Both the position numbers and the translations under genes were made by a program. Shown here piece by piece: positions 1 to 64,000 of a stretch of 64,000 nucleotides of DNA. The notes under the pieces are model-generated. The model did not search any database and had not been told where the DNA came from. It saw nothing but the letters and a program-made list of their open reading frames with translations. Location of the stretch: the IMG/VR virus record IMGVR_UViG_3300005096_000137, positions 64,001-128,000 of that record, one strand, 5' to 3'. Source of the stretch: a virus. Within the stretch, counting starts at the first letter, position 1, and each line of letters opens with the position of its first letter.

Positions 1-2
1 GG

Positions 3-698
3 CAAGTTAAGGTCTGGCGAGACCCTGATTCCCCTGGTGAGTGCATCCGCGCGATTGACATGCTTGACCAGGAGTACGTGGATACCCTTGAAGAAGGGTA
101 TGACACCTGCCCAAGCTGCAAGGGTACTCGACAAGTTCCAAAGAAGACACGGGTTGCCAAGATGGTCCCCTGTCCGAAAGAGAAGGCTCTCAAGAATCGG
201 CTTGCACAGTGCGAAGAGACAGGTCGGATTGTCATCTTCGCTGGTTTCCAGGGCAGTATTGACCGCATCAAGGGTATCTGCAAGAAGTCCGGCTGGGATG
301 TGGTCCAGTGTGACGGTCGCGGCTGGCAGGTTATTGATAAGACAGGGAAGAAGGTTCAGACCAACAAGCCTCTAAGCTACTGGGCTGATCGTGAGCACCA
401 TCAGCAGGTTGCCTTTGTGGCTCACCCTGCATCAGGTGGTTTGAGCCTCAATCTCACTGAAGCACGGATGATTGTGTACTGGTCCAATGACTTCAATCCT
501 GAGTCCAGATCTCAAAGTGAGGACCGGATCCACAGAAAGGGTATGTCTGAAAACCATGGGGCAAAGATTGTGGACCTCTACCACCTCCCTAGTGACGAAC
601 ACGTCCACACAGTACTCAAAGCTAATCGGAAGTTGGAGCTTATGACCCTCGGGGAATTGTTCCCTGATGCACCCGAGGTTAAGAAAACCAAGGGCTAA
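3..698 (+). CDS. SNF2-family helicase, C-terminal part (5'-truncated by window edge)
   Basis: Frame is open from position 3. Helicase-C motifs HPASGGLSLNLTEA and QSEDRIHRKG; CPSCKGT Zn-knuckle insert. Confidence 0.85.
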   Translation, partial: QVKVWRDPDSPGECIRAIDMLDQEYVDTLEEGYDTCPSCKGTRQVPKKTRVAKMVPCPKEKALKNRLAQCEETGRIVIFAGFQGSIDRIKGICKKSGWDVVQCDGRGWQVIDKTGKKVQTNKPLSYWADREHHQQVAFVAHPASGGLSLNLTEARMIVYWSNDFNPESRSQSEDRIHRKGMSENHGAKIVDLYHLPSDEHVHTVLKANRKLELMTLGELFPDAPEVKKTKG

Positions 699-703
699 GA
701 AAC

Positions 704-2086
704 TTGAACAATCTGGGGGAAATAGTCCCACCTCAAAGTGATTTCGACTATACTGGAAGTAGTCCAATACTACATAAAAAGGAACATCGCTTGACACTGA
801 AACTGACCAAAAGACGTGCTACATCCCTCAAGAGGGACATTGCCGCCGGGACCAAGTCCTTGCAAGCCCTGGCCAACAAATACAAGGTATCCAGGGGTTT
901 GGTGTCGGACATCGCCAACGAACGTACCCGTACGGATGTCCCATGGCCCGAGGACTATGAGCCCGCGTTGAATAAGAAGGGTGGTCAGCGGAAGAAGATA
1001 CTACATGATCCCACCGACGCACGGGTTCTGGAGCTGGAGGCAGAGGTCATTCATCTCAATGATGAGAAGAACCTGCTCAAGCGGCAAGCCAAGGCAGCGA
1101 CAAAGACCAGTGGTCTTTATAAAGCAGCTTGTGACGTTGTGTCCGAGAATCTGATCCCTATGAAGGCACTGCCAGTTCAACGTAAACGGGGTGCCCAACA
1201 AGACATCATTGAGGAAGATTTGGTTCTCCACCTCAGTGATGGTCACCATGACCAGGTGGTTCGGAAGGAAGAGACCGGCGACTTGGAGGAGTACAACTTC
1301 CCCATCTCCTGTGCGAGGGCAGAACGCCTCGTGGACACGGTCATCGAACACAGTCAAGGGCACTTGCCCAATTACCGATTCCGTAGGTTATGGATTCTTG
1401 CCAATGGCGATCATACCAGCGGCGAGATCCATGGTCACGAGAAGCGATCCTACTTCAAGAATCAGATGAAGAACACACTGGCTATTGGTCAGCTTCATGC
1501 TTTGATGATTCGCGACTTGGCTCCGTATTTCGACCAAGTGAATTGTGTCTATACACCAGGTAACCATGGACGTCGGACACTAAAGAAAGACCATTATGGT
1601 GCCCACGAGAATTGGGACTACATGGTAGCCAAAGTGACGGAACTCCATTGTGCCAAGCTGCGGAATGTAGCGTTCAAGATTCCAAATGCCTTTTCCGTCA
1701 ACCTGGACATCTGTGGACATGGTTTCCACCTCTGCCATGGTGATGACGTCAAAGGCTCCCTAGGTATTCCGTTCTACGGGATGGTCCGTAAACAGAAGAA
1801 CCTGATGGCGTTAAACGCTATCTCAGGGGGTACTCGTATCCGTTACTTCTGTATGGGACATCACCACGTCCAAGCCAGTATGGCTGATTTGGATGGTGAA
1901 CTGCTGGTCAATGGCGCCTGGCTCGGGAATGACCCATACAGCTACAATTCCTTCTCTGGCTATCGGGCACCTACCCAACTCCTCCATGGGGTACACAAGA
2001 AACACGGAGTTACCTGGAGACTCCCCATTGGTCTCAAGCATGACGCAGAGAGTAAGGGTCCAAAACGTTACAAGGTGAGTATTTGA
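704..2086 (+). CDS. Calcineurin-like metallophosphoesterase with N-terminal HTH and coiled coil
   Basis: Motifs LSDGH, NGD, PGNHG, CHGD, MGHHH. Start may be TTG at 791, which follows an AAGGA RBS. Confidence 0.8.
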   Translation: MNNLGEIVPPQSDFDYTGSSPILHKKEHRLTLKLTKRRATSLKRDIAAGTKSLQALANKYKVSRGLVSDIANERTRTDVPWPEDYEPALNKKGGQRKKILHDPTDARVLELEAEVIHLNDEKNLLKRQAKAATKTSGLYKAACDVVSENLIPMKALPVQRKRGAQQDIIEEDLVLHLSDGHHDQVVRKEETGDLEEYNFPISCARAERLVDTVIEHSQGHLPNYRFRRLWILANGDHTSGEIHGHEKRSYFKNQMKNTLAIGQLHALMIRDLAPYFDQVNCVYTPGNHGRRTLKKDHYGAHENWDYMVAKVTELHCAKLRNVAFKIPNAFSVNLDICGHGFHLCHGDDVKGSLGIPFYGMVRKQKNLMALNAISGGTRIRYFCMGHHHVQASMADLDGELLVNGAWLGNDPYSYNSFSGYRAPTQLLHGVHKKHGVTWRLPIGLKHDAESKGPKRYKVSI

Positions 2087-2442
2087 ACAACCCGAGCCCA
2101 CCCAGATTTGAACACCCAGACCAAGACTGTATTGATGCAGTCTTGGTTCATAGTGGCGGGTACCCACATTTCGTCTCCCTCTTTGAAGAGCCCGTGACTC
2201 GTGGTGCCCACAGCTTTATTACAACCAAACTCTCGGTGAGGTGGAAGGGTGACCTTCCAAACCACTGGTCTGGTAAGGGTGGATCATTCAAGTGGCATCG
2301 GGTATTCACTACTCTCAAACCCGTGACAGTGGTGGGCGTTGCACTAGAAGGGGCTGTGATCCAAGATGGTGATAGCCATCGATTGGCTGGCCCTGATGAA
2401 ATGTTGTACAACTCCAAAGCTTCCTACCCCTGTTACCTATAG
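2083..2442 (+). CDS. hypothetical protein
   Basis: Overlaps upstream stop and fills the gap. Confidence 0.55.
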   Translation: MNNPSPPRFEHPDQDCIDAVLVHSGGYPHFVSLFEEPVTRGAHSFITTKLSVRWKGDLPNHWSGKGGSFKWHRVFTTLKPVTVVGVALEGAVIQDGDSHRLAGPDEMLYNSKASYPCYL

Positions 2443-2451
2443 AGGACAACC

Positions 2452-3231
2452 ATGCTGCTAAGGTATCCAGGTGGGAAAAGTCGAGGACCTCTCTGCAAAC
2501 GGATTGTGGACTTGGTGGGCACAAAGTATGAAGGTGGGCTCTTTTCGGAGCCCTTCTTCGGTGGCGGTGGGATTACCTTTCGGCTCCTGAAAGACGGCAT
2601 GGTGGACCGGGTACTGATCAATGACCTCGACCGCCCACTCGCCAACTTATGGAATTTGGCGATTTACCGGCCATCCCACCTGTGCCGTCTCATCAATCTC
2701 TTCAGACCATCCGTCGAAAGCTTTCTGAGCTGTAAGAAAGCCATTTTGGACGAAATGCCTTATGATTTAGGTTTTGAGATGCTAGTGGTGAATCGACTCT
2801 CACACGCGGGTCGGGGTGTCAAGGCAGGTCCTCAGGGTGGGCTAAAGCAGTCGGGGAAGTACAAGATTGACTGCCGGTGGAATCCCACCACCCTGGTAAA
2901 TAATGTGTGGAAGGTCCACAATCTGTTCCTCCCACTGGAGTCTGGTGGGTGCCAGAACGCAAGTTACGAAGAGTTCTTAACGCAACCAGTGGGTCTTCAC
3001 TATTTGGATCCACCCTACTGGGAAGTTGGAGAGGAACTCTATCCGCAAGCATTCACGGAAGAGCAACACACTGAACTTCGCGACAGGCTCATCAAGTGTC
3101 CAAACTGGATTCTGTCCTATAACAATCACCCAGCTATCCGGGAATTGTACAAGGGGTTTAATATGGAAACCCTGGGTACCTCCGGAAATGGTGGGGAGAA
3201 AGCTAAGAGTGAACTACTGATATGGAATTGA
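2452..3231 (+). CDS. DNA adenine methyltransferase (Dam/D12 class)
   Basis: LRYPGGKS, EPFFGGG, INDLD, YLDPPY, ILSYN, SELLI. Confidence 0.92.
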   Translation: MLLRYPGGKSRGPLCKRIVDLVGTKYEGGLFSEPFFGGGGITFRLLKDGMVDRVLINDLDRPLANLWNLAIYRPSHLCRLINLFRPSVESFLSCKKAILDEMPYDLGFEMLVVNRLSHAGRGVKAGPQGGLKQSGKYKIDCRWNPTTLVNNVWKVHNLFLPLESGGCQNASYEEFLTQPVGLHYLDPPYWEVGEELYPQAFTEEQHTELRDRLIKCPNWILSYNNHPAIRELYKGFNMETLGTSGNGGEKAKSELLIWN

Positions 3232-3902
3232 ATGTGATCACAACTCCCATGACGCTCCCTGATGAAGCAAATAATAAGGTGAATGCTGATTGCCGTTCCT
3301 TCACAGAATCAATGGAGGGTAAGGGGCAGTCCCTGGAGTACTACGAAGAGAATCGAGCTGCCTGGGACCCCTGGTATGATGTCTTTGTGGGTAAGAAAGC
3401 AGAGTACTTTGCCAGCCTCTACATGACATACAAGAAGGACTACCCATTGGTGTACCCAGATGTGTCGGTCCGTCAAGGATACCGGAAGGGGTGGGGCTTT
3501 GATTTAACATACGAAGACCTTCCCTCCGTGCATGTCAAGTCTTGTACTCAGCGGACAATCGATAGTGTTGGTGACTACAGTTGGACATGGCAGTGGAAGA
3601 ATCAACATGATGACGGCGGTCGGGACAGGGTATTTACGCAAGAAGAGCCTGGTCTTGTGGTCTGTGTGTTTCTCCCGAGTCTATCTGCACCTACTGCGGA
3701 TATTAAATTGGTGCTGCCCACTGAGATGATGTTGGAGAAGGTCCGGGATCCAAAGAGCACAACACACATCGGTTTTAAGAAGTGCTTGTATTTTGCTGAT
3801 TTCAGTAACGACCCACTTCCACCCCGATACAAAGACATTTGCAATAGTCCCACACTATCCAGTGCTGATCTCGATGCAATGATTGGAGGACTCGGCGTAT
3901 GA
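3222..3902 (+). CDS. hypothetical protein, possible PD-(D/E)XK-type nuclease
   Basis: GKKAE...PD...DL...VHVKS pattern. Confidence 0.45.
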   Translation: MELNVITTPMTLPDEANNKVNADCRSFTESMEGKGQSLEYYEENRAAWDPWYDVFVGKKAEYFASLYMTYKKDYPLVYPDVSVRQGYRKGWGFDLTYEDLPSVHVKSCTQRTIDSVGDYSWTWQWKNQHDDGGRDRVFTQEEPGLVVCVFLPSLSAPTADIKLVLPTEMMLEKVRDPKSTTHIGFKKCLYFADFSNDPLPPRYKDICNSPTLSSADLDAMIGGLGV

Positions 3903-4690
3903 CACTATCCCGCCGAAAACTACTCAAGGGCCTTGGGCTCAGCGGATTGAGCCTGGCTGTCTGTGTGGGTACGAAAATGACCCTCCCCATAGCTCAGTCG
4001 GAATCCCCCGACCCAACCCCTGAACCAACTCCTGAACCAACTTCTAAGAAGGGGTCTCGGGGGTCCATCAAGGAAATAGAAGCCCACATCGACGACTGCT
4101 GCATACCAAAGGCAACGCCCAAGCCGTCAATTGACGAACTTGTCGTGGACCACCTCGACCATAGTTTGGTGTCTCAGGAGACTGTGAACCAGGTTGTGAA
4201 GCAAGGTATTGAGGACACCAGGGCGGACCGGGAGCAGGGTCTTGAAGAGCTGGCGAAGCAGATCACACTGGTGGCGGAGCAGCAGGCATGCGAATGGGAG
4301 CAGAAGAAACATGAGTGGGAGCGACGTCGGGACCAGGAACGTCAGATGCAGTATCAAAGCAGTCAGTACCATACCAGGAGGTACCCACAACCTGATGGAC
4401 CTGATGGACCTGATCCACATGGTTTTCACTATGAAGAAATGGGATCAATTGATACCGTGTTGGGGCAACGCTTCACTACGTGTCAAGCGCCCCTATTTGA
4501 CATTAACTGCTTTCGTGATGACTCCGTACGGATGCTCCCTAACACCTACAAGGAATACTTTGTACGAAAGGTGGTCACGATTGTCGGCGAATCGGCGTGG
4601 GGTCCAGTCGTAGAGGATGAGTCGGTCCCTTGTGGGTATCGAGTTGCTTATCCAACTGAAATGGGTTTAGAAAGTGAGTACACACGGTGA
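3899..4690 (+). CDS. Tat signal peptide protein
   Basis: N-terminus SRRKLLKGLGLSGLSLAV, then a PTPEPT linker and coiled coil. Confidence 0.7.
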   Translation: MTLSRRKLLKGLGLSGLSLAVCVGTKMTLPIAQSESPDPTPEPTPEPTSKKGSRGSIKEIEAHIDDCCIPKATPKPSIDELVVDHLDHSLVSQETVNQVVKQGIEDTRADREQGLEELAKQITLVAEQQACEWEQKKHEWERRRDQERQMQYQSSQYHTRRYPQPDGPDGPDPHGFHYEEMGSIDTVLGQRFTTCQAPLFDINCFRDDSVRMLPNTYKEYFVRKVVTIVGESAWGPVVEDESVPCGYRVAYPTEMGLESEYTR

Positions 4691-4929
4691 TACGTCGACG
4701 AATTTACAATGAGATGCCCGACATTGGAAAGGATTCTCCAATTGTCACCCTCCAGTCAGCCCCAATTGTCAAAGACACCGAATGTGTCTTTCTATGTGGG
4801 AACCTCCAGGTCCGGGGTCCCGAACAGGACTACGTCATTGATACAGAGACCGGGGTAATTACTTTCAATTTCAATTTGAAGAATGAACCAGGTCAACGTG
4901 ATACTGTGGCGGTTAGTTATAATCCCTGA
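4687..4929 (+). CDS. stand-alone virion-type beta-repeat domain protein
   Basis: TL..AP...E.VFL.G.LQ..G...DY.I....ITF.....D.V.V.Y resembles a repeat of phage tail/baseplate proteins (recalled, not searched). Confidence 0.5.
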   Translation: MIRRRIYNEMPDIGKDSPIVTLQSAPIVKDTECVFLCGNLQVRGPEQDYVIDTETGVITFNFNLKNEPGQRDTVAVSYNP

Positions 4930-4970
4930 GGACTGATCAGTAGTCCTTACATTCAAGAGGTAAATAAACT

Positions 4971-5189
4971 GTGACCAACCAGCGTGACATACCAACAGGC
5001 TCGGAATCTCACGTCATGTTGTTCCCCGACCCCATTCAGGTAAATGCAGGTGAGACATTAACGGTAGTTTATACCGTTGGTTTTGGTCCTGAGTGTCAGG
5101 GTGGGGCAGTGTGTCGCCTTGAGGGTGCTAGGGTTACATCTGAAAGCGGACTTGTTGTCCAAGACTTCGATTATCTAAATGGTTTATGA
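4971..5189 (+). CDS. small protein with F..P+.V..G+.+...Y/F motif
   Basis: GAGG RBS; motif shared with 5219..5986. Confidence 0.55.
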   Translation: MTNQRDIPTGSESHVMLFPDPIQVNAGETLTVVYTVGFGPECQGGAVCRLEGARVTSESGLVVQDFDYLNGL

Positions 5190-5218
5190 TTAGAGAAACT
5201 TTCCAGTAAGGTATCCAA

Positions 5219-5986
5219 ATGACAATTTCACGACGTGGTATGCTACGGGCTCTAGGGCTGGGTGGTGCAGGGCTGGCACTTGGGGCTCACAAGGGGTTGG
5301 CTAATCTACCTGCCCTGGTTGATGCAGGTTCAGATACAAAAGACTTACCTCAGACCCTCGAAGCGATCCAGGACCTCGCGGACGCGGCAGAGGTGTGTTC
5401 TACAAATATGGGCAAGGCTTGGAAGCCCATTAAGTTCCGGAATGAGACACAACTCCCACCCGAGTCTATTCTTCCTGATTCCCCAATCAGCTTTCACATC
5501 CCAGATGCTGATAAGTCCAAGGCGCTCCAGGGACTTGTGGATGACTATCTCATCCCAGGGTTGAAATACCCGAAAACGACTCACCATGACCGGCATCTGC
5601 TAATGACGTTCTCCACACCGGTTGCTGTTGATACCGGGGACAGAATCAATGCCACCTTCCCAGGCGGGAAGCGCAACTTCGATATCCTCGCCAGAATCAC
5701 AGCCATTGGTGTGACGTGTGCTGGTGAACTGGCGATTGACGATGAAAGTGCCGATGGTGGCGTAAGGGTGGCCCGTTGTTCGGAAGTCACATCAGGAACA
5801 CTCCAGGCGTCTGATGACCCCAAAATGGATGTGGCTCTCGCTAATTTCAACCGGCTGGGTGCCGAGAACTTGACACCCGGAGAATGGATGCTACTGTATA
5901 GTAGGGCTCCGGGTATTCTGGATCCCTTTCATCCTAGTAACTTTCCTAATTCCAAGACTCTCGGCGAATTTGACGAGCGTTACTAA
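5219..5986 (+). CDS. Tat signal peptide protein
   Basis: SRRGMLRALGLGGAGLALGA. Confidence 0.7.
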   Translation: MTISRRGMLRALGLGGAGLALGAHKGLANLPALVDAGSDTKDLPQTLEAIQDLADAAEVCSTNMGKAWKPIKFRNETQLPPESILPDSPISFHIPDADKSKALQGLVDDYLIPGLKYPKTTHHDRHLLMTFSTPVAVDTGDRINATFPGGKRNFDILARITAIGVTCAGELAIDDESADGGVRVARCSEVTSGTLQASDDPKMDVALANFNRLGAENLTPGEWMLLYSRAPGILDPFHPSNFPNSKTLGEFDERY

Positions 5987-6519
5987 TGTACACAATCACC
6001 CATGATGATCACCGCGCACACTACCTGGCAATGCCTCGGACAGGTTCCAAGGCTGTCCGGGATGCGTTCCGTTCTGTAGTTGGCTGTCGGACGGATGGGC
6101 ACCATTGTCTTGATGACTTCAAGCGGATGGTGTTTCCTGGTGACCTAGTGATGTCCACCGTGAGAAATCCATTTGATTGGTTTGTCTCATTCTGGTACCT
6201 CAATGGATGTCCTGGTAAGTTCGACCGGTTTGTGCCCAAACTCTGTGACACATCCGAGTGGATCAAACGGAATGCTGACGTTACGGAGTGCCGGTTGTTC
6301 TGGAAGTATGCACCCCTCTCCACTCATATCCTCCGGTACGAATATCTCCAGGATGACCTGGATACTGCCCTCATACTCAATGGATTCCCGGAGATGCCTC
6401 TCAAGCAGAATGGAACTCCTAAACCCAGACCCTATCAAACTTACTACAAGCGGTTGACACGAGACTACGTTCAGTCTCGCTTTGCTGCTGAAATCAAGGA
6501 ATATGGATACCAGTTTTGA
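5986..6519 (+). CDS. sulfotransferase family 2 protein
   Basis: 5'-PSB-like MPRTGSKAV; 3'-PB-like VRNPFDWFVSFW; LRYE; C-terminal EYGYQF. Confidence 0.8.
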   Translation: MYTITHDDHRAHYLAMPRTGSKAVRDAFRSVVGCRTDGHHCLDDFKRMVFPGDLVMSTVRNPFDWFVSFWYLNGCPGKFDRFVPKLCDTSEWIKRNADVTECRLFWKYAPLSTHILRYEYLQDDLDTALILNGFPEMPLKQNGTPKPRPYQTYYKRLTRDYVQSRFAAEIKEYGYQF

Positions 6520-7076
6520 CAGTCGTTAACCACAAATACAAGTACGTGTTCTTCCATGAGCCACACACTGGTGGTCGCTCGGTGGAGCAGTCTCTCATGC
6601 AGCACGAGGGTAGCCACAACTGCAACGGTGAGCACCACATTAGTGTACCCAGTATGCTGACGAAGGGGTTCATTACTCAGGACCAGCTCGAAGCATACAC
6701 CACCTTTCGAGTCGTTCGACATCCCCTCGATTGGTTGATGACCTGTTGGCTGAGGGTTCGACAACCTCACCAGACGCTGACTTTCTGGGATTGGCTCCAG
6801 CACTACGGTAAGCTCCAGATGATGGAGAGTCCAAAAGGGCGGACTCTGTTCTGGCGTTACCAGGGGCATGCCTTTGAGACCTTTAACTTGGAAGGGATTA
6901 CTCCCGATTTGACCATGTACCTTACCCGGTATACTGGCTGCCCCCAGTTCACCGTGGGCACAGTAGGCAAGACTGAAGATAAACCGAATTGGAGGGATGT
7001 ACTGACGGTTACCCAGCACTGGCAGGCTATCCAGATGTATCCTGATATCCAATACTACGGGTACAAATACTCATGA
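6516..7076 (+). CDS. sulfotransferase family 2 protein (degenerate motifs)
   Basis: FFHEPHTGGRSV, VVRHPLDWL, YGYKY. Confidence 0.7.
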   Translation: MTVVNHKYKYVFFHEPHTGGRSVEQSLMQHEGSHNCNGEHHISVPSMLTKGFITQDQLEAYTTFRVVRHPLDWLMTCWLRVRQPHQTLTFWDWLQHYGKLQMMESPKGRTLFWRYQGHAFETFNLEGITPDLTMYLTRYTGCPQFTVGTVGKTEDKPNWRDVLTVTQHWQAIQMYPDIQYYGYKYS

Positions 7077-7633
7077 GTCTAAGACACAGAAACGTGGACA
7101 TAAGCAACCCGCCGGTTCTCCGTAGTCAATTGACTAATGCGTTCTCTGTAGGTAGATGGGAAGCCCGGTGTACCAAGAAGTGGCTGGAAACAGAAGAGGC
7201 TGTCGACGGGACCACCCTAGCACTACCTATTTGGCACTGGATGGGAAACTGCCTGTACTCTGGGTACCAAACCCTCCAGGCAGATGACGAAGTTCGGGTG
7301 TCCTGCCCAAAGTCTGGGGATCACCTTGCGGTTCAGATTACGGACCCGAGCACCTTCATGTGGTGTCAGAAAGTCCCAGATGAACCATGGACATTAACCC
7401 AGATATGTGGCAGCCTCAAGGGGCACCAGATGTCAACGATTCACTTGGCGGTGCATATCCAGTGTGACCAAGATATTCAGAGTGATCTCTGGTGGGCAGG
7501 CTTGGATATTGCCCCTGACCTCAATATGACCATTGATGGTAAATGCTATTGGTTCCCATACTTCCAAGGTTCATTGACACCTGTGGTGGGTGGGAGCTAC
7601 CTTCTTCAGGGCAATTCCAAACCCTATATGTAA
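7073..7633 (+). CDS. hypothetical protein
   Basis: ATGA coupling to upstream gene. Confidence 0.6.
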   Translation: MSLRHRNVDISNPPVLRSQLTNAFSVGRWEARCTKKWLETEEAVDGTTLALPIWHWMGNCLYSGYQTLQADDEVRVSCPKSGDHLAVQITDPSTFMWCQKVPDEPWTLTQICGSLKGHQMSTIHLAVHIQCDQDIQSDLWWAGLDIAPDLNMTIDGKCYWFPYFQGSLTPVVGGSYLLQGNSKPYM

Positions 7634-7642
7634 GGAACTGAT

Positions 7643-7858
7643 TTGAATTACCCCAGGTATACCAAACCTCTTGTGACTTATGATATAAGACCTAGCCATA
7701 CCTTCCTGTGTGGACCTGATTGGTTTACCTTTGCTTGGTTCACAGTCCAGGAACGTCTTGTCTACCCACCACAGTGCTCAATGATAATTGATGAGCGGTC
7801 GTGCTTCTTCTCTGATGAGTTTCACCTCTGCCGGGAGTTCTCTGAGATTGTTCTTTGA
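7643..7858 (+). CDS. hypothetical protein
   Basis: AAGGA RBS before TTG. Confidence 0.5.
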   Translation: MNYPRYTKPLVTYDIRPSHTFLCGPDWFTFAWFTVQERLVYPPQCSMIIDERSCFFSDEFHLCREFSEIVL

Positions 7859-7871
7859 AAGGAACTAATTT

Positions 7872-8507
7872 GTGTTGAATCGACGTGACTTGTTAAAGAT
7901 GTTCGGCGTGGGGGCAGTCTCAGCCACCATCCCAGCATCCCTCTCTCGGGCTGTGGTTCCTAAGAACGAGATTGTTGAGGTGCCTTGGCAGGAACCTCCT
8001 GAGGCGGCACCCTTTGGGTTCGCTGACCCTCCCCCGAAACCAGATGAACTGGATGACCTGGTTGAGAACCTGCCCGTCCCGGCTCCCGTCGATGCAGTTC
8101 ATGAGAGCCTCAGGGGTCAGGGGTTAGTCAGGCTGGATGAACATGGTGTGGTTACGTTTCACAACACCAATACTGACGAGAAGGTACATCTCAAAATACA
8201 CGAGGGTTCCATGGCCTATGGGCAAAGTATGGATGTGCAGTTTAGTCATGACCGAGGTCGACTGACTGTGCCGAATGCCAGCCATGGTCCCCTAGAGGTC
8301 AGTTTGTACGCACGTATTGCAGAAGTGGTCTCCCCTAACCCTGGTTGGCTTCAGACAATTCGGAGTGCAGGTCCAGAGGGCCTGGATATGATCATCTCGT
8401 TGCCGAACTCTGACCTACTGGTACTGTTTTCCAGGTTGGTGTACCAGTCGATGTCTCTCGACCCCAAAGAAGGGCTATTTGAAATTGAAGGGGTATGCTA
8501 CAATTGA
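7872..8507 (+). CDS. Tat signal peptide protein with probable tail-tube-like domain
   Basis: NRRDLLKMFGVGAVSA, Pro-rich linker, beta-rich domain (LKIHEGSMAY...DRG.L...PLEVSL...FEIEGVC). The tail tube assignment is inference. Confidence 0.6.
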   Translation: MLNRRDLLKMFGVGAVSATIPASLSRAVVPKNEIVEVPWQEPPEAAPFGFADPPPKPDELDDLVENLPVPAPVDAVHESLRGQGLVRLDEHGVVTFHNTNTDEKVHLKIHEGSMAYGQSMDVQFSHDRGRLTVPNASHGPLEVSLYARIAEVVSPNPGWLQTIRSAGPEGLDMIISLPNSDLLVLFSRLVYQSMSLDPKEGLFEIEGVCYN

Positions 8508-9379
8508 GCTATGATTATGAAGTTGCTGGGCATGTCTACGTCGTCCCACTCCATGACATCTACGTGGACCCTGATTTCAATTGCCGGGGTGCATTTGCTC
8601 CTCATGAAGTTCACGGACTTGGTCAGAGTATCTCGGAAGAAGGTCAACGGGCTCCCATAGTTGTCCAACCTCTGGACGACGTCCCTGGACCAGAGCAGCC
8701 CCTGGGTGACTGGACCTTTCGTTTGATCGCCGGACATCGCCGCTACATGGCAATCGATAAATGGTCTACGGGTACTACTATCAACTGTGTGGTGGAGAGG
8801 GGACTGACCCGTGAACAGGCTTGCACTCTTAACTTCTCAGAGAATCTCCAGAGAAAGGACCTGAACATCTTGGAGGAGGCTCGCGCACTCCACCGCACCT
8901 GGCCAATCCAGTCATTGGGCATGATCTCAAAACTCATTGGGAAACCTAAGAAGTGGATCCACGCTCGCCGGATGCTCCTCCAGCTCCCTGATTACGTCCA
9001 GACACGGGCAGCCAGTAACGGTATTTCCCAGTACGATATCCTAATGCTTGCCAAACTCCCGCCCGACAGGGTGGAGGCAGCCTACGAGAAGCTGACTTCG
9101 TCAAAAGGAAAGACGGGGCGACGACCAGTGGTAGCCGGCAAACAGAAGTGGAGAAACCGACCTCGGGGAATCAATGAAATCTCAAAGATGGTCGCATTCC
9201 TGCTCCGCCACCAGCGATTCTCAGAACTTTCCGAAGCCGAAATTACTCTGGTCACGTCAACCCTGGTCTGGGTCACTAAAGGCATTGACGCACAGGAGTT
9301 ACTAGAGAACAGGTTTGGCTTCCCCGAGGGCAGCGTGGCTATCGATTCCACTGACGAAATTGAGGGAATGAAAGATTAG
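8495..9379 (+). CDS. ParB/Spo0J-like protein
   Basis: FNCR, GQRAPIVV, LIAGHRRYMA, NFSENLQRKDLNILEEA, then HTH. Confidence 0.88.
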   Translation: MLQLSYDYEVAGHVYVVPLHDIYVDPDFNCRGAFAPHEVHGLGQSISEEGQRAPIVVQPLDDVPGPEQPLGDWTFRLIAGHRRYMAIDKWSTGTTINCVVERGLTREQACTLNFSENLQRKDLNILEEARALHRTWPIQSLGMISKLIGKPKKWIHARRMLLQLPDYVQTRAASNGISQYDILMLAKLPPDRVEAAYEKLTSSKGKTGRRPVVAGKQKWRNRPRGINEISKMVAFLLRHQRFSELSEAEITLVTSTLVWVTKGIDAQELLENRFGFPEGSVAIDSTDEIEGMKD

Positions 9380-9404
9380 CCGCAGGTTTTATTGAAATTG
9401 GTTC

Positions 9405-9432
9405 TTGACTTCCCGGACCCATCGAGTATACT
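9405..9432 (+). promoter_or_regulatory. sigma70-type promoter for the ncRNA array
   Basis: TTGACT-16-TATACT. Confidence 0.75.
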
Positions 9433-9542
9433 TGGTAATAGAACGTGCCAAAGATTCAAGACTAATTCCAGCCAAAAGAGCTGGTGAACTCTAACTTGAG
9501 GACAGAACGATGTAGTTGGCTGGGTGAAAGCCCAGCACCCTT

Positions 9543-9667
9543 GGAGGGGTAGCTCAGTTGGTAGAGCGCCAGTAGCATAAAAACAGTTGTGACAAACTTG
9601 CTATTAAGCCGAACATAGCTGATTATCTCGGAACTGGATGTCGCGGGTTCGAGACCCGCCCCCTCCG
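9543..9667 (+). ncRNA. tRNA-shaped RNA with a Y-RNA module replacing the anticodon loop
   Basis: Acceptor GGAGGGG/CCCCTCC, D arm GCTC-AGTTGGTA-GAGC, stem CCAGT/ACTGG, T arm GCGGG-TTCGAGA-CCCGC. The 59-nt insert contains CAGTTGTG/CATAGCTG, ACTTG, AAGCCGAA and TTATC. Confidence 0.85.
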
Positions 9668-9669
9668 CT

Positions 9670-9734
9670 GCCTAAGCCGAAGTCAATGCGTTATCTTTCA
9701 TATGATTACCCGCACCGACATTCACTTGCCAGGC
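9670..9734 (+). ncRNA. minimal Y-RNA-like stem-bulge RNA
   Basis: GCCT/AGGC, AAG/CTT, unpaired CC, GAA/TTC, GTC/GAC, TGCG/CGCA; loop begins TTATC. Confidence 0.8.
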
Positions 9735-9759
9735 TATTTTAGATGTAGACCAATACTTT

Positions 9760-9878
9760 ACGGGGGTAGCTCAGTTGTTAGAGCACCAGCTCGGGCCATT
9801 ACGACAAACTGTCCGGACAGTCTTGTATAACGGGTCACAGGGAGCTGGGGGTCGGTGGTTCAATTCCTCCTCCCCGTA
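9760..9878 (+). ncRNA. tRNA-shaped RNA with a long hairpin in place of the anticodon loop
   Basis: Acceptor ACGGGGG/TCCCCGT, D arm GCTC/GAGC, CCAGCTC/GAGCTGG, T arm GGTGG-TTCAATT-CCTCC. Insert hairpin ACAA-ACTGT-CCGG-ACAGT-C-TTGT. Confidence 0.8.
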
Positions 9879-9883
9879 CTACT

Positions 9884-9949
9884 GCCTAAGCCGAAATCAA
9901 TGCGTTATCTTTCATATGATTACCCGCATTAACATTCACCTGCTATGGC
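9884..9949 (+). ncRNA. minimal Y-RNA-like stem-bulge RNA (copy 2)
   Basis: Near-identical to 9670..9734 with stems retained (AATGCG/CGCATT). Confidence 0.8.
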
Positions 9950-10037
9950 GTTTTGAGTGTAGACCACGGACTACGAGCATCTTAGGCTGCTTATGGCCCT
10001 GGGGTCTCAGTTGTAGTTCAAGTCTGCCGCACTCACC

Positions 10038-10109
10038 TTGGGCGAAGCCGCAGCTCATGCGTTATCCTTGTAAGATTTGCCGCATACAGCATCGACTTGC
10101 TAAGCCCAA
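10038..10109 (+). ncRNA. minimal Y-RNA-like stem-bulge RNA (diverged copy 3)
   Basis: TTGGGC/GCCCAA closing stem, AAGCCG, GCT/AGC, ATGCG/CGCAT, TTATC, ACTTG. Confidence 0.75.
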
Positions 10110-10200
10110 TAATACAAAGTCCCCGCCTTCGGGTGGGGCGTTCGCACAAAGTCCCTGTCCGCCCTTATGGCGGGCAGGGTAGTGATTCAAGGAGAGTAAT

Positions 10201-10572
10201 GTGTCTGATTACGATGAGTTTGAATCTGAGTTTGAAGCCGAGGAATTCAAGGCAGAAATCAAACAGATGCAAGCAGAGTCGCAAGGGGTGGCTCTAGACC
10301 ACGCAATTTATCGAGAAGCTTCACAGCATGCTGTGTTTGATGAATGGCAGATAGTCTCTTTATTGAACCAAGATGCCTACTTCGTGGATGGTTGTGATCT
10401 GGAAGCTGATCCCAAGACAGGTAAGTGTGTCTGTGTGATTCTCCGAGAGAAGGATGAGGGTACTGGTAAAATGTGTAACCACTATTATACACTGAAGAAT
10501 GCCCTGATCCGCCTCCGTCACATAACGCCCAACTTGTTCCTCGCGAACGTGAAGGGGCAATCGGATGACTGA
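10201..10572 (+). CDS. hypothetical protein, PxLF-motif paralog 1
   Basis: AAGGAG RBS; YTLKNALIRLRHITPNLF. Confidence 0.7.
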   Translation: MSDYDEFESEFEAEEFKAEIKQMQAESQGVALDHAIYREASQHAVFDEWQIVSLLNQDAYFVDGCDLEADPKTGKCVCVILREKDEGTGKMCNHYYTLKNALIRLRHITPNLFLANVKGQSDD

Positions 10573-10891
10573 CTCCAAGATACCAACCGAGTTGGAATTG
10601 GCTGAAAAGAAGTACCATTATTTAGTGATTCGAGAATCCATTTTGAAAGCCGCGAAATCACACCGGGTTTACTGGCCATTGCAGATTCTCCTACTTCTTA
10701 GGGACCAAGCTTATATTGAAGGTGGCTATGGTGGCAATTCATATGAGATTCCTTCTGGTGTGGTGCGCGTGAATCTGGATGTAAAAACCTTGAATCCTAC
10801 CAGTCCGGCGAAAAGACTCTATTCTTTAGATCGTGTTATGAAACGACTTCGGCAAATTCATCCAAGTCTATTTAACCTGGGGGTTGAATAA
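10565..10891 (+). CDS. hypothetical protein, PxLF-motif paralog 2
   Basis: YSLDRVMKRLRQIHPSLF. Confidence 0.7.
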   Translation: MTDSKIPTELELAEKKYHYLVIRESILKAAKSHRVYWPLQILLLLRDQAYIEGGYGGNSYEIPSGVVRVNLDVKTLNPTSPAKRLYSLDRVMKRLRQIHPSLFNLGVE

Positions 10892-10896
10892 CCAGA

Positions 10897-11463
10897 ATGA
10901 ACTTTCAGAATACGACTGGGAATTATGCCATTGCAGCCGGTCTGGCCGCTTCTGCGCATACTAAGCAACGTCGGAAAGACCCTGATAGGACCCCCTACAT
11001 CAATCACCCACTTGAAGTTGCCGTCCTCTTAACATATGATGGGCAAGTGGATGATGTGGATACTCTGATCGCAGCAGTCCTTCATGATGTTGTGGAAGAT
11101 ACAGATATCACGCTAGGTTTTATCTTCACCCTGTTTGGTCCCCGAGTGAGGGACATCGTGGCCGAGGTTACTGACGACAAGTCGCTCCCGAGTGCAACAA
11201 GGAAGCAACTACAAATTGACAACGCCCCTGGTAAGTCAGACGCCGCCAAGATGATTAAGATCGCGGATAAGATAGTCAATATCCAAGACATGAGCACAGA
11301 GTCCCCTGTTGGCTGGTCGACTGACCGGAAGTTCGAGTACATTGATTGGGCGACGAAAGTCGTGGCAGGTTGTGCCGGCGTGAATTCTAATTTGGATGCC
11401 ATATTTCACAGTGCGGCTATCCAAGCCAAAGCCAACTGTACTACTGTTGGGAACCATGAGTAA
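10897..11463 (+). CDS. HD-domain small alarmone hydrolase (MESH1/SpoT-HD-like)
   Basis: PYINHP, AAVLHDVVEDT, EVTDDKSLP, RKQLQI, IKIADK. Confidence 0.9.
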   Translation: MNFQNTTGNYAIAAGLAASAHTKQRRKDPDRTPYINHPLEVAVLLTYDGQVDDVDTLIAAVLHDVVEDTDITLGFIFTLFGPRVRDIVAEVTDDKSLPSATRKQLQIDNAPGKSDAAKMIKIADKIVNIQDMSTESPVGWSTDRKFEYIDWATKVVAGCAGVNSNLDAIFHSAAIQAKANCTTVGNHE

Positions 11464-11526
11464 CCTCAATTCTACACGGTAACTCTCCGAGGGTTACTGT
11501 GCAAACTTTATGATTGGAGACAGAGA

Positions 11527-11844
11527 ATGGCAATTACTTTAGACACCACCTATCACGGCGTAGTTCAAGAGGTCCGTAACCTAAGCTACCAATGGGCAGA
11601 CAATTTGGTCGCCCTCTTGATTGTCGAAGCGGCTATGAAGCAAGGGGCTTTTAATCCACAGCAGGTCCGGGTACTTTTAGCAGACGGAGCCACGACTAAT
11701 CCTAATGTCAATCCTCATTTTGGATTACCTCGGGACTTTGAGGTCCGGATAAGTAACAGCCACACAGGGGGTGTCGGGATGTCTCTTGAACAGGCAGTGA
11801 GTTACTTGAAAGAGACCCAGCCCAATTTGTTCCTGGCTGACTAA
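11527..11844 (+). CDS. hypothetical protein, PxLF-motif paralog 3
   Basis: GGAG RBS; MSLEQAVSYLKETQPNLF. Confidence 0.7.
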   Translation: MAITLDTTYHGVVQEVRNLSYQWADNLVALLIVEAAMKQGAFNPQQVRVLLADGATTNPNVNPHFGLPRDFEVRISNSHTGGVGMSLEQAVSYLKETQPNLFLAD

Positions 11845-11851
11845 TACATGT

Positions 11852-11984
11852 AGTCCAAGAGCAACGGAATCAGAACCGAATAATGACTCTAAACTGAATC
11901 GACAAATCTGACCACCCTGGGTGGAGTCCGAGAGCAACGGAATCAGAACCGAATAATGACTCTAAACTGAATCGACAAATCTGA
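11852..11984 (+). repeat. two 60-bp direct repeats separated by a 13-nt hairpin
   Basis: Copies at 11852-11911 and 11925-11984 differ at one base; spacer CCACC-CTG-GGTGG. Confidence 0.95.
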
Positions 11985-11990
11985 ATCGAT

Positions 11991-12137
11991 GCGACTGTGG
12001 TGTAATGGTAGCACACATACTAACTAGGTTGTCAATAACTTGCGCAGAAGAAGTACCTTCGGGGAACCACGCTGAGCCGAATGTTAACCGTTATCTCTTG
12101 CACGAGTGTGGACTAGGTTCAATTCCTAGCAGTCGTT
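11991..12137 (+). ncRNA. tRNA-shaped RNA with a Y-RNA module in the anticodon position, directly upstream of Ro60
   Basis: Acceptor GCGACTG/CAGTCGT, D arm GTGT-AATGGTA-GCAC, CATACT/AGTGTG, T arm CTAGG-TTCAATT-CCTAG. Insert contains GGTTG/TAACC, ACTTG, a cTTCGg hairpin, GAGCCGAA and TTATC. Confidence 0.85.
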
Positions 12138-12165
12138 TTAACAATTTCACTGGAGAACTGAAATC

Positions 12166-13740
12166 ATGTCCTACTCAACTGATATTGGTCGAACTGATCA
12201 AGTTACTAACAACCAAGGTGGTCGTGTCTTCCAGATTGACTGCTGGGCACGCCTAGAGCGGTTCCTCATTCTTGGACACGAGGGTGGGAGCTACTACGCC
12301 GAGCAGCAGAAGCTGACTCTTGAGACAGTTGTTTGTATTGATGAGTGTCTGGCTGAAAGTTCGTACCTCATGGTGAAGGCTATCGTGGACATCAGCCAAT
12401 CAGGACGGGCTCCAAAGAATGACCCGGCCATCTTTGCGCTTGCCTACGTAGTGTCAAAGAAGGACGAGTCATCCCAGTATGCGCTCAAGTTTCTGGGGGA
12501 TGTGTGTCGGATTGGGACACATCTTGCTCAGTTCCTAAATCACTGTAAGAACCTTGGCAGAGGTTGGGGTCCATCATTCACGCGGGCAGTTGCTGAGTGG
12601 TACAACCGTGATCCAGAACGGCTTGCCATGCAGGTGACAAAATACGCGAACCGAAAAGGGTGGACACATCGTGACATTCTCCGCAAGGCGCACCCTTCGT
12701 CCAAGGATAAGAAGCTTGACAACATCTTCTGTTACCTGACCCAACATGCGAAGTGGTCACGCCGGAAGAACTCGGGACCTGCTGATGAGTTCCTGTGTGC
12801 GGTGGATGAAGCTAAGGACTCAAAAACGACCGTGGCTCGGCTCGTGGAACTAATTCAGTTGTATGGGCTGGTGCGCGAGCACATGCCAACCAATGCTTTG
12901 AACAATCGAGAAGTCTGGATGGCGCTGCTTCAAAACATGCCACTCACGGCAATGATTCGCAACCTGGGTAAGATGTCCAGCATTCGACTCCTCACACCCC
13001 TGAGCACTGGTTCAAAGCTGGTGCGGTCTGCACTCGAAGACTCTGGAAACCTAAAGAAACAACGGGTTCATCCCTTGTCATTACTGATTGCGCTCAAGCA
13101 ATATGGCGAAGGTCAGGGTCTTCGTGGCTCCCTTACTTGGGACCCTGTCCCACAGATTATGACAGGCTTGGACAATGCCTTCTATGAGGCGTTTGACTTC
13201 GTGGAGCCGACCAATAAGAACCACCTCCTAGGTGTTGATGTCTCAGGCTCTATGGACTGGACCAACTGTGTTGGGGCAGGTGTTCTCAAATGTTCCGAGG
13301 GTGCAGCAGCTATGGCTATGCTGGCAGCTCGGACAGAAGAGAACACGCACGTCTTTGGTTTTGCCGACGATTTCCGTGACCTGGGTATCACTGCTTCAGA
13401 TTCCTTGCAGACTGCATTGAAGAAGACCGAGACTGGGACCTTCGGCGGTACGGATTGTGGACTCCCCATGCACTACGCCGCCAATCATGGGATTGAGGTG
13501 GATGTGTTCTGCGTCTACACGGACAATGAAACGGGTGGTGGCTACTACAGTCGGACCAAGGACCCACACCAGGAACTTGAACGCTACCGGCAGACAATGG
13601 GACGGGACGCTAAACTGGCAGTGTTCGGGATGGCACAGAACGAGTTTAGTGTTGCTGATCCTAAAGACGCTGGGCAAATGGACTTTGTTGGATTTGATGC
13701 GTCGGCTCCAACTTTACTTGCGAACTTCGTTCGTGACTGA
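12166..13740 (+). CDS. rsr: Ro60/Rsr ortholog (TROVE + vWA domains)
   Basis: NNQGG..F, RLERFLILGHEGGSYY, KYANRKGWTHRDILRKAHP, MPLTAMIRNLGKM, MIDAS DVSGSM, GGTDC, YTDNET, GFD. Confidence 0.95.
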   Translation: MSYSTDIGRTDQVTNNQGGRVFQIDCWARLERFLILGHEGGSYYAEQQKLTLETVVCIDECLAESSYLMVKAIVDISQSGRAPKNDPAIFALAYVVSKKDESSQYALKFLGDVCRIGTHLAQFLNHCKNLGRGWGPSFTRAVAEWYNRDPERLAMQVTKYANRKGWTHRDILRKAHPSSKDKKLDNIFCYLTQHAKWSRRKNSGPADEFLCAVDEAKDSKTTVARLVELIQLYGLVREHMPTNALNNREVWMALLQNMPLTAMIRNLGKMSSIRLLTPLSTGSKLVRSALEDSGNLKKQRVHPLSLLIALKQYGEGQGLRGSLTWDPVPQIMTGLDNAFYEAFDFVEPTNKNHLLGVDVSGSMDWTNCVGAGVLKCSEGAAAMAMLAARTEENTHVFGFADDFRDLGITASDSLQTALKKTETGTFGGTDCGLPMHYAANHGIEVDVFCVYTDNETGGGYYSRTKDPHQELERYRQTMGRDAKLAVFGMAQNEFSVADPKDAGQMDFVGFDASAPTLLANFVRD

Positions 13741-13742
13741 AT

Positions 13743-13922
13743 ATGACGAATAACGAAGACAGCATGACATGTTCCCAATGGGCAGAAGCACATCGAGCCA
13801 ACCCCACTGAGGACACACAAACTCCATCCCCGGAGTTGTTGCGAGTCCTAGAGTGGCAGCGTGAGCAGCGGTCAGTTCGCTGGTTCATAAAGTGGTTGTT
13901 CTCGGATAACAATAATCGCTAG
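13743..13922 (+). CDS. hypothetical 59-aa protein (not in ORF track)
   Basis: ATG 2 nt after the Ro60 stop, open to TAG. Confidence 0.4.
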   Translation: MTNNEDSMTCSQWAEAHRANPTEDTQTPSPELLRVLEWQREQRSVRWFIKWLFSDNNNR

Positions 13923-14006
13923 GAGGTGCCCAATGGTCCCTCTTTGGCCATGCGGTGCTTAGCACCCCGGCTGGACATATCAGTGTGGTTGGTCGCCACG
14001 AGTAGG

Positions 14007-14041
14007 GAGCCAGGTAGATTCATTTCTATCTGGCTCTTTTT
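14007..14041 (+). terminator. intrinsic terminator (first copy of a duplicated cassette)
   Basis: GAGCCAGGTAGA-ttcatt-TCTATCTGGCTC followed by TTTTT. Confidence 0.85.
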
Positions 14042-14046
14042 ATGCC

Positions 14047-14075
14047 TTGCCCAGAACCCCAGCTTCGATTAGAAT
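14047..14075 (+). promoter_or_regulatory. sigma70-type promoter
   Basis: TTGCCC-17-TAGAAT. Confidence 0.6.
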
Positions 14076-14114
14076 GGAGGGGTACCATTTCAACGCCACA
14101 ATGAGGATCAAACT

Positions 14115-14657
14115 ATGATATCTCCAGAGACCCGTGCCCACTTCGCCAAAGAGACCCAGCAGATTAAAGACATGGGGTTCAAGTATGAATTCGCGGACTA
14201 TCCGGCGATTGACGATGGCGGCTGCGACTATACTGGTGTCACCCTGAGTCGGACTGGTTTCGGACGATTGAGTGATAAGTTCACCCATGAGGAGGGGTGG
14301 GGTGTTTGTCCTGGAACCTTCTCCCGTGTGAGACACAATCTATTGATTCTGGTTTCAAAGACCTTTAGGATTATTACACCAGAGATGCACAGGTGGCATG
14401 GTCGCGACAAGTGGGGTCCTAAATTCAGTCCGTTCCCATCTGGGGTCAAGGGGTTTACTGGCATTCACACTCGGGAAGGGTGTGAATTGGCTTGGGCTCA
14501 GCTTCAGTATTTAGGTGTTACAACTGATGAATTCTACGAAATAGCAGAAATCCTGGACGCACCCCGGGTCTTTTATTTGGCTCCGGCTGATCCACCGCCA
14601 GCTACAGACCAGTTTCCCTTGTTCAATGCTATCCGTCGAGGGTTCCAATCCAAGTAG
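14115..14657 (+). CDS. hypothetical protein (moron-like unit)
   Basis: GAGGA RBS; own promoter and terminator. Confidence 0.7.
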   Translation: MISPETRAHFAKETQQIKDMGFKYEFADYPAIDDGGCDYTGVTLSRTGFGRLSDKFTHEEGWGVCPGTFSRVRHNLLILVSKTFRIITPEMHRWHGRDKWGPKFSPFPSGVKGFTGIHTREGCELAWAQLQYLGVTTDEFYEIAEILDAPRVFYLAPADPPPATDQFPLFNAIRRGFQSK

Positions 14658-14681
14658 TTAATTCAATCCGGACAGGATGCT

Positions 14682-14715
14682 GAGCCAGGTAGATTCATTT
14701 CTACCTGGCTCTTTT
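14682..14715 (+). terminator. intrinsic terminator (second copy)
   Basis: GAGCCAGGTAGA/TCTACCTGGCTC followed by TTTT. Confidence 0.85.
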
Positions 14716-14720
14716 ATGCC

Positions 14721-14748
14721 TTGACCTTACATCGGCTTCGATTAGAAT
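14721..14748 (+). promoter_or_regulatory. sigma70-type promoter for the polymerase operon
   Basis: TTGACC-16-TAGAAT. Confidence 0.7.
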
Positions 14749-14803
14749 GGAGGGATACCATTTCAATGCCAGCTCTGGGCAAACAAGAGCATAGGAGACA
14801 CTC

Positions 14804-17599
14804 GTGACAGCAGCCATTGATCCGAACGTTCCAGATAATTCTGAGTTCGTCCCCAAAGTATTCATTCAACCCAAGTTCGTCCTTGACGATGTCCGTGACC
14901 AGCTCAAGGTTGGTTTCGACATTGATGCCATTCAGAGGGAAATCGACGCGGGTGCAAAGACATACATCGATAGCGAGACCTGTGGTCTCCACTCCATGAT
15001 GGTCCTCTGGCAATTTGCCATTGATGAAGGACCTATCTACCTCTACCACATCTGGAAAGAACCTGTCTGGAAGACCATGCGGCTCTTCGAGATGCTCATG
15101 GGTCTGGACTACGTGGGGTTCAACCTCTCTTTCGATCACTTCCATGTGGCTAAGATTTACACCATTTGGGAGCGGCTGCCCAAGGACTGGATCCCCGAGG
15201 AGCACATTCTCGATATCGCCATCAATCATGAAGCTCAGGCTCAGATGGGTTCCTGTATCAAGCCTAAACGGGCATGTGACCTAATGCTGTGGTCACGTAA
15301 GGGTAAATTCCAGTCGGCGATGCAGCGTGGAAGTATCCGCATCCGGCGGGTACCCACCATACTATCATATGCCCTCGCGCGAGAATTAGGTCAGCGAGTT
15401 GAGTTGCCAGAGATTTGCTTTGCTAAAGCTCAGGACCCCAAGGGAAACCAGTGGAAGGTCCTGGACCGGGAAGACAAGGAAGGTCTAATCGACGAGCACT
15501 TCAAGGACGTCTCGCTGCGGTTCAACCCCGCCGGCGGTTTGAAGTACCTCACGGAATATGCACTCGGTTGGAAACCCAAGTACCACTTCACGGACGTCGA
15601 GCTTCCACGGACCATGAGCCCACCAGACAAGAAGCTGGGGTATATTCCCACAGCACTCGGCATGGCGCCCGGTGGGGCGGAGGACGATTGGCGGATGTAT
15701 GACAAGCACGGTAAGGAAATCGGACATGCCTGGCCATACTGGATTCAGAAACACATTGATCACTGGGTTGATAGTGAGAAGGCCCAGGAGTACGCCTACG
15801 AGGATATCACGTACACCCGGGCAATGTCTCACTACTTTGAAGACCCTGAACCTGGGGACGATGATAGTGAGTTGGCTTGCATGGTGGGCATCGTTCGCTG
15901 GCATGGCTTCGAGACAAACGATGATGGTCTCCGGGAACTTTGTGTCCTTGCTCAGGCTGAGCTGGATGCCTCTCCAATCAATTGCAATAAAGTTTGGGAA
16001 GTGCGGCGGTTCATTACAGACGCCATGGATGTCGAAGAGGCGGTGATGATCGAGCAGACGACTGATAAGAAAGCCCTGGAGCAAGTAACCAAGTTCCACT
16101 TCGACGAGAATGAGGATGGAGAAGAATGTACCAAGTGTGAGGGCGAGGGTGTCTATCTCCGGGAAGGTACAAAGAACTACCCGGAAGAAGAGATTACGTG
16201 TGTTCGTTGCTCAGGTAACGGGGTAATTGATGCGAGCAAGTCTCCTATCTTTGACCCAACTGGGGGGATTCGGGTGGGCAACCACCCCGCTGCCTTCCGT
16301 GCGCGTCAGCTCTTAGATGTCAAAGCCGCCGTGAAGGAAGTTGAACTTTACAACAAGCTCTTGGCAGCCGGCAAGTTCCATCCCGACTTTAACGTCATTG
16401 GTACATTGAGTACTCGAATGTCCGGCGGCTCCGGGCTGAATGCCCAGGGTATCAAGCATGATAAGTCTGTGCGAAGGATGTTCCCTCTGATGTGGGAGGG
16501 TATGATGCTGAGCGGGGGTGACTTTGATTCATTTGAAGTCGCGATTGCAGCCGCTGTCTATAAGGACCCAGACCTTGTCAATGCTCTGACAAAGAAGGTC
16601 GAGTGTGACGGTTGCAAGCATGGCAAGACCTGTGAGAAGTGTGGTGGGACTGGTCAGGTCGGCGAATTTGAGTGTGTCCACTGTCAAAAGGACGAGAACG
16701 GGACCACAGGTATCCGGAACTGTAAACTCTGTGGGGGCAGCGGAATCTTCCGGAAGAAACTCCACGCCCTGTTTGGGACCGCTCTTTACCCACATGCGTC
16801 CTACGAGGACGTGGTGGACTCTGATGGTACCAGCACAGACATGTACACGGCTGGTAAATCTGGTGTGTTCGCGCTTCTGTATGGTGGTAATTGGGTAACT
16901 CTGGTGAAGAACCTTGGTATCCAAGAAGAGCATGCTCAAGAGGCAGAAGAACGTTTCCTGAAGATGTTCCCCGGTATCCTAGAAGCACGGAAGTTGATTG
17001 AAGATCAATTCCAGAGTATGAAACAGGTTGATGGTCGCCAGATAGTCTGGAGTGACCCCAAGGAATATGTGGAATCACTGCTTGGGTTCCGACGCAGCTT
17101 CGAGCTGGAGAACAAGGTGTGTAAATGCCTGTTTGACCTGGCTCACAATCTGCCACCTAAGTGGAAGGGTAACCAGTGTAAGGTCAAGGTGGTTCGCTCG
17201 CTCGCCAAAGGGGTTCAAACCGCCGGGGGTGCCGTTGCCTCATCCTTGTTTGGTGCTGCCTTCGGGGTTCAAGGCTCCAACGTGCGAGCAGCCGCCAATC
17301 ACCAGATTCAATCGTTAGGGGCAACCCTCTGTAAATTGTTGCAGAGATCCCTGTGGGATTTACAACCCTCGGGGGTGGGGAAGTTGATTATGGCTCCCAT
17401 AAATGTCCACGATGAAGTTCTTTGCGTTATTGATCCGATTTTAGTTGACACCGCCGCCGCTGTGGTCGTCCGTATCGTCGAAGGGAATCGGAAGACTGTA
17501 CCTCTCCTAGGTCTTACCTGGACACTCGATATGGCTAATTGGGCAGAAAAGAAGGGTGGGGCAACCACTCTGAAGATAGCCCCACCGGAGATGAGATGA
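14804..17599 (+). CDS. polA: family A DNA polymerase with 3'-5' exonuclease and CxxCxGxG Zn-finger insertions
   Basis: Exo motifs IDSET, GFNLSFD, YAYED; motif A GDFDSFEV, motif B KSGVFALLYGG, motif C NVHDEV. Confidence 0.92.
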   Translation: MTAAIDPNVPDNSEFVPKVFIQPKFVLDDVRDQLKVGFDIDAIQREIDAGAKTYIDSETCGLHSMMVLWQFAIDEGPIYLYHIWKEPVWKTMRLFEMLMGLDYVGFNLSFDHFHVAKIYTIWERLPKDWIPEEHILDIAINHEAQAQMGSCIKPKRACDLMLWSRKGKFQSAMQRGSIRIRRVPTILSYALARELGQRVELPEICFAKAQDPKGNQWKVLDREDKEGLIDEHFKDVSLRFNPAGGLKYLTEYALGWKPKYHFTDVELPRTMSPPDKKLGYIPTALGMAPGGAEDDWRMYDKHGKEIGHAWPYWIQKHIDHWVDSEKAQEYAYEDITYTRAMSHYFEDPEPGDDDSELACMVGIVRWHGFETNDDGLRELCVLAQAELDASPINCNKVWEVRRFITDAMDVEEAVMIEQTTDKKALEQVTKFHFDENEDGEECTKCEGEGVYLREGTKNYPEEEITCVRCSGNGVIDASKSPIFDPTGGIRVGNHPAAFRARQLLDVKAAVKEVELYNKLLAAGKFHPDFNVIGTLSTRMSGGSGLNAQGIKHDKSVRRMFPLMWEGMMLSGGDFDSFEVAIAAAVYKDPDLVNALTKKVECDGCKHGKTCEKCGGTGQVGEFECVHCQKDENGTTGIRNCKLCGGSGIFRKKLHALFGTALYPHASYEDVVDSDGTSTDMYTAGKSGVFALLYGGNWVTLVKNLGIQEEHAQEAEERFLKMFPGILEARKLIEDQFQSMKQVDGRQIVWSDPKEYVESLLGFRRSFELENKVCKCLFDLAHNLPPKWKGNQCKVKVVRSLAKGVQTAGGAVASSLFGAAFGVQGSNVRAAANHQIQSLGATLCKLLQRSLWDLQPSGVGKLIMAPINVHDEVLCVIDPILVDTAAAVVVRIVEGNRKTVPLLGLTWTLDMANWAEKKGGATTLKIAPPEMR

Positions 17600-18255
17600 C
17601 ACTTACCCTTCAACAGGTCCTTGATGCTGTTTCTCTCCATTCTCGATGGCGAGGGATGCGGAGGCGGTGTTATGATTCCCGCACTCGTGGGTACGATCAC
17701 TATGGTGGTCGGGGTATCCAAGTGTGTGCAGCGTGGGAGGACTTCAACACATTCGCTGAGTGGTCCGTTAACAACGGGTACGACTCAGAGCTGTCCCTTG
17801 ATCGCCGGGATGGGGGCGGGGATTATACGCCCAGTAATTGCCGTTGGACAACCTCCACAGTTCAGAATCGAAACAAGGCAAGTGTGACCCTGACGCTGAC
17901 ACAGGTCGCGGAGATTCGCTGGCTGTGTGGGCAAGGGAAATCATTCTCCTCAATTGGCCAACTGTACTCTGTAAACGGTGGGTCGTGCAAGCAGATACAT
18001 GATGGGGCTTCCTATCAGGAGGTCACGGCAAAACCGCCAAAGGATTTTAAGGAAGTTGTGAATTCACTAAAAGACCGACGAGAAAGTCCACGACCACCCC
18101 AGAGTATCACAATTGATGGTCGCGAATTCCCAACCATTTCCGAGGGCGCCCGGCATACCCAGATACCCCGTACGCGGCTGTCGGTTGCCCTCCACAAAGG
18201 CTACCATACCTGTAGGGGTGTCAATAACCAGAAACACAAGGTATCATTCAAATGA
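17596..18255 (+). CDS. free-standing HNH-type homing endonuclease
   Basis: WRGMRRRC, YGGRGIQVC..W, SLDRRD...DY.PSNCRW, QNRNK; ATGA overlap with pol stop. Confidence 0.85.
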   Translation: MTLTLQQVLDAVSLHSRWRGMRRRCYDSRTRGYDHYGGRGIQVCAAWEDFNTFAEWSVNNGYDSELSLDRRDGGGDYTPSNCRWTTSTVQNRNKASVTLTLTQVAEIRWLCGQGKSFSSIGQLYSVNGGSCKQIHDGASYQEVTAKPPKDFKEVVNSLKDRRESPRPPQSITIDGREFPTISEGARHTQIPRTRLSVALHKGYHTCRGVNNQKHKVSFK

Positions 18256-18446
18256 GCCAGACCAAAGAAGAACAAACGAAGCAGGACCAACAATGGGTAG
18301 CCACCTGGTTGGAGTCCCTCCAAGCCGGCACTGTCCAACACCTCGCCCGACACTACAATCTGATTAAGTGGTACGAAACTGAACCCTCAGACTATCTCCG
18401 AACGCAACTCATGCTTCACTTAACCCAGGAAACATCAGTTGGCTAA
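18252..18446 (+). CDS. hypothetical protein
   Basis: ATGA coupling. Confidence 0.55.
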   Translation: MSQTKEEQTKQDQQWVATWLESLQAGTVQHLARHYNLIKWYETEPSDYLRTQLMLHLTQETSVG

Positions 18447-18894
18447 GAAGAAACGGAAGAACAAGTTCAAGCGGAACGCCGAGGAGACCAGACTACGCGA
18501 TAAGGTCATACGACCCATGCTGATTGACCTAGGCTGGCGTTGTGAGGTGACTCACGGGAACAAGTACATGAAGGGCTTCCCGGACCTCTACCTTATGCAC
18601 CCGGAGTTTGGTACTCGATGGGTCGATGTGAAGGTCAAAGGGCAATACGAGTACACCAAGGCACAGCAAGAGAAGTGGCCTATCTGGCACCAATTCAAGG
18701 TTGGTATCTGGATCATGGTGGATGGTACCGAAGCTGAGTACGAAAAGCTCTTCAAAGTACCAAATTGGCAAGATTACTGGAAGAAGAAGTACGGAGACCC
18801 TTTCCGCGCGTTTGATCCGGAAAGTGACTACGACGAGAGTTATGGGTTCGACCTGGAAGCTCTCCTGGACACCATTGAAGAAATCGAGGAATAA
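18439..18894 (+). CDS. VRR-NUC/Holliday-junction-resolvase-like PD-(D/E)XK nuclease
   Basis: EE...GFPDL...WVDVK...T.AQ. Confidence 0.75.
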   Translation: MAKKKRKNKFKRNAEETRLRDKVIRPMLIDLGWRCEVTHGNKYMKGFPDLYLMHPEFGTRWVDVKVKGQYEYTKAQQEKWPIWHQFKVGIWIMVDGTEAEYEKLFKVPNWQDYWKKKYGDPFRAFDPESDYDESYGFDLEALLDTIEEIEE

Positions 18895-18895
18895 G

Positions 18896-18952
18896 ATGAC
18901 ACCTGAACATATGACACCTGAACATATGACACCTGAACATATGACACCTGAA
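18896..18952 (+). repeat. 15-bp tandem repeat (ATGACACCTGAACAT x3.8) encoding MTPEH
   Basis: Read directly from sequence. Confidence 0.95.
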
Positions 18953-19486
18953 GATTACTTGCGGAATGCTTACTGTATTGCCTCCCAGAGCCGTGATTCC
19001 TCCAGTCAGAATGGATCCACGCTTGTGGGTCTCGGTGGTAGTATCATTGGCACGGGCGCCAATAACTTCCCCATCGGTGTCTCGTTTACTCGGGACCGAT
19101 CCGAGAAACGACCGGATAAGTACACCTACTTTGAGCACGCGGAACGGAACTCCATCTACTCGGCAGCCCGAGCCGGCAATTCTGTCTATGGAGCCACCAT
19201 GTACTGCCCGTGGGCAGCCTGCTGTGATTGTGCGCGTGGAATCATCAATGCAGGGGTGCGGGTCCTCTACATGCACAAGGAACGGATGGTGATGACCCCA
19301 AAGCGGTGGGGCGATTCGGTTATTAAAGCACAAGAAATGATGACGGAGGCCGGGATTGAGCTGGTGTTCCACCAAGGTCCCATTACCGATTGCCCTGACA
19401 TTCGTGTAAATGGTGAACTCTGGAACCCTTTCCAACCTCCTTTAGAGGGGGCTCTGGGTAACCAATCTGAGGGGATGGGGACATGA
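18896..19486 (+). CDS. dCMP deaminase
   Basis: HAERN and CCDCARGII zinc motifs. Confidence 0.9.
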   Translation: MTPEHMTPEHMTPEHMTPEDYLRNAYCIASQSRDSSSQNGSTLVGLGGSIIGTGANNFPIGVSFTRDRSEKRPDKYTYFEHAERNSIYSAARAGNSVYGATMYCPWAACCDCARGIINAGVRVLYMHKERMVMTPKRWGDSVIKAQEMMTEAGIELVFHQGPITDCPDIRVNGELWNPFQPPLEGALGNQSEGMGT

Positions 19487-19673
19487 TTTGGGCGCAAAAC
19501 AACCGGGCTTGACTTATCCCCCGCATGTGGTAAGTTTTAGAGACTTAATCCTTGTGTTTCATGAAGCTGGAGGTTATAATAGTGGTTGACGAATCAATTC
19601 TCTTTGTATCTAAGTTATTGCTGGGTCTGCTCTTAGGGGGTGGCTTAGCTCACCTCCTTTTCCGGAACCCCTG

Positions 19674-20171
19674 ATGAAAGAGCTGAAAACTCCCAATTCC
19701 TGGTCCTGCCTGCCAACAGCCTTTGCCATTGCCCTTGAGGTCCCTCTGGAAGCCGTTCTCGCCATTGTTGGACACGATGGCTCTGAGGAGAGGTTCAAGT
19801 CCTTACCGGACCCACAGCGTCGTCGTGGGTTCCACCATCAGGAACTGGTGAAGATGTGCGTAGAAGATGGGATGTCAGTTACGCCCATTGAACTAATACC
19901 AGCGATTGCCCCTTATGGTGAACCAATACCCTATGGGGACCCTGAGGGAGAACTCGACTGGTTTTTCCAGAATCTACGGAATAGCAGAGGTGTCCTGGAA
20001 TGTAGAACGTCCATGGGCATCGGGCACGCTATTGCTTACAACGGGTGTACACATTCCATTGAGGTCTGTGACCCTCGCAATGGTGAGAGGTTCGACATGG
20101 CAACCCTCGACGACCTCCAGAAACGGGGGTTGTTTGTGTTTAGCATGTGGAGGGTGGATCCCATCTCATGA
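19674..20171 (+). CDS. papain-like (C39-like) cysteine peptidase
   Basis: SCLPTAFAIAL...HAIAY...VCDP Cys-His-Asp arrangement. Confidence 0.6.
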   Translation: MKELKTPNSWSCLPTAFAIALEVPLEAVLAIVGHDGSEERFKSLPDPQRRRGFHHQELVKMCVEDGMSVTPIELIPAIAPYGEPIPYGDPEGELDWFFQNLRNSRGVLECRTSMGIGHAIAYNGCTHSIEVCDPRNGERFDMATLDDLQKRGLFVFSMWRVDPIS

Positions 20172-20776
20172 AAGAACCCAAACACCCATTGTTGATTGGT
20201 TCCGGACAGAGTGCCTCCCAGGAAAGCAATCATCGAGACATTTTAGTGATACGGGCACTACAACCTGGTCCCCACCAAACGGATCTCATCAACGACATGA
20301 TCCTCGCCAATATTCCCTTGGTGTTCCTGAAAGTGGGGTCCTACATCGACCTTCATTCGTCCGCAACTCATCTCAAGGAAGAAATGACTAATGAAGGTTC
20401 GCTGGCACTCACTCTCGCTGTTCAGAAACTAGCTGCTATGGGTACCCCTAGTGACGGCGGGAATCCCACTGGTTTTGTGGGTCAGCGTATCATCTGGGCT
20501 ATTTCCCGAGTGGCCGAGAAGGATGCTAAACAGAAGTTCCCTGCTGAGGCTATCAAAGAGGACATCCCTCTGGACCCTTGTGCCAACATTGAGACCCTGG
20601 ATATGCTGGAGGTAGCCTGCCATACTCCGGAAGATGTGATCCTTATCCATGCACGATTACGGGGTAGTACCAACCAAGAGATCGCGGATATCCTCGGAAC
20701 CACAAAGACCGCTGTGTCTCTCCAATGTCAAGACATTCGAGATCGATTTGAGATGTTACAAAGGGACGCCCAATGA
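20168..20776 (+). CDS. sigma70-family sigma factor-like protein
   Basis: Region 2-like MILANIPLV...EGSLAL..AV; region 4 HTH GSTNQEIADILGTTKTAVS. Confidence 0.7.
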   Translation: MKEPKHPLLIGSGQSASQESNHRDILVIRALQPGPHQTDLINDMILANIPLVFLKVGSYIDLHSSATHLKEEMTNEGSLALTLAVQKLAAMGTPSDGGNPTGFVGQRIIWAISRVAEKDAKQKFPAEAIKEDIPLDPCANIETLDMLEVACHTPEDVILIHARLRGSTNQEIADILGTTKTAVSLQCQDIRDRFEMLQRDAQ

Positions 20777-21360
20777 AACGAATAGTTCTTGATGTTGATG
20801 ATGTACTCAATGGGCTCACCATGCACATTCTTCGGCATTTCAAGTGTGATGTAGGTCCTTTCGAGTACAATATCTTTCCGACGGAAGTCGGGTATGATGT
20901 CATGACCGCTTGCCAAGTACTTCGAGGTGATGCCCCTACAGACCCGGCAGAGTTCTGGGATGAGGTCACACGGGCCGACCTATGGCGGACTGCCCCCAAG
21001 TCTCCCCAGTGTGATTGGCTCATGGAGATTGCTGCGGACATTGTGGGTCGGGACCAGGTGTTACTGGCCACCACACCAACGAAAGATCCCCAGTGCCATG
21101 CTGATAAGCTAGAGTGGATCTGGGAGAATTTACCTCCATGGATACACCGACAGTACAACCTCACTCCTCGGAAATGGTGTCTCGCCAAACCCGGGGTCAT
21201 ACTCTTTGACGATCATATAGCTAACTGTGAAGAGTTCATCGAAGAAGGTGGCGAAGCCCTACTCGTCCCCCGTCCATGGAACCCCGACCACGTGAAAGAC
21301 ACTGATTCAACTATTAACAACTGCCTTAACATCCTCAGATTGGAGATGACCTATGAGTGA
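20773..21360 (+). CDS. 5'(3')-deoxyribonucleotidase (HAD, NT5C-like)
   Basis: LDVDDVL, ATTP, KLEW, LFDD, PRPWN. Confidence 0.85.
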   Translation: MKRIVLDVDDVLNGLTMHILRHFKCDVGPFEYNIFPTEVGYDVMTACQVLRGDAPTDPAEFWDEVTRADLWRTAPKSPQCDWLMEIAADIVGRDQVLLATTPTKDPQCHADKLEWIWENLPPWIHRQYNLTPRKWCLAKPGVILFDDHIANCEEFIEEGGEALLVPRPWNPDHVKDTDSTINNCLNILRLEMTYE

Positions 21361-21805
21361 CCGATACCGTATTGCCCTATTGTATTTTGTGATATTCATG
21401 TGCCTGGGCGCCACTATCTTTCACACCTACATGGTTCGTGAAATGGCTACCAATTCGTTTATGGTAGACGCCTATGCCTCGTCCCTTTCAGTTCAAGCTG
21501 ACCATATTGCCAAGCTTGACGGTCGTGTGGAACGTATCGCCAAACAGTTTGTAAACTTGGTGGAAATCAATCAGAATTTGGAGTTGCAGCTTGAGTTTTC
21601 GAGTATAATAATGAAAGGGCAGGATGACTATGTCCGTCAACTCCTAGATACCCTGGGCACAAATGGGATTCCTATCCCACTGCCTAACAACCCCATTTTC
21701 CCGGAATTCCAACTTACACCCTTGGGACCTCAGTCAGTGGTTCCCAGTGGTCTTGACAAGAATGGGAATCCGGTAAACCCTTTAGAGGTTGCACCCGCAA
21801 CCTAA
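21353..21805 (+). CDS. membrane-anchored coiled-coil protein
   Basis: N-terminal TM helix, coiled coil, Pro-rich tail. Confidence 0.6.
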   Translation: MSDRYRIALLYFVIFMCLGATIFHTYMVREMATNSFMVDAYASSLSVQADHIAKLDGRVERIAKQFVNLVEINQNLELQLEFSSIIMKGQDDYVRQLLDTLGTNGIPIPLPNNPIFPEFQLTPLGPQSVVPSGLDKNGNPVNPLEVAPAT

Positions 21806-21811
21806 TCGGAG

Positions 21812-22942
21812 ATGATAATGCCTGTTGCTACTGAACTCAAACGACGTGAATTTCTCCAGCTTGCCCATACATACAAGCCTGAGAAACCACCCAAGGGTGG
21901 TTGGAACTTGGGCGGTTACCTCTCGTCAGAGAAGTTGGACGGTGGGCGTTGCTTTTGGGATGGGGGTTTATCCCGAGGGATGAACACAGTCGATGTTCCT
22001 TGGGCGAGTGTGACTGACCCAAAGACAGGTGGACGTAAGAAGAAGATCAAGCCAAAAGCCACAGGGTTGTGGTCTCGCTATGGTAATCCCATTATGGCCC
22101 CCGACTTCTTCCTCAATGGGCTTCCTACCTTCCCCCTCGATGGGGAACTCACAGCCGGTCGTGGTCGTTTTCAATACACCATGTCAGTGATTCGGAAAGA
22201 CAATCCTGTCGAAAACGAATGGTCGGACATCCAGTTTGCCGTTTACGGGAGCCCGCCACTCAGTGCAATCTTCGGCGATGGTGAAATCAAGAACGCCAAT
22301 TTCCATTGTGCCCTCCGTTGGGACGCAATTCGACCTTGGGTTCAGCAGCGGGCAAAGAAGCTTGGTGGCCACTTTCGTGAATGTGGGAATGGTGATACTT
22401 TCGCGCAGGAACTCATGGTCATCAAAGATGTACTGGAGACCCAGACGGACTTTGCCTACCTTCATAGACAGGTTGTTTTACCATCCAATCATCAGTTAGC
22501 CCTCGACGAGATTGAACGTCAACTGGAAACAGTCCTGGACGCGGGTGGTGAGGGGTTGATTCTTCGAGCCCCCCAAGGTCTCTGGGTGCCCAAGCGGATG
22601 AAATACATCCTGAAGTACAAGCCCTACCTCGACTCGGAAGCAACCATCACTGGCTTTACCTCCGGACGTATTGGTAAGACGGGTCAGCGGAAGGGTTTGA
22701 TTGGTGCCATGATTACTGACTACAAGGGTAAGAGGTTGGAAGTTGCTGGGTTCAACTTTAAGGAACTCGAATTCGCTAAAGACTTGATGATTCAACATGC
22801 CGCGAACCACCCAGGTGAAGACATGCCATCCGACTTCCAGGGTCTCCACTTCAAAGTGGGAGACACCCTCACCTTCCGCTACCGAGAACTTTCTGACGAT
22901 GGCATCCCCAAGGATGCCCGTTACCTTCGCTCAGCCAACTAG
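21812..22942 (+). CDS. ATP-dependent DNA ligase
   Basis: SEKLDG, LDGEL, EGLILR, LKYKP, C-terminal OB fold with TFRYREL..GIP. Confidence 0.9.
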   Translation: MIMPVATELKRREFLQLAHTYKPEKPPKGGWNLGGYLSSEKLDGGRCFWDGGLSRGMNTVDVPWASVTDPKTGGRKKKIKPKATGLWSRYGNPIMAPDFFLNGLPTFPLDGELTAGRGRFQYTMSVIRKDNPVENEWSDIQFAVYGSPPLSAIFGDGEIKNANFHCALRWDAIRPWVQQRAKKLGGHFRECGNGDTFAQELMVIKDVLETQTDFAYLHRQVVLPSNHQLALDEIERQLETVLDAGGEGLILRAPQGLWVPKRMKYILKYKPYLDSEATITGFTSGRIGKTGQRKGLIGAMITDYKGKRLEVAGFNFKELEFAKDLMIQHAANHPGEDMPSDFQGLHFKVGDTLTFRYRELSDDGIPKDARYLRSAN

Positions 22943-22993
22943 TACCCAGTCACCAGTACCCTCAGTCCCCAAGTAATCCTAGAGGAGCCAGTA

Positions 22994-24049
22994 GTGAGAA
23001 TTCCAAAATCGTTATCTCCGTCAGCATTCATGCTGTGGGAGAAAGATCCTACCGAGTATACAATGAAGTATCTGGTGGACGAGAAACCACCCCGTGACCC
23101 TCAGAGCCTCCCGATGTCAGTTGGTTCGGCTTTCGATGCAGTGGTGAAGTCCAAGCTCCACTCTGCCATATTCGGCGAAGGTAATGACCCACAGTTTGAG
23201 TTTGACGCCCTGTTTGAATCCCAGGTCGAATCTCATAATCGGGATGAGGCCCGGAGGATGGGCCTCCATGTGTTCGAGGACTATGACGCTACAGGGTCCT
23301 ATCAAGATTTACTTGATATGATGGATGGCGCTCAGGAGGCTCCACGATTCGAGTTTGATGCTGGCGCCACTCTGGAAGGTATCCCATTGTTTGGAAAACC
23401 TGACTGTTGCTTCATCAATCGAGACTGGGTCCGGGTTATTCTGGACTGGAAGGTCCGGGGTTACTGCTCCGTCCATAGTGCCAGCCCAACAAAGGGTTAC
23501 TTGTTATGCCGTGATGGGCTTGGTTGGATGGAACGGAACTTCACCAAAGCCAAGCTGAAGAAGATTGACGCAGGTATCGAAGGTGTGGTAGGCGCTCAGA
23601 GCCTAACTAACGGGAAGCCCCACAAACTGGTTCTTCCGGGTGACATCAAAGGTTTCCCGATCAATCAAGGATTCCTGGAGACCTGTAGTCCCACGTGGGC
23701 AATTCAATTGTCTATCTACAGTTGGATCACTGGTTCGGATGTCGGTGACGAAGATGTTGCAATCTGCCTTGATGAGGTAGCTTGTAAGTACATGGGTGAA
23801 GGTGAGAAACCCCTAATGCGTATAGCGAACCACCGCGCTCGTATTAGTTCGACTTTCCAGAAAGACCTTTTTGCCCGTATCCAGAAACTCTGGACAGCAA
23901 TTAACGATGGTCATATCTTCCAGGAAATGACCCGCGAAGATAGTGACAACCTCGTGACTATGCTTCAGGCGCGTGCCAGTGGCATGGGAATTGACACTGG
24001 TTCCGAAGACGATGAATGGTTTGCTAACCTTGGGAGACCCACGTACTAA
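22994..24049 (+). CDS. PD-(D/E)XK (RecB/Cas4-like) exonuclease
   Basis: LSPS, GSAFD, GKPD, LDWK, QLSIY. Confidence 0.8.
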   Translation: MRIPKSLSPSAFMLWEKDPTEYTMKYLVDEKPPRDPQSLPMSVGSAFDAVVKSKLHSAIFGEGNDPQFEFDALFESQVESHNRDEARRMGLHVFEDYDATGSYQDLLDMMDGAQEAPRFEFDAGATLEGIPLFGKPDCCFINRDWVRVILDWKVRGYCSVHSASPTKGYLLCRDGLGWMERNFTKAKLKKIDAGIEGVVGAQSLTNGKPHKLVLPGDIKGFPINQGFLETCSPTWAIQLSIYSWITGSDVGDEDVAICLDEVACKYMGEGEKPLMRIANHRARISSTFQKDLFARIQKLWTAINDGHIFQEMTREDSDNLVTMLQARASGMGIDTGSEDDEWFANLGRPTY

Positions 24050-24549
24050 TGACTGATTTCCGTGAAGCTGTGATGGGCGATTTACCACATTTACAAAACC
24101 TAGATTTGAAAGGATACGAACAACAGCCCGAGACCATGGACTGGTGGAAATCAGTCATCACCAACCCCTCAATGACGTGTGTTGTTGCCTGTCAGAACCA
24201 GACTCCCATTGGCATGGTAGTCTGGACACACCAGGAGTTTCAGAAACCATCTCCTATGTCTGGTCAAACTACGGTCCACGTTCACAAAATATGTGTCCAG
24301 AAGGGGTTTAGATACCGAGGGATTGGTTCCTCTTTGATGGCAAAGGCCCGCAAAGAGACCTACCGTCTGAAGTGCAAAACCATGAGTATCTCGGTGCCAG
24401 AGTACCAATGTATTTCGGATGACCCTGACAATGTTAGTCAGTGGCTACACAAACTGGGATTCAAGGCAGATTCAGTCTTACCCGTACCTCTCCATTTATA
24501 CGGGAAGAACTATGATCAGTACCTGTTTCTCTTTGAGGTGCCGAAATGA
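24049..24549 (+). CDS. GNAT acetyltransferase
   Basis: ICVQKGFRYRGIGSSLM, LHKLGF. Confidence 0.85.
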   Translation: MTDFREAVMGDLPHLQNLDLKGYEQQPETMDWWKSVITNPSMTCVVACQNQTPIGMVVWTHQEFQKPSPMSGQTTVHVHKICVQKGFRYRGIGSSLMAKARKETYRLKCKTMSISVPEYQCISDDPDNVSQWLHKLGFKADSVLPVPLHLYGKNYDQYLFLFEVPK

Positions 24550-24992
24550 GCGAGACAACCCCAAATGTTGGAGGACATCCTGAGACTGAGGCCGGTCCTG
24601 ATGGTTCCTTCCTGAACCCTGATGCTGGCCTCCAGGACTTTGATGCTGAAGCCCACCTCCGAGTCCTTCGTCATGATTCGGATCCTCGCATGGGTATTGT
24701 TCTCTTACTTGAACACACTGCTGTGCTCGCTGAGTCAATGGGGGTCAACATTGGGTGGCAGATTCATTCAGCAGTGGACGATTACCCCCTGGACCTTGAT
24801 AAGTTCGAGGAGGCCCTCGGGTGGTTATCCGCCACCCTTGTTGACACCAAGCTACGCAGTGAGATAGATGTGGACTCCCTGTTAGCCGAGTTAAATGCAC
24901 CCAAGGCTCCCGTGGTTACTGGGATCATTGTAGACCCCACAATCGATGTGGATTCATCAAGCAAGGGAGGGACTAATGAAGATACACCCTAG
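24546..24992 (+). CDS. hypothetical protein
   Basis: ATGA coupling, GAGG RBS. Confidence 0.6.
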   Translation: MSETTPNVGGHPETEAGPDGSFLNPDAGLQDFDAEAHLRVLRHDSDPRMGIVLLLEHTAVLAESMGVNIGWQIHSAVDDYPLDLDKFEEALGWLSATLVDTKLRSEIDVDSLLAELNAPKAPVVTGIIVDPTIDVDSSSKGGTNEDTP

Positions 24993-25197
24993 GGCTCTTG
25001 AAGCCCTCAAGGGCGCAAAGATAACCGGTGAAACTCTAGCGGAGATATTCACTGTGATGGAAGCACAAACAAACGTGGTGGGTGGTATCAGTAACAATTA
25101 CACCATTGACTACCAACACCCCGATTACGAAGTCACCGCCGATACCCTCATACCCCAACTGATTCTGGTTTTACGTCCAGCGGAGGTCTGCGAATGA
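24976..25197 (+). CDS. hypothetical protein
   Basis: GGAGG RBS. Confidence 0.6.
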   Translation: MKIHPRALEALKGAKITGETLAEIFTVMEAQTNVVGGISNNYTIDYQHPDYEVTADTLIPQLILVLRPAEVCE

Positions 25198-25457
25198 TGG
25201 GTTCCTTGTTAGGGTGGTCCGGGAACATTGCAACAGTTATGGGAATTGGGATGGTCTCATACAAACTGCGAATCGGGTTTCTGTTCGGTATTCTCGGAGG
25301 TCTGTTTTGGGGCATACAAGGTACCTTGACACACCAGATGGACTTGGTTATACTAGAGATTGTGATAGCAATTATCCAAGCTTTTTCATGGTGGAAGTGG
25401 GGGAAGGCAGATGTGGGACCAGTGTGTCGAGTTTGTTCAAAACCAGTTACAGAATAA
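25194..25457 (+). CDS. small 3-TM membrane protein (PnuC-like half transporter?)
   Basis: Three hydrophobic helices ending WWKW. Confidence 0.5.
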   Translation: MMGSLLGWSGNIATVMGIGMVSYKLRIGFLFGILGGLFWGIQGTLTHQMDLVILEIVIAIIQAFSWWKWGKADVGPVCRVCSKPVTE

Positions 25458-26679
25458 CGACCTCTTCCAGGGTGGTCTTCTGCTCATGGTGGGTGGTGCC
25501 ATTTTGGCGTTGGTTCGCTCATGGCCTTTCAGGTTCTGGGGATTCATTAAATACCATTCCATGGTCGTCATTGATATCCCAGACAGGGACAGGTCCTTCA
25601 AGTGGGTTGACAGATGGCTGTCAAATCATAGTTATGCACTAAAGCATGCACGGGTGCTGACAGTGGACACTAAGGGATCACATCGTCCTCGACTATTGTC
25701 AAGGACACATATTATGTTCACGCCCGCACCAGGCACTCACTGGCTGTTTTACAAGTACCGATTGATCATACTTAGCCGCTCACGGAAGATTCAAGAGAAT
25801 GGCGACAGTGACGACGCCTATCGGGAAGCGTTTACCATCCGCGTCCTTGGACGTGACCGTGCTATCGTGCGGGAGTTGTTAGAAGAGGCTCGGGATACTT
25901 TCAAGCCTGAGAGTCAAAACAACATGGTCGTGTACACTCGTGGCCTAGGGTACTGGGATGATTATTATGTACCTACCAGGTCCATGGAGTCTGTGATACT
26001 TCCTGAAGGGCAGTCTGAAATGCTCATCCAGGATATGACAAGCTTCCTAAGTTCGGAGGTATGGTACCGGGAAAAAGGAGTCCCATACCATCGGGGGTAC
26101 CTATTCCATGGACCTCCTGGGTCAGGTAAGACTTCGTTTCTGTTAGCCCTGGCAACCCATCTGGAGAGGGACATAGCCCTCGTAAATCTCAAGTCTACGG
26201 ACCTAGCTGACGGCGGTCTGGCGACTGCCCTTACGGAGGTCCCACGTAATACCATTCTCCTAATCGAGGACGTGGATTGTGTGGTACCTACACGGGAAGG
26301 TCGATCCACAGAGGGGATAAGCTTTGCGGGGTTACTGAACGCCCTGGATGGTTTGACAACTCCTCACGGGCAAATTGTCTTTATGACGACCAACCATCGA
26401 GAGAAACTTGATCCCGCACTAATCCGGCCAGGGCGATGTGACACTGAGGTTCTTTTTACACATGCTACCAACTTTCAAAAGGAGATGATGTTTACTCGGT
26501 TCTTTCCTGATTCACCTTTGGCCTCGAAGTTTGCGCAAGTTGCTGATGGCAATATCAGCATGGCGGAGATTCAGAAATACATGATGCTTTATACCGATAG
26601 CCCCCAAGCTGCCCTTGAGAATACAAACCAACTACGGAGAGTGCAAGATGAGACGGAAGCGAAAACGCCAGAAGAATAA
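25411..26679 (+). CDS. BCS1-like AAA ATPase
   Basis: N-terminal TM, PAPGTHW BCS1_N motif, WY...GVPYHRGYLFHGPPGSGKTS, IEDVD, MTTNH..LDPALIRPGRCD. Confidence 0.9.
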   Translation: MWDQCVEFVQNQLQNNDLFQGGLLLMVGGAILALVRSWPFRFWGFIKYHSMVVIDIPDRDRSFKWVDRWLSNHSYALKHARVLTVDTKGSHRPRLLSRTHIMFTPAPGTHWLFYKYRLIILSRSRKIQENGDSDDAYREAFTIRVLGRDRAIVRELLEEARDTFKPESQNNMVVYTRGLGYWDDYYVPTRSMESVILPEGQSEMLIQDMTSFLSSEVWYREKGVPYHRGYLFHGPPGSGKTSFLLALATHLERDIALVNLKSTDLADGGLATALTEVPRNTILLIEDVDCVVPTREGRSTEGISFAGLLNALDGLTTPHGQIVFMTTNHREKLDPALIRPGRCDTEVLFTHATNFQKEMMFTRFFPDSPLASKFAQVADGNISMAEIQKYMMLYTDSPQAALENTNQLRRVQDETEAKTPEE

Positions 26680-27454
26680 ACGTAAGACACGGGACTACAG
26701 TCAGGACGCCCCAGAATCCCTATCACACGAGGATGAAATGAGTCGGAGACGTCAGAAACGATTACGAGGTGAGAAGCCTAAATTCAGTGGATACAAACCT
26801 GCTAAAGTCGAACCCCGCTCGGAACACCAAGCTCAGTACGTCAATTCCATCAATGCCAATGATCTCGTGCTCTGCCATGGTCCGGCCGGCACAGGTAAGA
26901 CTCATCTGGCTGCTGGTATGGCTGTCAAGATGATGCGTGCAGGTGGCATTGAGAAGATAGTTCTGTGCCGCCCCGTCGTGGGTGTTGGTAAGGACATTGG
27001 CTTCCTGCCTGGTACAAAAGAAGACAAGGTAGGACCCTACCTCACCCCTTTGTTTGATGAAATGTCCTACTACTGTGAAAACAGCCTGGTCAAAGAGTGG
27101 ATGGACCAGGGCAAGCTGGAGATCGTCCCACTGTCCATGATGCGAGGGCGGACGTTCAATGACTGCTTTGTCATTTTGGATGAAGCACAAAACGCATCCA
27201 TGATGGAGCTACGTATGCTAATGACCCGTCTAGGTGTTGGGTCAACGATGGTCATTTCTGGCGATCTGACCCAGTCGGACCTCCCCGAGCATCAGCGTGG
27301 CGCTTTCAACACAGTTGTGGATCGTCTGAATCACGTCGAGTCTATTGGCGTCGTTCAACTTACAAACGAAGACATTGTTCGACACCAATTGATTGGTGTC
27401 ATTGAATCATTACTAAATACGTCGCCGGTTGGAGATTTTGTGGGATGCAGTTAG
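26648..27454 (+). CDS. phoH: PhoH-family ATPase
   Basis: GPAGTGKT, IGFLPG, MRGRTF, LDEAQN, TRLG, GDLTQSD, VRH. Confidence 0.93.
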   Translation: MRRKRKRQKNKRKTRDYSQDAPESLSHEDEMSRRRQKRLRGEKPKFSGYKPAKVEPRSEHQAQYVNSINANDLVLCHGPAGTGKTHLAAGMAVKMMRAGGIEKIVLCRPVVGVGKDIGFLPGTKEDKVGPYLTPLFDEMSYYCENSLVKEWMDQGKLEIVPLSMMRGRTFNDCFVILDEAQNASMMELRMLMTRLGVGSTMVISGDLTQSDLPEHQRGAFNTVVDRLNHVESIGVVQLTNEDIVRHQLIGVIESLLNTSPVGDFVGCS

Positions 27455-30114
27455 AGACCATTCAGATGTCGGTGTTTGCGGACACCATCATGAAACAGAA
27501 ATACTCACATGAACTCACGGGCTCGATTGCCGAGAAGATGGAGGTACCTGACGGGACCAAAGAGGAATGGCCTAGTATTGCTTACCGTGTGACTAAGAAC
27601 GTGTTGAAACCCTTGGGGTACACAATGCGGGACAAGGTATCCCAGGATATTTGCAAGATGATCACTGAGAGGAAGTTCCTCCCCGCCGGGCGGTATCTGT
27701 ATGCCAGTGGACGTCCGTATAGTCAAGTTCAGAATTGCTACAGTGCGGAGACTGAGGTCATCACCAGTTTGGGGACCTTCACCATTCAGGAACTGTCCGA
27801 GACCAATGCAGGTAAGCATACCATCATGACCTCCCAGGGTAGGTGGGTGGAAGCTGATTTCAGGTGTTTTGGTGTACAAACTCTCATGGAGGTTGAATTA
27901 GGCTTCGGACGCGGGGGTAAGACACTGTATGCCACAGCAGAACATAGTTGGCGAGTAGCTGAGTCGTTTGGGATCGATCAGTCCCGAGGGGGTCGAAGAC
28001 GCTTTACACAGAAACATAAGGTTCTCACTCAAGACCTGACACCCGGGGATACACTCTGGCAGACCTTCGGGTATGGTATGAGTCGCACCCCTATCAACCC
28101 TGTGGGTATCCAACATGGTTTTGTCTGGGGTGACGGGAACATTAGTACTAAGGGGCATCAGTGTACTGTGCGACTGTGTGGGGACAAGCAAGAGTACATG
28201 GATGAGTACTTCGCATTGTTCCCTAACCATGTGATTGAGGATGACATTGAATTGTCACTCCTCCCAAGCCATTTCAAAAGCCTTGTGCCCCTCCAGTATG
28301 ATAGGTCCTACCTTCTCGGTTGGTTAGTCGGGTACTTCGCAGCAGATGGGTGTGTCGCCGACAACGGACGCATGACCCTCCTCAGTCATGATATATCCTC
28401 GGTGCAACACGTAAAGGACGTCTGTGCTATCCTGGGTATTGGGTGCAATCAAATACTGACTGGCACCAAGACATCCAATCTGGATGGTAAGGAATACACC
28501 CACTATTCGGTGTCATTTGACCGTTCCACTGTCACAAAAGACTTCTTCCTCAACCCTGAGCACCAAGACCGCTGGTTGGAAAACCCACCCCAGAAACAGA
28601 CCTTCTGGAAGGTAAAGTCGGTCAAGCGAACGGATAGGGTCGAACCTGTGTATTGCGCAATTGTGCCTGATACTCATGAGTTTGTCTTGGCAGACAATAT
28701 CCTAACGGGTAACTGCCTACTCTTGAGGTGCCATGACAGTCGAGAAGGTTGGTCAGAGCTACTCCACAATGCCAGCATGGCTCTGATGACCGGTGCTGGT
28801 ATCGGAGTGGACTATTCGGACCTCCGCAGTGAGGGTGCCACGATTCGGGGAACAGGCGGGAAAGCCACCGGACCTATTGCCTTGATGCAGATGCTCAATG
28901 AGTGTGGTCGTGGTATTATGCAGGGAGGCGCGCGTCGCAGTGCTATCTGGGCTGGTCTCCGCTGGGACCATCCGGACATTCACAAGTTTATTCGTATTAA
29001 GAATTGGTCGGATGACGTCAAAGCCATGAAGGCTAAGGACTTCAATTTCCCCGCTCCTCTGGATTGTACCAACATCAGTGTGCAACTCAACGACGAGTTC
29101 TTTGAAGCCTTCCACGACAACGAACATGTAAAGCACTCGCTCGCACAATCAGTGTACTGGGCAGTGATTGAACAAGCCCTGGAGACGGCTGAGCCTGGAT
29201 TCAGTGTGGACACTGGTAAGAACAGTGGTGAGACCCTGCGGAATGCTTGCACAGAAATCTCCTCCAAGGATGACTCCGACATCTGTAATTTAGGTTCAAT
29301 CAATTTAGCGAGAATCGACGATATCGAGGAATTCGAGAAGGTGGTTGATTTGGGTACCCTGTTCCTACTTGCAGGCACAGTTTACAGTGATGTACCCTAC
29401 GAGAAGGTCGATCGCGTGCGTACCAAGAACCGACGTTTAGGTCTTGGACTCATGGGCGTTCACGAGTGGCTTATCAAGCGAGGGAAGCCCTATGCTCCCG
29501 ATGAGGACCTTGAGAAGTGGCTGAAGAAGTATAAGAAGTCGGGGAAGATTGCGAACAAGTATGCGGATCAATTTGGACTCTCGCGTCCGAAGAAGACTCG
29601 GTCCATTGCTCCCACGGGTACCATCTCGATTATTGCTGAGACAACCGGTGGGCTGGAACCACTGTTTTGTATTGCGTATAAGCGACGATACCTAAAGCAC
29701 AACAATTGGTGCTACCAGTATGTCATTGACCCAACAGCAAAGCGACTCATTGATGCTGGTGCTGATCCCCATTCCATAGAGGACGCCTATACGTTGGCAG
29801 AAGACGTGGAAAGACGGGTCAAGTTCCAGCATTGGATTCAGCAGTTCGTCGACCATGGAATCAGCAGTACGGTCAACCTACCCGCATGGGGTACCAAATT
29901 GAACAACAAATCCAAGGTGCAGCCTTTTGGAACCATGCTAATGAAGTACCTCCCTGAGCTACGAGGGATCACCTGCTACCCAGATGGGTGCCGTTCTGGA
30001 CAACCCTTCACGCCATGTGACTATGAAGAAGCCTTGCGTCACGAGGGTGCTGAATTGGTTGAAGAAGCCGTCCAAGCCTGTAGTTTGGCAAAAGGCGGAG
30101 ATTGTGGAGATTAG
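27445..30114 (+). CDS. nrdJ: class II (adenosylcobalamin-type) ribonucleotide reductase containing an intein
   Basis: FLPAGR, GAGIG.DYS.LR, GGARRSA, NACTE, CNLGSINL, RRLGLG, APTGT, ISST.NLP; no small subunit nearby. Confidence 0.88.
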   Translation: MQLETIQMSVFADTIMKQKYSHELTGSIAEKMEVPDGTKEEWPSIAYRVTKNVLKPLGYTMRDKVSQDICKMITERKFLPAGRYLYASGRPYSQVQNCYSAETEVITSLGTFTIQELSETNAGKHTIMTSQGRWVEADFRCFGVQTLMEVELGFGRGGKTLYATAEHSWRVAESFGIDQSRGGRRRFTQKHKVLTQDLTPGDTLWQTFGYGMSRTPINPVGIQHGFVWGDGNISTKGHQCTVRLCGDKQEYMDEYFALFPNHVIEDDIELSLLPSHFKSLVPLQYDRSYLLGWLVGYFAADGCVADNGRMTLLSHDISSVQHVKDVCAILGIGCNQILTGTKTSNLDGKEYTHYSVSFDRSTVTKDFFLNPEHQDRWLENPPQKQTFWKVKSVKRTDRVEPVYCAIVPDTHEFVLADNILTGNCLLLRCHDSREGWSELLHNASMALMTGAGIGVDYSDLRSEGATIRGTGGKATGPIALMQMLNECGRGIMQGGARRSAIWAGLRWDHPDIHKFIRIKNWSDDVKAMKAKDFNFPAPLDCTNISVQLNDEFFEAFHDNEHVKHSLAQSVYWAVIEQALETAEPGFSVDTGKNSGETLRNACTEISSKDDSDICNLGSINLARIDDIEEFEKVVDLGTLFLLAGTVYSDVPYEKVDRVRTKNRRLGLGLMGVHEWLIKRGKPYAPDEDLEKWLKKYKKSGKIANKYADQFGLSRPKKTRSIAPTGTISIIAETTGGLEPLFCIAYKRRYLKHNNWCYQYVIDPTAKRLIDAGADPHSIEDAYTLAEDVERRVKFQHWIQQFVDHGISSTVNLPAWGTKLNNKSKVQPFGTMLMKYLPELRGITCYPDGCRSGQPFTPCDYEEALRHEGAELVEEAVQACSLAKGGDCGD
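27736..28713 (+). mobile_element. intein (326 aa) with LAGLIDADG endonuclease
   Basis: QN|CYSAETEV start, block B ATAEHSW, LVGYFAADG, end HEFVLADNILTGN|C. Confidence 0.9.
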
Positions 30115-30117
30115 GGG

Positions 30118-30146
30118 TTGACCTTACTCTTTGGACCAACTAGGAT
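30118..30146 (+). promoter_or_regulatory. sigma70-type promoter
   Basis: TTGACC-17-TAGGAT. Confidence 0.6.
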
Positions 30147-30180
30147 AGAGGAATAGAAACAAACTCTCTGGAGACATACA

Positions 30181-30747
30181 ATGCTGATTGCTGATTACGT
30201 TGCACAAGCCCGTTCGGTTGCCCACTACCATGACAAGGCTCCGAATGCCAATTTCATCTACCCCGCCCTGGGGCTCTGCGGTGAGATTGGGGAGGCTCTT
30301 GATAAGGTACAACACGTAGATGACGCGGAGGCCATCACTGGAGAATTAGGTGATGTCCTGTGGTACGTGGTAAACACCGCCTTGGATTTGGACATCACCA
30401 TCCCTTCCGTCATTGATAGTATCATTCTTGGTGGTACAGAGTGTCAGACCTTTGACCAACTTCAAGGTCGTTTCCTTGCCCTGGATGCCTCCTGCTTTCT
30501 AGCCTTCGTGGTGTATGCCGGACGTATTGCAGAAATTGCAAAGAAATCCATCCGTGATACCAACGGGTCTGTTTCTGACGAGAAAGTACAGATCATTCGC
30601 GAGAACTTAGGCTACATCCTCCTGGGCATCACACGCTTTGCCGATATGTATAGCGTACCCCTCCAGGCTGTAGCACAAGCTAACATTAACAAACTGTTTT
30701 CCCGCCGCGACCGAGGGGTTCTCTCGGGTGACGGCGACAATCGCTAA
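30181..30747 (+). CDS. mazG: MazG-like NTP pyrophosphohydrolase
   Basis: LGLCGEIGE..DK, ELGDVLWYV, N..KL.SR..RG...G.GDNR. Confidence 0.88.
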   Translation: MLIADYVAQARSVAHYHDKAPNANFIYPALGLCGEIGEALDKVQHVDDAEAITGELGDVLWYVVNTALDLDITIPSVIDSIILGGTECQTFDQLQGRFLALDASCFLAFVVYAGRIAEIAKKSIRDTNGSVSDEKVQIIRENLGYILLGITRFADMYSVPLQAVAQANINKLFSRRDRGVLSGDGDNR

Positions 30748-30761
30748 TACGGAGAAACACT

Positions 30762-31112
30762 GTGGCTGACTTTACGAGCTTTACAATCGAGAAAGAAGTG
30801 GACCTGGGATACTACCCAGCCCGTCTCTTTGACCGGAATCGGACGATTACGATACCTGTCGAAGGTACCCCCAATTCGGACGTCATCTTTACCCCGACCG
30901 TGAATACTAACCCACCCGAGGACACTAACCCATCCGAGAGTCTGGAAACGGCCATCGTGAATACGTTGGATTTTCCAAATGAAGAAGAGTTTGACGCCCT
31001 GTTCAAACGCAATGATTCACTTCGGGAACAAGGCCTCCAGACCTTGGAGGATGTTCCTGATATCACCCGAAGGGTGAAACTCCGGATCACCGTTGAAGTT
31101 CTCGACGACTAA
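30762..31112 (+). CDS. hypothetical protein
   Basis: GGAG RBS before GTG. Confidence 0.65.
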   Translation: MADFTSFTIEKEVDLGYYPARLFDRNRTITIPVEGTPNSDVIFTPTVNTNPPEDTNPSESLETAIVNTLDFPNEEEFDALFKRNDSLREQGLQTLEDVPDITRRVKLRITVEVLDD

Positions 31113-31167
31113 CTTTATGCACGTTGCTTGCCATGTCCCTCTTTGGGCCCGCAGCGACGATGCACAA

Positions 31168-31216
31168 CCCCGACCGTGACGCCACCCCCCCCTATGGCTC
31201 ATAGTCGGGGTCTTTT
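31168..31216 (+). terminator. intrinsic terminator
   Basis: CCCCGAC...GTCGGGG followed by TCTTTT. Confidence 0.65.
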
Positions 31217-31237
31217 CATTTACCTTTGGAGATTGAT

Positions 31238-32026
31238 ATGCAAAACTACTTGGATTTGATGCAGACTATCCTGGACCATGGGAACCGGAAGGGCGATCGT
31301 ACTGGGACCGGGACTCTGAGTCTCTTTGGTCCTCAGCTTCGATTCGACCTAGCTGCTGGGTTCCCCTTGCTGACCACCAAGAAGCTCCACCTCCGTTCCA
31401 TAATCTATGAACTGCTGTGGTTCATGCGTGGGCGTAACGACCTCGCCTACCTCCATAAACACGGGGTGAAGATTTGGGACGAATGGGCGTTGGATGACGG
31501 AACCATCGGACCTGGGTATGGTGTCCAGTGGCGTAGCTTCAATGAAGACCCAACCTGTGACCAACTCCAAGATGTACTTGACACCCTCAAGGGGAACCCC
31601 AACTGTCGGCGAATGATTGTCTCGGCGTGGAACCCCCTCCAGACGGGTAAGATGGCATTACCACCTTGTCATTTACTGTTCCAGTTCTATGTCGCCAATA
31701 ACAAACTCTCGTGCAAGATGTACCAGAGAAGCTCCGATATGTTTCTAGGGGTGCCATTCAATATCGCCAGTTATGCCCTCCTCACTATGATGATGGCTAA
31801 GATGGCAGACCTAGAACTCGGGGATTTCATCTGGACATCTGGCGATTCACACATTTACTCGAACTGTATTGAACAGACCAAGACACAAGTCATGCGGGAC
31901 TGCCGGAGGCTGCCGACCATGACCCTCAAAAATCGAGGTCAGGGGTTAAGTGACTGGGAGTACGACGATTTCAAATTGACCGGTTATGACCCCCACCCTC
32001 ACATCAAGGCTAAAGTTTCCGTTTGA
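31238..32026 (+). CDS. thyA: thymidylate synthase
   Basis: DRTGTGT, FPLLTTKK, MALPPCH, YQRSSDMFLGVPFNIASY, HIY. Confidence 0.97.
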   Translation: MQNYLDLMQTILDHGNRKGDRTGTGTLSLFGPQLRFDLAAGFPLLTTKKLHLRSIIYELLWFMRGRNDLAYLHKHGVKIWDEWALDDGTIGPGYGVQWRSFNEDPTCDQLQDVLDTLKGNPNCRRMIVSAWNPLQTGKMALPPCHLLFQFYVANNKLSCKMYQRSSDMFLGVPFNIASYALLTMMMAKMADLELGDFIWTSGDSHIYSNCIEQTKTQVMRDCRRLPTMTLKNRGQGLSDWEYDDFKLTGYDPHPHIKAKVSV

Positions 32027-32051
32027 CAACCACAACTTTATCAGGTACACT
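32023..32051 (+). promoter_or_regulatory. sigma70-type promoter (likely leaderless transcript)
   Basis: TTGACA-17-TACACT with ATG 6 nt downstream. Confidence 0.75.
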
Positions 32052-32057
32052 TGCAAT

Positions 32058-32582
32058 ATGGCGATCGTTTACGAAGCCACTGAGGATCGAGACTACTACG
32101 GGACACCCCCTGAATGGGCGGAACGTTGCCGCACAGTCTTGGATGGTATCGACTTAGATCCCGCTTCTTGTGAAGAAGCGAATCGACAGGTCATACGGGC
32201 AAACCGATTCATGGACAAGGAAATGAACGCTTTGGAGCAAGATTGGAATTGCCGGTCCTTGTTTCTCAATCCACCATACAGCCGGACACTTCTCCCAGCA
32301 TTTGCGAAGAAGTTTCGTACACAATGGAACCTTAACAACATTAGAGAATCGGCGATTGTTCTGATAAACAATTCCACAGAGACAGGTGCATTTGAACAGT
32401 TTAGTAGGTGTTCTGATCTTCGGGCAGAGCCCTGTGCCCGCATCCAGTTCGTGAGCACAGAAGGTCGGAGTGTGACAGGTAATCCCCGGGGTCAGGTCTT
32501 CTTTTATTATGGCCCTGATCCTGATTTATTCTCCCGAGTCTTCCGTTGGGCGGGTTGTCGGATAATGAAGGTAGTTGAATGA
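32058..32582 (+). CDS. phage DNA N6-adenine methyltransferase
   Basis: Y.TP, IDLDPAS, LFLNPPYS, RIQF. Confidence 0.85.
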   Translation: MAIVYEATEDRDYYGTPPEWAERCRTVLDGIDLDPASCEEANRQVIRANRFMDKEMNALEQDWNCRSLFLNPPYSRTLLPAFAKKFRTQWNLNNIRESAIVLINNSTETGAFEQFSRCSDLRAEPCARIQFVSTEGRSVTGNPRGQVFFYYGPDPDLFSRVFRWAGCRIMKVVE

Positions 32583-33058
32583 TCACAGGCAACATTAGTT
32601 ACGCGGCGGTCCAAATACAGGCGTTCAAGTATCGTCAGGGGGATTCCGTGTTCTGGGATGACATCAAGCACGAAGTTCCTTCGCATTCCTGCTGGGAAGA
32701 TTTGACTGGCGCTGACTTCCCAGGCAGTCATCCCCTGCTCCGCATCCTGGAGGATGTGTACGGGCTCTATGTGAATTCGATCGGAGATTGGAACATTGGT
32801 TATTCGTCCTTCGTCGAGCATTATGACTTTCAGAATCATCCAGAGGTCGGGCTACTTGAACACATGCCTCAGATAGTCAAGTTGCTGGAAGCCGAATTTG
32901 CGAAGCACCACGACAACCCCAAACAGGTGAGCATCACAACAATGTGGTCTGAGACCACATGGCAAACTCACGAAGGTGACTATGATTCGATGATTACGTT
33001 CCATGGCGGTTTCAACCTGCGTGACCTTGTAAGTCTTGCTACACCAATGGGTACCTGA
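32579..33058 (+). CDS. hypothetical protein, PxHS family paralog 1
   Basis: VQIQA...G..V...VPSHSCW..L. Confidence 0.7.
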   Translation: MITGNISYAAVQIQAFKYRQGDSVFWDDIKHEVPSHSCWEDLTGADFPGSHPLLRILEDVYGLYVNSIGDWNIGYSSFVEHYDFQNHPEVGLLEHMPQIVKLLEAEFAKHHDNPKQVSITTMWSETTWQTHEGDYDSMITFHGGFNLRDLVSLATPMGT

Positions 33059-33059
33059 T

Positions 33060-33575
33060 ATGTCGACCACTTACAGTATCGTCCAAATCCAGGGCAAGGC
33101 CTTCTCGAAGGGGGAGTTGGTGTACCATGATCAATGTGATGACCTGACCCCTGGTCATTCGACTTGGGACAACCTTGCTGATGAGAAGGAGAGGTTCATC
33201 CCTAGTGGCGACCCTAATGTGGACTTTCGGGACACATCAGAGTGGGAGATAAAGGAGGATTGTATTGGGTTACGATTCACCGCGCTTGGTACACAAACCC
33301 TTCATTGGAATTCATTCTTCATCGAGTTTGTGGAGAAGTATGGGATCTTGCGGGTTGTTGAACCTTTTCGGAAGGTTATTGTAGCAGATGTTCAGGCTGC
33401 AATGGATAGGGCCTCCGAGGACTTCTGGGCACTCAAATACCACCAGACTATCAACACTCTCTGGTCGTACACCCACTGGGATACCGCAAAGCCACACAAG
33501 ACACACAAGCCAGCTCTCGTGTACCACGGACCCTTTGATATCAAAGACCTTTTATCCCTGACTCCAAGAAACTAA
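33060..33575 (+). CDS. hypothetical protein, PxHS family paralog 2
   Basis: SIVQIQG...KGELV...TPGHSTWDNL. Confidence 0.7.
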   Translation: MSTTYSIVQIQGKAFSKGELVYHDQCDDLTPGHSTWDNLADEKERFIPSGDPNVDFRDTSEWEIKEDCIGLRFTALGTQTLHWNSFFIEFVEKYGILRVVEPFRKVIVADVQAAMDRASEDFWALKYHQTINTLWSYTHWDTAKPHKTHKPALVYHGPFDIKDLLSLTPRN

Positions 33576-34084
33576 TGAATACCATAAATAGCCACTCAAT
33601 TGTCCAGGTAATTGCGGAGAGGTTCCACAAAGGTCAGCCAGTGCTCTTTGAACGCCTCAAGGACATGGTTCCTTGCCATTCTTCTTTTGACAAACTGACT
33701 GACGCCCTGGGTTGTAGTGAGCAACCATGTGCTAGTGTGCTCCCCACTGATGAGAGAACGTTCAAGGAAGCAGCATTCGGTATGACATTTCATTCGGTGG
33801 GAGAGCCAACCGGCGGGCATCCCTCTTGTTTTGAATACACACGGAGCCAGCAATCTCTGGAGGAGATGGTGGCCCCCTACCACACCAAGTTCGTGACCTA
33901 TTGCAAGCAACACTTTCAAGCAGCCCAGAATGCCAGGACTGTCAGTAGCAACATTGTTTCGATACTCACCCTCTGGGGGAGTGCAGTTTGGATGGACAGG
34001 ACGGGTAAGATTGTTACTGACAACCAGTTCCGTGGTATCCTGAACATGAACGTGTTGACAGATAATTTACTTGACAGGCAGTAG
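33575..34084 (+). CDS. hypothetical protein, PxHS family paralog 3
   Basis: SIVQVIA...KGQPV...VPCHSSFDKL. Confidence 0.7.
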   Translation: MNTINSHSIVQVIAERFHKGQPVLFERLKDMVPCHSSFDKLTDALGCSEQPCASVLPTDERTFKEAAFGMTFHSVGEPTGGHPSCFEYTRSQQSLEEMVAPYHTKFVTYCKQHFQAAQNARTVSSNIVSILTLWGSAVWMDRTGKIVTDNQFRGILNMNVLTDNLLDRQ

Positions 34085-34099
34085 TCTATGGTGTACACT
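34071..34099 (+). promoter_or_regulatory. sigma70-type promoter heading the five-gene Tat operon
   Basis: TTGACA-17-TACACT. Confidence 0.8.
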
Positions 34100-34126
34100 T
34101 GAGAGTAAACCTGTTGGAGACTTCAA

Positions 34127-35062
34127 ATGCTTGATCGTCGTGTATTTCTAAAGACCCTAAGCGCTGGTGCAATTGCGGCTATCCATGCAGCTAATGCAGC
34201 TAATGCAGCTAATGCAGAGACACCCCCGCTACCTCACTCTCACCCACTCCCACGTCCACAGTTTATCTGCCTTCCAAAGCGGTTCCCGGAGCCCCCAAGA
34301 CAAATTCACATAGGTCCTCGAAAAGGAAAGCATGCGCCACGCCTCTGGCAAGTCCCACAAGGTTGGTTTAAGTATCGGGACCATAAACTACTGGGCACTT
34401 GTGGCGCTGGCAGTACCACAGAAGAGGACATCGGGACCTTTACAGCAGGTCCCGGAGAAGACAAGCTTCAGTACCGTTTTGGCAAGACCCTGGAGTGCGA
34501 CGGTTTTATGCGAATAGGTGCCAGTCACACTGGTTGGACAAATCCCATATTCCTCCTGGCAGTTCATGACGGACCTGTTGTTGAATTCGGGTGTTACGGT
34601 CGCCAACCCGGCGATCTGGCGTTGGAATTGGGGTCCCGTCCATACTATCACCCCTGCTCGTTTGTCTCAGTGTTCCGACCCAATAGTCCACTACCTGATG
34701 ATGGTCACTACGAGACCACGATTGATTGGGACCTAGGTTCCCAGAAGGCAGACCCATACAAAACTGCCCTTCGCTTGAATTTTGCATACGAACATTACAG
34801 TCTTTCACGATCCCAGCGGATGGCTGATTTCGTGATGCCTCCTCGAATGCTGGCTTTTGAATATGACAATGATGCGTATGATGCAATTATGTATGCTATG
34901 GATAGTTACAAGGTTGCTCCCACCCAGGGCTTCCGGATATCAAGCCACGGGTACAATTTCCAACTCTCTACCCGAAATCCACCAGTCCTGGCTCAGAATT
35001 ACGCAATACAATCAGCCAGTGCCATGCGAGGCAGTCCAGTATGCTTAGACGAGACTTCCTAA
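34127..35062 (+). CDS. Tat signal peptide protein, paralog family member A
   Basis: DRRVFLKTLSAGAIAA with ANA repeats; G..+.CDG and P+FL+A+.+GP+VE motifs. Confidence 0.75.
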   Translation: MLDRRVFLKTLSAGAIAAIHAANAANAANAETPPLPHSHPLPRPQFICLPKRFPEPPRQIHIGPRKGKHAPRLWQVPQGWFKYRDHKLLGTCGAGSTTEEDIGTFTAGPGEDKLQYRFGKTLECDGFMRIGASHTGWTNPIFLLAVHDGPVVEFGCYGRQPGDLALELGSRPYYHPCSFVSVFRPNSPLPDDGHYETTIDWDLGSQKADPYKTALRLNFAYEHYSLSRSQRMADFVMPPRMLAFEYDNDAYDAIMYAMDSYKVAPTQGFRISSHGYNFQLSTRNPPVLAQNYAIQSASAMRGSPVCLDETS

Positions 35063-35634
35063 AGGCAACGGGCGCGAGCCTAGCACTGTCAAGCATGGCA
35101 GTTGCTGGGCTCCCGGTGTTGACACCACCACCAAAATGCAAACCTATACCCCAGTACCTGGAACTGTTCCAGCCATACCATCGCCGACTCGACGGTGTAA
35201 AACCTGGTCAGTTCTTTACGTACAAGGGTCATTGGAAACAAGTCGAGAGTTACGGAAGTGAAGTACGTTGTGACGGGTACATGTACCTGGGTGATCGTTT
35301 GATGCCACCAAAGAATCGATGGTCCATTGGAGATGCACCAGTGTTTTTGATTGCACTCACTAATGGTCCCATTGTTGAATTGGTAGGCGACTGCTTGGAA
35401 GACCCAGCATTCGCGAAACTCCTGGGACCAATAACTCACCCGTACCCATTTGAATTGTACACCATGATGAACGAGGATGTGCTGTCCGACTTCACATGGT
35501 ATTATGCGGACGTCACACAGAATGCGTGCGAAGAAATGACTTATGGTTCACCCAGCTACCTGGACGTTGAGTCCAGAATGCAGAAGGTGCGAAGTTATTA
35601 TAACATTGACGAGCACGGTATGGTTCAGAAATAG
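35041..35634 (+). CDS. Tat signal peptide protein, paralog family member B
   Basis: LRRDFLKATGASLAL..AVA; GSEVRCDG, PVFLIALTNGPIVE. Confidence 0.78.
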   Translation: MLRRDFLKATGASLALSSMAVAGLPVLTPPPKCKPIPQYLELFQPYHRRLDGVKPGQFFTYKGHWKQVESYGSEVRCDGYMYLGDRLMPPKNRWSIGDAPVFLIALTNGPIVELVGDCLEDPAFAKLLGPITHPYPFELYTMMNEDVLSDFTWYYADVTQNACEEMTYGSPSYLDVESRMQKVRSYYNIDEHGMVQK

Positions 35635-35644
35635 GGGATTTCAG

Positions 35645-36475
35645 ATGGACAGACGCGGATTTCTAGGCAAGCTTGGTATTGGGGTAGCAGCGGCTGGTGT
35701 TTTGGGCCGTGAGGCTATCGCGCGGATTCCCAAGGAGACCAAGAAACTTCCCAAGGAGCTATTACTACCTCCCGAGAAACTCACCTTGGCTGAGGTGACC
35801 ACTGCTGAGGTGACCACTGCTCTCAAGAGTAATTTCCCGGGGTTTGTGGACCAGGTTTCAAATACCGCGACAAAAGTTCCCCGCCGGTTGCCCACTCACA
35901 TTGCCCACCACCTCTACCCAGACAATGGTTTGTACCTCCAATTGATGAACTGCGATCACCATGTCCCTAACAAACGTTACGGTAAATACCGATCGGGAGA
36001 ATACGTGATCCAGAGTATCAATGACCCACCTGGCTTACAGGTCCTTGGTTCAGAGTTTACCATTGATGGCGCTGCCATGGCAGGTTATGTGGCGGTACAC
36101 AGTCCAACGGGGATTATATCCGAGGACCTAAAGAGTCCATTGTTCACTGATTTCCAACTCATGGCCAAGCGGAACCCACTCGACTATCATGTTGGCTGTG
36201 TCATGTGGTTAGCCCTGAGGAATGGTCCAGTGGTTGCATATAACTTCTTGAACAAAGCCCAACATCGGTGTGCCCGTACCCTTCGAGGCTCTCAGGACGT
36301 TGCATATCCTTGGTGTCTACAATCACGGGAATTTCGCAACAATGTGGGTGTGAATCACATTCGCTTTTATTACATGGCTGTGGCTGGAACTACACACGAA
36401 CCCCGGACTACACCCGAATCAATACGTGAGAGATTTGTGGAAGAAGGTATGTCTAACCCTGGAGAATTACGATGA
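35645..36475 (+). CDS. Tat signal peptide protein, paralog family member C
   Basis: True start MDRRGFLGKLGIGVAAAG after AGGGG RBS; YLQL, GSEFTIDG, WLALRNGPVV. Confidence 0.78.
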   Translation: MDRRGFLGKLGIGVAAAGVLGREAIARIPKETKKLPKELLLPPEKLTLAEVTTAEVTTALKSNFPGFVDQVSNTATKVPRRLPTHIAHHLYPDNGLYLQLMNCDHHVPNKRYGKYRSGEYVIQSINDPPGLQVLGSEFTIDGAAMAGYVAVHSPTGIISEDLKSPLFTDFQLMAKRNPLDYHVGCVMWLALRNGPVVAYNFLNKAQHRCARTLRGSQDVAYPWCLQSREFRNNVGVNHIRFYYMAVAGTTHEPRTTPESIRERFVEEGMSNPGELR

Positions 36476-37275
36476 GTTTGAATCGACGCGGCTTTCTTGG
36501 ATTCCTTGGACTGGGTGCAGTTGCTGCTGGAGCAGCATCTATTCCAGCCAAAGCTTTGGCGGGCGCCAAGGACGTGCTCCCTGAGTCTTTATTGACAGAG
36601 GTCTCAACCCCTGAGGCTCTTGTGCCCCACCAAGGGGCTCACTTAGACCCCACCACGGATTACCCTCACATACTCCGCTTGGTCCATGGGAATAGCCATT
36701 GGGCACGCCGTGGGCAGGCTGAGGCTGGGGACTGGATTACCCATGCGTGGAGGTCCAAGCAGTGTGTCTCCCATGGTCGCCGTCTGAGGTGCATCGGGTT
36801 TCGACATTTGGGCGATGTCGCCTTCCACTTCCACGAGCTGGAAGCAGGCACTGTGACAGACAAGTACACAGATCCGGATAGTCCAGAGTTCAAGGAGGTT
36901 GTCCAGAAGGCAGGCGAGTCCCGAGTCCCTTATGGTGTCAGTCATTATGCCTGGGGACCCCGCTATTCCATAACCCTTGTAGGTATTGGAGCTGTCGAAT
37001 TCACGGGGTTGAACCGGAGCAACCGGGGGTTTATGCGGCAGGCGATGGGCAAGCGGACCTCTTGTGACGCATTCACACTGGTGTCCCAAAAGGTGGTTCA
37101 CTCAACTGGCGGAACCTGGTTTAAGCCTACGATGGAATTCATTGATTCAAATGAGAGTAAGCTGTGGACACCCAGCTTAACTCAGCGAGTTGGAAAGAGT
37201 CAAATCTCCAAGTTCGCCAACATGTCCTCAACCCAGTTTGAATCAATGTATCGTGATGACAGGGATATGAGATGA
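36472..37275 (+). CDS. Tat signal peptide protein, paralog family member D (putative phage SSB-like domain)
   Basis: NRRGFLGFLGLGAVAAG..ALA; LRL...S, DPDSPEF, WGPRY, TWFKP. Confidence 0.75.
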   Translation: MSLNRRGFLGFLGLGAVAAGAASIPAKALAGAKDVLPESLLTEVSTPEALVPHQGAHLDPTTDYPHILRLVHGNSHWARRGQAEAGDWITHAWRSKQCVSHGRRLRCIGFRHLGDVAFHFHELEAGTVTDKYTDPDSPEFKEVVQKAGESRVPYGVSHYAWGPRYSITLVGIGAVEFTGLNRSNRGFMRQAMGKRTSCDAFTLVSQKVVHSTGGTWFKPTMEFIDSNESKLWTPSLTQRVGKSQISKFANMSSTQFESMYRDDRDMR

Positions 37276-38288
37276 ACAACCGACGTGATTTCTTAAAGAC
37301 ATTGGGACTTGGAGCCGCTGGGGTTACCCTGGTGGGTCGGCAGTTGTTGGTAGGGTCTCCTAAGGGTGTCCCCTCAGTCAAACTCCCACCAATTAGGGCT
37401 CTGGGGAGTGACTCACTTCCGGTTGATCCCCCGAGGATTGAACTTCCACCAGTTGGAATGACCTACCCTACTCAGGATAACCTACTGCCCTCAATGTGGG
37501 CAGTCAGTGCTCAGAGACTCCTTGAACAGAATCTGGTCATGGGTAATCTGGTTCACCGGGATTGTAGCGACGAGGTGTCACAGTTTGGGGACATAATCAA
37601 TTTGAGAAGCCCTGGCTGCAATATCCCAATACCACTGGACCAGCTTTTCTCCACACACTTTGTCATCAGAGATGGGGATGCCTCCAAGTCCTTTCAAGAA
37701 TTAAGGGAGCAATACCTCCGCCCGAGTATCCAAAAGCTTGCTCGCCAGATTGACCAGGCACTCATTGGGCAAGCTGTCCACTACACGGATAATACCGTTG
37801 GGGGTCAGTACTCTCTCTATGGTGCTAATGCAACCAACACCATCATTGATGCTCGCCGGAAACTAAACGATAATAGGGCACCCCTCTCTGACCGTAACCT
37901 GGTGTTGTCGACTGCCAGCTCGCAAGCCCTAAAGTGTTCAGAGATACTCCCGGTCATTCGGGATGGGGGTGGGTATCCGCCTCAAATCACTGCTCTCGAA
38001 GAAGCACGTCTGGGAAAGTACATTGGCTTCACCTGCTGGCATGTTCCTGATATGCCGTGGCATATCAACCTGGGTTTCCACCCTGACACAATGGCCCTGG
38101 TCACCCGACCATTACCTCTGGCCCTACCTAGACTCCCCATCCGCTCAGGTATTGGTGTTCACAACAACCTTGCACTCCGGGTGTCAATGATGTATGACGT
38201 GCAGACGTCTGGGACACGGATAACCACGGATGTGTTGGCGGGTATTGGTGTTCTTGACACTAACTTAGGCGTTATCATAGAAGGCTAG
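37272..38288 (+). CDS. Tat signal peptide fused to a P22 gp5-type (HK97-fold) major-capsid-like domain
   Basis: NRRDFLKTLGLGAAG; LVMGNLVHRD...FGD.IN, YLRP....LA.QID, IDARRKLN...AP...R.LVL, GFH..MALVTRPL, LRVSM.YD, DVL.G..VLD. Confidence 0.82.
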   Translation: MNNRRDFLKTLGLGAAGVTLVGRQLLVGSPKGVPSVKLPPIRALGSDSLPVDPPRIELPPVGMTYPTQDNLLPSMWAVSAQRLLEQNLVMGNLVHRDCSDEVSQFGDIINLRSPGCNIPIPLDQLFSTHFVIRDGDASKSFQELREQYLRPSIQKLARQIDQALIGQAVHYTDNTVGGQYSLYGANATNTIIDARRKLNDNRAPLSDRNLVLSTASSQALKCSEILPVIRDGGGYPPQITALEEARLGKYIGFTCWHVPDMPWHINLGFHPDTMALVTRPLPLALPRLPIRSGIGVHNNLALRVSMMYDVQTSGTRITTDVLAGIGVLDTNLGVIIEG

Positions 38289-38295
38289 ACATATT

Positions 38296-39372
38296 ATGTA
38301 CAGAATAATCAGAGGCGATAATTTGGACTGGTTTGACCAGACCTATCGGAGGTTTGACACCATCTTTGCCGACCCACCTGATAACATCGGGCTGGGGTAC
38401 AATGAGTACGTGGATAAGGTGGTCGCGACCACTTACACCACAAGTCTAAGTATGTGGCTCCATGCCTTTATTCCTCGCGCTGAGACTACCTGGCTGTCCT
38501 TCAATTCCCGATGGTTATTACCGATGGCAGCCATTGCACAGCAGGTGGTTGATAAGTTTGGTGTCGAATTCAAACCCTGCGTCCAGACCTTCAGCTTCTA
38601 TCAGAACAACAAGTTCGACTTGGGCAATGCCCACCGTCCCCTCTGGAGGTTCTGTCATCCTGGGGTCAAGCTGTATCCAGAGGCTGTGAAGGTCCCCTCC
38701 TGGCGTCAGCTCAATGGCGACAAGCGTGCAACCGCCGGCGGGAAGGTCCCGGGCGATGCGTTTGACTTCACTAAGCTTCCCGAGAAGCAACGTCGAGATT
38801 GGCACACCAGAGCGGTTCAGAGCGGCGAGTGGGTCGTGGACGCCCTCATCCCTGATGATCACTTCGATTTCACCCGAGTCACTGGGAATAGTAAACAGCG
38901 TCGAAACTGGCATCCCACCCAATTGGGGGAGGGACTTGTCGAACGGTGCGTCCGGCTGACAACACCCAACGGGGGAACTGTCATGGACCCCTTTGCAGGT
39001 ACAGGTACCACCCTCCGGGTATGCAAGAGCATCGGGAATCTGGATTGCACCCTGGTTGAATTAGATCCAAAGTACTGCCAACATATTGCGGAGGAACACA
39101 ATTTGACTGTCGAAGCAATTAAACAAGAGTTTTGTGCGAAGTGTCACAATACAGACCCAAACAAGACAACAGGAGTCGAGTATGCTTACGGATCACCAGA
39201 CCGATATGATGGCGTCTCTGAATGGCGCTGCGCTGTATGTCATGCCCGCACCGGTCGTTGGTCTGGGAAAGTGCTCACCGGTGGCGAGAAGGAGCGTAGA
39301 TTTGGCGTGGATTATAAAGACCAAGAAACCCTTGAAGACGGAACCACCCTCCAACATAGGTACGAACGATGA
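38296..39372 (+). CDS. beta-class N4/N6 DNA methyltransferase with C-terminal Zn ribbon
   Basis: IFADPPDN (motif IV variant), HPTQ, MDPFAGTGTT, ELDP.YC; CAKC...CAVC. Confidence 0.82.
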   Translation: MYRIIRGDNLDWFDQTYRRFDTIFADPPDNIGLGYNEYVDKVVATTYTTSLSMWLHAFIPRAETTWLSFNSRWLLPMAAIAQQVVDKFGVEFKPCVQTFSFYQNNKFDLGNAHRPLWRFCHPGVKLYPEAVKVPSWRQLNGDKRATAGGKVPGDAFDFTKLPEKQRRDWHTRAVQSGEWVVDALIPDDHFDFTRVTGNSKQRRNWHPTQLGEGLVERCVRLTTPNGGTVMDPFAGTGTTLRVCKSIGNLDCTLVELDPKYCQHIAEEHNLTVEAIKQEFCAKCHNTDPNKTTGVEYAYGSPDRYDGVSEWRCAVCHARTGRWSGKVLTGGEKERRFGVDYKDQETLEDGTTLQHRYER

Positions 39373-39409
39373 CTGATTCCATTTACGATTTACGAATGCG
39401 GAGACAACA

Positions 39410-39628
39410 ATGAGTACAATGAATGACTGTCGAGGTACAACAATCCATCTTGGTGATCGAGTGGTGTTTCCCGATGAAAGGGATGGTTATCTGAGGCTGC
39501 GCGAAGGGGTGGTGACCAATGTGAGCCAAGAGAGGGTATGCGCGATGCCACTCCCTGAGAGTGACATCCCTCATTGTATCTACGTCCTTCGTTCACCTCA
39601 CTTGATGATGGTTACGAACGGTGACTGA
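39410..39628 (+). CDS. small D..G..I..GD (SH3/KOW-like) protein
   Basis: MNDCRGTTIHLGDRVVF. Confidence 0.65.
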   Translation: MSTMNDCRGTTIHLGDRVVFPDERDGYLRLREGVVTNVSQERVCAMPLPESDIPHCIYVLRSPHLMMVTNGD

Positions 39629-40268
39629 AACAATTGGCTTCCCGCACGGGCACCATTGGTACTCGTTGATGGACCGTATGGGCATACCACATCGGAAATC
39701 AGTGTTTGAACGACTCCGGGATAGTTATTCTGAACCTGCCCGAGCGTACCACAATGGGGTTCATCTCTCGAACTGTCTGGCTGAGTTGAGTGTGTGGCAT
39801 GGGCTTGCCAGGTATCCTGATGAAGTTGAGTTTGCCTTGTGGTTTCATGACATAGTCTATGACACACATCGTGATGACAATGAAGACCACAGTGCCGCAT
39901 TTGCTGCGGAAATTCTCGATTATGCTGGTTGTGATGAACAAGTCCGCTACCGTATCATTGGGAATATCCTCGCAACCAGTCACACTGAGGGTTGGAACCA
40001 CACAGACGAGAAACTTACTGCTGATATTGACCTCACTACCCTGGGTGAGTCAGAGTGGGTGTACTGCGAATTTGAGAGAGCAATCCGGCTGGAATACCTC
40101 TGGGTGCCCCTTCCGGAGTATTGTAAGAAACGGATCGAGGTTTTGCAGGGCTTCCTCGATCGGGAACGTATTTACCACCATGCTGCAATTGCCGACCTCT
40201 TTGAGGAACCAGCTAGGCGGAATTTGAAACGGGCAATAGGGTGGGTGTCCGCAAGCAGTGGCATTTGA
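39621..40268 (+). CDS. HD-superfamily phosphohydrolase (COG4339-like)
   Basis: YSEPARAYHN..H, ALWFHDIVYD, NE..SA, DIDL, IR.EY. Confidence 0.88.
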   Translation: MTETIGFPHGHHWYSLMDRMGIPHRKSVFERLRDSYSEPARAYHNGVHLSNCLAELSVWHGLARYPDEVEFALWFHDIVYDTHRDDNEDHSAAFAAEILDYAGCDEQVRYRIIGNILATSHTEGWNHTDEKLTADIDLTTLGESEWVYCEFERAIRLEYLWVPLPEYCKKRIEVLQGFLDRERIYHHAAIADLFEEPARRNLKRAIGWVSASSGI

Positions 40269-40278
40269 CAACTTCCAC

Positions 40279-40307
40279 TTGACAACTTCCACTTGATAAA
40301 CTAGAAT
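40279..40307 (+). promoter_or_regulatory. sigma70-type promoter within a 14-bp tandem duplication
   Basis: TTGACA-17-TAGAAT; TTGACAACTTCCAC occurs twice. Confidence 0.75.
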
Positions 40308-40317
40308 TGAGAGTAGG

Positions 40318-40533
40318 ATGAACGACATGTATTTAACTGACTTCCGAGGCGTAATCATCCGGCATGGGGACACCATTGTCTGTGCCATGTTCGTACTCGG
40401 AACACTGACGATGGTGGAAGGTAAGGTCACGTCTATTGGTGGCAATTACCTGACAGTCGAAGACATTACAGGGGAGTCCCACAGTATTATGGGCATGAAT
40501 TTGGTTACTGTTTTGGAGGATCACCGTGCTTGA
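40318..40533 (+). CDS. small D..G..I..GD protein
   Basis: TDFRGVIIRHGDTIV. Confidence 0.65.
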   Translation: MNDMYLTDFRGVIIRHGDTIVCAMFVLGTLTMVEGKVTSIGGNYLTVEDITGESHSIMGMNLVTVLEDHRA

Positions 40534-40738
40534 TTGTGCCGGACTGGATATTGACGTCAGAGACGAAGTTGTGTTTGTGGATATCGACGAGTTGGGACAT
40601 CAATGCCTGACCTGTGCCAACGTGTCTGTCGTGAATGATGTTGGCATTAGGGTGGTTGAACAAGATGGTACAGCTTGCAACATCACAGAGTCAAAGAAGG
40701 TTGCTGTCACTTGGAAAGAGGGTTACAGACAAGAATGA
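40526..40738 (+). CDS. small D..G..I..GD protein
   Basis: LDCAGLDIDVRDEVVF; GGAGG RBS. Confidence 0.65.
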   Translation: MLDCAGLDIDVRDEVVFVDIDELGHQCLTCANVSVVNDVGIRVVEQDGTACNITESKKVAVTWKEGYRQE

Positions 40739-40926
40739 ACGACTATTGGGGCGATGAAATCCAGAAGGATGATGTGCTTGCCTTCAGCGACGGCAGCCGA
40801 ATGATCCAAGTCAGGGTAGTGAAACTATTCTGTAATGGTGTCGACGTGATCCATGAGGGGGGCACCCCTGATATGTTCTTCATCGAAGATACCGAAGAAT
40901 CCACAATCATTAAAGCCCGAGTCTAG
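40735..40926 (+). CDS. small D..G..I..GD protein
   Basis: NDYWGDEIQKDDVLAF; ATGA coupling. Confidence 0.65.
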   Translation: MNDYWGDEIQKDDVLAFSDGSRMIQVRVVKLFCNGVDVIHEGGTPDMFFIEDTEESTIIKARV

Positions 40927-40927
40927 C

Positions 40928-41158
40928 ATGCCCAATACTTACGACGACACTGCCCCCCAGACTGACTTCTATGGGAAGGAAATCAAAGTGGGCGACCGCC
41001 TACTCTGTATTGGGTATTTCAAGGAGTTCCTGGTTGTCAATGTTACCGAGGTGTACCAAGACAGAGTGATTACGGACCATCCCAATGGTGCCTTCTGTGG
41101 CTTCTCGCTGACCCGGACTAACAGAAACACTATCATCCAATCAAAGGAAACCACCTGA
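40928..41158 (+). CDS. small D..G..I..GD protein
   Basis: TDFYGKEIKVGDRLL. Confidence 0.65.
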   Translation: MPNTYDDTAPQTDFYGKEIKVGDRLLCIGYFKEFLVVNVTEVYQDRVITDHPNGAFCGFSLTRTNRNTIIQSKETT

Positions 41159-41382
41159 TGCCCGTTTATGATTACGTTTGTGAAGCCTGCGAAGTTATTT
41201 CCACCATCACTCATGGTATGCACGAGACAAAGAAGAAGTGTCCAGAGTGTGGTAAGCTCAAGTTGAAACGGTCGTGGCAGAAGGTCGCCGCGTATCACAC
41301 TCGCGTGTCCAACATGCACCCCCGGGTCAACCGGGGCAAGGGTAACACCGGAGTCTACAAAGGGGGTAAACATGACAAATAA
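41158..41382 (+). CDS. FmdB-type zinc ribbon protein
   Basis: MPVYDYVCEAC...CPECG. Confidence 0.85.
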   Translation: MPVYDYVCEACEVISTITHGMHETKKKCPECGKLKLKRSWQKVAAYHTRVSNMHPRVNRGKGNTGVYKGGKHDK

Positions 41383-42079
41383 ACCCTTCTCCAGGTTCGT
41401 TTCGATTGACATCGAGACCACTGGGCTGGACGAGAATACCTGTGATATCATCGAGATTGGTGCAGTGATTGATGATTGGCTGGAACCCCTTGAGGACCCA
41501 CCAACGTTCCACTGTTACCTGAAACGGGGTAGCTACAAGGGTGAACCTTATGCTCTGTCCATGCACCCAATCATCTTCCGACGCATCGCCGAGGAGGAGG
41601 AAGGGTATGATTATCATTACCCCAACCAAGTCGCTAAGATATTTGGCAGTTGGATGCGGGAAAATGGCGCATACTCCATGGGTGAGGACGGACGGTATGG
41701 TCGCGCCAATGTTGCAGGCAAATGTTTTGCAAACTTTGATCATCCATTCCTAAAGAAACTACCTGACTGGGTGGAGCAGACCCGGTACGTCCGACGAGTC
41801 TTGGATCCCGGTATGTTGTACTGGAATCCACTTGAGGATGATTGTTTGCCCAGCTTGGACCAGTGTATGGCACGGGCTGGTATTGAGGGTATTGTACCAC
41901 ACACTGCATTGGAGGATGCCATTCTCACTGCCCTGGTAATCCATAAGGGTATCCACCGCCTCAAGTGTATGCCCAATTCAGTACCAGGCGGCGAACACCC
42001 TCCATTTAATACCGAAGGTACACTGAGTGGTCGGTTATCTGGAAAACACCCTAATGAATCCAACGGGGGTAAACCGTGA
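41372..42079 (+). CDS. DEDDh 3'-5' exonuclease
   Basis: IDIETTGL, IEIGAV, NFD..FL, HTALEDA. Confidence 0.88.
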   Translation: MTNKPFSRFVSIDIETTGLDENTCDIIEIGAVIDDWLEPLEDPPTFHCYLKRGSYKGEPYALSMHPIIFRRIAEEEEGYDYHYPNQVAKIFGSWMRENGAYSMGEDGRYGRANVAGKCFANFDHPFLKKLPDWVEQTRYVRRVLDPGMLYWNPLEDDCLPSLDQCMARAGIEGIVPHTALEDAILTALVIHKGIHRLKCMPNSVPGGEHPPFNTEGTLSGRLSGKHPNESNGGKP

Positions 42080-42468
42080 ACGCCAACAATATCATCCAAC
42101 AGATACGAGGTATGAAGGGGTTGGTCCTGGAAGGGAACCGAACTACTATTGCGATCAGGTTCCGTGACCTGATTACCGAGTCTTTGAAAGCAGCCGGGGA
42201 GTCCACCTCTGGCTATATGAAGTGGGTTGAGAACGACGCTAAGTTGTTCATCAAAGCCTGTGACCTGACACACCCTCCGACTCGGACTGACGTCGACATG
42301 TCTGCACCAGCAACCTTACTTGCCCAATTCGTTGACAAGTGGGCAGCAGTGGATTCAGTTAAGGTCGACGATGGTGAATTCCAACAGATGTCTCAAGAAA
42401 CCTTCAATGTGAAGAGCAGCCTCCTCCAAGAATTGAAAGCCGTGATTGATGCTGGGGGTCCAGACTAA
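42076..42468 (+). CDS. hypothetical protein
   Basis: GTGA coupling. Confidence 0.55.
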   Translation: MNANNIIQQIRGMKGLVLEGNRTTIAIRFRDLITESLKAAGESTSGYMKWVENDAKLFIKACDLTHPPTRTDVDMSAPATLLAQFVDKWAAVDSVKVDDGEFQQMSQETFNVKSSLLQELKAVIDAGGPD

Positions 42469-42643
42469 TGAAACTGATTGTCATGGATTTGGTCCTCCGT
42501 AAATTTGAGGAGGCGAGGTTGGCGGAGATGGATGAGTTAGGCAAGGCTTATGCAGAAGATGCCGACCGTACTTCCCCCGTTTTTCCACAACCACCTCTCC
42601 CTCCCAACCCTCACCCTAAACCCCCTTATTGGAACTTTTGGTA

Positions 42644-43723
42644 ATGTCGAAAACAATAGTTAGCGTCGAACGTGTTAATGCTGTAGAAGCCCATCCCAAT
42701 GCTGATCGTCTGGAAGTTATCCGGGTGCTTGGTTATCAAGTGGTTACCCAGAAGGGTAACTACAAGGTTGGAGACCTTGCTGTATACTTCCCTCCGGATA
42801 TCCTCATCCCGCTTGACGCGGCTGAAGAGTTGGGGGTCGCGAAGTATTTGAAACATGCGATATTTCCGGGTGAGGAAGTTCAGACACAGTGCCGAGTCGG
42901 AGCCACTCGTTTGCGAGGGAAGCCTTCGCATGGGTTCTGTACGCCCACCACCCATGACTGCCGAATACCGGCTGGTACACCCCTTGGGACTAACGTCTCT
43001 GACTACTACAATGCCCACAAGTATGACCCACCGGTTCGGCTTGGCGCTGGAGATGCGGCCAGCCCCTTGGAAGCTTTCCATGGGTATACTAGTATCGAGA
43101 ATGTACAACGATACACTGATGCGTTCCAAGAAACGGATCAGGTAGTTATTACCGAGAAGCTTCATGGCGTCAATTGCCGGTTGGGTCTCATCCGTGACCC
43201 CAGTGGTGAGTACCAGTTCTGCGCTGGGTCCCACAATGTCCGTCGAAAAGAGGGCGGGTTGTATTGGCACTTCATGCAGGAACAGGTCCTCCATATGCTT
43301 ACGTCCCTAGTTGCGGGACGGGATGGTGAACCCTGCCATAACGCTATTATCTTCGGGGAAATCTTTGGACCTGGCATTCAAGACTTGGATTATGGGCGGT
43401 CTGAGAAGTCATTCCGGGTTTTCGACATCTCCATTGATGGCGAGTACATGAACTACTGGGATATGGTGAAACACTGTGATGCCCACCGGCTGAGGTGTGT
43501 TCCCCACCTGTATACAGGTGCCTACAGTGCTGATGTCGTGGAACACCATACCTATGGGGACACCACCTTTGATGACACAAAGAGTACGTTCAAAGGGCGG
43601 GAGGGCTGTGTAGTCCGACCTATCCACGAAGCCTATAGTGACATCCTTGGCGGACGTTTGATTGTGAAGTCAGTCTCAGCCGACTATCGGGACCGTAAGG
43701 GTGCCAAAGACACTGGTGAGTAG
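42644..43723 (+). CDS. RNA ligase, DRB0094/Rnl5 family
   Basis: N-terminal OB HPNADRLE, TEKLHG.N, FGEIFGPGIQ, FDI, REGCV, KSVS..Y. Confidence 0.9.
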   Translation: MSKTIVSVERVNAVEAHPNADRLEVIRVLGYQVVTQKGNYKVGDLAVYFPPDILIPLDAAEELGVAKYLKHAIFPGEEVQTQCRVGATRLRGKPSHGFCTPTTHDCRIPAGTPLGTNVSDYYNAHKYDPPVRLGAGDAASPLEAFHGYTSIENVQRYTDAFQETDQVVITEKLHGVNCRLGLIRDPSGEYQFCAGSHNVRRKEGGLYWHFMQEQVLHMLTSLVAGRDGEPCHNAIIFGEIFGPGIQDLDYGRSEKSFRVFDISIDGEYMNYWDMVKHCDAHRLRCVPHLYTGAYSADVVEHHTYGDTTFDDTKSTFKGREGCVVRPIHEAYSDILGGRLIVKSVSADYRDRKGAKDTGE

Positions 43724-43726
43724 CGG

Positions 43727-43779
43727 CGCATAACTGACGCATAACTGACGCATAACTGACGCATAACTGACGCATAACT
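43727..43779 (+). repeat. 11-bp tandem repeat (CGCATAACTGA x4.8)
   Basis: Read directly; intergenic, just before an RBS. Confidence 0.95.
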
Positions 43780-43791
43780 TCGGAGAGACAG

Positions 43792-44040
43792 ATGGAAATC
43801 GGAGAACTCGTTAAATTCCTCAATGACCGGTGTGTAACCACCAGTGCCAACCTCCCACTCGCTTCCTTTATGAAGGCACTTCGGGACTGGCTCCCGGTGG
43901 GTACACCCTTTGTGTCCATCTCCGAGATGGAGGACATGCTGATCACTACTGGACGGTTTAGGACATCTCAGGTTGGTGGGCGTCTTGTGGTGATCGGGTG
44001 TGCTATTCCGGATGTTCAACGGGACATGGGGAGTTCATAA
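43792..44040 (+). CDS. hypothetical protein
   Basis: GGAGAG RBS. Confidence 0.6.
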   Translation: MEIGELVKFLNDRCVTTSANLPLASFMKALRDWLPVGTPFVSISEMEDMLITTGRFRTSQVGGRLVVIGCAIPDVQRDMGSS

Positions 44041-44093
44041 ACCAATTACCGATCGAGTGATCCCCTTGCTTGACCATGAGGCAGCTCTTTTAT

Positions 44094-44122
44094 TTGACAA
44101 CGGGCAGTTTGTAGTGTAAGCT
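44094..44122 (+). promoter_or_regulatory. sigma70-type promoter (likely leaderless)
   Basis: TTGACA-17-TAAGCT with ATG 6 nt downstream. Confidence 0.7.
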
Positions 44123-44128
44123 TAGGGT

Positions 44129-44428
44129 ATGAACATCAAACAACAAGTCGCAGACTTCGAGAAGTACCAAAAACAACTTAATCAGACCATCATGGTTCAG
44201 CTTGCCGCACGCGCCACGAAGCAGGGCATCACAAGCATGTTGTTTACTGATGGAGTCGGGCATTACCGACGAGGTCACCATCTCGTTCGGGATGTGGACT
44301 TAGACACTCTGGGGTTGTCCTACGTGCGGACAATGGCTCTGGGGTTAACAGACGTCTCTTGGGATCCGAAATACGGCTGGCTAGGTCCTAGTGGCAAAGT
44401 TATCACGTTTGATTCGAGGAATCTATAG
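44129..44428 (+). CDS. hypothetical protein
   Basis: Follows promoter. Confidence 0.6.
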   Translation: MNIKQQVADFEKYQKQLNQTIMVQLAARATKQGITSMLFTDGVGHYRRGHHLVRDVDLDTLGLSYVRTMALGLTDVSWDPKYGWLGPSGKVITFDSRNL

Positions 44429-44490
44429 AAACATGGGGTATCAGGTTTGGATCCACATGGTCCCGATATGCAATGGCTTGAAATAAGCGG

Positions 44491-45066
44491 ATGGAAGATG
44501 ACGGAATGACAAACGAAGATTCACAAATCGTTCACGCAGGTGACCCAGTCTACCAGACCGAGAGTTTGGTGACGTGCGACTTACCACCAGAACCATTGGA
44601 GTCCCACTATGTTGTTGAGAAGGACGTGATGCTCCACCAAATGCTTCAGATGCAACTCATGGAAGTCAAGCACTATGGGAACACACATCTTGCCCAGTAC
44701 AGTGTATCTCAGGCATTCCGACTGATTGGTGATGGTACCGACAAACTGAGCATCCTCTTACACAATTGCAAAGTGAAGCTGTGTTCACAGAGGTACTCGC
44801 TTTTCCAGAACCAACGAGTGTGTGTCAATTGTGGGGTAGAGGGTAAGGTGTTCTGTCTGGATTTACCCCGCTCCGAACGGCAGCGGTGGAACAAGACTAC
44901 CAACCCGCTCCGCGCCCACTTCAATCTGTATGGGATCATGTCCTCGGGTCGGATTGTGATGCTGACCAAGGATCACATCGTCCCCTCGTCTAAGGGTGGG
45001 AAGTGTGTGATGAGTAACTACCAGTGCATGTGTGAAACATGTAACGCAGAGAAAGGTGACCGATGA
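44491..45066 (+). CDS. HNH endonuclease
   Basis: CVNC, TKDHIVPSSKGG, NYQCMCETCNAEKG. Confidence 0.88.
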   Translation: MEDDGMTNEDSQIVHAGDPVYQTESLVTCDLPPEPLESHYVVEKDVMLHQMLQMQLMEVKHYGNTHLAQYSVSQAFRLIGDGTDKLSILLHNCKVKLCSQRYSLFQNQRVCVNCGVEGKVFCLDLPRSERQRWNKTTNPLRAHFNLYGIMSSGRIVMLTKDHIVPSSKGGKCVMSNYQCMCETCNAEKGDR

Positions 45067-45494
45067 AACTTCGCACCCTTCAGAGAAAGCAGATATTATC
45101 GCGGCACCTAGCCCCTGGTAATGTCTACCGGAATCGTCGATATTTACAGACCTTTGAACCCATGTATATCTTTGATTTCCTCTCACGACATGGTGGTAGT
45201 ACCACCTCGTTTCTCAGTGGATATACGGTTCAGATAACTGTGAACTTCAAGCGAGTCTGTGCATCCCCAGTATGTACTCGATGTGGGTGTTGTGGGCTCT
45301 TAGTGAGCCTTGATCACGACTTGTCGAGGGGCTCCTGTAACTTATTACACCTCTACACCCTCGATAGACAAGAACAGCCTGTGATGATGACTATTGATCA
45401 CATTATCCCTAAGCGACATGGTGGTACCAATAACCGTCAGAATCTCCAAATTATGTGTGAAACATGTAACGCGAAGAAGGGGCATATGGTATGA
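45063..45494 (+). CDS. HNH endonuclease (tandem paralog)
   Basis: CTRC, TIDHIIPKRHGG, NLQIMCETCNAKKG. Confidence 0.88.
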   Translation: MKLRTLQRKQILSRHLAPGNVYRNRRYLQTFEPMYIFDFLSRHGGSTTSFLSGYTVQITVNFKRVCASPVCTRCGCCGLLVSLDHDLSRGSCNLLHLYTLDRQEQPVMMTIDHIIPKRHGGTNNRQNLQIMCETCNAKKGHMV

Positions 45495-46399
45495 GCAGTT
45501 TACTTCAACGACTTACGGAAGATGGGTACATCAACCCACCCAAGTACATTGATAATGTGTGCTTTGAAACTATCACCGGTAGCCAGGCATATGGGGTGAG
45601 CACAGATACCAGCGACTGTGATGTGGTAGGGTTCTATATTCCACCAGCCAATATGTTGTTCCCACACTTGGAGGGTCACCTGTTGGGCTTTAACAAGGAT
45701 CCTAAGCCGCCTAAGATATGGCAGCAACACCACATCAGGACGGACCCCGACGGACGTCATAAGGGGAAACACTTCGACATTGCCATGTACCCTATTACAA
45801 CGTTCTTTAAGTTGGCAATGGAGTGCAATCCTAACATCATTGATGTGTTGTATGCCCCTCGGGATTGCATATTGTCATTAACAATGGTGGGCGAGATGGT
45901 TCGGGATAATCGTGACCTGTTCCTCCACCGTGGTGCATGGGTCAAGTACAAGGGATATGCCTACCAGCAACTCCATAAGATGGACATCAAGCAGCCTAAA
46001 GAGGTGAGTGCTAGGTATGCCAGTCATCAGGAGCATGGGTACGACTTGAAATTTGCCTACCACCTGGTTCGGCTCTTGCTGGAGTGCGAAATGATGTTGA
46101 CGGAGCACACCATTGATCTTCGTCGTCACAGGGAACACCTCAAGGGTATCCGACGTGGGGAACATACCTTTGAGTATATCAAGCAATGGTTTGTGGACAA
46201 AGAGAAGTACCTGGAGAGGTGCTACGAAGAATCGACTCTCAAGGATTTACCGGCTCGGGAGTCTATCAAACGGCTTTTGATAGCCTGCCTGGAGCCCCAT
46301 TATGGGGACCTCAGTGCATTAAAGACTGTGCGGGCATCATCCACCCCTGACAGGGAAACTCTTCTGGCTATCCAGGCTCTGTGTGATGGAGTACTCTGA
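45491..46399 (+). CDS. Pol-beta-superfamily nucleotidyltransferase (RlaP/YcgL-like)
   Basis: GSQAYG.ST..SD.D, NPNII..L, GYD.KFAYHLVRL. Confidence 0.85.
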   Translation: MSSLLQRLTEDGYINPPKYIDNVCFETITGSQAYGVSTDTSDCDVVGFYIPPANMLFPHLEGHLLGFNKDPKPPKIWQQHHIRTDPDGRHKGKHFDIAMYPITTFFKLAMECNPNIIDVLYAPRDCILSLTMVGEMVRDNRDLFLHRGAWVKYKGYAYQQLHKMDIKQPKEVSARYASHQEHGYDLKFAYHLVRLLLECEMMLTEHTIDLRRHREHLKGIRRGEHTFEYIKQWFVDKEKYLERCYEESTLKDLPARESIKRLLIACLEPHYGDLSALKTVRASSTPDRETLLAIQALCDGVL

Positions 46400-46537
46400 T
46401 GCGTGGCGACCAACTTATTGAGGACCTGCTGGACGAGTGTATGAATGTGCTCCATCATGATGGTGAAGAGGATGAGCCGTCCACCCTCTGGGAACTGAAG
46501 CTCTTAGAGATGAAGTTCCGTCATGTCCTCGTAAAAC

Positions 46538-46876
46538 ATGGAGTCCTTGATGCTTGAGCTTTGGGAAATACTGGTCCCCTGTACAAGCAACAGCGGGAAG
46601 CCATTTCGGACCCGATGCCACAAGGAGTGGGACCGTCGCATCCGGAAGATTACGGGAGGTTTGACCATCTTCCCGCCAGTCAAAGGCCAGTGGGTTGCTC
46701 CAAGTGGTGAGATATTCTCGGAACGTATGATCTGCGTACGTGTTGCAACCACCGCCAAGTTTATGCAAAAGATAGCGGACATCACAGCAGTGTTTTATCA
46801 GCAAGAAGCCGTGATGTATTACAAAGTCAGTGACACCGTGATCATCAAAGAGTACCCCGAATTTAAGGCAGAGTGA
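46538..46876 (+). CDS. hypothetical phage protein
   Basis: LWEILVP...WD...GGLTI...GQW. Confidence 0.65.
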   Translation: MESLMLELWEILVPCTSNSGKPFRTRCHKEWDRRIRKITGGLTIFPPVKGQWVAPSGEIFSERMICVRVATTAKFMQKIADITAVFYQQEAVMYYKVSDTVIIKEYPEFKAE

Positions 46877-47208
46877 TGTTTATTCCCGAGCAAGACCCTG
46901 ATCATCCAAACCACCCTAGTAAGGGTTTTTATCCTGGACCCACGGTCAGTCGGTACATTACACATGGACACATGGGGCGGAGTTTACCGCACATACACAT
47001 AGTGTCTCGGGTGGATACCCCACATGTCATCACTGTGTACTATGAGACTATCCAACGACTCCTACGAGACTGTGGGAGCTTCCGACATCTCGTGACTCTG
47101 GATTGTCGGACACCCTCACGAGGTTTCAAACTCCCTGATACTTATCAAACATTTCACGCTGAAAGACCTTATTATGAGTCGATTTCAAGTAAAGCTCGCG
47201 GACGCTAA
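46873..47208 (+). CDS. hypothetical protein
   Basis: GTGA coupling. Confidence 0.5.
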   Translation: MMFIPEQDPDHPNHPSKGFYPGPTVSRYITHGHMGRSLPHIHIVSRVDTPHVITVYYETIQRLLRDCGSFRHLVTLDCRTPSRGFKLPDTYQTFHAERPYYESISSKARGR

Positions 47209-47479
47209 TCTCCAGGATTTGGGAAGGTCCCTAGACTTTGATTTCGCAGATGCTATGCTTCTTAGTGTAGTCTTGGAAGATGGGCGCACCTTCAAACTGA
47301 ATTTCCACACAGACGGGGAGTTGTCCATCATAACATTCGGGAACCATCCGCACCTTACGGGGTATGTCCCTCAGTCAAGGTTTCTGACGAAGATTCACCC
47401 TGAGAAACCCTTTACCTGCTCCAGTTGCGGGGCTGCCGTATTTGATGAGGAAGTCCCTCATTGTGACTATTGTATTTAG
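47174..47479 (+). CDS. hypothetical protein with C-terminal Zn ribbon
   Basis: CSSCGA...CDYC. Confidence 0.55.
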   Translation: MSRFQVKLADANLQDLGRSLDFDFADAMLLSVVLEDGRTFKLNFHTDGELSIITFGNHPHLTGYVPQSRFLTKIHPEKPFTCSSCGAAVFDEEVPHCDYCI

Positions 47480-47489
47480 GAGAGCGAAG

Positions 47490-47792
47490 ATGTTGAATCT
47501 AAAGAACCACTTAAACACACAACTGAATATCGCTGATGCAGAGTGCCCCCTAATCACTGAAGCCTATGAGAAGGTACAGGGTTACCTTGAGCAGTGTGCT
47601 TGTGACCATTTCTGGCAGGCGGTTGTGGAGGTCGGCTCACCCTTAGTGGCGAGTCTGAAGGTTCGCCGTCAGTACGAGGGTTTAATGCGGCGACTCAGTG
47701 CTGGTGGGCTGACGGTGCAGGATGACCTTCACAAGGACATGAGTGGCTCCATACTTATCACCTGGGGCAAATTCCCTGGTGGCTACAACTAA
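47490..47792 (+). CDS. hypothetical protein
   Basis: AGGAG RBS. Confidence 0.6.
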   Translation: MLNLKNHLNTQLNIADAECPLITEAYEKVQGYLEQCACDHFWQAVVEVGSPLVASLKVRRQYEGLMRRLSAGGLTVQDDLHKDMSGSILITWGKFPGGYN

Positions 47793-47811
47793 ACTATCGA
47801 GGACATCAGAG

Positions 47812-48426
47812 ATGCCACAAGTTTATTCTATTTCAGTTGAAGTCCAGCTCCAGGGTGGAGACCGGGAGCCTGGTGACCCCCTAATCCCCATTGCAGCCAA
47901 TATATCGGTGGCTCAGGGTGACAAAGGGTATGACAAGGTTGTCGGGCACATTCAGGGCACACTGATTCCAAGCTCTTGCCGGGGTCAACGGGTCGACATG
48001 CTTCTGGCAGCGGACGATGAGTCTCAAGACCTATACGAACTGGTCCAGACGGTATCCAATGGTACTCACTGGCATGTGGGCAATGACCTGTGTTTAGACC
48101 ACATCACGGGTGGCCTCCTTTGTCTTGAGACCGCCAACATTGACCCCGAATACCGGGGTTTCAACATTGCACCTGTGGCAGGGTCTGAACTCATTGACAT
48201 TCTTGGATGTTGCGTCGGTCTGGTGGTCACCCGACCCCACCCTATCCTGGATGAGTTGCACCCCATCACAGATGAGGCTATCGCCACCGCTATCCAGAAG
48301 ATTGCAAAACACTGGGAACAGGTCGGGTTTGTGGAAAATCCACTACACCCAGGCTACATGTATCTGGATCCTACTCTACGGCGACCATATCCACTTTTGA
48401 AATGTGGCTTGACAACCGACAAATAG
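47812..48426 (+). CDS. hypothetical protein, GNAT-like fold
   Basis: IDPEYRG.NI...HWEQVGF. Confidence 0.55.
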   Translation: MPQVYSISVEVQLQGGDREPGDPLIPIAANISVAQGDKGYDKVVGHIQGTLIPSSCRGQRVDMLLAADDESQDLYELVQTVSNGTHWHVGNDLCLDHITGGLLCLETANIDPEYRGFNIAPVAGSELIDILGCCVGLVVTRPHPILDELHPITDEAIATAIQKIAKHWEQVGFVENPLHPGYMYLDPTLRRPYPLLKCGLTTDK

Positions 48427-48437
48427 TGTGGCATACT
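48409..48437 (+). promoter_or_regulatory. sigma70-type promoter
   Basis: TTGACA-17-CATACT with extended -10 TG. Confidence 0.7.
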
Positions 48438-48486
48438 TGAAGAGTAACCAATCGGATGAAATGTACCCAACCATGAGGAGTCAGCG

Positions 48487-48735
48487 ATGAGCAATCCAAT
48501 TCAAGGCATCAATGCGAATCGACTCCCCCGGGAACCCCTCGAACGGAAGTTTAGTGTTCTCTGGGACCATATAAACGATAGACAGCGGGTGCTCTCATAC
48601 ATTTTGGATAGGTCCCAGGCAAATCGAGGGGATTATAACCCCACCAAAGTTGAGATAGAGGTCGTGGCCACAGTCATTCAGTGGTTAGGGAGCCCTGTTG
48701 GTCAGGGTTTTCTGGCAGATATCCCGACCAGTTAA
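48487..48735 (+). CDS. hypothetical phage protein
   Basis: GAGGAG RBS; ATVIQWLGSPVGQGFL. Confidence 0.7.
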   Translation: MSNPIQGINANRLPREPLERKFSVLWDHINDRQRVLSYILDRSQANRGDYNPTKVEIEVVATVIQWLGSPVGQGFLADIPTS

Positions 48736-48737
48736 CT

Positions 48738-48870
48738 ACACGAACAATTCACACGAACAATTCACACGAACAATTCACACGAACAATTCACACGAACAAT
48801 TCACACGAACAATTCACACGAACAATTCTTCACACGAACAATTCACACGAACAATTCACACGAACAATTC
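48738..48870 (+). repeat. 13-bp tandem repeat (ACACGAACAATTC x10, one TTC insertion)
   Basis: Read directly; intergenic. Confidence 0.97.
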
Positions 48871-48887
48871 ACTACGAGGATTTTGAG

Positions 48888-50288
48888 ATGAGCGACCAAC
48901 CTTACTTGATGATTGAGAACAAGGGTGAAGCCCCAGTAGAGGGATACACCGTGCTTGGTCTGTCCACGACTCGGGGTAGCAAAGCTGATGGAGTAATCGG
49001 TCAGTTTGGCTCCGGAAACAAGCATGCCATCAATGTGTGCCTGCGAAACGGGCTTACCGTCTGGGTCTATTGTGGGACCACTCGCTTGGAATTCAGTACC
49101 CAATCGGAGATGGTGGATGATGGGTTGGTCAAGACTGAGGCACGACATGTTGTGTACCGCAAGGGTGCCAGTGCCTGGAAGAAGACTGGTTGGGTTTTGG
49201 ACATGGGGGTCCTGGACTGGGATAGTGTTGGGATGGGGCTCCGAGAGTTCGTCTCTAATGCGATTGATCGAACTATCCGAGAAGGTGATATAAACAGCCA
49301 GGTCCTTGTCATTAAGACAGTGGACCCCAAAGACCGCCGTGCCCGGGCTGGGTTCACGCGGATCTTCGTGGAACTCAATACCGATGTTCGTCAGTATTAT
49401 GAGGAATTGGGTAGTAATTTCCTTCACTTCTCAGATGATCCCAGCAAAGCTGTCCCCGGTATTCTGGAGAAGACTGAAGAGGGTGGCGCTAAGATTTACC
49501 GCGAGGGTGTCTATGTCCGTGCCCTACGGGAGCCGAGCTTGTTTGACTACAATTTCAGTAAAGATGATTTGCCCATCGACGAATGTCGTAATAGTTCCGA
49601 GTACGTGATTAAGGCCTCAGTCGCGCGGATGCTGGGAAACGCTTCACAGGGTATTATTGAGCAAGTGCTCCAGGAGGTCCAGTGTGAAGGTAATTGGCTC
49701 GAAACTAACTTGGACACCGATTATCTCTTTGGATCCTGTTACACAGACCCGGATGATTCCCAGTCAGAAAGTTGGAGCAATGCCTGGGCTGCGACCGCAG
49801 GTGTTGGCGCTGTTGTGTGTCGTGACTCCCATTCAAGTGGGTTCGTGGAACGCAAAGGTTTATCCCCTGGTGTAGTGAAAGAGGGTTGGTTGAGACCCCT
49901 GTCTAAGGTGGAGGGGGTCCAGACCTGCGACGATGTACTGGATGACGCTGAATCAGCAGGAAAAACAATCACACCTGCGGGGATACTTATTGAGAGTGCG
50001 ATGGATAAAGCCTGGGATGTGTTTGAGAGCGCAGGTTTGACCAGGTACCTTAGTCAGCCTCAGGTGCTGTGCTTTGAGCAAGCGGGGGAAGACGCGCATA
50101 TCGCCGACTCTTACTACTGTGGTGTGGGTAATCTTGTGTATATCAGGTCTCACCTAGCAGGTCCAGAGTGCCACAATGACAGATACCAGGCGGCCATCGG
50201 CGTGTGTGCCTTGCACATCAGTTCAGATGACGGTTGCGAGTTGACACCCGATGATTTGCTCATCAAGCTGGTGGCAGAACTTACTTGA
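48888..50288 (+). CDS. GHKL (MORC/Hsp90-like) ATPase-domain protein
   Basis: IENKG, IGQFGSGNK, LREFVSNAID; GAGGA RBS before ATG at 48888. Confidence 0.7.
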   Translation: MSDQPYLMIENKGEAPVEGYTVLGLSTTRGSKADGVIGQFGSGNKHAINVCLRNGLTVWVYCGTTRLEFSTQSEMVDDGLVKTEARHVVYRKGASAWKKTGWVLDMGVLDWDSVGMGLREFVSNAIDRTIREGDINSQVLVIKTVDPKDRRARAGFTRIFVELNTDVRQYYEELGSNFLHFSDDPSKAVPGILEKTEEGGAKIYREGVYVRALREPSLFDYNFSKDDLPIDECRNSSEYVIKASVARMLGNASQGIIEQVLQEVQCEGNWLETNLDTDYLFGSCYTDPDDSQSESWSNAWAATAGVGAVVCRDSHSSGFVERKGLSPGVVKEGWLRPLSKVEGVQTCDDVLDDAESAGKTITPAGILIESAMDKAWDVFESAGLTRYLSQPQVLCFEQAGEDAHIADSYYCGVGNLVYIRSHLAGPECHNDRYQAAIGVCALHISSDDGCELTPDDLLIKLVAELT

Positions 50289-50313
50289 CAAACCTTGATC
50301 CATCACCTATGAT
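50285..50313 (+). promoter_or_regulatory. sigma70-type promoter
   Basis: TTGACA-17-TATGAT. Confidence 0.8.
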
Positions 50314-50347
50314 TGAGTTGTAAGCCAATTTAACCAGGAGAAACACC

Positions 50348-50572
50348 ATGCTGCCAACCATCATTGAATTCGACTACAAAGAAAAGCGTCGGCTGGTCAT
50401 CGAGATTGGCGACGATAAGCGGGGCAACGGTTGTATCCTGTGCCAGCAACTGAGTCCCAAACGTGGATTACGCTCCTTCAAACCCGAACAACGGACCAAT
50501 CTAAAGAAGCTTGGAATACTCAGAACTATATACCACCTTGGGAGGAGAGAATGGGCGATATTGAGAACCTGA
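50348..50572 (+). CDS. small WYL-like (SH3/Sm-fold) protein
   Basis: IEFDY..KRRLV...GLRSFK. Confidence 0.5.
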   Translation: MLPTIIEFDYKEKRRLVIEIGDDKRGNGCILCQQLSPKRGLRSFKPEQRTNLKKLGILRTIYHLGRREWAILRT

Positions 50573-50688
50573 TCAAGTGGATCGCCTGCATCAGGATTAC
50601 CTGTTTTGTGTTTGTGATGATCTCAATTATTACGACTTGTAGCCTCATTGGTTATGTGGTCTGGCGACTATTCGCCACGAGCGGTTAG
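50551..50688 (+). CDS. small membrane protein, paralog 1
   Basis: GGAGG RBS; TM ending GYVVWRLF. Confidence 0.6.
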   Translation: MGDIENLIKWIACIRITCFVFVMISIITTCSLIGYVVWRLFATSG

Positions 50689-50713
50689 GTTTAACACTAC
50701 TGGAGAATATCAG

Positions 50714-50893
50714 ATGATGAACAATCTCGGAAGACCAGTGAACAAACAGATGATTGACATGGAGAAACAGATGAAGTTGGGTTTTCGCCTCGTCGTAGGT
50801 TGGTTTGTGTTTGTGGCGATATCTGTTGTCACAGCCCTCAGCCTCCTAGGCTATGTGGTCTGGCGTCTGCTCGTCGCGAATGGGTTGGTCTAA
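50714..50893 (+). CDS. small membrane protein, paralog 2
   Basis: TM ending GYVVWRLLVANG. Confidence 0.6.
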   Translation: MMNNLGRPVNKQMIDMEKQMKLGFRLVVGWFVFVAISVVTALSLLGYVVWRLLVANGLV

Positions 50894-50914
50894 CTTCATC
50901 GGAGAGGGCTATGG

Positions 50915-51067
50915 ATGGGTTTTAGACACATTATGGATTCTGCGAATCGACGGGCGTACAAGGATACTTTTGGGTTGATCATGACTTTTGTAAGTATGCT
51001 CACCCTGACCGCCACATTTGTCCTGTTTATCATGTGGCGTGTTTTGATATCTTATGGGATCATGTGA
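50915..51067 (+). CDS. small membrane protein, paralog 3 (50 aa, not in ORF track)
   Basis: TM ending FIMWRVLISYG. Confidence 0.55.
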   Translation: MGFRHIMDSANRRAYKDTFGLIMTFVSMLTLTATFVLFIMWRVLISYGIM

Positions 51068-51084
51068 GCTTTGAAAGGGCGTCT

Positions 51085-51192
51085 ATGTTCAAGAAGTACA
51101 TTATTGCGGTCATCCTCCTGGTACTGGGTTGCTTTGCCATCCTGGTCGGTCTGTGGGTCTATATGTTAGCCTATGCTGGCTGGGGTATGTAA
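51085..51192 (+). CDS. 35-aa membrane peptide (not in ORF track)
   Basis: MFKKYIIAVILLVLGCFAILVGLWVY...; TAATG coupling to next gene. Confidence 0.5.
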   Translation: MFKKYIIAVILLVLGCFAILVGLWVYMLAYAGWGM

Positions 51193-51425
51193 TGACTCAC
51201 TTTCAGAAGTGGTGGCTGAAGTTCAAGAGGAAGAACCCGAACTTTGACCAACCTAACGACACCAAGTTCACGATGACCATCGGCAATCTCCGGAAGGTCC
51301 TGACCCAGGCCCACAAGCATGGGTTCTCCTGTGGGATGGAGACTTCCAAGGACATCGAGAAACTCAAGGGCACTGACCCAAATTCATTTGGAGATTTAAT
51401 GAACATGTTTAAGGGGCATAAATGA
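51192..51425 (+). CDS. hypothetical protein
   Basis: Coupled start. Confidence 0.55.
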   Translation: MTHFQKWWLKFKRKNPNFDQPNDTKFTMTIGNLRKVLTQAHKHGFSCGMETSKDIEKLKGTDPNSFGDLMNMFKGHK

Positions 51426-51838
51426 ACACAATTTGGAAGTCCAACCTGTCCGGATCACTGGGCACATTTGAGTGGTACAAACCCGGGACCAGGGAAGTCC
51501 AGAATCTTGGACCTGTCCTGGACATCTGTGTTCGGGCGCAGGTGGTGCCACCTATCACGTCCCCAAAATCGAACTGCATCATGTATCTGGTGGAGGTGCT
51601 CTACAGTAGAAAGCACATCAAGGGCGACCGGTTTGATGCCCAATACTCGCTCGCCCACCTAAAAGCGACCATGGGTGACGATGCACGGATTTGTTTGGCA
51701 ACATTCAAGAGTGATAAATTCGGGCAGGCGTACCGACTTGCATTACATGAACAGGCTGAGAGCGGATACCACACCCACTCTTTGACCATTGACAATTGGG
51801 TGTGGGATAATGGATGTCAACCTCTGGCTGGCAAGTAA
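51422..51838 (+). CDS. hypothetical protein
   Basis: Coupled start. Confidence 0.55.
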   Translation: MNTIWKSNLSGSLGTFEWYKPGTREVQNLGPVLDICVRAQVVPPITSPKSNCIMYLVEVLYSRKHIKGDRFDAQYSLAHLKATMGDDARICLATFKSDKFGQAYRLALHEQAESGYHTHSLTIDNWVWDNGCQPLAGK

Positions 51839-51864
51839 ATTATGTTAAAAGGACTAGCAACACT

Positions 51865-52146
51865 ATGATAACTCGCGTGAACTTTACGAAATTGGACGGT
51901 CGACGAATCACCCTGGACCTCATGGATGTGTGCAATGTCGAAGACACCCCTGAGGGGGTTGTTGTACTCTACGCAGTGCTAGCCACTGAGAAGAAATCCT
52001 TCATAGCGGGTATGACTTATGATCAAGTGGTCGCCGAACTGGACCGGGGTCGTAATCTCATGATGCCCTTTTCACAGGGGGATGAGGATGGTGAGTTCGA
52101 GTCCGGGGATGAATGGAAGGCAGGCGGTGAAAGTGACGAGTATTGA
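51865..52146 (+). CDS. hypothetical protein
   Basis: AAGGA RBS; acidic tail. Confidence 0.55.
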   Translation: MITRVNFTKLDGRRITLDLMDVCNVEDTPEGVVVLYAVLATEKKSFIAGMTYDQVVAELDRGRNLMMPFSQGDEDGEFESGDEWKAGGESDEY

Positions 52147-52561
52147 GCTAGGACCTCAGCCACTACCAGCTCCCCAGCAACGTTACAGGGACTGTAGTGG
52201 GTTTCAAGGGGACGTGAGATTCCGTGACTACGCGGATATGCTCCATGCCGGAGACATCTTGGGTTGCGAGGAATTCTGTAAGGAACACGTCGAGGACCCA
52301 GAGATACTCAGAAAGGTACGTACCCTGGAGCGCCAGTGGGTTACGGAGATGTCACGCCTCGTGCGGGAACTCCAGATTACTGCCCGCGAAAGCCTTGGGT
52401 ATCGGACATTATCTGAGGGCTACTGTAAGCAGGCATATGGCACCCAAGCCTCAACGTGGGTAAAGCGTAAGCTGAAGGCTGGCAACAACTTACTTCGCAA
52501 TGCTGATGCCGCCCGCCTTGACCACGAACGTGTCGAAGTCCCGGTCGGTTTCAAGAAATGA
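52127..52561 (+). CDS. hypothetical protein (start uncertain)
   Basis: Fills gap before promoter. Confidence 0.55.
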   Translation: MKVTSIELGPQPLPAPQQRYRDCSGFQGDVRFRDYADMLHAGDILGCEEFCKEHVEDPEILRKVRTLERQWVTEMSRLVRELQITARESLGYRTLSEGYCKQAYGTQASTWVKRKLKAGNNLLRNADAARLDHERVEVPVGFKK

Positions 52562-52562
52562 T

Positions 52563-52590
52563 TTGACAAGCTGCTTTTGCAAGGTAGTAT
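52563..52590 (+). promoter_or_regulatory. sigma70-type promoter
   Basis: TTGACA-16-TAGTAT. Confidence 0.6.
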
Positions 52591-52613
52591 TGGTGTAGAA
52601 AGGGACTACGACA

Positions 52614-52940
52614 ATGAACGAACACGAATACGAAACAGACGACCTCCTGGGCGGGACCGCAAAGGCAACCGTTTGGGTCCAGTACACTACTGAGAACCAG
52701 ATTCGATACAATCCTGACGGGGGTGGATTCGAGTCTAGTATCATTGAGGTTGAAGTCTGGGACGCCAAGGTCACTAGCTACAGTACTCCAGGATGTGACC
52801 TGGACCGGGCTGGGATCGAGAAGCTGGGTGGCGATGGTTCATGGGCAAAGTTGGCGGATGGTTTATTGCTTGACCACCTCAATGACGCGATGGTGGACGA
52901 CACATTCGAGTATCATGAGTTGGTTGAACAGGTCCTTTGA
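52614..52940 (+). CDS. acidic hypothetical protein
   Basis: AAGGGA RBS. Confidence 0.6.
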   Translation: MNEHEYETDDLLGGTAKATVWVQYTTENQIRYNPDGGGFESSIIEVEVWDAKVTSYSTPGCDLDRAGIEKLGGDGSWAKLADGLLLDHLNDAMVDDTFEYHELVEQVL

Positions 52941-52985
52941 GTTTCTATTTTATTGAACAAACTAGTTAATTGGAGGAACAAGAGA

Positions 52986-53366
52986 ATGACCGAATCGAAA
53001 CCAAGTGAGCAGAAACCCCTAGGTGTTGTTGGGTTCATTGGAGTCAGTGTGTTCGCAGTCTTCGGGGGTTTATTTGTTTTAGGAGGCATTCAACATGATA
53101 TGTCCAATGCCCCCTCATCCTTACTCCAAGCTGCCACTGCCCCTATTATGGGCGACATCCATCGACAGGTCGCCGACGATTCAATTGACCAGTATTGGTT
53201 GGCAAAGACACATGGCAACCCCGTGGACGCATACGTCCATGCAGGTATGGTCTGTGCCGCGATGTCCCAGGCAGGCGACAAAGCTGGATACATCAAGTGG
53301 AAGGCTATCGAGAAGCGTGAGAAGGCGACTTTTGAGTCTGACCTGAAGTCACAGTTTAGTCTTTGA
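52986..53366 (+). CDS. membrane-anchored hypothetical protein
   Basis: GGAGG RBS; TM helix; AYVHAGMV.AA..QA.D..Y.KWK. Confidence 0.65.
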   Translation: MTESKPSEQKPLGVVGFIGVSVFAVFGGLFVLGGIQHDMSNAPSSLLQAATAPIMGDIHRQVADDSIDQYWLAKTHGNPVDAYVHAGMVCAAMSQAGDKAGYIKWKAIEKREKATFESDLKSQFSL

Positions 53367-53408
53367 GTTTCTGAGTTTCTATTTTATTCCTTGAAAGGTC
53401 CACGACAC

Positions 53409-54071
53409 ATGCGATTCAAAACACTACTCTTTCTCCTGCTTTCCCTCAGTGTAACCAGTATCTCGAACGCCCAACCACAGGTGGTCAACAATCCGTTTGT
53501 TAACCAGGTGACTACCCCCAAAGGTAGCCCTAGGTTAGATGCCAAGGCGTTTCTCCAGTTTACGGCATCCGCGCCCGCGACGTTGGTTGAGTTTCACCAC
53601 CAGTACCCCCATGCCCAGGGCTTTCTGGACTTTGGGGTACCTGGAGTCTATGCCCGTTATGATAGCCGTCTAGCTATTGTTCCGCCATTACCCACTGGGT
53701 CAACCCTACTGGCTCCCGCATACAAAACAGTCGCCTATTATAAGGGGCAGGTGTTTGCGTATGAGAGCTGTCTGAAATCCCAACCCCTCCCCGAATCATA
53801 CGTCCTTTCGACCCTCACCCCTACTTTTGACAATGGCGACTACACCCGGGTTTCCACAGTAGATAGCAAGGGGATTGTGTGGGCTGCCAACGCAGACCCT
53901 AAGGTCAAGACCCGCCTCTGGTTTGAGTACAACAAAGTGGGGCAAGTTACCGTCACCCATCTTGCTGTGGTTAACGTCCCCATGGCAAAACAGGCAATTA
54001 AAGCCATAAAAGACTTCATCAAACAACAGAAAGAGAAACAGAATGTCGTTCCTAAACGAAGAACCGCCTAA
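53409..54071 (+). CDS. Sec signal peptide secreted protein
   Basis: MRFKTLLFLLLSLSVTSISNA|Q. Confidence 0.65.
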   Translation: MRFKTLLFLLLSLSVTSISNAQPQVVNNPFVNQVTTPKGSPRLDAKAFLQFTASAPATLVEFHHQYPHAQGFLDFGVPGVYARYDSRLAIVPPLPTGSTLLAPAYKTVAYYKGQVFAYESCLKSQPLPESYVLSTLTPTFDNGDYTRVSTVDSKGIVWAANADPKVKTRLWFEYNKVGQVTVTHLAVVNVPMAKQAIKAIKDFIKQQKEKQNVVPKRRTA

Positions 54072-54318
54072 AGCCAATCGACGGCGACTATTCCTGATGG
54101 GACTTGTCCCCGTCAGTGTCCTCGGTGCCCTACTCGCGGTAGTCGTGACTAACTCGGTAGAAAGTCACCGAGATGCAGCCGTCGAACATGCGGTCGACTA
54201 TTCCGTGGAGAAAGCCGAAGACAAGTTCCAAGATGCTACGGTCAAACTCAAGGACAAGTTCCAAGATGCGAAAGACTCGCTTAAAGAGAAATTCAATGGA
54301 CTCAACAAATCGAAATGA
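54043..54318 (+). CDS. membrane-anchored protein with KDKFQDA repeats
   Basis: TM followed by amphipathic repeats. Confidence 0.6.
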   Translation: MSFLNEEPPKANRRRLFLMGLVPVSVLGALLAVVVTNSVESHRDAAVEHAVDYSVEKAEDKFQDATVKLKDKFQDAKDSLKEKFNGLNKSK

Positions 54319-54417
54319 TCCAACGTACATGTAGAGGGGTTGATAAATCTGTCAAAATTGGTGGCGTTGGTGTAACCCTCGCCAATGGGTAACGATTATA
54401 CCGGTCCCTACTTTCTC

Positions 54418-54450
54418 CCCGCTTCTGGCTTATGGTCAGGGCGGGTTTTT
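54418..54450 (+). terminator. intrinsic terminator
   Basis: CCCGC-TTCTGGC...GTCAGG-GCGGG followed by TTTTT. Confidence 0.7.
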
Positions 54451-54452
54451 AT

Positions 54453-54481
54453 TTGACAACCTGCCATTTATGTGGCATACT
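54453..54481 (+). promoter_or_regulatory. sigma70-type promoter (likely leaderless)
   Basis: TTGACA-17-CATACT with extended -10; ATG 6 nt downstream. Confidence 0.7.
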
Positions 54482-54487
54482 TCTAGT

Positions 54488-54973
54488 ATGACAATCGACT
54501 ACTACCAACATGACGACATATACCTGGCAACCACCGGAAAACACCCCTCGGGTTTCAAGGGGGTTCTCCAGATTGTGTTCACGGGTCCAAGCGTGGATCA
54601 AGTTACTGAACAAGTCATATCAGTCTTGGTCCTCGACGGACTGGACCAAGTGGCAGATGTCCCTGCTGACTGGGAAGCGGCCTTTGAAACACTGGGCTGT
54701 ATTTCGACACCCCAAAAACGGGTCCGGAAACGATCCGAGTATCCAAACCACGCCCGCCCACCACGCCGTGCAGGGAAGCGTCAGGAGTTCTTTGACCACT
54801 TGTCCGCCGGGACTGATGTGGCGACTGCGGTGGCTGCTTCCGGCTATGATTTCGAGGAAGTTGAAACAACCACAGGGATGACTGTCAAGGAGAAGGAAGA
54901 AGCGTTGGTAGGGTTTACCTACCTCATCCTGGGTTCGATTCTGATTCCGATTGTATGGAGTTTATTCACATGA
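54488..54973 (+). CDS. hypothetical protein with C-terminal TM
   Basis: Follows promoter. Confidence 0.6.
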   Translation: MTIDYYQHDDIYLATTGKHPSGFKGVLQIVFTGPSVDQVTEQVISVLVLDGLDQVADVPADWEAAFETLGCISTPQKRVRKRSEYPNHARPPRRAGKRQEFFDHLSAGTDVATAVAASGYDFEEVETTTGMTVKEKEEALVGFTYLILGSILIPIVWSLFT

Positions 54974-55422
54974 GTGAAGATTATCGAAACGTTTATGACT
55001 ACCGGAATGCACCTCATGGGGAGGGTCCATTCGCGGGGCATTGGAACGACAAGCCACATCGACTCTTCTGGGATGTCTGTGACATCATGGAGGAGATGCA
55101 ACCCATTCAGCCCACATTGCTGATTCACAAGGCAAAGCATGGTGATCGCCATGTTATCATCCTTAGCAAGGCACACGAGTCCTTTGCTTGGTCACGGTTA
55201 TTTGAAATCCTTGATGCAGAGGGATACTACGTTCCCGAACACTGGGATGATGAGGAGATGGTTGCCCTCTATAAGCAGGTCAAGTCGCATGGCCAGGGTA
55301 AGGACGCGAAATACTTCCTGCAATGGCGTAGCGATCATGGTTATGAGTACGAACACATCGAGATTGAGTACCCCAGCACCCATGAGATGCTTTCAGACGA
55401 ACTGGAGCGGAAGAAGGCTTGA
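54970..55422 (+). CDS. hypothetical protein
   Basis: ATGA coupling. Confidence 0.6.
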   Translation: MSEDYRNVYDYRNAPHGEGPFAGHWNDKPHRLFWDVCDIMEEMQPIQPTLLIHKAKHGDRHVIILSKAHESFAWSRLFEILDAEGYYVPEHWDDEEMVALYKQVKSHGQGKDAKYFLQWRSDHGYEYEHIEIEYPSTHEMLSDELERKKA

Positions 55423-55447
55423 CAACCGGCAAATCATCACCTATACT
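55419..55447 (+). promoter_or_regulatory. sigma70-type promoter
   Basis: TTGACA-17-TATACT. Confidence 0.8.
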
Positions 55448-55483
55448 TTCAGAGTAACCACTTAATCATCGGAGAACACAACC

Positions 55484-56182
55484 ATGCCACGACCCACGAC
55501 GCCCGTCACCATTAAGCCAGGACATTTCCCTGAGGACGAAGTCCATACACACCCCTCATATGGGGTCATTCAGATATCTCGCATGTCAGGGCAGGCAGAT
55601 TTATTCAATTCGCCAGTGAAGCACCAACACTTCATTGCACTCCGGGTGTCTACCGCCAAGCTCCACACGGATGGTCTCCATGATAATATCTGGGGTGACG
55701 ACCAACTGGTCGAGGTGTACATGTCCGAGAGTCAGTTCGCTCGGGCAATCACGAGTATTGGGATGGGCGCTGGCGCTCCATGTACTATTTCCAGCACCAA
55801 GGACGAACGAATGACGCCCGGGGCAGAGCCCCGAGACCTAGCTGCACAGCAGAAGACCATGATCCGTGACAAGTTTGAGAAGGTCATGGACGGTCAACAG
55901 GAAATTACAAAACAGATGCAGGAGTGGCACACGGCAAAACACCGCCCTACCTTGAAGGAGATGGATGACATCATCCACCGGATGGAGGTCGCCACAGGGA
56001 ACTTTGCAAGTAATACCCAGTTCTACACGGATGCCTACATCGAGCGTATCGAGGGGATTGTTGATGACGCCAAGACGGAGCTTGAAACCCACGCCCTAGG
56101 AGTAGCCGGTAAGCTGGGCATATCGGAAGACCAGTGTCCGACTATTTCGATGAGAAAACCTGAGCCTGGGTTACTCGAATGA
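55484..56182 (+). CDS. hypothetical phage protein
   Basis: HPSYG.I..SR, LF.S...H, EV.MSE.QFA..I.S...G.G.PCTI. Confidence 0.75.
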   Translation: MPRPTTPVTIKPGHFPEDEVHTHPSYGVIQISRMSGQADLFNSPVKHQHFIALRVSTAKLHTDGLHDNIWGDDQLVEVYMSESQFARAITSIGMGAGAPCTISSTKDERMTPGAEPRDLAAQQKTMIRDKFEKVMDGQQEITKQMQEWHTAKHRPTLKEMDDIIHRMEVATGNFASNTQFYTDAYIERIEGIVDDAKTELETHALGVAGKLGISEDQCPTISMRKPEPGLLE

Positions 56183-56424
56183 TACTGTACTTAGTTATCG
56201 TAAGCGACAAACATACGGATGACGAGTATCACGCCCACTCATCTATCGAGGGTGCTCATACAAGGGTCAATGCTTGCCTCGTTGACCTGATAACAACATA
56301 CCAACGAGCGCCCGAGACCATCAAGATTTCACCAAGTGCTAGGTCAGAAGGTTGGCGGTTCCTCGCTGATGATCCACTAGGGGTTTGGCAGGCGGCTATC
56401 AGGGAGATTGAGGTATCCGAATGA
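56179..56424 (+). CDS. hypothetical protein, Y.V...E+EV family
   Basis: LYLVIV...AIREIEV. Confidence 0.55.
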   Translation: MILYLVIVSDKHTDDEYHAHSSIEGAHTRVNACLVDLITTYQRAPETIKISPSARSEGWRFLADDPLGVWQAAIREIEVSE

Positions 56425-56675
56425 GAGAGCAGCATTATTTCATGGTGGTGTGCATCTCTCCGAGGGAGGAACCTCAGATTGAATTGTTCACCACCATCCT
56501 GAAGGCAAATATCGCTGCCTCCATATTTATGACTCGGGAGTGCTGGATACGCCGTATCCCCCAGAAGGATATAGAGACCGTCGAACCCCCGGACATCCTT
56601 GGATGTTATCGACGTATCCGAACAACCTGTGAAAGGTGGTCCGCCACCGTGAAAAACACCTGGGTAGTAGATTGA
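56421..56675 (+). CDS. hypothetical protein
   Basis: ATGA coupling. Confidence 0.55.
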   Translation: MREQHYFMVVCISPREEPQIELFTTILKANIAASIFMTRECWIRRIPQKDIETVEPPDILGCYRRIRTTCERWSATVKNTWVVD

Positions 56676-57118
56676 CAGTACACATTCGAGCTTACCCGCC
56701 TCAGGGTAAACAATATGAACCACCTGGACCCTTCACTGAATGCGTGGTAGGCGGTAACGGCGATTCAATCGTTCAGGGGATGGGTAAACAATGGGGTTCG
56801 GTGGACATCACACGCTTCAATCTGGAGGATCGGGTTGTTCGTAAGACCTACTTTCGGCACACTATGAATATCCAGGATGTTTGGGTGTACTACCTGGTCG
56901 AGGACGACTTCGGGACCCCATACCCCCATCACCAGATTTACAAAACACTCTCTGAGGCATACACGTTTGCCGAGAAACTCTGGTCCCATCATTCCTCGGA
57001 TGCTCTGTGCAGCGTCACCACACGGATGAGACACATCGAACTGACGGTGACCCAGCCATGGACCCAGGCAGTGGGTAAATCCTACGTTAGAGTCAAGGAA
57101 ATTGAGGTACCAGTATGA
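56672..57118 (+). CDS. hypothetical protein, Y.V...E+EV family (start uncertain)
   Basis: VYYLV...RVKEIEV. Confidence 0.55.
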   Translation: MTVHIRAYPPQGKQYEPPGPFTECVVGGNGDSIVQGMGKQWGSVDITRFNLEDRVVRKTYFRHTMNIQDVWVYYLVEDDFGTPYPHHQIYKTLSEAYTFAEKLWSHHSSDALCSVTTRMRHIELTVTQPWTQAVGKSYVRVKEIEVPV

Positions 57119-57441
57119 AAAGGTTTTTAGGCTTCCTAATTAAGACGCAAGTATGTGGATTCGTCGTTGGCGCAATCCTGATGACTGCGGTAATCCCAAC
57201 CATGTACCTCTGGACAATGGATGATTATGTACCCCTGACACGTCCCGAGCTTCAGAAGGGGGTGGAGTCTGGGTATGGAGTCATCAACTACCTAGGTGGC
57301 GACTGGTACCTGGTGGAGGTCCAACGGGACTATTGGACTACCAACCCTTTACCCTTTGGGAAGAAGGACATTAAGGTCCGAGTGCCTCACTTGGTCAGAT
57401 TGCGGAAAAGAGAGCTTGACAAAGTGCTGAATGGGAGGTAA
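57115..57441 (+). CDS. membrane-anchored hypothetical protein
   Basis: N-terminal TM. Confidence 0.55.
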   Translation: MKRFLGFLIKTQVCGFVVGAILMTAVIPTMYLWTMDDYVPLTRPELQKGVESGYGVINYLGGDWYLVEVQRDYWTTNPLPFGKKDIKVRVPHLVRLRKRELDKVLNGR

Positions 57442-57444
57442 GCT
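57416..57444 (+). promoter_or_regulatory. sigma70-type promoter
   Basis: TTGACA-17-TAAGCT. Confidence 0.65.
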
Positions 57445-57479
57445 TGGAGTGTTCACTTAATTTGGATTCGGAGCCACCC

Positions 57480-58004
57480 ATGATACAGTACCTAGTCGTC
57501 AATCAACCTGCTGATGTCCCTTGCGAATACACAATTTGGAAATCGATCATCGACGCGATTAGTTATGCTCAGAATTGCTTAAAGGTTCCCGCCTCTGGAC
57601 CTCCTAGCACCCACCGCTATGATGATCGGGCAGATGGGGTTCGGTTTGTTGGGACTCGTGCGTTCCCACTCAGTATTGTGGTTGTGAGAGAACTGGAGGT
57701 GGAGGGGCTCGCGAAAGGTGAGATGGAAGACCCTACGATGTCTTTCAAACAGGCAATGGTTCTATTCACTGTGATGTGTGGGGACCACGAAATAGGCGTT
57801 GATGAGGAAGGGACTCTTGCCTCAGACTGGATCTCACCTGAGGTCAATAGTGCCATACGGCTTGCATGTTCCTCAGTGCCTCACTACGACACTTGGCGCA
57901 GGGCCCAGAACAATCATATGGTCGCCCGCGAAACAATTACAGGCTTTGTAACCTACATGCGTGGGTGGCTTAATGCACTTGAACTTGGAATGGAGAAACC
58001 ATGA
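57480..58004 (+). CDS. hypothetical protein, Y.V...E+EV family
   Basis: IQYLVV...VVRELEV; GGAG RBS. Confidence 0.55.
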   Translation: MIQYLVVNQPADVPCEYTIWKSIIDAISYAQNCLKVPASGPPSTHRYDDRADGVRFVGTRAFPLSIVVVRELEVEGLAKGEMEDPTMSFKQAMVLFTVMCGDHEIGVDEEGTLASDWISPEVNSAIRLACSSVPHYDTWRRAQNNHMVARETITGFVTYMRGWLNALELGMEKP

Positions 58005-58420
58005 GATTTCGAGACACATTACTTATTTTGATTATCGCATTTGTTACACCCGGTGCGATTGGTACGGCTGACATCATCAAAACGACTAAGACTGTACGGA
58101 CCTTCGAGACTCCTCGGGGTACTGAGACAACCCAGATTACTGAGACCTTCCATGCACCAACGGCAGGTCAGAATCCCGCGACTAAGATCATGGCGGTTGC
58201 TGCCCCAGCGGTTGCTGCCCCAGCGGTTGCTGTCCCAGCGGTTGCTGCCCCAGCGGTTGCTGTCCCACACCCAGTTCGGGACCAATTCGCGATCGCGGCT
58301 TTTCAGCACCTTGCTAAGAGTAACAAGTGGTTGGGGCTCAATAATTCATCTGAGAAGACTGCCGACAAAGCTTATGAACTCGCGGATGCCATGATGTCCC
58401 GCCGAAAGGAAGTAAAATGA
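58001..58420 (+). CDS. signal/TM protein with RD.FA...AYELADAM domain
   Basis: Hydrophobic N-terminus, AVAAP repeats, motif common in phages. Confidence 0.65.
   Translation: MRFRDTLLILIIAFVTPGAIGTADIIKTTKTVRTFETPRGTETTQITETFHAPTAGQNPATKIMAVAAPAVAAPAVAVPAVAAPAVAVPHPVRDQFAIAAFQHLAKSNKWLGLNNSSEKTADKAYELADAMMSRRKEVK
58193..58267 (+). repeat. 15-bp in-frame tandem repeat x5 (AVA[A/V]P)
   Basis: GCGGTTGCTG[C/T]CCCA. Confidence 0.95.
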
Positions 58421-58695
58421 GAACTCGAAATGAGAAGTGGCTCAATCGCATTCCCCTGGTATTTGCTCTCACCCTGACACTGCTACTGGTGGGTATCATT
58501 GTTAAAGGAATCTCCGCAGGCGAGCGATCTCCAAACCGGAGCGCGTTGGTTCAACGAGACGTCATTGCCATACACATCATGGCGGAGATGGCTGGACCTC
58601 AGGGACCAGGTCTCCCGAAGGCGTTGGATTCCCGGTATGCCAAGCGGTCATACGAACTCGCTGATGCGTTAATCAAAGAAGGGAGGCGAAAATGA
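58417..58695 (+). CDS. TM protein with RD.IA...SYELADAL domain (paralog of upstream gene)
   Basis: Shared motif. Confidence 0.65.
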   Translation: MRTRNEKWLNRIPLVFALTLTLLLVGIIVKGISAGERSPNRSALVQRDVIAIHIMAEMAGPQGPGLPKALDSRYAKRSYELADALIKEGRRK

Positions 58696-59165
58696 ACCTG
58701 TCCCAACTGACTGCCCCACACCGGGACTCACCCTCCGAACCAATGGTCTACCTTGCTGACCAGGACCGCCTGTATGGTCGTGTGCTGGACTATGGGTGTG
58801 GACATGGCTATGACGCTGACTACTATGGTCTGGACGGCTACGACCCCTACCTCCGACCCAAGAAGCCGAAGGGTAAGTATGACACCATAACTTGCATGTT
58901 TGTTCTCAACGTCCTAGAAAATGAAGCCGAGGCAGTAAGGGTCCTCACAGACATACAGAGCCATCTCAAGAGGAATGGTATGGCGTACATTGTAGTGCGC
59001 AACGACAAACGGGCGCTGACCGGTGGTCCAACAGAGATTGGGACCTACCAACAGCATGTCGTCCTCCGCCTCCCCGTCCGCAGATGTCAGGACGGCTATG
59101 TGATGTACACTCTGGACAACGAGGACAACCTTACTCCAAGTGTGGTTGCCTTTTTCACTTACTAA
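58692..59165 (+). CDS. class I SAM-dependent methyltransferase
   Basis: VLDYGCGHG, YDPY, YDTITC.FVLNV, AYI.VR. Confidence 0.85.
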   Translation: MNLSQLTAPHRDSPSEPMVYLADQDRLYGRVLDYGCGHGYDADYYGLDGYDPYLRPKKPKGKYDTITCMFVLNVLENEAEAVRVLTDIQSHLKRNGMAYIVVRNDKRALTGGPTEIGTYQQHVVLRLPVRRCQDGYVMYTLDNEDNLTPSVVAFFTY

Positions 59166-59417
59166 CGGGGGTTCGGATGTTGATACTTGTATGCCATGTA
59201 GCCGCACGGTTTACATTGCTATGGCAGATGTCCCTGTGGGTATCTATCTACTTCACCCATGACTCAGGTAACTACCGGGTCTTTACTGTGAGTGAGATGT
59301 GTTGTGTCACCATTGTCGTACTGTTGTGTAGGGCAAAGCCACCAACTAGGACTAGTGTGAATCCCCTTTTACCTCCAACAACCCCTATGTACCCACGCCA
59401 ATAAGAATCAAGGACAT

Positions 59418-59840
59418 GTGATGAAACTACGAGACTTGAATAAGCTGGAGCAGATACATGTCAATGCTATGTTGGCTACCCATGGGTACTGTCTGTATTT
59501 TGATGACACCCCAGTACCTACGAAGTACCGAGACACAAGGAAAACCTATAAGACCTACCTTGGTAGGGGTAACTATACCCATATCTTCTACCAAAAGACT
59601 GATGCTGGTCAATTTCCGCAACTCTGGTCGGCAATAAAACTTCTGGTCTGGAGCGCAGGGTTGGTGTCCTCTGGGCAGACCTTCCTGGAATTCGCGGATG
59701 GGACGGTTGGAGAAGGTCTTGGCGATAAATATGTGTGGTGTAAAATGGACTGGCGGTCCTTGACAGACCTAGGTATGTCAGCAACTGACCTCGCGGAATT
59801 TGATGAACTGTTCTCTTACTTGAGCTTTACGGATGACTAA
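59418..59840 (+). CDS. hypothetical protein, GQ.FLE family
   Basis: P.LW...LVWSA..V..GQTFLEFA...W..L..LG. Confidence 0.7.
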   Translation: MMKLRDLNKLEQIHVNAMLATHGYCLYFDDTPVPTKYRDTRKTYKTYLGRGNYTHIFYQKTDAGQFPQLWSAIKLLVWSAGLVSSGQTFLEFADGTVGEGLGDKYVWCKMDWRSLTDLGMSATDLAEFDELFSYLSFTDD

Positions 59841-60372
59841 CTACAAACCAACGCCAATTCAGTATGATGCTCAAGATCGACTCATTGCCGGGCATGGGTT
59901 TGAGATGGAGGCCATTTGCTGTGGACCCTGTGGCGATGCCATGCCCAAGGGGTACCTCAACTTCCAGGTGACGATTAAGCGGGGTTCCATTAACTGGAGC
60001 CAGTTGGTTCAGGAGCTATCAAATCACCCACCACGACTTGGGGACCTGATGGTGAACGCACTGAACGATGCAGCCCGATACCGGCAGGACCCTGAGTGTA
60101 CTGACTTCCTCGCGAAGGGGTGGGGACGGACACTTGAGGACTACCAGAGGTGTTTTGGGTGCTTCGAGGGATTGACCCGTCTTGGAGTCAATAAAGCAGA
60201 GTATCACGAATTGATCAATTCCTCGGATCGGGTGATGTTTGGTTTCCAGATGACCGAGGAGTTGGACAAGCAGGATGCCGAGAGGTTGGAGGTAGAATTT
60301 AAGGCGTTAATGGCTGAGCCGTCCAAGGGTACAGACGCGGACGGGGATACCCGAGGTTCCCAACGTGACTGA
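59833..60372 (+). CDS. hypothetical protein, diverged GQ.FLE family
   Basis: PP.L..L...DA...YQ.C...GL..LG. Confidence 0.65.
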   Translation: MTNYKPTPIQYDAQDRLIAGHGFEMEAICCGPCGDAMPKGYLNFQVTIKRGSINWSQLVQELSNHPPRLGDLMVNALNDAARYRQDPECTDFLAKGWGRTLEDYQRCFGCFEGLTRLGVNKAEYHELINSSDRVMFGFQMTEELDKQDAERLEVEFKALMAEPSKGTDADGDTRGSQRD

Positions 60373-60772
60373 TATTACACCAGAGATGGAAGCTTTGATG
60401 GATAAGGCGCTCGGAATGTGCGGCTTCTCCTTTACTTGCAGTATGATACCTGACACCCTGGATGACTCCGGGACTGCTGAGTATCGAGCTGCCATTCAAC
60501 GGGGATCAACGCAACTCTGGGGTACCTACATACTAGCCCATGAGCCAGCAATGTGGGAGATTGTCCAAGGTTTAGTCTGGAGTGCCGTGCGAGTATCTCA
60601 GGGGCAGAGCTTCTTGGAGTATGCAGCTTCTCAGGACTTTGACGAGTGTGGGGTGTCTTACCCTCTTGATATCGAGATTTGGACGGGGTTACAAGACCTG
60701 GGTTTGAACCATGAATCCCTGGCCCCACTCGTGAATCTATTTGACACAATTCAAGGTGTGGAGGGTGGGTGA
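60365..60772 (+). CDS. hypothetical protein, GQ.FLE family
   Basis: LVWSAVRVSQGQSFLEYA...WTGLQDLG. Confidence 0.7.
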   Translation: MTDITPEMEALMDKALGMCGFSFTCSMIPDTLDDSGTAEYRAAIQRGSTQLWGTYILAHEPAMWEIVQGLVWSAVRVSQGQSFLEYAASQDFDECGVSYPLDIEIWTGLQDLGLNHESLAPLVNLFDTIQGVEGG

Positions 60773-61206
60773 CGAATATGACGACACAGTTGATAACCCC
60801 TGAGAACATGACCTTGTTAAACATTGACCTGGTATGTCGTGGATTCTCGGTGAGCTACTACATCGGTGAGGCAGTTGACTACATCCCTGAGGGTTGGTCA
60901 GGTGGACCTCTGGGAGTCACCAACGTCCAGGCAGTGCTGTCCCGAGGTATGAAGCAGTTTACATATAGTTATGGTATCCAGGCACCACCAGACCTCTGGG
61001 CTGTGGTCGCCACAGTAATACGTGGCGCTGAACGTATTGCCCGGGCCTCCTCCCTCCTAGAGTACACCCTGACCCGGACTTGTGATAATTGTGGAGCACT
61101 TTATGCACGAGACCTCGCACTCTGGGAAGGGTTACAGACACTAGAGGTTTTTCAGCCAGAGCGAGAATCAATTTACCGTCTGATGGGTTTTGCAGGTTGC
61201 AATTAA
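60769..61206 (+). CDS. hypothetical protein, GQ.FLE family
   Basis: PDLW...SLLEYT...CG..Y...WEGLQTL. Confidence 0.7.
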   Translation: MTNMTTQLITPENMTLLNIDLVCRGFSVSYYIGEAVDYIPEGWSGGPLGVTNVQAVLSRGMKQFTYSYGIQAPPDLWAVVATVIRGAERIARASSLLEYTLTRTCDNCGALYARDLALWEGLQTLEVFQPERESIYRLMGFAGCN

Positions 61207-61239
61207 GAAAACACGAGCTATACTTAGGGTGAGGTTCAA

Positions 61240-61500
61240 ATGTCACAGACAAGTCAAACACAGATAGTGAAACGAATCAAAGAGATTACTGCGGCGTGCA
61301 TCAGAGCCAATGGCGGCTGTACCACGCGGGAGTGCTCACAGGCGCATAACCGGCAGTATGGGTTCGGGATCGGCGAAGAATACATCAAGAGTGTCTGGGA
61401 ACAATTAGATAATTTGGAAGTGACTGCCAGCCAGCACTATCACATCGCAACCGAGAAAGACATTAAGGAAAACACGGATGACACAACGGACTCTGACTGA
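61240..61500 (+). CDS. hypothetical protein
   Basis: Upstream TTGCAA-16-TATACT and GAGG RBS. Confidence 0.55.
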   Translation: MSQTSQTQIVKRIKEITAACIRANGGCTTRECSQAHNRQYGFGIGEEYIKSVWEQLDNLEVTASQHYHIATEKDIKENTDDTTDSD

Positions 61501-61813
61501 ATTCACGGAGCAGATACGTGGTATTACAGAACGGCAGATTGACTTCTGTGGGTTCTGCACCATGCAGGCTTGCCAGCGGAATCACAAACTTATGTATGGT
61601 GGGACAACAGGGGAACGTCCAATCCTCCGTGTCTGGACTACCTGGGACGCTGTCACACTCGTGGAAGATGAGCATTCCTTTAGTGCCGTCGGGGAGCTAG
61701 AAGTCGAGTGGATTGAGACAGATGAATGGGCTCTGCAACTTGCGCAACATGAACACCCTGAGTGGCTCGTCGAAAATGACCTCGCAACTGAATCCCCTAA
61801 TGGAGATAATTGA
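61478..61813 (+). CDS. hypothetical protein
   Basis: AAGGA RBS. Confidence 0.55.
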   Translation: MTQRTLTEFTEQIRGITERQIDFCGFCTMQACQRNHKLMYGGTTGERPILRVWTTWDAVTLVEDEHSFSAVGELEVEWIETDEWALQLAQHEHPEWLVENDLATESPNGDN

Positions 61814-62334
61814 TGGCCGACATAACGATTAAGTACCACCTCTACTGTGGTGACAACGTCCAAACCAAACTCAATGAGTTCAGTGTTACTGAGGATTTGG
61901 AGAGTGACATCCAATTACATGGCGAATCACTTTGTGAAGACTTAAACTACGAACTCCCACCTGCCCCCGAAGAATCAGCGGACACAGCTTCGGAGGCTTG
62001 GGCGGTCGACTCCGTTGATGTTGAGGAATGGGACTACGACTTTGAGAACCCCGAGAACTTTGGCGACCTTGACGAGTACGGGGAGTACATCGAGGCATGT
62101 CAACAGTATGGTGACGCTTACCGGCTCCGCCACGAAGCCAGGGGCTCCTGTGACATGGACGAGTACGAGGGTGAGTACAACGAAGACGAGGATTTCGCCC
62201 GTGAATACATTGAACGAAGCTGTTGCATTCCCTCGGCAGTCGAAGACTTCATCGATTGGGGTGACCTGACCAAGTCGGTCATGGAGGAATTCGACAGTTA
62301 CACTGATGGTGGGTGTCACATATTTACTAAATAG
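61813..62334 (+). CDS. ArdA-like antirestriction (DNA-mimic) protein
   Basis: Very acidic; YEGEY..DEDFA.EY......IP......FIDW...GCHIF. Confidence 0.75.
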   Translation: MADITIKYHLYCGDNVQTKLNEFSVTEDLESDIQLHGESLCEDLNYELPPAPEESADTASEAWAVDSVDVEEWDYDFENPENFGDLDEYGEYIEACQQYGDAYRLRHEARGSCDMDEYEGEYNEDEDFAREYIERSCCIPSAVEDFIDWGDLTKSVMEEFDSYTDGGCHIFTK

Positions 62335-62354
62335 TGGGGTGGTTACCCACAAAC

Positions 62355-62406
62355 AGCGGACCAGCCAGAGTTGCGTGCTCTAGGTTAGGCTGGTTCGCTT
62401 TCTTAC
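62355..62406 (+). terminator. intrinsic terminator-like hairpin
   Basis: AGCGGACCAGCC...GGCTGGTTCGCT followed by a short T-rich tract. Confidence 0.55.
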
Positions 62407-62419
62407 ATTCGGAGAAGTT

Positions 62420-62914
62420 ATGGATCTTGTAATAATTGCAGCGGTCGCGGACAACGGAGTGATTGGGCTGGCTGGGAAGATGCCTTGGCATCTCCCTGAT
62501 GATTTGTCTGACTTCCGCGAACGAACCCTAGGTCACCCTCTCATCATGGGGCGGAATACCTTCCGCTCGACTGGTGTGTTACCCGGGCGGGACACCATCA
62601 TTCTCACCAGGGATGTGAACTTCCGTATCCGTGACCCTTGCTGTCATACCGCGAACACGTTGGAACACGCCTATGACATTGCAAAACGTATTGCTGAGCC
62701 CGAAGGGGTGACCAAGGCGTTTGTCTGTGGAGGTGCTGAGATATACCGACTGGCAATGCCCGCCATCACTATGATGTACATTAGCTGGCTGGATGTCCAG
62801 ACTCAGGGCGACACTTATTTCCCGGCGATCAATCCCAGATATTGGTGTGTCAAATACGAGAAGAGGACGTCCTATGGGTGCGTCACAAAGTACATTCGGC
62901 AAAGAAGCGACTAG
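62420..62914 (+). CDS. folA: dihydrofolate reductase
   Basis: IAAVADNGVIG, MPWHLPDDL..F, IMGRNTF, LPGR, GGAEIY, GDTYFP. Confidence 0.95.
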   Translation: MDLVIIAAVADNGVIGLAGKMPWHLPDDLSDFRERTLGHPLIMGRNTFRSTGVLPGRDTIILTRDVNFRIRDPCCHTANTLEHAYDIAKRIAEPEGVTKAFVCGGAEIYRLAMPAITMMYISWLDVQTQGDTYFPAINPRYWCVKYEKRTSYGCVTKYIRQRSD

Positions 62915-62919
62915 TGCCC

Positions 62920-62947
62920 TTGACAAACCCCTGGTGCAACCTATACT
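62920..62947 (+). promoter_or_regulatory. sigma70-type promoter
   Basis: TTGACA-16-TATACT. Confidence 0.75.
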
Positions 62948-62986
62948 CTTGGGGTACCCCAATGCGTCCAGGACAGGCAAGGTAAC

Positions 62987-63370
62987 ATGGCAACATCACA
63001 GCAAATCAAAGATGTCACAGTGGAACTAGAGCGGCGGGGCTTCTCTGCGGTTCCGATACCAGGGGACGTCACTAACAAGGGAACTATTTGGAATGTCCCT
63101 ATACGTCGCTTTGCCAGGTGCTATCAGATCCAAATCACTCAGACACCACCCCCACCCATATGGTTTACGCTCGGGCTAGTGGTATGGCGCGCTGGGCAAG
63201 TTGCGACAGGTCAATCATTCCTTGAGTATACTGCCAAAGCAAACAGGGATGCCTGTGGCATTGCATGGGCGGAATTTGAGAGCGACTGGCTTGGGCTCCA
63301 ACGGCTCGGCGTTGATATCAACGAGCTTGGGCAACTGTCAGAGATGTTCGTTCCATTTGAGATTCTGTAA
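62987..63370 (+). CDS. hypothetical protein, GQ.FLE family
   Basis: VVWRAGQVATGQSFLEYT...WLGLQRLG. Confidence 0.7.
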   Translation: MATSQQIKDVTVELERRGFSAVPIPGDVTNKGTIWNVPIRRFARCYQIQITQTPPPPIWFTLGLVVWRAGQVATGQSFLEYTAKANRDACGIAWAEFESDWLGLQRLGVDINELGQLSEMFVPFEIL

Positions 63371-63404
63371 GATTGAGCAATAAAATCTATTCAAGGAGAA
63401 GAGT

Positions 63405-63782
63405 ATGAAGTACCGACCATCACGCGCTGCAACACTCAACGATTGGGGCTTCACAGTGAAGACTCGTTTCGACGAGCCCCAACCCACCGTGTCTTTATTC
63501 CTGGGGACAGGTGCTTACACCTTCAATGTAGGTACCCCTAGAGATATGTCAGTGGTTCAAGCCCTGCGACACCTCATCCCACGCGCCAGGCTTGTGTCCC
63601 GACACCCTGCGTATCACGACTTCGCCGAGTCACTACCCCACAAGGGCGTCACTTGGGATCAGTACCAAGCCTGTCAGCGTGACCTCCAAGGTCTCCAGTC
63701 ACTTGGGTTGGATGAGATTGACCTCATGCACCTGGCAAACCTTACCCAATCCCCGGAGTGTTACTTGCGCGATGAGATTTAA
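63405..63782 (+). CDS. hypothetical protein, diverged GQ.FLE family
   Basis: AAGGAG RBS; A.LV...DFA...YQAC...GLQSLG. Confidence 0.65.
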   Translation: MKYRPSRAATLNDWGFTVKTRFDEPQPTVSLFLGTGAYTFNVGTPRDMSVVQALRHLIPRARLVSRHPAYHDFAESLPHKGVTWDQYQACQRDLQGLQSLGLDEIDLMHLANLTQSPECYLRDEI

Positions 63783-64000
63783 CGAAATAGATGATAATAT
63801 CGTAGACCTCTGTAAAAAGTCCGAGATCCTCATTAAACAGCAATGTGACGAGTTTGCGTTCCAGGATAGTGGGGAGTCGCTGTTGGCTCTAATGTCCAAT
63901 TCGCTGGCGTATATCACATCCTGGCCAGATGCTCCAATGGTAACACCTGATCAGGCAATTCTGGTGTATGCTCAACGAGGAATGCTTGCCCACTTCCACG
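63772..64000 (+). CDS. hypothetical protein, 3'-truncated by window edge
   Basis: Open from ATG at 63772 to the end. Confidence 0.5.
   Translation, partial: MRFNEIDDNIVDLCKKSEILIKQQCDEFAFQDSGESLLALMSNSLAYITSWPDAPMVTPDQAILVYAQRGMLAHFH

What the first reader, a model, noticed from the sequence alone, without database searches (positions are those of the whole stretch)
3899..38288. Eight Tat-tagged proteins that look like copies of core phage proteins: candidate exported decoy system
Seen: ORFs at 3899, 5219, 7872, 34127, 35041, 35645, 36472 and 37272 all start with a twin-arginine motif (SRRKLL, SRRGML, NRRDLL, DRRVFL, LRRDFL, DRRGFL, NRRGFL, NRRDFL). Each then has a Gly/Ala-rich h-region, usually a Pro-rich linker, and a passenger domain. 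The last five form one tightly packed operon with its own promoter. Recognised by eye: one passenger is clearly a major capsid protein. Others resemble a tail tube protein, an SSB-like protein (x4) and virion beta-repeat domains. Established: Tat exports folded proteins and can carry bound partners along. Capsid (CapRel, Lit), tail tube (DSR2) and SSB (retron Eco8, AbpAB, Hna) are known triggers of anti-phage sensors. Inference: these may be assembly-dead decoys that bind host sensors and move them to the membrane or periplasm. Alternatives are that they remove subunits of competing phages, act in periplasmic superinfection exclusion, or jam the Tat translocon. I know of no described system like this.
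Basis: partly seen in the sequence, partly recalled or inferred. Interest (0 to 1): 0.95.

Follow-up and report, generated by a model that had tools for sequence, protein, structure and literature searches.

The report
Export-tagged copies of phage core proteins
An uncultured large phage carries eight accessory genes that join a bacterial Tat export signal to extra, cut-down copies of its own capsid, tail-tube and DNA-binding-type proteins; I found no published account of this gene design and its function is unknown.

Summary
All eight ORFs exist at the stated coordinates. Each starts with RRxΦΦ, a Gly/Ala-rich hydrophobic stretch and usually an AxA site and a Pro-rich linker.

Six passengers are extra copies of core phage proteins:
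- T8 is a P22-type major capsid protein that has lost 20 residues of the E-loop and the whole insertion domain.
- T3 carries a tail-tube-fold domain homologous to the phage's own tube protein.
- T4-T7 are OB-fold paralogs of a conserved untagged replication-module protein. Their closest solved fold is PhiC31 gp3, then SSBs.
- T1 and T2 remain unexplained.

Relatives of T4-T7 in other uncultured phages keep the leader. One related phage has both a full capsid gene and a Tat-tagged capsid fragment.

The contig is truncated and lacks terminase, portal, scaffold and the normal capsid gene. All five relatives checked have a full-length capsid gene, so T8 is very probably an extra copy.

The genes sit in variable islands, and one island has an early-type sigma70-like promoter. 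Export is not shown.

I rank an envelope role (exclusion of kin phages) first. This scan's notes report the same design in 70 or more other phage genomes.

The parts
3899..4690 (+). T1: Tat-type leader, possible lipobox (LAVC), Pro/Thr linker, coiled-coil-like middle and a C-terminal domain of unknown origin
   Evidence: ORF. TIGR01409 13.8 bits, below the cut-off. No Pfam or PHROG family. No match to the core-protein profiles of this phage group.
4687..4929 (+). Untagged 80-aa ORF whose start overlaps the T1 stop; a copy of the C-terminal domain of the virion-type protein at the contig start
   Evidence: 49% identity, E 7e-18, to residues 213-286 of genome ORF 75-938.
5219..5986 (+). T2: Tat-type leader with an AxA site and an orphan passenger carrying a 28-residue capsid-like motif
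   Evidence: ORF. TIGR01409 15.1 bits. Only itself found among 5.8 billion proteins. hhalign against the capsid alignment gives probability 41%, E 2.9e-4, over 28 columns.
7872..8507 (+). T3: Tat-type leader, Pro-rich linker and a tail-tube-fold domain (residues about 100-211)
   Evidence: blastp E 1e-4 to the phage's tube protein at genome 5136-6263. Tube-family HMM E 1e-6. Alignment A6. The AF2 model has pLDDT 62-80 in this domain. Nearly all of the top 50 PDB matches are tail-tube, Hcp or Dit folds; best is 8iyk_M with Z 6.2, rmsd 4.0, 98 residues aligned.
34071..34099 (+). Sigma70-like promoter TTGACA-17-TACACT in front of T4
   Evidence: The same motif class occurs 12 times in the genome, all on the + strand, mostly before small early-looking genes.
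34127..35062 (+). T4: Tat-type leader (ANA site), Pro-rich linker and a diverged OB-fold SSB-like domain with a C-terminal extension
   Evidence: Paralogy to T5 at E 1e-4. Family HMM E 3e-34.
35041..35634 (+). T5: Tat-type leader and the shortest OB-fold SSB-like paralog
   Evidence: TIGR01409 14.0 bits.
35645..36475 (+). T6: Tat-type leader (AIA site), a linker with a 29-residue portal-like motif, and an OB-fold SSB-like domain
   Evidence: TIGR01409 18.0 bits, over the cut-off. Portal-family HMM E 0.0016 over 29 residues, which is weak.
36472..37275 (+). T7: Tat-type leader (ALA site) and the canonical member of the tagged OB-fold family
   Evidence: TIGR01409 18.2 bits. 13 related clusters were found, 12 with an RR leader. 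The AF2 model has pLDDT above 90 for most of residues 62-225. Best PDB match is PhiC31 gp3, 9teh_I, Z 6.7, rmsd 4.8, 146 residues aligned, followed by OB-fold SSBs at Z about 4.
37272..38288 (+). T8: Tat-type leader without a clear AxA site, Pro-rich linker, and a trimmed P22-type major capsid protein lacking the E-loop tip and insertion domain
   Evidence: PF11651 E 1.2e-10 and phrog_283 E 5.6e-26. 33-40% identity to untagged capsid proteins of about 470 aa. Alignment A3 shows a 58-residue N-terminal addition, a 20-residue E-loop deletion and a deletion of about 170 residues covering the insertion domain. The Pfam match jumps from model position 207 to 349.

Best explanation
These are accessory genes. 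They arose when the phage duplicated its own core genes (major capsid protein, tail tube protein and a conserved OB-fold replication-module protein), trimmed the copies and fused them to twin-arginine signal peptides.

Shown:
- The leader architecture.
- The homology and fold of six passengers.
- The existence of untagged counterparts.
- Placement in variable islands.
- Retention of the leader in relatives.

Inferred:
- The host Tat pathway moves the folded passengers across the inner membrane. Five with AxA sites would be released into the periplasm. T8, and perhaps T1 as a lipoprotein, would stay tethered to the membrane.
- They act in the cell envelope. My best guess is exclusion of incoming related phages. 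A tube-fold domain is the natural partner of a tape-measure or tail-tip protein, and OB-fold proteins could bind nucleic acid that crosses the periplasm.
- I have no specific role to offer for a capsid-like domain in the envelope.
For: Leaders:
- Consensus RRxΦΦ, a hydrophobic stretch and AxA sites.
- TIGR01409 hits on 7 of 8, three over the cut-off.
- The T8 leader is 50% identical to that of a bacterial Tat-type oxidoreductase.

Passengers:
- T8 is capsid-family.
- T3 has the tube fold.
- T4-T7 are OB-fold and are homologous to the untagged protein at genome 38015-38767 (HMM E 5.9e-9). That protein is a core gene, about 60% identical in more than 70 related contigs.

Conservation of the design:
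- 12 of 13 related clusters of the T7 family keep an RR leader, in phage contexts syntenic with this window.
- One contig has two tagged genes in tandem.
- Related phage G003 has a full capsid gene and also a 97-aa gene made of a Tat leader plus a capsid N-arm piece.

Accessory status:
- Both clusters lie between core genes that are adjacent, or nearly so, in the syntenic relative G001.
- A sigma70-like promoter of an early-looking class precedes T4.

Precedent, from my own knowledge: envelope-located exclusion proteins that act on the tape measure or on DNA entry include Ltp of TP-J34 (title and abstract of PMC3952083 seen), HK97 gp15, T5 Llp and T4 Imm/Sp.
Against: - No export has been measured and no dedicated predictor (SignalP, TatP) was available.
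- Four leaders score just under the TIGR01409 cut-off, and T4 matches only a related model weakly.
- No passenger matches a known exclusion family.
- A capsid-like domain has no obvious partner in the periplasm.
- T1 and T2 are unexplained, and T2 is an orphan.
- The host is unknown, so even a periplasm is assumed.
Confidence: 0.4

Rival explanations
1. Decoy or hitchhiker eviction. The tagged mimics of capsid, tube and SSB bind host immune sensors in the cytoplasm. Tat then carries the complexes to the membrane or out of the cytoplasm.
For: The passenger set matches protein classes known to trigger defence sensors (my own knowledge: CapRel and Lit for capsid, DSR2 for tail tube, retron Eco8 for SSB). 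The passengers really are such copies. Early-type promoter and variable-island location. Tat is known to co-export signal-less partners (abstract of PMC4273604).
Against: No result links any passenger to a host sensor. Known sensors are activated by binding their trigger, so a faithful mimic should set them off. Large sensor oligomers are unlikely Tat cargo. A cytoplasmic decoy would not need cleavage sites or Pro-rich linkers. An unchecked note from this scan on a similar case elsewhere put this reading at about one in three (e1-3266402).
Confidence: 0.15
2. The tagged copies bind their natural homotypic partners: the untagged capsid, tube or SSB-like proteins of this phage, or of a competing phage or satellite. 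They would tether those assemblies to the inner membrane, poison them, or drag them out.
For: Each identified passenger belongs to a family that self-assembles or binds cooperatively. T8 keeps 42 invariant family positions, including N-arm and core residues. The G003 fragment keeps just the N-arm and spine-helix start. The untagged 80-aa ORF is translationally coupled to T1. Capsid-like proteins that redirect another element's assembly are known (own knowledge: PICI Ccm, SaPI CpmB; also named in note e1-3266402).
Against: T8 lacks the E-loop tip and insertion domain used for contacts between subunits. Poisoning would also hit the phage's own assembly. No binding has been shown.
Confidence: 0.2
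3. The leader is not used for export. It is a phage-specific handle with some other role, or these are decaying duplicates without function.
For: Export is untested. Four leaders are below the curated cut-off. T2 is an orphan. Unchecked scan notes report the same leader on many different capsid and portal pieces.
Against: The leaders carry every Tat feature, including peptidase sites, and resemble real bacterial leaders. The leader is kept across 12 of 13 diverged family clusters. The frames are intact, tightly coupled and preceded by a promoter. The T7 core folds confidently.
Confidence: 0.1
4. The eight substrates saturate or block the host Tat translocon to shut down host Tat-dependent functions.
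For: There are eight Tat-type substrates in one phage against 0-1 in relatives. Five sit behind one strong promoter-like site.
Against: Jamming does not explain why the passengers are copies of core phage proteins, nor why relatives keep single copies.
Confidence: 0.05
5. T8 is the phage's real capsid protein, and the leader is an unusual N-terminal extension removed at maturation.
For: T8 is the only PF11651 or HK97-family match on the contig. A ClpP-like head-maturation protease is present at genome 28577-29155.
Against: The contig is truncated. The syntenic relative G001 has GpA-type terminase, portal, scaffold and capsid genes directly upstream of the connector genes, exactly beyond our contig's 5' end. 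None of the terminase, portal or scaffold genes has a match in our contig. All five relatives have a capsid protein of about 470 aa. T8 lacks the E-loop tip and insertion domain. It sits among early-type accessory genes, 100 kb from the tail module.
Confidence: 0.03

Closest known systems
Bacterial twin-arginine (Tat) signal peptides and hitchhiker co-export (TIGR01409 / PF10518; PaoABC, HybOC, DmsAB)
   Same: The leaders have RRxFLK-type motifs, a Gly/Ala-rich hydrophobic region and AxA sites. Three pass the TIGR01409 cut-off. The T8 leader resembles that of a bacterial oxidoreductase.
   Different: The passengers are not redox enzymes. They are cut-down copies of a phage's own capsid, tube and OB-fold proteins. 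Export and any co-export are untested.
P22-type (HK97-fold) major capsid proteins, PF11651 / phrog_283
   Same: T8 matches the family above the curated cut-off. It shares 33-40% identity and 42 invariant positions with untagged capsid proteins of related phages.
   Different: T8 has a 58-residue Tat leader and linker, lacks 20 E-loop residues and the whole insertion domain, and lies outside the head module.
Tail tube / Hcp / Dit fold (lambda gpV and tail-tip proteins, SPP1 gp17.1, T6SS Hcp)
   Same: T3 residues about 100-211 are homologous to the phage's own tube protein. The model matches almost only this fold.
   Different: Only about the C-terminal 60% of the tube core is kept, a short internal segment is missing, and it follows an export leader.
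PhiC31 gp3 (recombination directionality factor) and OB-fold phage SSBs (T4/RB69 gp32, PRD1 P12)
   Same: These are the best structural matches for T7: gp3 Z 6.7, rmsd 4.8, over 146 residues; SSBs at Z about 4; Foldseek gp32 core E 0.016. The untagged paralog sits in the replication module beside ParB and primase-helicase genes.
   Different: There is no sequence-family match in Pfam, PHROGs, NCBIfam or PDB sequences. The Z values are in the range where only a common fold is certain. DNA binding is untested. Four of the five copies carry export leaders.
Envelope-located superinfection exclusion proteins (Ltp of TP-J34, T5 Llp, HK97 gp15, T4 Imm/Sp, P22 SieA)
   Same: Small phage accessory proteins sent to the membrane or periplasm and expressed from host-type promoters. 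Some act on the incoming tape measure or on DNA entry (own knowledge; PMC3952083 and PMC11436027 were seen only as titles and abstracts).
   Different: There is no homology. The known examples use Sec or lipoprotein signals and are not copies of virion proteins.
Capsid-protein mimics of phage satellites (PICI Ccm, SaPI CpmB)
   Same: A capsid-like or capsid-binding protein is used for something other than building the element's own shell (own knowledge; named in scan note e1-3266402).
   Different: Those act in the cytoplasm on a helper phage's assembly and carry no export signal.

Membership tests
Tat signal peptide (TIGR01409 / PF10518) | Twin-arginine motif (S/T)RRxFLK near the N-terminus | tested here: met
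   RR lies at residues 3-5 in all eight. The motifs are RRDFLK (T5, T8), RRVFLK (T4), RRGFLG (T6, T7), RRDLLK (T3), RRKLLK (T1) and RRGMLR (T2).
Tat signal peptide (TIGR01409 / PF10518) | Moderately hydrophobic Gly/Ala-rich h-region followed by an AxA-type peptidase site | tested here: met
   The h-region is present in all eight. An AxA-type site is present in T2, T3, T4, T6 and T7. T8 has none that is clear, and T1 has a possible lipobox.
Tat signal peptide (TIGR01409 / PF10518) | Profile score over the curated cut-off | tested here: inconclusive
   TIGR01409 (cut-off 16.7 bits): T8 20.4, T7 18.2 and T6 18.0 pass. T2 15.1, T3 14.5, T5 14.0 and T1 13.8 fall below. T4 matches only a related model. 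All PF10518 hits are below its 22.7-bit cut-off.
Tat signal peptide (TIGR01409 / PF10518) | Tat-dependent export of the folded passenger | not testable with these tools
   This needs fractionation in wild-type against tatC strains and RR-to-KK mutants.
P22-type major capsid protein (PF11651) | Family profile match over the cut-off | tested here: met
   41.2 bits against a cut-off of 24. phrog_283 E 5.6e-26.
P22-type major capsid protein (PF11651) | Complete architecture with an extended E-loop and insertion domain | tested here: not met
   20 E-loop residues and about 170 insertion-domain residues are absent relative to six relatives. The Pfam match skips model positions 208-348.
P22-type major capsid protein (PF11651) | Encoded in the head module next to scaffold, portal and connector genes | tested here: not met
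   Relatives place the capsid gene directly upstream of the connectors. T8 lies at genome 101 kb, between the OB-fold paralogs and a DNA methylase.
Tail tube protein fold | Homology to the tube protein encoded between connector and chaperone/tape-measure genes | tested here: met
   blastp E 1e-4 and 1.5e-6; family HMM E 1e-6; alignment A6.
Tail tube protein fold | Tube/Hcp beta-sandwich fold | tested here: met
   Nearly all of the top 50 matches have this fold (Z 3.9-6.2; best is 8iyk_M, rmsd 4.0, 98 residues aligned). The model confidence is moderate, pLDDT 62-80.
Tail tube protein fold | Full-length tube subunit able to form rings | tested here: not met
   T3 aligns only to family-model positions 96-149 and 208-234 of 249, and an internal segment is missing.
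Single-stranded DNA-binding proteins (OB fold) | OB-fold core | tested here: met
   The T7 model has pLDDT above 90 for most of residues 62-225. The match list is dominated by OB-fold DNA-binding proteins.
Single-stranded DNA-binding proteins (OB fold) | Membership of a described SSB sequence family | tested here: not met
   No hit for T4-T7 in Pfam, PHROGs or NCBIfam. No PDB-sequence hit for the T4-T7 profile. No Pfam, PHROG or NCBIfam hit for the untagged paralog.
Single-stranded DNA-binding proteins (OB fold) | Binds single-stranded DNA | not testable with these tools
   This needs a gel-shift or similar assay. The best structural match, PhiC31 gp3, is known as an integrase partner rather than an SSB.
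Envelope superinfection exclusion proteins | Homology to a described exclusion family | tested here: not met
   No Pfam, PHROG or NCBIfam match of that kind.
Envelope superinfection exclusion proteins | Blocks entry of related phages when expressed | not testable with these tools
   This needs plating assays.

The most novel reading that the evidence does not exclude
Phages use the host's folded-protein exporter as a disposal or relocation route. Tat-tagged mimics of capsid, tube and SSB-type proteins would seize whatever binds those proteins in the cytoplasm, either host immune sensors or the subunits of rival phages and satellites. They would then carry these partners to the membrane or into the periplasm by hitchhiking.
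Probability: 0.15. Interest if true: 0.95.

Novelty: new variant of a known kind. Interest (0 to 1): 0.7.

Why it matters
Phage accessory genes in variable islands are where most new anti-defence and exclusion functions have been found. This design is systematic: the phage's own capsid, tube and OB-fold proteins were copied, trimmed and fitted with an export address. The address has been kept across diverged relatives. I found no description of it in the papers and libraries searched.

If the proteins are exported, pieces of virion and replication proteins have been recruited for work in the cell envelope. If they act before export, this would be a new way of removing proteins from the cytoplasm. 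Either outcome is directly testable with standard localisation and plating assays.

There is also a practical caution. A capsid-family hit in a phage genome is not necessarily the capsid gene, and a CheckV score of 100% did not mean this contig was complete.

Tried and rejected
Searches that found nothing:
- Close relatives of T8 in viral contigs: none.
- T8 in metagenome contigs: only leader matches to bacterial Tat substrates.
- tblastn of the untagged SSB-like protein and of T7 against 50,697 deposited phage genomes: no match.
- Profile of T4-T7 against PDB sequences: nothing.
- ESM Atlas look-up for T7: only low-score leads, and the Atlas model was poor.
- Relatives of T2: none.
- T1 against the capsid alignment and against all core-family profiles: nothing.
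- TatA family in the genome: none.

Terminase and capsid checks:
- Terminase_6N, TerL_ATPase and HK97 capsid families in the genome: none. I first read this as 'very divergent'. After comparison with G001, I read it as 'missing from a truncated contig'.

Complex prediction:
- The untagged SSB-like protein with T7 gave no answer: score 0.00, controls not run. This is no evidence either way.

Ideas considered and rejected:
- The leader as a capsid-targeting or scaffolding extension. The same leader sits on tube-fold and OB-fold proteins and carries peptidase sites.
- A link between the Tat genes and the phage BCS1-like ATPase. That ATPase is also present in relative G001, which has only one Tat-type gene, so there is no specific co-occurrence.

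Literature:
- Two full-text searches gave no paper on Tat-tagged phage structural-protein copies.

Full report
**What the sequence is**

The window is bases 64001-128000 of a single 148,427-bp IMG/VR virus contig. Almost all genes lie on the + strand. The genome encodes:
- a tail module with a 1288-aa tape-measure-like protein, and a ClpP-like protease;
- a family A DNA polymerase, a primase-helicase-like protein and ParB-like proteins;
- ligases and RtcB, and DNA methylases.

No cultured phage is related at protein level for the two proteins tried.

**The observation**

All eight ORFs exist as described. I call them T1 to T8 in genome order. Each begins with RR at residues 3-5 in a Tat-consensus context, followed by a Gly/Ala/Leu-rich stretch. 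T2, T3, T4, T6 and T7 then have an AxA-type peptidase site. Most have a proline-rich linker.

- The TIGR01409 Tat-signal model hits seven of them. Three are above its curated cut-off and four just below.
- The T8 leader is 50% identical over 38 residues to the leader of a bacterial oxidoreductase-type protein with a classic Tat signal.
- A uniform motif scan (which missed T6) found seven of the eight here. It found 0-1 convincing cases in each of five related phage genomes. The cluster is therefore far more than chance or lineage background.
- T4 to T8 overlap or are 10 nt apart.
- They follow a TTGACA-17-TACACT site. That motif class occurs 12 times in the genome, only on the + strand, mostly before small early-looking genes and never in the tail module.

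**T8, the capsid copy**

T8 matches the P22 coat family above its cut-off and a major-head PHROG at E 5.6e-26. Its nearest relatives are untagged proteins of about 470 aa at 33-40% identity. One of them sits directly upstream of connector and tail genes that are syntenic with this phage's tail module. Those relatives are therefore working capsid proteins.

Aligned with them, T8 differs in three ways:
- it has 58 extra N-terminal residues (leader plus linker);
- it lacks 20 residues of the E-loop;
- it lacks the whole insertion domain, about 170 residues.

The Pfam match also jumps from model position 207 to 349. T8 still keeps 42 positions that are invariant across the family, so the remaining fold looks maintained.

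**Is T8 the only capsid gene?**

On this contig it is. But the contig is truncated.
- Its 5' end cuts into a gene. The frame is open to base 3 and carries a motif that normally lies near the N-terminus of tail-fibre-type proteins.
- Its 3' end is an 18-nt tandem repeat.
- The close relative G001 shares 50-80% protein identity and is fully syntenic. Its gene order is GpA-type terminase, portal, a 187-aa protein, scaffold-like protein, capsid protein, connectors, tail.
- Our contig starts a few genes upstream of the connectors and has no match to the terminase, portal or scaffold genes of G001.
- All five relatives examined have one full-length capsid gene, at E about 1e-165 to 1e-178 against the family profile.

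The simplest reading is that the head and packaging module lies in the unassembled part of the genome, and that T8 is an additional copy. CheckV's 100% estimate is misleading here.

**T3, the tail-tube copy**

T3 residues 104-209 match the C-terminal core of the phage's 375-aa tube-position protein (E 1e-4). They also match the tube protein of relative G003 (E 1.5e-6) and the family profile (E 1e-6). The alignment shows shared motifs to the last residues and one missing internal segment.

An AlphaFold model built on that alignment is only moderately confident in this domain (pLDDT 62-80). Even so, nearly all of the 50 best PDB matches are tail-tube, Hcp or Dit folds: lambda tail tip 8iyk_M Z 6.2 (rmsd 4.0, 98 residues aligned), SPP1 tube Z 5.5 (rmsd 5.0, 101 residues aligned), and a gene transfer agent particle protein Z 5.4 (rmsd 4.7, 99 residues aligned). 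The uniformity of the list makes the fold assignment safe, not the individual scores.

**T4 to T7, the OB-fold copies**

The four are weak paralogs of each other.

*Relatives.* A profile of their mature parts, searched against 1.8 billion representative proteins, found 13 further clusters.
- Twelve begin with an RR leader. The thirteenth starts inside the hydrophobic region and looks N-terminally cut.
- Their contigs are phage-like and syntenic with this window, with a methylase, a zinc-ribbon protein and an RNase T-type exonuclease downstream.
- One contig has two tagged genes in tandem.

*Fold.* The T7 model is confident, with pLDDT above 90 for most of residues 62-225.
- Its best solved match is PhiC31 gp3 (Z 6.7, rmsd 4.8, 146 residues aligned).
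- Next come OB-fold DNA-binding proteins at Z about 4.
- Foldseek ranks the gp32 core first, weakly.
- In predicted viral structures it matches uncharacterised phage proteins at E 1.6e-7, plus a few named RDF or SSB.

*Untagged counterpart.* A family HMM finds a fifth, untagged member in this genome at 38015-38767 (E 5.9e-9). It lies beside a ParB-like gene and the primase-helicase. It is a core gene of the lineage, about 60% identical in more than 70 contigs.

'SSB-like' is therefore fair at the fold and context level, but DNA binding is untested and no described SSB family is matched.

Relative G001 also has an untagged T7-type paralog, so tagging is not universal in the family.

**T1, T2 and smaller pieces**

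- T1 has a possible lipobox and a Pro/Thr linker, but no recognisable passenger.
- T2 is an orphan with a 28-residue capsid-like motif of low confidence.
- The T6 linker holds a 29-residue portal-like motif (E 0.0016).
- The untagged 80-aa ORF that overlaps the T1 stop is 49% identical to the C-terminus of the virion-type protein at the contig start.

**Comparative picture**

Both gene clusters are insertions relative to G001, between core genes that are adjacent or nearly so there. This is the usual place for accessory functions.

Relatives carry 0-1 Tat-type genes.
- G001 and G004 have a tagged 335-aa protein with a cysteine-peptidase-like motif.
- G003 has a full capsid gene and also a 97-aa gene that joins a Tat leader to the capsid N-arm and the start of the spine helix.

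So the design of leader plus piece of own core protein recurs independently. The phage studied here has expanded it.

Notes from this scan report the same design in at least 70 other phage genomes. I treat those as leads only. The one instance I checked myself is G003.

**How it most likely works**

Shown: the architecture, the homologies, the untagged counterparts, the island location and the conserved leader.

Inferred: the host Tat system exports the folded passengers. I rank an envelope role first (0.4).
- Peptidase sites and flexible linkers are features of proteins released or tethered outside the membrane.
- Accessory proteins sent to the envelope that block entry of related phages are well known.
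- A tube-fold domain is a natural ligand for an incoming tape measure or tail tip.

The capsid-like T8 does not fit this reading neatly.

The rivals, with my odds:
- Binding of homotypic partners in the cytoplasm, to tether, poison or hitchhike them (0.2).
It lacks any supporting result and faces the problem that such sensors fire on binding.
- A non-export role for the leader, or decay (0.1).
- Tat jamming (0.05).
- T8 as the true capsid protein (0.03).

**Comparison with what is known, and novelty**

The parts are known: Tat signals, HK97-fold capsid, tube fold and OB fold. Their combination is not. Two full-text searches and a recent Tat review gave nothing comparable.

I file this as a new variant of a known kind, namely exported phage accessory proteins, because my best reading is an envelope function. 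If the hitchhiker reading were true, it would be categorically new.

Noticed in passing
window 25411-26679: A BCS1-like AAA ATPase (BCS1_N, AAA and lid domains). Mitochondrial Bcs1 moves the folded Rieske protein across a membrane in place of Tat (PMC13673990). The gene is also present in relative G001, which has only one Tat-type gene, so no specific link to the tagged genes is shown.
   Followed up: partly
window 5986-6519 and 6516-7076: Two adjacent sulfotransferase-like genes lie between T2 and T3. One has a weak PF03567 hit. The first has a homolog in G001.
   Followed up: no
window 32579-34084: Three tandem untagged paralogs (159, 179 and 169 aa; E 1e-9 to 1e-13 to each other) lie directly upstream of the T4 promoter. 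They have no family match.
   Followed up: partly
L053 1486-1779 (- strand); G003:C1:49145-49438: A related phage that has a full capsid gene also encodes a 97-aa protein joining a Tat-type leader (KRRSFLRVIG...) to the capsid N-arm and the start of the spine helix.
   Followed up: partly
L062 16050-17057 (- strand); G001:C1:76050-77057, and G004:C1:74613-75620: Relatives carry a Tat-tagged 335-aa protein with a cysteine-peptidase-like motif (GDCVAHS ... WYHSM) near the terminase region. It has no Pfam match and could be an exported enzyme.
   Followed up: partly
genome 1-80 and 148170-148427 (outside the window; L003, L008): The contig starts inside a gene and ends in an 18-nt tandem repeat. 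Terminase, portal, scaffold and the normal capsid gene are missing, although CheckV rates the contig 100% complete.
   Followed up: yes
whole genome; window 25326, 32023, 34071, 55419, 62920: A promoter-like motif, TTGACA-N16/17-TA(C/T)A(C/A)T, occurs 12 times, all on the + strand. The copies at genome 139-147 kb share further flanking sequence.
   Followed up: partly
window 52953-54318: A run of a membrane protein, a Sec-signal protein (226 aa) and a 91-aa protein with RRRLFL followed by a transmembrane stretch. This may be a lysis or envelope cassette. The last protein is a ninth RR-type N-terminus but looks like a membrane anchor.
   Followed up: no
L054 1483-1956; G001:C1:84981-85454: An untagged 157-aa member of the T7-type OB-fold family lies next to a peptide deformylase-like gene in relative G001. 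The tagged family therefore also has leaderless members.
   Followed up: partly
genome 75-3607 (outside the window; L003): Five genes lie between the contig start and the connector genes; at least three look like tandem paralogs of about 210-240 aa. They sit where relatives have the capsid gene directly next to the connectors and have no counterpart in G001. They may be decoration or fibre proteins.
   Followed up: no

What the first reader, a model, noticed from the sequence alone, without database searches (positions are those of the whole stretch)
7872..8507. Tat signal fused to a probable tail tube domain
Seen: NRRDLLK signal, Pro-rich linker, then about 120 aa of alternating beta pattern ending FEIEGVCYN. 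Inference from recalled uncultured-phage sequences: K+.EG.+.Y......DRG.L.....P++VSL and the terminal strands match a tail-tube family. The gene lies far from any morphogenesis operon.
Basis: inference. Interest (0 to 1): 0.7.

Follow-up and report, generated by a model that had tools for sequence, protein, structure and literature searches.

The report
Export-tagged tail-tube copy in phage
A large uncultured phage, probably of planctomycete bacteria, carries among its DNA-replication genes a small, fast-evolving gene that joins a bacterial folded-protein (Tat) export signal to a stripped-down copy of the phage's own tail-tube protein; I found no paper describing this design and its function is untested.

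Summary
ORF 7872-8507 (+, 211 aa, GTG start) has four parts:
- a twin-arginine signal (NRRDLLK);
- a 15-residue uncharged h-region ending in SRA;
- a 56-residue Pro/acidic linker;
- a 128-residue all-beta domain.

The tail-tube reading is supported. The domain is homologous to the tube core of the phage's own major tail protein. That protein sits 66 kb away, just before the chaperone-like ORFs and the tape measure (hhalign 99.7 %, E 7e-27). The AlphaFold model matches only tail-tube/Hcp/Dit folds (Z 7-7.8).

About ten such proteins exist in 5.8 billion. All lie directly upstream of a ParB-like gene in the replication module. The signal is their best-conserved part (57 % identity, against 32 % for the domain). 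The gene diverges much faster than its neighbours (24-30 % against 51-77 %).

It is one of eight Tat-tagged ORFs in this record (0.1 expected by chance). Another is a capsid protein without its insertion domain. Relatives of the real tube gene sit as prophages in Planctomycetota genomes that encode TatC.

Export and function are inferred, not shown. My best guess is an exported virion mimic acting in the cell envelope. The scan noted the same design earlier on other phage DNA. I found no paper describing it.

The parts
7872..8507 (+). Whole ORF (211 aa, GTG start, TGA stop): Tat-type signal, linker and tail-tube core domain
   Evidence: About 10 homologues of 23-58 % identity keep the same architecture.
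7872..7952 (+). Residues 1-27: twin-arginine signal peptide. The n-region is MLNRRDLLK, the h-region is 15 uncharged residues, and the c-region is SRA (an AxA-like site with a basic residue).
   Evidence: This is the best-conserved segment of the family, at 57 % mean pairwise identity.
7953..8120 (+). Residues 28-83: Pro/acidic linker, predicted disordered and hypervariable
   Evidence: 12 Pro and 12 Asp/Glu in 56 residues. pLDDT is under 50 over most of residues 12-77. Mean pairwise identity is 21 % and the length varies.
8121..8504 (+). Residues 84-211: minimal tail-tube/Hcp-fold domain, paralogous to the tube core of the phage's own major tail protein (genome 5136-6263, outside the window)
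   Evidence: hhalign E 5.5e-19 and 6.8e-27. AF2 pLDDT about 90. Foldseek and VIA-align matches are tail tubes and Hcp, Z 7.0-7.8.
8495..9379 (+). ParB-like gene overlapping the end of the ORF by 13 nt; the conserved downstream partner
   Evidence: Pfam ParB_N/HTH_ParB and PHROG ParB-like. The same neighbour follows the homologue in every context where a neighbour could be identified.
3899..4690 (+). Tat-tagged ORF T1 (263 aa), same signal type, passenger domain unassigned
5219..5986 (+). Tat-tagged ORF T2 (255 aa). Residues 90-129 weakly resemble residues 98-136 of the lineage's capsid protein.
   Evidence: hhalign E 1.6e-4, probability 50 %.
34127..37275 (+). Four consecutive Tat-tagged ORFs T4-T7 (34127-35062, 35041-35634, 35645-36475, 36472-37275)
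   Evidence: T6 and T7 pass the TIGR01409 cut-off.
37272..38288 (+). Tat-tagged ORF T8 (338 aa): P22-type capsid protein core lacking the insertion-domain region
   Evidence: Pfam P22_CoatProtein 1.2e-10 and TAT_signal 21.8 bits. phrog_283 5.6e-26. TIGR01409 20.4 bits against a cut-off of 16.7. 40 % identity to the 471-aa capsid protein of a relative, with residues 224-398 missing.

Best explanation
The gene encodes a non-virion, exported copy of the tail-tube subunit.

Shown:
- The protein is a three-part fusion: a twin-arginine signal, a long disordered Pro/acidic linker, and a minimal tube-core domain.
- The domain descends from this phage lineage's own major tail protein and has lost that protein's two decoration domains.
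- It is a separate, conserved, fast-diverging gene in the replication module, next to parB.

Inferred:
- The host Tat translocase recognises the signal and exports the already folded beta-domain to the periplasm of a (probably planctomycete) host.
- There the protein is either released after cleavage behind SRA27 or stays tethered by its signal, with the linker as a spacer.

Speculative:
- In the envelope the domain acts as a mimic of the tube subunit. It would bind what normally docks on a tube ring, namely the tape measure or tail-tip proteins that an incoming related phage pushes into the periplasm. This would interfere with superinfection.
- It would work alongside the seven other Tat-tagged proteins of the record.

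Odds: exported (about 0.8); non-structural mimic acting outside the cytoplasm (about 0.5); superinfection exclusion specifically (about 0.3).
For: - Architecture and start codon.
- Homology to the phage's own tube protein. Tblastn also links other family members directly to it (L007 E 5e-16, L015 E 4e-13).
- The reference protein is a real tube protein. It lies before two small ORFs and the tape measure. The same order TerL-portal-capsid-tube-tape measure is seen in relatives. Its family has more than 756 members. Its tube-core fold scores Z 7-8.2.
- Fold of the target.
- Signal:
  - It is the best-conserved segment.
  - Weak PDB sequence hits to the N-terminus include PaoA and the flavocytochrome c sulfide dehydrogenase subunit, which I know from memory to be Tat substrates.
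  - Eight such N-termini occur against 0.1 expected.
  - Three of them pass TIGR01409.
- Host has Tat: 11 of 12 genomic hits of the tube family are Planctomycetota MAGs, several inside 0.3-1 Mb contigs. All five tested encode TatC.
- Non-structural role: the gene lies 43 kb from the nearest tail gene. It has conserved adjacency to parB, then Ro60 or DNA polymerase A, in every context where neighbours could be identified. Relatives with complete tail modules lack it.
- Conflict-type evolution: 24-30 % identity where flanking genes of the same contigs keep 51-77 %.
- A parallel case in the same record: the capsid core without its insertion domain behind the same kind of signal.
Against: - Export is not demonstrated. 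PF10518 and TIGR01409 score the signal below their curated cut-offs. Position +2 after RR is Leu rather than the usual Phe.
- No dedicated signal-peptide predictor was available.
- The host is inferred from relatives' prophages, not from this phage.
- Nothing here shows a binding partner.
- The superinfection idea explains an exported tube copy, but explains an exported capsid copy less well.
- The record holds no terminase, portal or full-length capsid gene. It is probably incomplete, and the whole gene set cannot be judged.
Confidence: 0.5

Rival explanations
1. Anti-defence decoy with Tat 'hitchhiker' disposal. The minimal tube core, like the minimal capsid core T8, is made early. It binds cytoplasmic host immune sensors that recognise conserved virion folds. 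The Tat signal then carries the folded decoy-sensor complex out of the cytoplasm, or at least sequesters it at the membrane.
For: - Two different virion cores, stripped of their surface domains, carry the same tag.
- The gene lies among replication genes.
- It diverges quickly.
- Tat can co-export partners that have no signal, as with PaoABC (PMC4273604).
- Solved DSR2-tail tube complexes are among the fold neighbours. This shows that host defences do sense this fold.
Against: - No precedent for this mechanism was found.
- Known sensors of tube proteins are very large, which makes co-export doubtful (own knowledge).
- A tag that removes the decoy from the cytoplasm lowers its concentration where it would be needed.
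- No defence-related family matched the eight proteins convincingly.
Confidence: 0.15
2. The N-terminus is not used for export. The protein stays in the cytoplasm and acts on tail assembly, for example as a cap, initiator or poison subunit for the phage's own or a competitor's tube. Alternatively, the shared N-terminal peptide targets the eight proteins to another phage structure.
For: - Both curated Tat HMMs are below threshold for this protein.
- The tube-core motifs shared with the real tube protein are kept.
- Phage-specific N-terminal targeting peptides exist, such as the capsid-targeting sequences of T4 internal proteins (own knowledge).
Against: - The eight N-termini fit the full Tat pattern: RR motif, Gly/Ala-rich uncharged h-region, and AxA-type ends. 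Three pass TIGR01409.
- The gene is not in the tail module, and relatives with the same tail module lack it.
- A long disordered Pro/acidic linker is typical of envelope proteins, not of tube subunits.
Confidence: 0.12
3. Host take-over by loading or jamming the Tat pathway. Sturdy, self-associating virion domains behind Tat signals would occupy the translocon. This would depress export of host Tat substrates such as cell-wall amidases and redox enzymes. The identity of the passenger would matter little.
For: - Eight Tat-tagged ORFs with unrelated passengers occur in one record.
- The signal is more conserved than the passenger.
Against: - The passenger domain keeps specific tube motifs over 23-58 % identity. 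This argues for selection on the domain itself.
- No precedent was found.
Confidence: 0.08
4. A decaying duplicate of the tube gene with a fortuitous hydrophobic N-terminus and no function.
For: - The family is small.
- Identity to the parent gene is low.
Against: - The frame is open in all members, with conserved start, signal, motifs, invariant C-terminal G.C and gene position across contigs of 23-58 % identity.
Confidence: 0.03

Closest known systems
Siphophage major tail (tube) proteins. Nearest is this lineage's own family (genome 5136-6263, more than 756 relatives, no Pfam or PHROG). Solved neighbours are NF5 tube 9m7c, SPP1 gp17.1 6yeg, lambda gpV 8k36, T5 pb6 5ngj and monocin MttP 8qhs.
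   Same: It shares the tube-core beta-sandwich with a long hairpin. Sequence homology to the lineage's tube protein is E 6.8e-27. The shared motifs are G.G..TY, DRG.LD, PLEV and C-terminal G.C.
   Different: It has a Tat-type signal and a 56-residue disordered linker in place of the N-terminal part. Both decoration domains are missing, and two of the three invariant cysteines of the parent family are lost. It is encoded in the replication module beside parB, not before the tape measure. Relatives with the same tail lack it.
Hcp of type VI secretion systems (for example B. fragilis Hcp5 7yw0, B. pseudomallei Hcp1 8z7k)
   Same: Same fold and similar size. Z is 7.8 over 102-107 residues.
   Different: There is no sequence similarity and no T6SS genes are present. 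Hcp has no signal peptide and leaves the cell through the T6SS, not through Tat (own knowledge).
Bacterial Tat substrates and hitchhiker export (TIGR01409 / PF10518; PaoABC, PMC4273604)
   Same: The N-terminus has the RR motif, a mildly hydrophobic Gly/Ala/Ser-rich h-region, a basic residue in the c-region and an AxA-like end.
   Different: The passenger is a phage virion fold, not a cofactor enzyme. The HMM scores are just below the curated cut-offs. The protein is encoded by a phage.
Envelope-located superinfection-exclusion proteins of phages (TP-J34 Ltp lipoprotein that blocks the incoming tape measure; T4 Sp and Imm), cited from own knowledge
   Same: They are small phage-encoded proteins sent to the envelope, encoded outside the morphogenesis genes and fast-evolving. 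This is the proposed mode of action.
   Different: They have no fold or sequence relation to this protein. They use Sec or lipoprotein signals. None is a copy of a virion protein. Function here is untested.
Distal tail proteins (Dit; PF21821, PF16774, SPP1 Dit 2x8k)
   Same: The N-domain has the same tube-like fold.
   Different: Dit genes follow the tape measure and carry extra domains. Sequence homology here is to the tube protein, not to Dit.

Membership tests
Phage tail tube protein superfamily (fold level) | Tube-core beta-sandwich with long beta-hairpin | tested here: met
   The AF2 model has pLDDT of about 90 for residues 84-211. Foldseek's listed top PDB hits are tail tube, Hcp and related tail or baseplate chains. 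VIA-align gives Z 7.0-7.8, 100-120 residues aligned, rmsd about 3.3 A. Atlas and BFVD agree.
Phage tail tube protein superfamily (fold level) | Sequence homology to a bona fide tube protein | tested here: met
   hhalign of A1 against A2 gives 99.7 %, E 6.8e-27. The reference protein sits before the chaperone-like ORFs and tape measure and has a tube core by structure.
Functional tail tube subunit (virion component) | Encoded in the tail module, upstream of assembly chaperones and tape measure | tested here: not met
   The gene is at genome 71.9 kb, between sulfotransferase-like and ParB-like genes. The tail module is at 3.6-28.5 kb. The same non-tail position is seen in every relative whose neighbours could be identified.
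Functional tail tube subunit (virion component) | Forms hexameric rings that stack into a tube; present in virions | not testable with these tools
   This needs SEC-MALS or cryo-EM of residues 84-211 and virion proteomics. Modelling gave no usable answer (see Tried and rejected).
Tat (twin-arginine) substrates | N-terminal S/T-R-R-x-F-L-K-like motif followed by an uncharged h-region and an AxA-type c-region | tested here: met
   NRRDLLK at residues 3-9, 15 uncharged residues, then SRA with Arg26. The pattern is conserved in the family.
Tat (twin-arginine) substrates | Score above the curated cut-off of the signal HMMs | tested here: not met
   PF10518 scores 14.8 bits against 22.7. TIGR01409 scores 14.5 against 16.7. 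Three sister ORFs of the record pass TIGR01409, at 18.0, 18.2 and 20.4 bits.
Tat (twin-arginine) substrates | Host possesses a Tat translocase | tested here: inconclusive
   The host of this phage is unknown. Eleven of 12 genomes carrying the related tube gene are Planctomycetota, and all 5 tested encode TatC. The phage record itself has no TatA.
Tat (twin-arginine) substrates | TatC-dependent, RR-dependent export of the folded protein | not testable with these tools
   This needs reporter fusions in wild-type and tatC-deleted strains.
Hcp (T6SS) | Encoded with T6SS core genes and secreted by them | tested here: not met
   This is a phage record, and no T6SS genes turned up among the ORFs scanned against Pfam or PHROGs. 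The resemblance is in fold only.

The most novel reading that the evidence does not exclude
The gene belongs to a so far undescribed class of phage accessory genes: exported virion mimics. In this class, large phages put Tat signals on minimal cores of their own tube, capsid and other virion proteins. There are eight such genes in this record, and the scan noted similar sets on other phage DNA. The products would fight a conflict outside the cytoplasm. They might capture ejected proteins of superinfecting phages, or drag host sensors of virion folds out of the cell by Tat hitchhiking.
Probability: 0.3. Interest if true: 0.85.

Novelty: new variant of a known kind. Interest (0 to 1): 0.66.

Why it matters
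Tail-tube proteins are known as virion building blocks and, as Hcp, as secretion-system parts. An export-tagged, stripped-down copy kept among early or replication genes would be a new use of this fold.

It would also be a rare case of a phage exploiting the host's folded-protein export route.

Together with the Tat-tagged capsid core in the same record, it points to a recurring strategy of large uncultured phages. That strategy could reveal a new layer of phage-phage or phage-host conflict in the cell envelope.

It is directly testable with export reporters and plating assays.

It also shows an annotation pitfall. The public gene call starts at Met10 and hides the signal.

Tried and rejected
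- Homo-oligomer modelling (complex prediction, four copies of residues 80-211) gave no verdict, so it says nothing about ring formation.
- Cultured-phage collection: no tblastn match for the target, the real tube protein or the DNA polymerase.
- IMG/VR scans with the target and with T8 found no relatives. A scan with alignment A1 was not possible.
- Pfam and PHROGs give no family for the domain or for the real tube protein.
- PADLOC gave nothing for the eight Tat ORFs except a weak T1 hit.
- Whole-chain Foldseek of the real tube protein was uninformative because of its inserted domains. VIA-align resolved it.
- Haloarchaeal host (where Tat is the main export route): rejected, because the proteome is not acidic (median pI 5.75).
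- Lipoprotein: rejected, because the signal has no Cys.
- Circular permutation or mosaic, as noted on other genomes: the alignment to the tube core is collinear here. I could not decide whether residues 85-98 correspond to the parent's first strand (residues 8-20) or to residues 224-230 (hhalign E 0.006 against 0.14, both insignificant).
- Search for the record's own capsid, portal and terminase, to compare with T8: none found.
- No phage TatA.
- No sigma-70-like promoter directly upstream.
- Literature searches found no description of Tat-tagged virion-protein copies.
- One failed because the records were not held.

Full report
**Setting.** The window is bases 64001-128000 of a 148,427-bp linear IMG/VR virus record. 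Almost all genes are on the + strand and GC is about 51 %. The target ORF (window 7872-8507, genome 71872-72507) lies in a replication and nucleotide-metabolism region. Upstream are a helicase, an exonuclease, a Dam-like methylase, two sulfotransferase-like genes and two unassigned ORFs. Downstream are a ParB-like gene that overlaps its end by 13 nt, a gene-free RNA region, an HD hydrolase, Ro60/TROVE and a family-A DNA polymerase.

**Observation.** The 211-aa frame is open. The GTG start is preceded by AAAGGAA. Three homologues with DNA in hand start with ATG at the equivalent codon behind GGAG-like sites. The first nine residues are conserved across the family. The public gene call for this very protein starts at Met10 and so hides the motif (P0002). 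The segments are as follows:
- n-region MLNRRDLLK;
- h-region of 15 uncharged residues;
- c-region SRA;
- a 56-residue linker with 12 Pro and 12 acidic residues;

**Family.** An exhaustive phmmer run over 1.84 billion representatives found six relatives besides the protein itself. The word-indexed search added one at 58 % identity. A profile search added two more, one of them a fragment. That makes about ten proteins in 5.8 billion. All keep the same three-part layout. Mean pairwise identity is 57 % in the signal, 21 % in the linker and 32 % in the domain, so the N-terminal signal is the most constrained part.

Wherever the flanking genes could be identified, the gene is directly followed by a ParB-like gene. 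In most of these contexts Ro60/TROVE and/or DNA polymerase A follow further downstream. For P0003 the downstream gene is cut by the contig end and unidentified. On the contigs L015, L017 and L007, the flanking genes are 51-77 % identical to those of the window. The target's homologue is only 24-30 % identical. The gene is kept in place but diverges much faster than its neighbours.

**The domain is a tail-tube core.**
- Within the genome, BLAST gave one hit: residues 104-209 to residues 233-363 of the 375-aa product of genome 5136-6263.
- Profile comparison makes this solid. A1 against that protein gives 99.1 %, E 5.5e-19. A1 against an alignment of 30 of its homologues gives 99.7 %, E 6.8e-27.
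- That protein is the lineage's major tail protein by several criteria:
  - It is followed by two small ORFs and a 1288-aa tape measure (PhageMin_Tail 7.7e-25).
  - In relatives the order is terminase, portal, capsid, connectors, this protein, two small ORFs, tape measure.
  - It has more than 756 relatives, many at 60-79 % identity.
  - Its model (pLDDT 78.7) has a tube core made of residues 10-21 plus 232-375. This core scores Z 7-8.2 to the tubes of HFTV1, YSD1, NF5, SPP1 and others.
  - Two inserted decoration domains score Z 10-11 to Bxb1 and Mystique decorations.
- A short (about 245-aa) form of the family lacks one insert.
- The target's own model has pLDDT of about 90 over residues 84-211. 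Matches in four libraries:
  - Foldseek against the PDB returns tail tube, Hcp and related tail or baseplate chains as its listed top hits (best E 3.5e-3).
  - VIA-align gives Z 7.0-7.8 with 100-120 aligned residues.
  - The ESM-Atlas and BFVD searches return tube and Dit-like clusters.
- On their own these Z values are middling. Together with the sequence homology they settle the fold.
- Relative to its parent, the target has lost both decoration domains, some loops and two of three invariant cysteines. It keeps the motifs G.G..TY, DRG.LD, PLEV and the C-terminal G.C.

**The signal.** The N-terminus fits the textbook Tat pattern. Its weak PDB sequence hits include PaoA and the flavocytochrome c sulfide dehydrogenase subunit, which I know from memory to be Tat substrates. 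However, PF10518 (14.8 bits against 22.7) and TIGR01409 (14.5 against 16.7) stay under their cut-offs.

Context strengthens the reading. Eight ORFs of the record start this way (window 3899, 5219, 7872, 34127, 35041, 35645, 36472 and 37272), against 0.1 expected. Three of them pass TIGR01409.

One of them, T8 (37272-38288), is a P22-type capsid protein (Pfam 1.2e-10, phrog_283 5.6e-26). It is 40 % identical to the 471-aa capsid protein of a relative. It carries the signal plus linker in front and lacks residues 224-398, which is the position of the P22 insertion domain. Two different virion proteins have thus been reduced to their cores and given the same kind of tag.

**Host.** The tube family occurs in 12 species genomes. 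Eleven are Planctomycetota MAGs (Planctomycetaceae, Aureliella, Thermoguttaceae), and several hits lie inside contigs of 0.29-1.07 Mb, so they are prophages. All five genomes tested encode TatC. They hold only the real tube gene, with no tagged copy. Thirteen IMG/VR relatives of 48-106 kb also lack the tagged copy. The tagged gene is therefore an accessory of a small subgroup with the Ro60/ParB/PolA module. A haloarchaeal host was excluded by proteome pI.

**Caveat on the record.** No terminase, portal or full-length capsid gene was found. A 104-kb relative has them just upstream of the tube gene. CheckV's 100 % probably reflects an expected length near 100 kb, and the head module may lie outside the record. 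For the target this does not matter, because its full-length parent is on the same record.

**Mechanism.** The architecture, ancestry, conservation pattern and position are shown. Export by the host Tat system is inferred. I rate it at about 0.8, given the conserved signal and the eightfold recurrence.

What the exported domain does is speculative. I favour a virion mimic acting in the envelope. A tube subunit's natural partners are the tape measure and tail-tip proteins, and an incoming siphophage releases exactly these into the periplasm. The gene's early-region position and rapid divergence fit a conflict gene such as superinfection exclusion.

The rivals are:
- a decoy for cytoplasmic sensors, disposed of by Tat hitchhiking;
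- a non-export role of the N-terminus;
- Tat overloading;
- a decaying duplicate.

**Prior knowledge.** Four full-text searches and two targeted readings found no paper on Tat-tagged copies of virion proteins. Earlier notes of this scan describe the same design on other phage DNA: tube, sheath and capsid copies, and one phage with its own TatA. They also flagged the eight ORFs of this window. I took those notes as leads only. I tested the TatA idea on this record and found none. I tested the mosaic or permutation idea on the target, and its alignment to the tube core is collinear.

Noticed in passing
window 37272-38288: T8 is a P22-type capsid protein core behind a Tat signal that passes TIGR01409. 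It is 40 % identical to a relative's 471-aa capsid protein but lacks residues 224-398 (the insertion-domain position). It is the last of five consecutive Tat-tagged genes (34127-38288).
   Followed up: partly
window 5219-5986: In Tat-tagged ORF T2, residues 90-129 weakly match residues 98-136 of the lineage's capsid protein (hhalign E 1.6e-4, probability 50 %). This may be a capsid-derived segment.
   Followed up: partly
whole record (G000, 148,427 bp): No terminase, portal or full-length capsid gene is detectable although CheckV calls the record 100 % complete. A 104-kb relative (L014) has TerL-portal-capsid directly upstream of the tube gene. The record probably lacks its head module.
   Followed up: partly
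L002:75-938 and L004:15986-16711 (genome 75-938 and 55986-56711): Two further ORFs carry the decoration domain that is inserted in the major tail protein (35-41 % identity to its residues 124-217). It looks like a mobile surface module reused in several proteins.
   Followed up: partly
L013:8827-11113; IMG/VR relatives G002, G003, G004, G009, G010, G011: Several relatives carry two tandem copies of the tube gene, so duplication of this gene is common in the lineage.
   Followed up: no
window 9405-13740; L006:7656-9191; window 42629-43723: RNA-repair and quality-control set: Ro60/TROVE behind a gene-free region with a sigma-70-like promoter at 9405, an HD hydrolase (10897-11463), RtcB (Pfam 1.5e-102) and an RNA ligase. 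ARAGORN finds no tRNA in the window.
   Followed up: no
window 5986-7076: Two adjacent sulfotransferase-like genes (weak Pfam Sulfotransfer_2 and phrog_3347 hits) sit between the Tat-tagged ORFs T2 and T3. One is 56 % identical in relative L015.
   Followed up: no
L003:9164-10807 (genome 29164-30807): A 547-aa Cys-rich protein with two long near-identical coiled-coil repeats follows a ClpP-like 'head maturation protease' hit. It matches no family and has a low-confidence Atlas model.
   Followed up: partly
window 7872-7898: The public gene call of this protein starts at Met10 (P0002). The same holds for homologue P0004, so automatic annotation hides the twin-arginine motif.
   Followed up: yes

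What the first reader, a model, noticed from the sequence alone, without database searches (positions are those of the whole stretch)
9405..10190. Polycistronic array of Y-RNA-like and tRNA-like ncRNAs near a phage Ro60
Seen: one promoter precedes an ~800-nt gene-free region with repeating layout. The order is tRNA-like, mini-Y, linker with TGTAGACCA, tRNA-like, mini-Y, linker with TGTAGACCA, hairpin element, mini-Y, then two hairpins. The motif set (A/G)AGCCG(A/C)A-N9-TTATC plus AC(T/C)TG occurs five times (near 9606, 9674, 9888, 10045, 12074). The pairing strands differ between copies yet still pair. Established: Y RNAs bind Ro60, are encoded near Ro60 in bacteria and phages, and can mimic tRNA. 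Inference: the tRNA-shaped units could guide RNase P/Z cleavage to release the mini-Y RNAs, giving one Ro60 at least five or six RNA partners.
Basis: partly seen in the sequence, partly recalled or inferred. Interest (0 to 1): 0.85.

Follow-up and report, generated by a model that had tools for sequence, protein, structure and literature searches.

The report
Phage Y-RNA and tRNA-shaped Y-RNA array
A large uncultured phage carries, ahead of its Ro60 gene, a promoter-driven string of small RNA genes: three minimal Y RNAs that look like animal Y RNAs, and tRNA-shaped RNAs whose anticodon loop is replaced by the Ro60-docking helix, a rewired form of bacterial YrlA RNAs that I did not find described in print.

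Summary
The motif AGCCGMA-N9-TTATC occurs exactly five times, all on the + strand between 9607 and 12095 (0.26 expected). The layout is as described.

- **Minimal Y RNAs:** three 65-72 nt stem-loops (9670-9734, 9884-9949, 10038-10109) have the invariant C-G / bulged C / G·U / A-U core and a UUAUC loop motif.
- **tRNA-shaped RNAs with a Y module:** 9543-9667 and 11991-12137 carry the same module in circularly permuted order in place of the anticodon loop.
- **tRNA-shaped RNA without it:** 9760-9878 has a long hairpin and no docking motif.

Ten syntenic phage loci (ParB, RNA array, Ro60, PolA) give strong covariation for every helix. A model of the mini-Y also hits about 49 of 80 bacterial Ro60 loci, always on the Ro60 strand. 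tRNA-order chimeras occur in many of these too, so the kind is widespread, not phage-specific.

Ro60 binding and RNase P/Z processing are inferred, not shown.

This scan has already found tRNA-order Y chimeras in at least 24 other genomes. I found no paper describing them. I class this as a new variant of a known kind (YrlA / Y RNA).

The parts
9405..9432 (+). sigma-70-type promoter (TTGACT-16-TATACT) of the RNA array
   Evidence: 10 of 12 matches, the best in 9300-14900. A TTGAC..TAnnnT promoter sits at the same place, just after ParB, in L124, L125, L129, L130 and L132.
9498..9536 (+). leader element: SD-like GAGGA, ATG-TAG start-stop (9510-9515) and a GC hairpin (9519-9536), directly 5' of tRNA-like 1
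   Evidence: Read. GGGAGRCAGAACRATG plus a hairpin is conserved before the first chimera in L123-L125, L127, L128, L130 and L132.
9543..9667 (+). chimera C1: tRNA body (7-bp acceptor, D arm, CCAGT/ACTGG anticodon stem, T arm) with a permuted Y module in place of the anticodon loop (CTTG 9597-9600, cap, CCGA 9609-9612, TTATC 9623-9627)
   Evidence: Rfam tRNA 52.6 bits with a 59-nt insert. Nine orthologues: 86% of cells paired against 32-49% for slid controls, 18 of 35 pairs compensatory. Upper Y helix 8 of 9 bp.
9670..9734 (+). mini-Y RNA 1 (linear: GCCGAAG..GUUAUC..loop..CACUUGC)
   Evidence: Model R1 68.1 bits. Full-length alignment to RF01656 at 22.1 bits. Covariation.
9744..9752 (+). TGTAGACCA in the tail of the Y1 unit
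   Evidence: Part of a duplicated unit of about 90 nt. GTAGACCAA also follows a mini-Y in L128 (5838).
9760..9878 (+). tRNA-like C2: tRNA body with a 52-nt extended hairpin and no CCGA/UUAUC motif. The D loop lacks GG.
   Evidence: Rfam tRNA 47.4 bits. Fold. No motif. It shares GACAAACUG with C1.
9884..9949 (+). mini-Y RNA 2, a paralogue of Y1
   Evidence: R1 62.0 bits. About 85% identical to the Y1 unit.
9960..10026 (+). hairpin element of unknown role
   Evidence: MFE -23.9 kcal/mol. No sequence relative in the 10 syntenic loci.
10038..10109 (+). mini-Y RNA 3 (GCCGCAG variant; apical AUC-CUUGUAA-GAU hairpin)
   Evidence: R1 48.0 bits. Motif hit.
10121..10179 (+). two GC-rich hairpins without a U-run (10121-10138, 10153-10179)
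   Evidence: fold (-39 kcal/mol). Not called as terminators.
10201..11844 (+). protein genes between the array and Ro60: two small ORFs, an HD_4 (SpoT/MESH1-type) hydrolase at 10897-11463, and another small ORF
   Evidence: HD_4, E 1.5e-13.
11852..11984 (+). two 60-nt direct repeats (period 73), each with the box TAAACTGAATCGACAAA
   Evidence: The box occurs only here in the phage and is conserved in L128, L131 and L132.
11991..12137 (+). chimera C3: a second tRNA body (GTGTAATGG D arm) with a permuted Y module capped by a cUUCGg hairpin. It ends 28 nt before the Ro60 ATG.
   Evidence: 7 of 7 acceptor and 5 of 5 T stem pairs. In nine relatives the tRNA helices are 97% paired against 33-51% for slid controls, 8 of 16 pairs compensatory. 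Y helix 7 of 9 bp. It is not called by the Rfam tRNA model.
12166..13740 (+). Ro60 (TROVE + vWA), 524 aa
   Evidence: Pfam 2.5e-51 and 1.6e-35. PDB human and Xenopus Ro60 at E about 1e-110, D. radiodurans Rsr at 2.5e-105.
14682..14711 (+). first strong intrinsic terminator downstream (12-bp stem plus TTTTAT)

Best explanation
One host-type promoter at 9405 drives a long transcript. It starts with an array of Ro60 partner RNAs and probably runs on through small ORFs, an HD hydrolase, a further partner RNA and the Ro60 gene itself.

The partner RNAs share one docking module:
- a helix with an invariant C-G, a bulged C, then G·U and A-U;
- a variable upper helix;
- a UUAUC motif.

The module comes in two topologies.
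- In Y1-Y3 the RNA ends close the docking helix, as in animal Y RNAs.
- In C1 and C3 the helix is capped by a loop and joined through its upper end to the anticodon stem of a complete tRNA body whose acceptor stem is open. This is YrlA connectivity, circularly permuted.
- C2 is the same kind of tRNA body with a hairpin that lacks the docking motif.

Inferred steps:
- Host RNase P and RNase Z cut at the tRNA bodies. This matures the bodies (CCA would be added, since none is encoded) and frees the abutting mini-Ys.
- Each RNA then binds the phage Ro60 ring. As with known Y RNAs, it gates the ring or tethers it to a host factor such as a 3'-5' exoribonuclease or a tRNA-binding protein.
- The result would be several differently equipped Ro60 particles during infection.
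For: **Shown here**
- The motif count is far above chance and confined to this locus.
- The tRNA model hits carry long inserts.
- Ten syntenic phage loci carry about 37 such modules.
- The upper-helix strands pair with their own partner far better than with the partners of other modules: mean -9.6 against -5.5 kcal/mol, z = -11.4, 0 of 20000 permutations. This also holds separately for 17 linear and 22 permuted modules.
- Formal pair counts: mini-Y 82% paired against 35-43% slid, 14 of 18 pairs compensatory. C1 cloverleaf plus Y arm 86% against 32-49%, 18 of 35. C3 body 97% against 33-51%.
- Relatives' mini-Ys reach the RF01656 gathering score. That family is the nematode sbRNAs, Y-RNA homologues with a bulged C and a UUAUC loop motif (PMC4450293).
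- GNCGAA is the conserved YrlA docking-strand motif (PMC4201824), and it is present here.
- Model R1 hits about 49 of 80 bacterial Ro60 loci at E of 1e-3 or better. All those hits are on the Ro60 strand and lie just up- or downstream of the gene.
- tRNA-order chimeras also lie beside bacterial Ro60 genes, including the cultured Limnoglobus roseus.
- Canonical-order YrlA-like RNAs coexist in the same loci.
- tRNA-like 3' ends abut mini-Y stems by 0-5 nt here and in L123, L127, L131, L186, L193, L170, L142 and L156.

**From the literature**
- M. smegmatis YrlA is cut by RNase P and receives CCA.
- Phage phiLo Ro60 binds two upstream Y-like RNAs and host PNPase.
Against: - There are no expression, end-mapping or binding data for this uncultured phage.
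- The window's own mini-Ys score below the Rfam gathering score (22 against 38 bits).
- Rfam YrlA gives only 18 bits, against a gathering score of 69.
- C3 is not called by the Rfam tRNA model, and ARAGORN calls none of the three bodies.
- In the window the lower helix beyond the G-C pair is interrupted (2-3 continuous pairs, against 4-6 in relatives).
- C2 lacks the docking motif, so not every unit can be a Ro60 partner.
- The hairpins at 10121-10179 could stop some transcripts, so a single transcript reaching Ro60 is not established.
- Close abutment of a tRNA-like end and a mini-Y was seen in only about 10 of 86 cases in a loose regex survey.
Confidence: 0.75

Rival explanations
1. The modules act mainly in cis. 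Ro60 binds Y-type helices in its own polycistronic mRNA, above all the element directly in front of its start codon, to autoregulate its translation or the stability of the operon. On this view they are not released as free RNAs.
For: C3 ends 28 nt before the Ro60 ATG. In seven relatives a mini-Y (GAAAGCCGAARGTC..ACTTGYTTTC) directly abuts the Ro60 ribosome-binding site GGAGATTACA. No terminator separates the array from Ro60.
Against: Most modules lie 2-2.7 kb upstream of Ro60, or downstream of Ro60 in many bacteria, where they cannot occlude the start site. Full tRNA bodies with 7-bp acceptor stems are not needed for a cis operator. Known Y RNAs are free RNAs (PMC4201824). This rival can hold for the proximal element alongside the main reading.
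Confidence: 0.1
2. The tRNA-shaped RNAs are decoys or sponges for host factors that target tRNA, such as anticodon nucleases or enzymes that modify the CCA end. The mini-Ys are unrelated passengers, and Ro60 docking is not their main role.
For: The tRNA bodies are complete but have no anticodon loop, so they could bind tRNA-recognising proteins without being decoded or cut. A SpoT/MESH1-type HD hydrolase lies in the same operon. The phage also carries 11 or more ordinary tRNAs elsewhere, a known way for phages to replace damaged host tRNAs (own knowledge).
Against: A pure decoy would have no reason to keep the exact Ro60-docking core (C-G, bulged C, G·U, A-U, then UUAUC) that is invariant in both chimeras and mini-Ys. 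The chimeras are linked to Ro60 genes across phyla. The HD gene is absent from this position in all ten relatives.
Confidence: 0.08
3. C1, C2 and C3 are real decoding tRNA genes interrupted by an intron-like insert that is removed. Alternatively they are decayed tRNA pseudogenes, and the shared motif is a repeat without function.
For: The Rfam tRNA model scores them above its gathering score with an 'intron-like' gap. Another follow-up in this scan notes that gene finders mistake such RNAs for intron-containing tRNAs.
Against: Removing the insert leaves no anticodon loop in C1 or C3. The insert is only 52-59 nt, has no group I features and matches no Rfam intron. The insert is the most conserved part (CTTG, CCGA and GTTATC are invariant) and has compensatory changes. 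The phage's true tRNAs are 71-88 nt and lie elsewhere. Pseudogenes would not keep 86-97% pairing across 9 diverged phages.
Confidence: 0.03

Closest known systems
YrlA (Y RNA-like A; Rfam RF02553; Salmonella, M. smegmatis, mycobacteriophages; Chen et al. 2014, PMC4201824; structure in Wang et al. 2018, bioRxiv 10.1101/312249)
   Same: It is encoded within 4 kb of Ro60 on the same strand. It has the GNCGAA docking-strand motif. A tRNA-like domain (T arm, D arm, acceptor stem) is joined to the docking helix where the anticodon stem would be, and the connectivity is identical (docking 5' strand, then T arm, acceptor, D arm, then docking 3' strand). M. smegmatis YrlA is even opened by RNase P and given CCA.
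   Different: In C1 and C3 the chain break is in the acceptor stem (true tRNA ends) and the docking helix is closed by a loop, which is the reverse of YrlA. Both strands of the docking helix and UUAUC are conserved, whereas only the 5' strand is recognisable in Salmonella and M. smegmatis YrlA. The Rfam model gives 18 bits against a gathering score of 69. That same model also missed canonical-order examples in related bacteria, so the low score alone proves little.
Metazoan Y RNAs and nematode stem-bulge RNAs (Rfam RF00019, RF01656; Kowalski & Krude 2015, PMC4726728 and PMC4450293)
   Same: Y1-Y3 are stem-loops closed by the RNA ends. They have a lower stem with a single bulged C, an upper stem, and UUAUC at the 5' edge of the loop. 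Relatives reach the RF01656 gathering score.
   Different: They are 65-72 nt, shorter than most animal Y RNAs. They are made from a bacterial-type polycistronic unit, not by Pol III. There is no oligo-U/La tail requirement. The window's own copies score below the gathering score.
Thermus phage phiLo Yrl1/Yrl2 with phage Ro60 (NAR 2025, PMC12135203)
   Same: The Y-like RNAs are phage-encoded, lie upstream of a phage Ro60 gene and carry a CGAA motif. In that phage they bind the phage Ro60 and host PNPase in vitro.
   Different: phiLo has two stem-bulge-stem RNAs and no tRNA-ordered chimeras are described. Here there are five docking modules plus a motif-less tRNA-like RNA. The phiLo Ro60 is too distant to appear in the PDB sequence search.
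tRNA-punctuated processing of non-tRNA RNAs (mitochondrial transcripts, MHV68 tRNA-miRNA units, MALAT1/mascRNA; own knowledge)
   Same: tRNA-shaped units sit flush against other small RNAs in one transcript, so RNase P/Z cuts would define the neighbours' ends.
   Different: Here the punctuating units seem to be functional Ro60 partners themselves. Processing has not been tested.

Membership tests
Y RNA (Ro60-binding ncRNA, metazoan/sbRNA type) | Lower stem with a conserved bulged C flanked by C-G and G·U/A-U pairs (the Ro60 docking helix) | tested here: met
   Invariant C-G, bulged C, G·U and A-U in 15 of 15 aligned mini-Ys and in 9 of 9 C1 orthologues.
Y RNA (Ro60-binding ncRNA, metazoan/sbRNA type) | UUAUC at the 5' edge of the loop (sbRNA / vertebrate Y consensus, PMC4450293) | tested here: met
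   TTATC is present in all five window modules. TTA[TC]C is invariant in alignments A1-A3.
Y RNA (Ro60-binding ncRNA, metazoan/sbRNA type) | Score at or above a curated Rfam Y-family model | tested here: inconclusive
   Window Y1 scores 22.1 bits against a gathering score of 38 for RF01656, with no RF00019 hit. Syntenic and bacterial counterparts score 36.9-42.8 bits, several above the gathering score.
Y RNA (Ro60-binding ncRNA, metazoan/sbRNA type) | Physical binding to Ro60 | not testable with these tools
   Needs RIP or EMSA.
YrlA (RF02553) | GNCGAAN0-1G motif in the docking strand, encoded within 4 kb of Ro60 on the same strand | tested here: met
   GCCGAA is present in four modules and GCCGCA in Y3. 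All lie 0.03-2.6 kb upstream of Ro60 on the + strand.
YrlA (RF02553) | tRNA-like domain with T arm, D arm and acceptor stem | tested here: met
   C1 scores 52.6 bits on the Rfam tRNA model. Covariation supports C1 and C3. This feature is absent from Y1-Y3.
YrlA (RF02553) | RNA ends in the Ro-binding stem and acceptor stem closed by a loop (a 'circularly permuted tRNA', 10.1101/312249) | tested here: not met
   C1 and C3 have open 7-bp acceptor stems and a loop-capped docking helix. Canonical-order examples from related bacteria are shown for contrast.
YrlA (RF02553) | Rfam gathering score (69 bits) | tested here: not met
   The best hit is 18.2 bits at 9517-9567. There are no YrlA hits in 10 phage or 20 bacterial loci.
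tRNA (RF00005) | Cloverleaf with acceptor, D and T arms above the gathering score | tested here: met
   C1 scores 52.6 and C2 47.4 bits. C3 is not called.
tRNA (RF00005) | 7-nt anticodon loop able to decode | tested here: not met
   Inserts of 59, 52 and about 85 nt replace the loop. ARAGORN finds no tRNA in the window. No anticodon-like hairpin is found in C1 or C3.

The most novel reading that the evidence does not exclude
tRNA-ordered Y RNAs may be a widespread and undescribed class. On this reading they are matured exactly like tRNAs (RNase P, RNase Z, CCA addition). They use a true tRNA body to take the Ro60 ring to tRNA-handling machinery such as exoribonucleases, the ribosome or tRNA-targeting defence toxins. 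They would also be the ancestral form from which canonical YrlA arose by tandem duplication and trimming. In this phage the same tRNA bodies would additionally punctuate the transcript and so release animal-type mini-Y RNAs.
Probability: 0.2. Interest if true: 0.85.

Novelty: new variant of a known kind. Interest (0 to 1): 0.7.

Why it matters
Y RNAs and Ro60 are conserved from bacteria to humans, yet two things remain open: what the tRNA-like domain of bacterial Y RNAs does, and how it arose.

This locus and its relatives show three forms of one docking module side by side: a bare stem-loop, the canonical YrlA order and a true tRNA order. The docking core and UUAUC motif match those of animal Y RNAs. 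Three things follow:
- a concrete evolutionary series, in which a tRNA acquires a Ro60-binding arm and YrlA is a permuted derivative;
- a natural set of RNAs for binding and structural work;
- cultured carriers, such as Limnoglobus roseus, in which processing and partners can be tested.

There is also a practical point for annotation. These genes are either missed or called as intron-containing tRNAs.

Tried and rejected
- **Exact-pattern scan of viral contigs** with AAGCCGAA-N9-GTTATC. It gave more than 117 single hits. None was near a Ro60 gene and none had a convincing partner strand, so these are chance matches.
- **Single-protein search for Ro60 relatives in viral contigs** and **blastn of the locus against GenBank phages**. 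Both found nothing. Relatives came instead from the protein database and its contigs.
- **Rfam YrlA and Y_RNA models** do not detect the window elements. I do not treat this as exclusion, because YrlA also missed canonical-order examples.
- **TGTAGACCA as a processing signal** is rejected as independent evidence, because it lies in a duplicated unit.
- **The box TAAACTGAATCGACAAA as a phage promoter** is rejected, because it occurs only in this locus.
- **The two GC hairpins as terminators** are not supported.
- **A protein-coding reading of 9775-10182** has no family hit, and no gene is called there in relatives.
- **MAFFT plus RNAalifold alone** under-called the Y arm of the chimeras. I used a hand-drawn structure with slid and shuffled controls instead.
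- **Two Wolin-laboratory reviews** could not be read because they are not held. Prior description there cannot be excluded.

Full report
**Context.** The window is bases 64001-128000 of a 148,427-bp IMG/VR virus record that CheckV rates complete. The stretch in question lies between a ParB-like gene (8495-9379) and a full-length Ro60 gene (12166-13740; TROVE + vWA). That Ro60 resembles human and Xenopus Ro60 (E about 1e-110) as closely as Deinococcus Rsr. A family A DNA polymerase follows.

- AGCCGMA-N9-TTATC occurs five times without mismatch, all on the + strand (9607, 9675, 9889, 10046, 12075). Shuffles expect 0.26. There is no other copy in the whole phage.
- The Rfam tRNA model hits 9543-9667 and 9760-9878 with 59- and 52-nt inserts where the anticodon loop should be. 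ARAGORN calls nothing.
- The best sigma-70-like promoter of the region is at 9405-9432. The first convincing terminator on this strand is at 14682-14711.

**Anatomy.** All five motif copies belong to one module:
- a lower helix N3-5 C[C]GA / UUG N3-5, read as C-G, one bulged C, then G·U and A-U;
- one unpaired base;
- an upper helix of about 9 bp with a central mismatch;
- then (G/A)UUAUC.

In Y1 (9670-9734), Y2 (9884-9949) and Y3 (10038-10109) the 5' strand comes first and the RNA ends close the lower helix.

In C1 (9543-9667) and C3 (11991-12137) the 3' strand (ACUUG) comes first. A short cap closes the lower helix: UAUUAA in C1, a cUUCGg hairpin in C3. The upper helix runs into the anticodon stem of a complete tRNA body with an open 7-bp acceptor stem.

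That connectivity (docking 5' strand, T arm, acceptor, D arm, docking 3' strand) is the connectivity of YrlA. YrlA is described as resembling a circularly permuted tRNA with a closed acceptor loop. C1 and C3 are the other permutation.

C2 (9760-9878) is a tRNA body with a 12-bp-plus hairpin that lacks CCGA and UUAUC.

**Relatives and covariation.**
- The closest Ro60 proteins (58-64% identity) lie on ten contigs with the same gene order: ParB, gap, Ro60, PolA. Each gap is full of the same modules, with consensus GACCGAAG..GGUUAUC..AUAACUUGUC.
- The window uses AGC/GCU where relatives use GAC/GUC. This is a G-C to A-U swap inside the docking helix.
- Across 39 modules, each upper-helix 5' strand pairs with its own 3' strand much better than with those of other modules: -9.6 against -5.5 kcal/mol, z = -11.4, 0 of 20000 permutations. 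The result holds separately for linear and permuted modules.

| Alignment | Cells paired | Slid controls | Pairs with compensatory change | Shuffles reaching the score |
|---|---|---|---|---|
| 15 mini-Ys | 82% | 35-43% | 14 of 18 | 0 of 500 |
| 9 C1 orthologues (cloverleaf plus Y arm) | 86% | 32-49% | 18 of 35, every helix supported | 0 of 500 |
| C3-type tRNA body, 9 sequences | 97% | 33-51% | 8 of 16 | 0 of 500 |

**Identity as Y RNAs.**
- Mini-Ys of relatives align end to end with Rfam RF01656 at 41.3, 37.1 and 36.9 bits (gathering score 38). The window's Y1 aligns at 22.1 bits.
- RF01656 covers the C. elegans stem-bulge RNAs CeN72 and CeN74-2. These are Y-RNA homologues defined by a lower stem with a bulged C, an upper stem and UUAUC at the 5' edge of the loop (PMC4726728).
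- GNCGAA is the conserved docking-strand motif of bacterial YrlA.

**Distribution.**
- A covariance model of the mini-Y (R1) finds only Y1-Y3 in the phage.
- The same model hits about 49 of 80 bacterial Ro60 loci at E of 1e-3 or better. These include Verrucomicrobiota, Planctomycetota (among them the cultured Limnoglobus roseus), Chloroflexota, Armatimonadota and Myxococcota. Those hits are all on the Ro60 strand and mostly within 200 nt of the gene. E-values from this model are rough.
- The same loci hold many 117-130-nt Rfam tRNA hits whose inserts contain CTTG..CCGA..GGTTAYC, that is, tRNA-order chimeras.
- Canonical-order YrlA-like RNAs occur there too.
- The kind is therefore widespread. 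The phage array is one rich example.
- This scan has already flagged tRNA-order chimeras in at least 24 other genomes.

**Literature.** Full-text searches found YrlA, phage Y-like RNAs (mycobacteriophages, phiLo) and RNase P/CCA processing of M. smegmatis YrlA. They found no description of open-acceptor tRNA-Y chimeras. Two reviews could not be read.

**How it probably works.**
- Shown: the structures, their conservation and their linkage to Ro60.
- Inferred, processing: the tRNA bodies have 7-bp acceptor stems, standard T loops and no encoded CCA. Mini-Y stems begin 2-5 nt after the discriminator of C1 and C2, and 0-3 nt after it in L123, L127, L131, L186, L193, L170, L142 and L156. RNase P and RNase Z would therefore both mature the chimeras and free the mini-Ys.
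- Inferred, function: each RNA docks on Ro60 through the bulged helix. Its other end, either a tRNA body or a small loop, selects a partner, as Y RNA does for PNPase in Deinococcus and phiLo.
- The element next to the Ro60 start may in addition act in cis.

**Limits.** There are no expression or binding data. The window's own mini-Ys are below the Rfam gathering score. C3 is not called by the Rfam tRNA model. C2 has no docking motif. TGTAGACCA is explained by duplication. The terminal hairpins are not terminators by the scan. The role of the 9960-10026 hairpin is unknown.

Noticed in passing
window 9498-9536; L123 ~3675, L124 ~4965, L125 ~4618, L127 ~5, L128 ~5500, L130 ~5060, L132 ~5350: A conserved leader box GGGAGRCAGAACRATG sits just 5' of the first chimera. 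It reads as a strong SD, an ATG and an immediate or near-immediate stop (ATG TAG in the window), followed by a GC hairpin. It could be a start-stop mini-ORF or an RNA motif. Its function is unknown.
   Followed up: partly
window 11852-11911 and 11925-11984: Two 60-nt direct repeats (period 73) lie just upstream of C3. Each carries TAAACTGAATCGACAAA. The box occurs nowhere else in the phage but is conserved before ncRNA units in L128 (5878), L131 (2173) and L132 (5469).
   Followed up: partly
L125 ~4822, L127 ~245, L128 ~5700, L129 ~4940, L130 ~5300, L131 ~1310: A further conserved hairpin element, TTGACG-RYGGGAA-N-GCGTCAA, follows the first chimera in six relatives. It is absent from the window. 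It is probably another ncRNA class of these arrays.
   Followed up: no
L123 3558-3639, L124 4843-4929, L130 4947-5027, L132 5232-5311: A promoter-proximal free-standing permuted Y hairpin (CCCAUCU..ACYUUGUC-cap-GACCGAA..AGAUGGUUAUC) occurs without any tRNA body. This is a third way of presenting the docking module, and it is not present in the window.
   Followed up: partly
L123 4240-4290, L124 ~5930, L126 129-182, L127 ~1410, L130 ~5940, L131 ~2833, L132 ~5920: A short mini-Y without UUAUC (GAAAGCCGAARGTCRCACGG..ACTTGYTTTC) directly abuts the Ro60 ribosome-binding site GGAGATTACA in seven relatives. It may be a cis autoregulatory site. The window has chimera C3 at this position instead.
   Followed up: no
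L141, L143, L150, L156, L158, L163, L182, L185, L188, L193, L202 (bacterial Ro60 loci): Many bacterial chimeras keep a 3-5-bp stem with a 7-nt anticodon-like loop (U33, A37) after GGTTATC, for example TCGA-CTGTTAA-TCGA. Varied 'anticodons' are seen (GTT, CAT, TTT, GCT, TCC, GAT and others). These are complete tRNAs with an extra Ro60-type arm between the D arm and the anticodon arm.
   Followed up: partly
L143, L150, L171, L185, L202, L166, L194, L188: In Polyangiaceae and other Myxococcota, in Armatimonadota and in some Chloroflexota, the Ro60 gene lies inside dense arrays of ordinary 71-75-nt tRNA genes on the same strand. I found no paper linking tRNA arrays with Ro60.
   Followed up: no
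L148 4650-5998, L149, L151, L152, L137, L162, L210: A loose regex survey suggests tandem runs of up to about 8 Y/YrlA-like units of 120-160 nt downstream of Ro60 in Chloroflexota and others. These were not verified with a model.
   Followed up: no
window 10897-11463: An HD_4 (RelA/SpoT-type, MESH1-like) hydrolase gene lies between the RNA array and Ro60. It is absent from this position in all ten relatives.
   Followed up: no
G000 39.1-61.7 kb (upstream of the window): The phage carries at least 11 ordinary-length tRNA genes above the Rfam cut-off elsewhere. The long-insert tRNA-like genes at the Ro60 locus are therefore a distinct set.
   Followed up: partly
window 10061-10077; L128 5925-5940: The apical hairpin of some mini-Ys looks like an anticodon arm: a 3-bp stem AUC/GAU and a 7-nt loop CUUGUAA (window Y3) or CUUCUAA (L128).
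   Followed up: no
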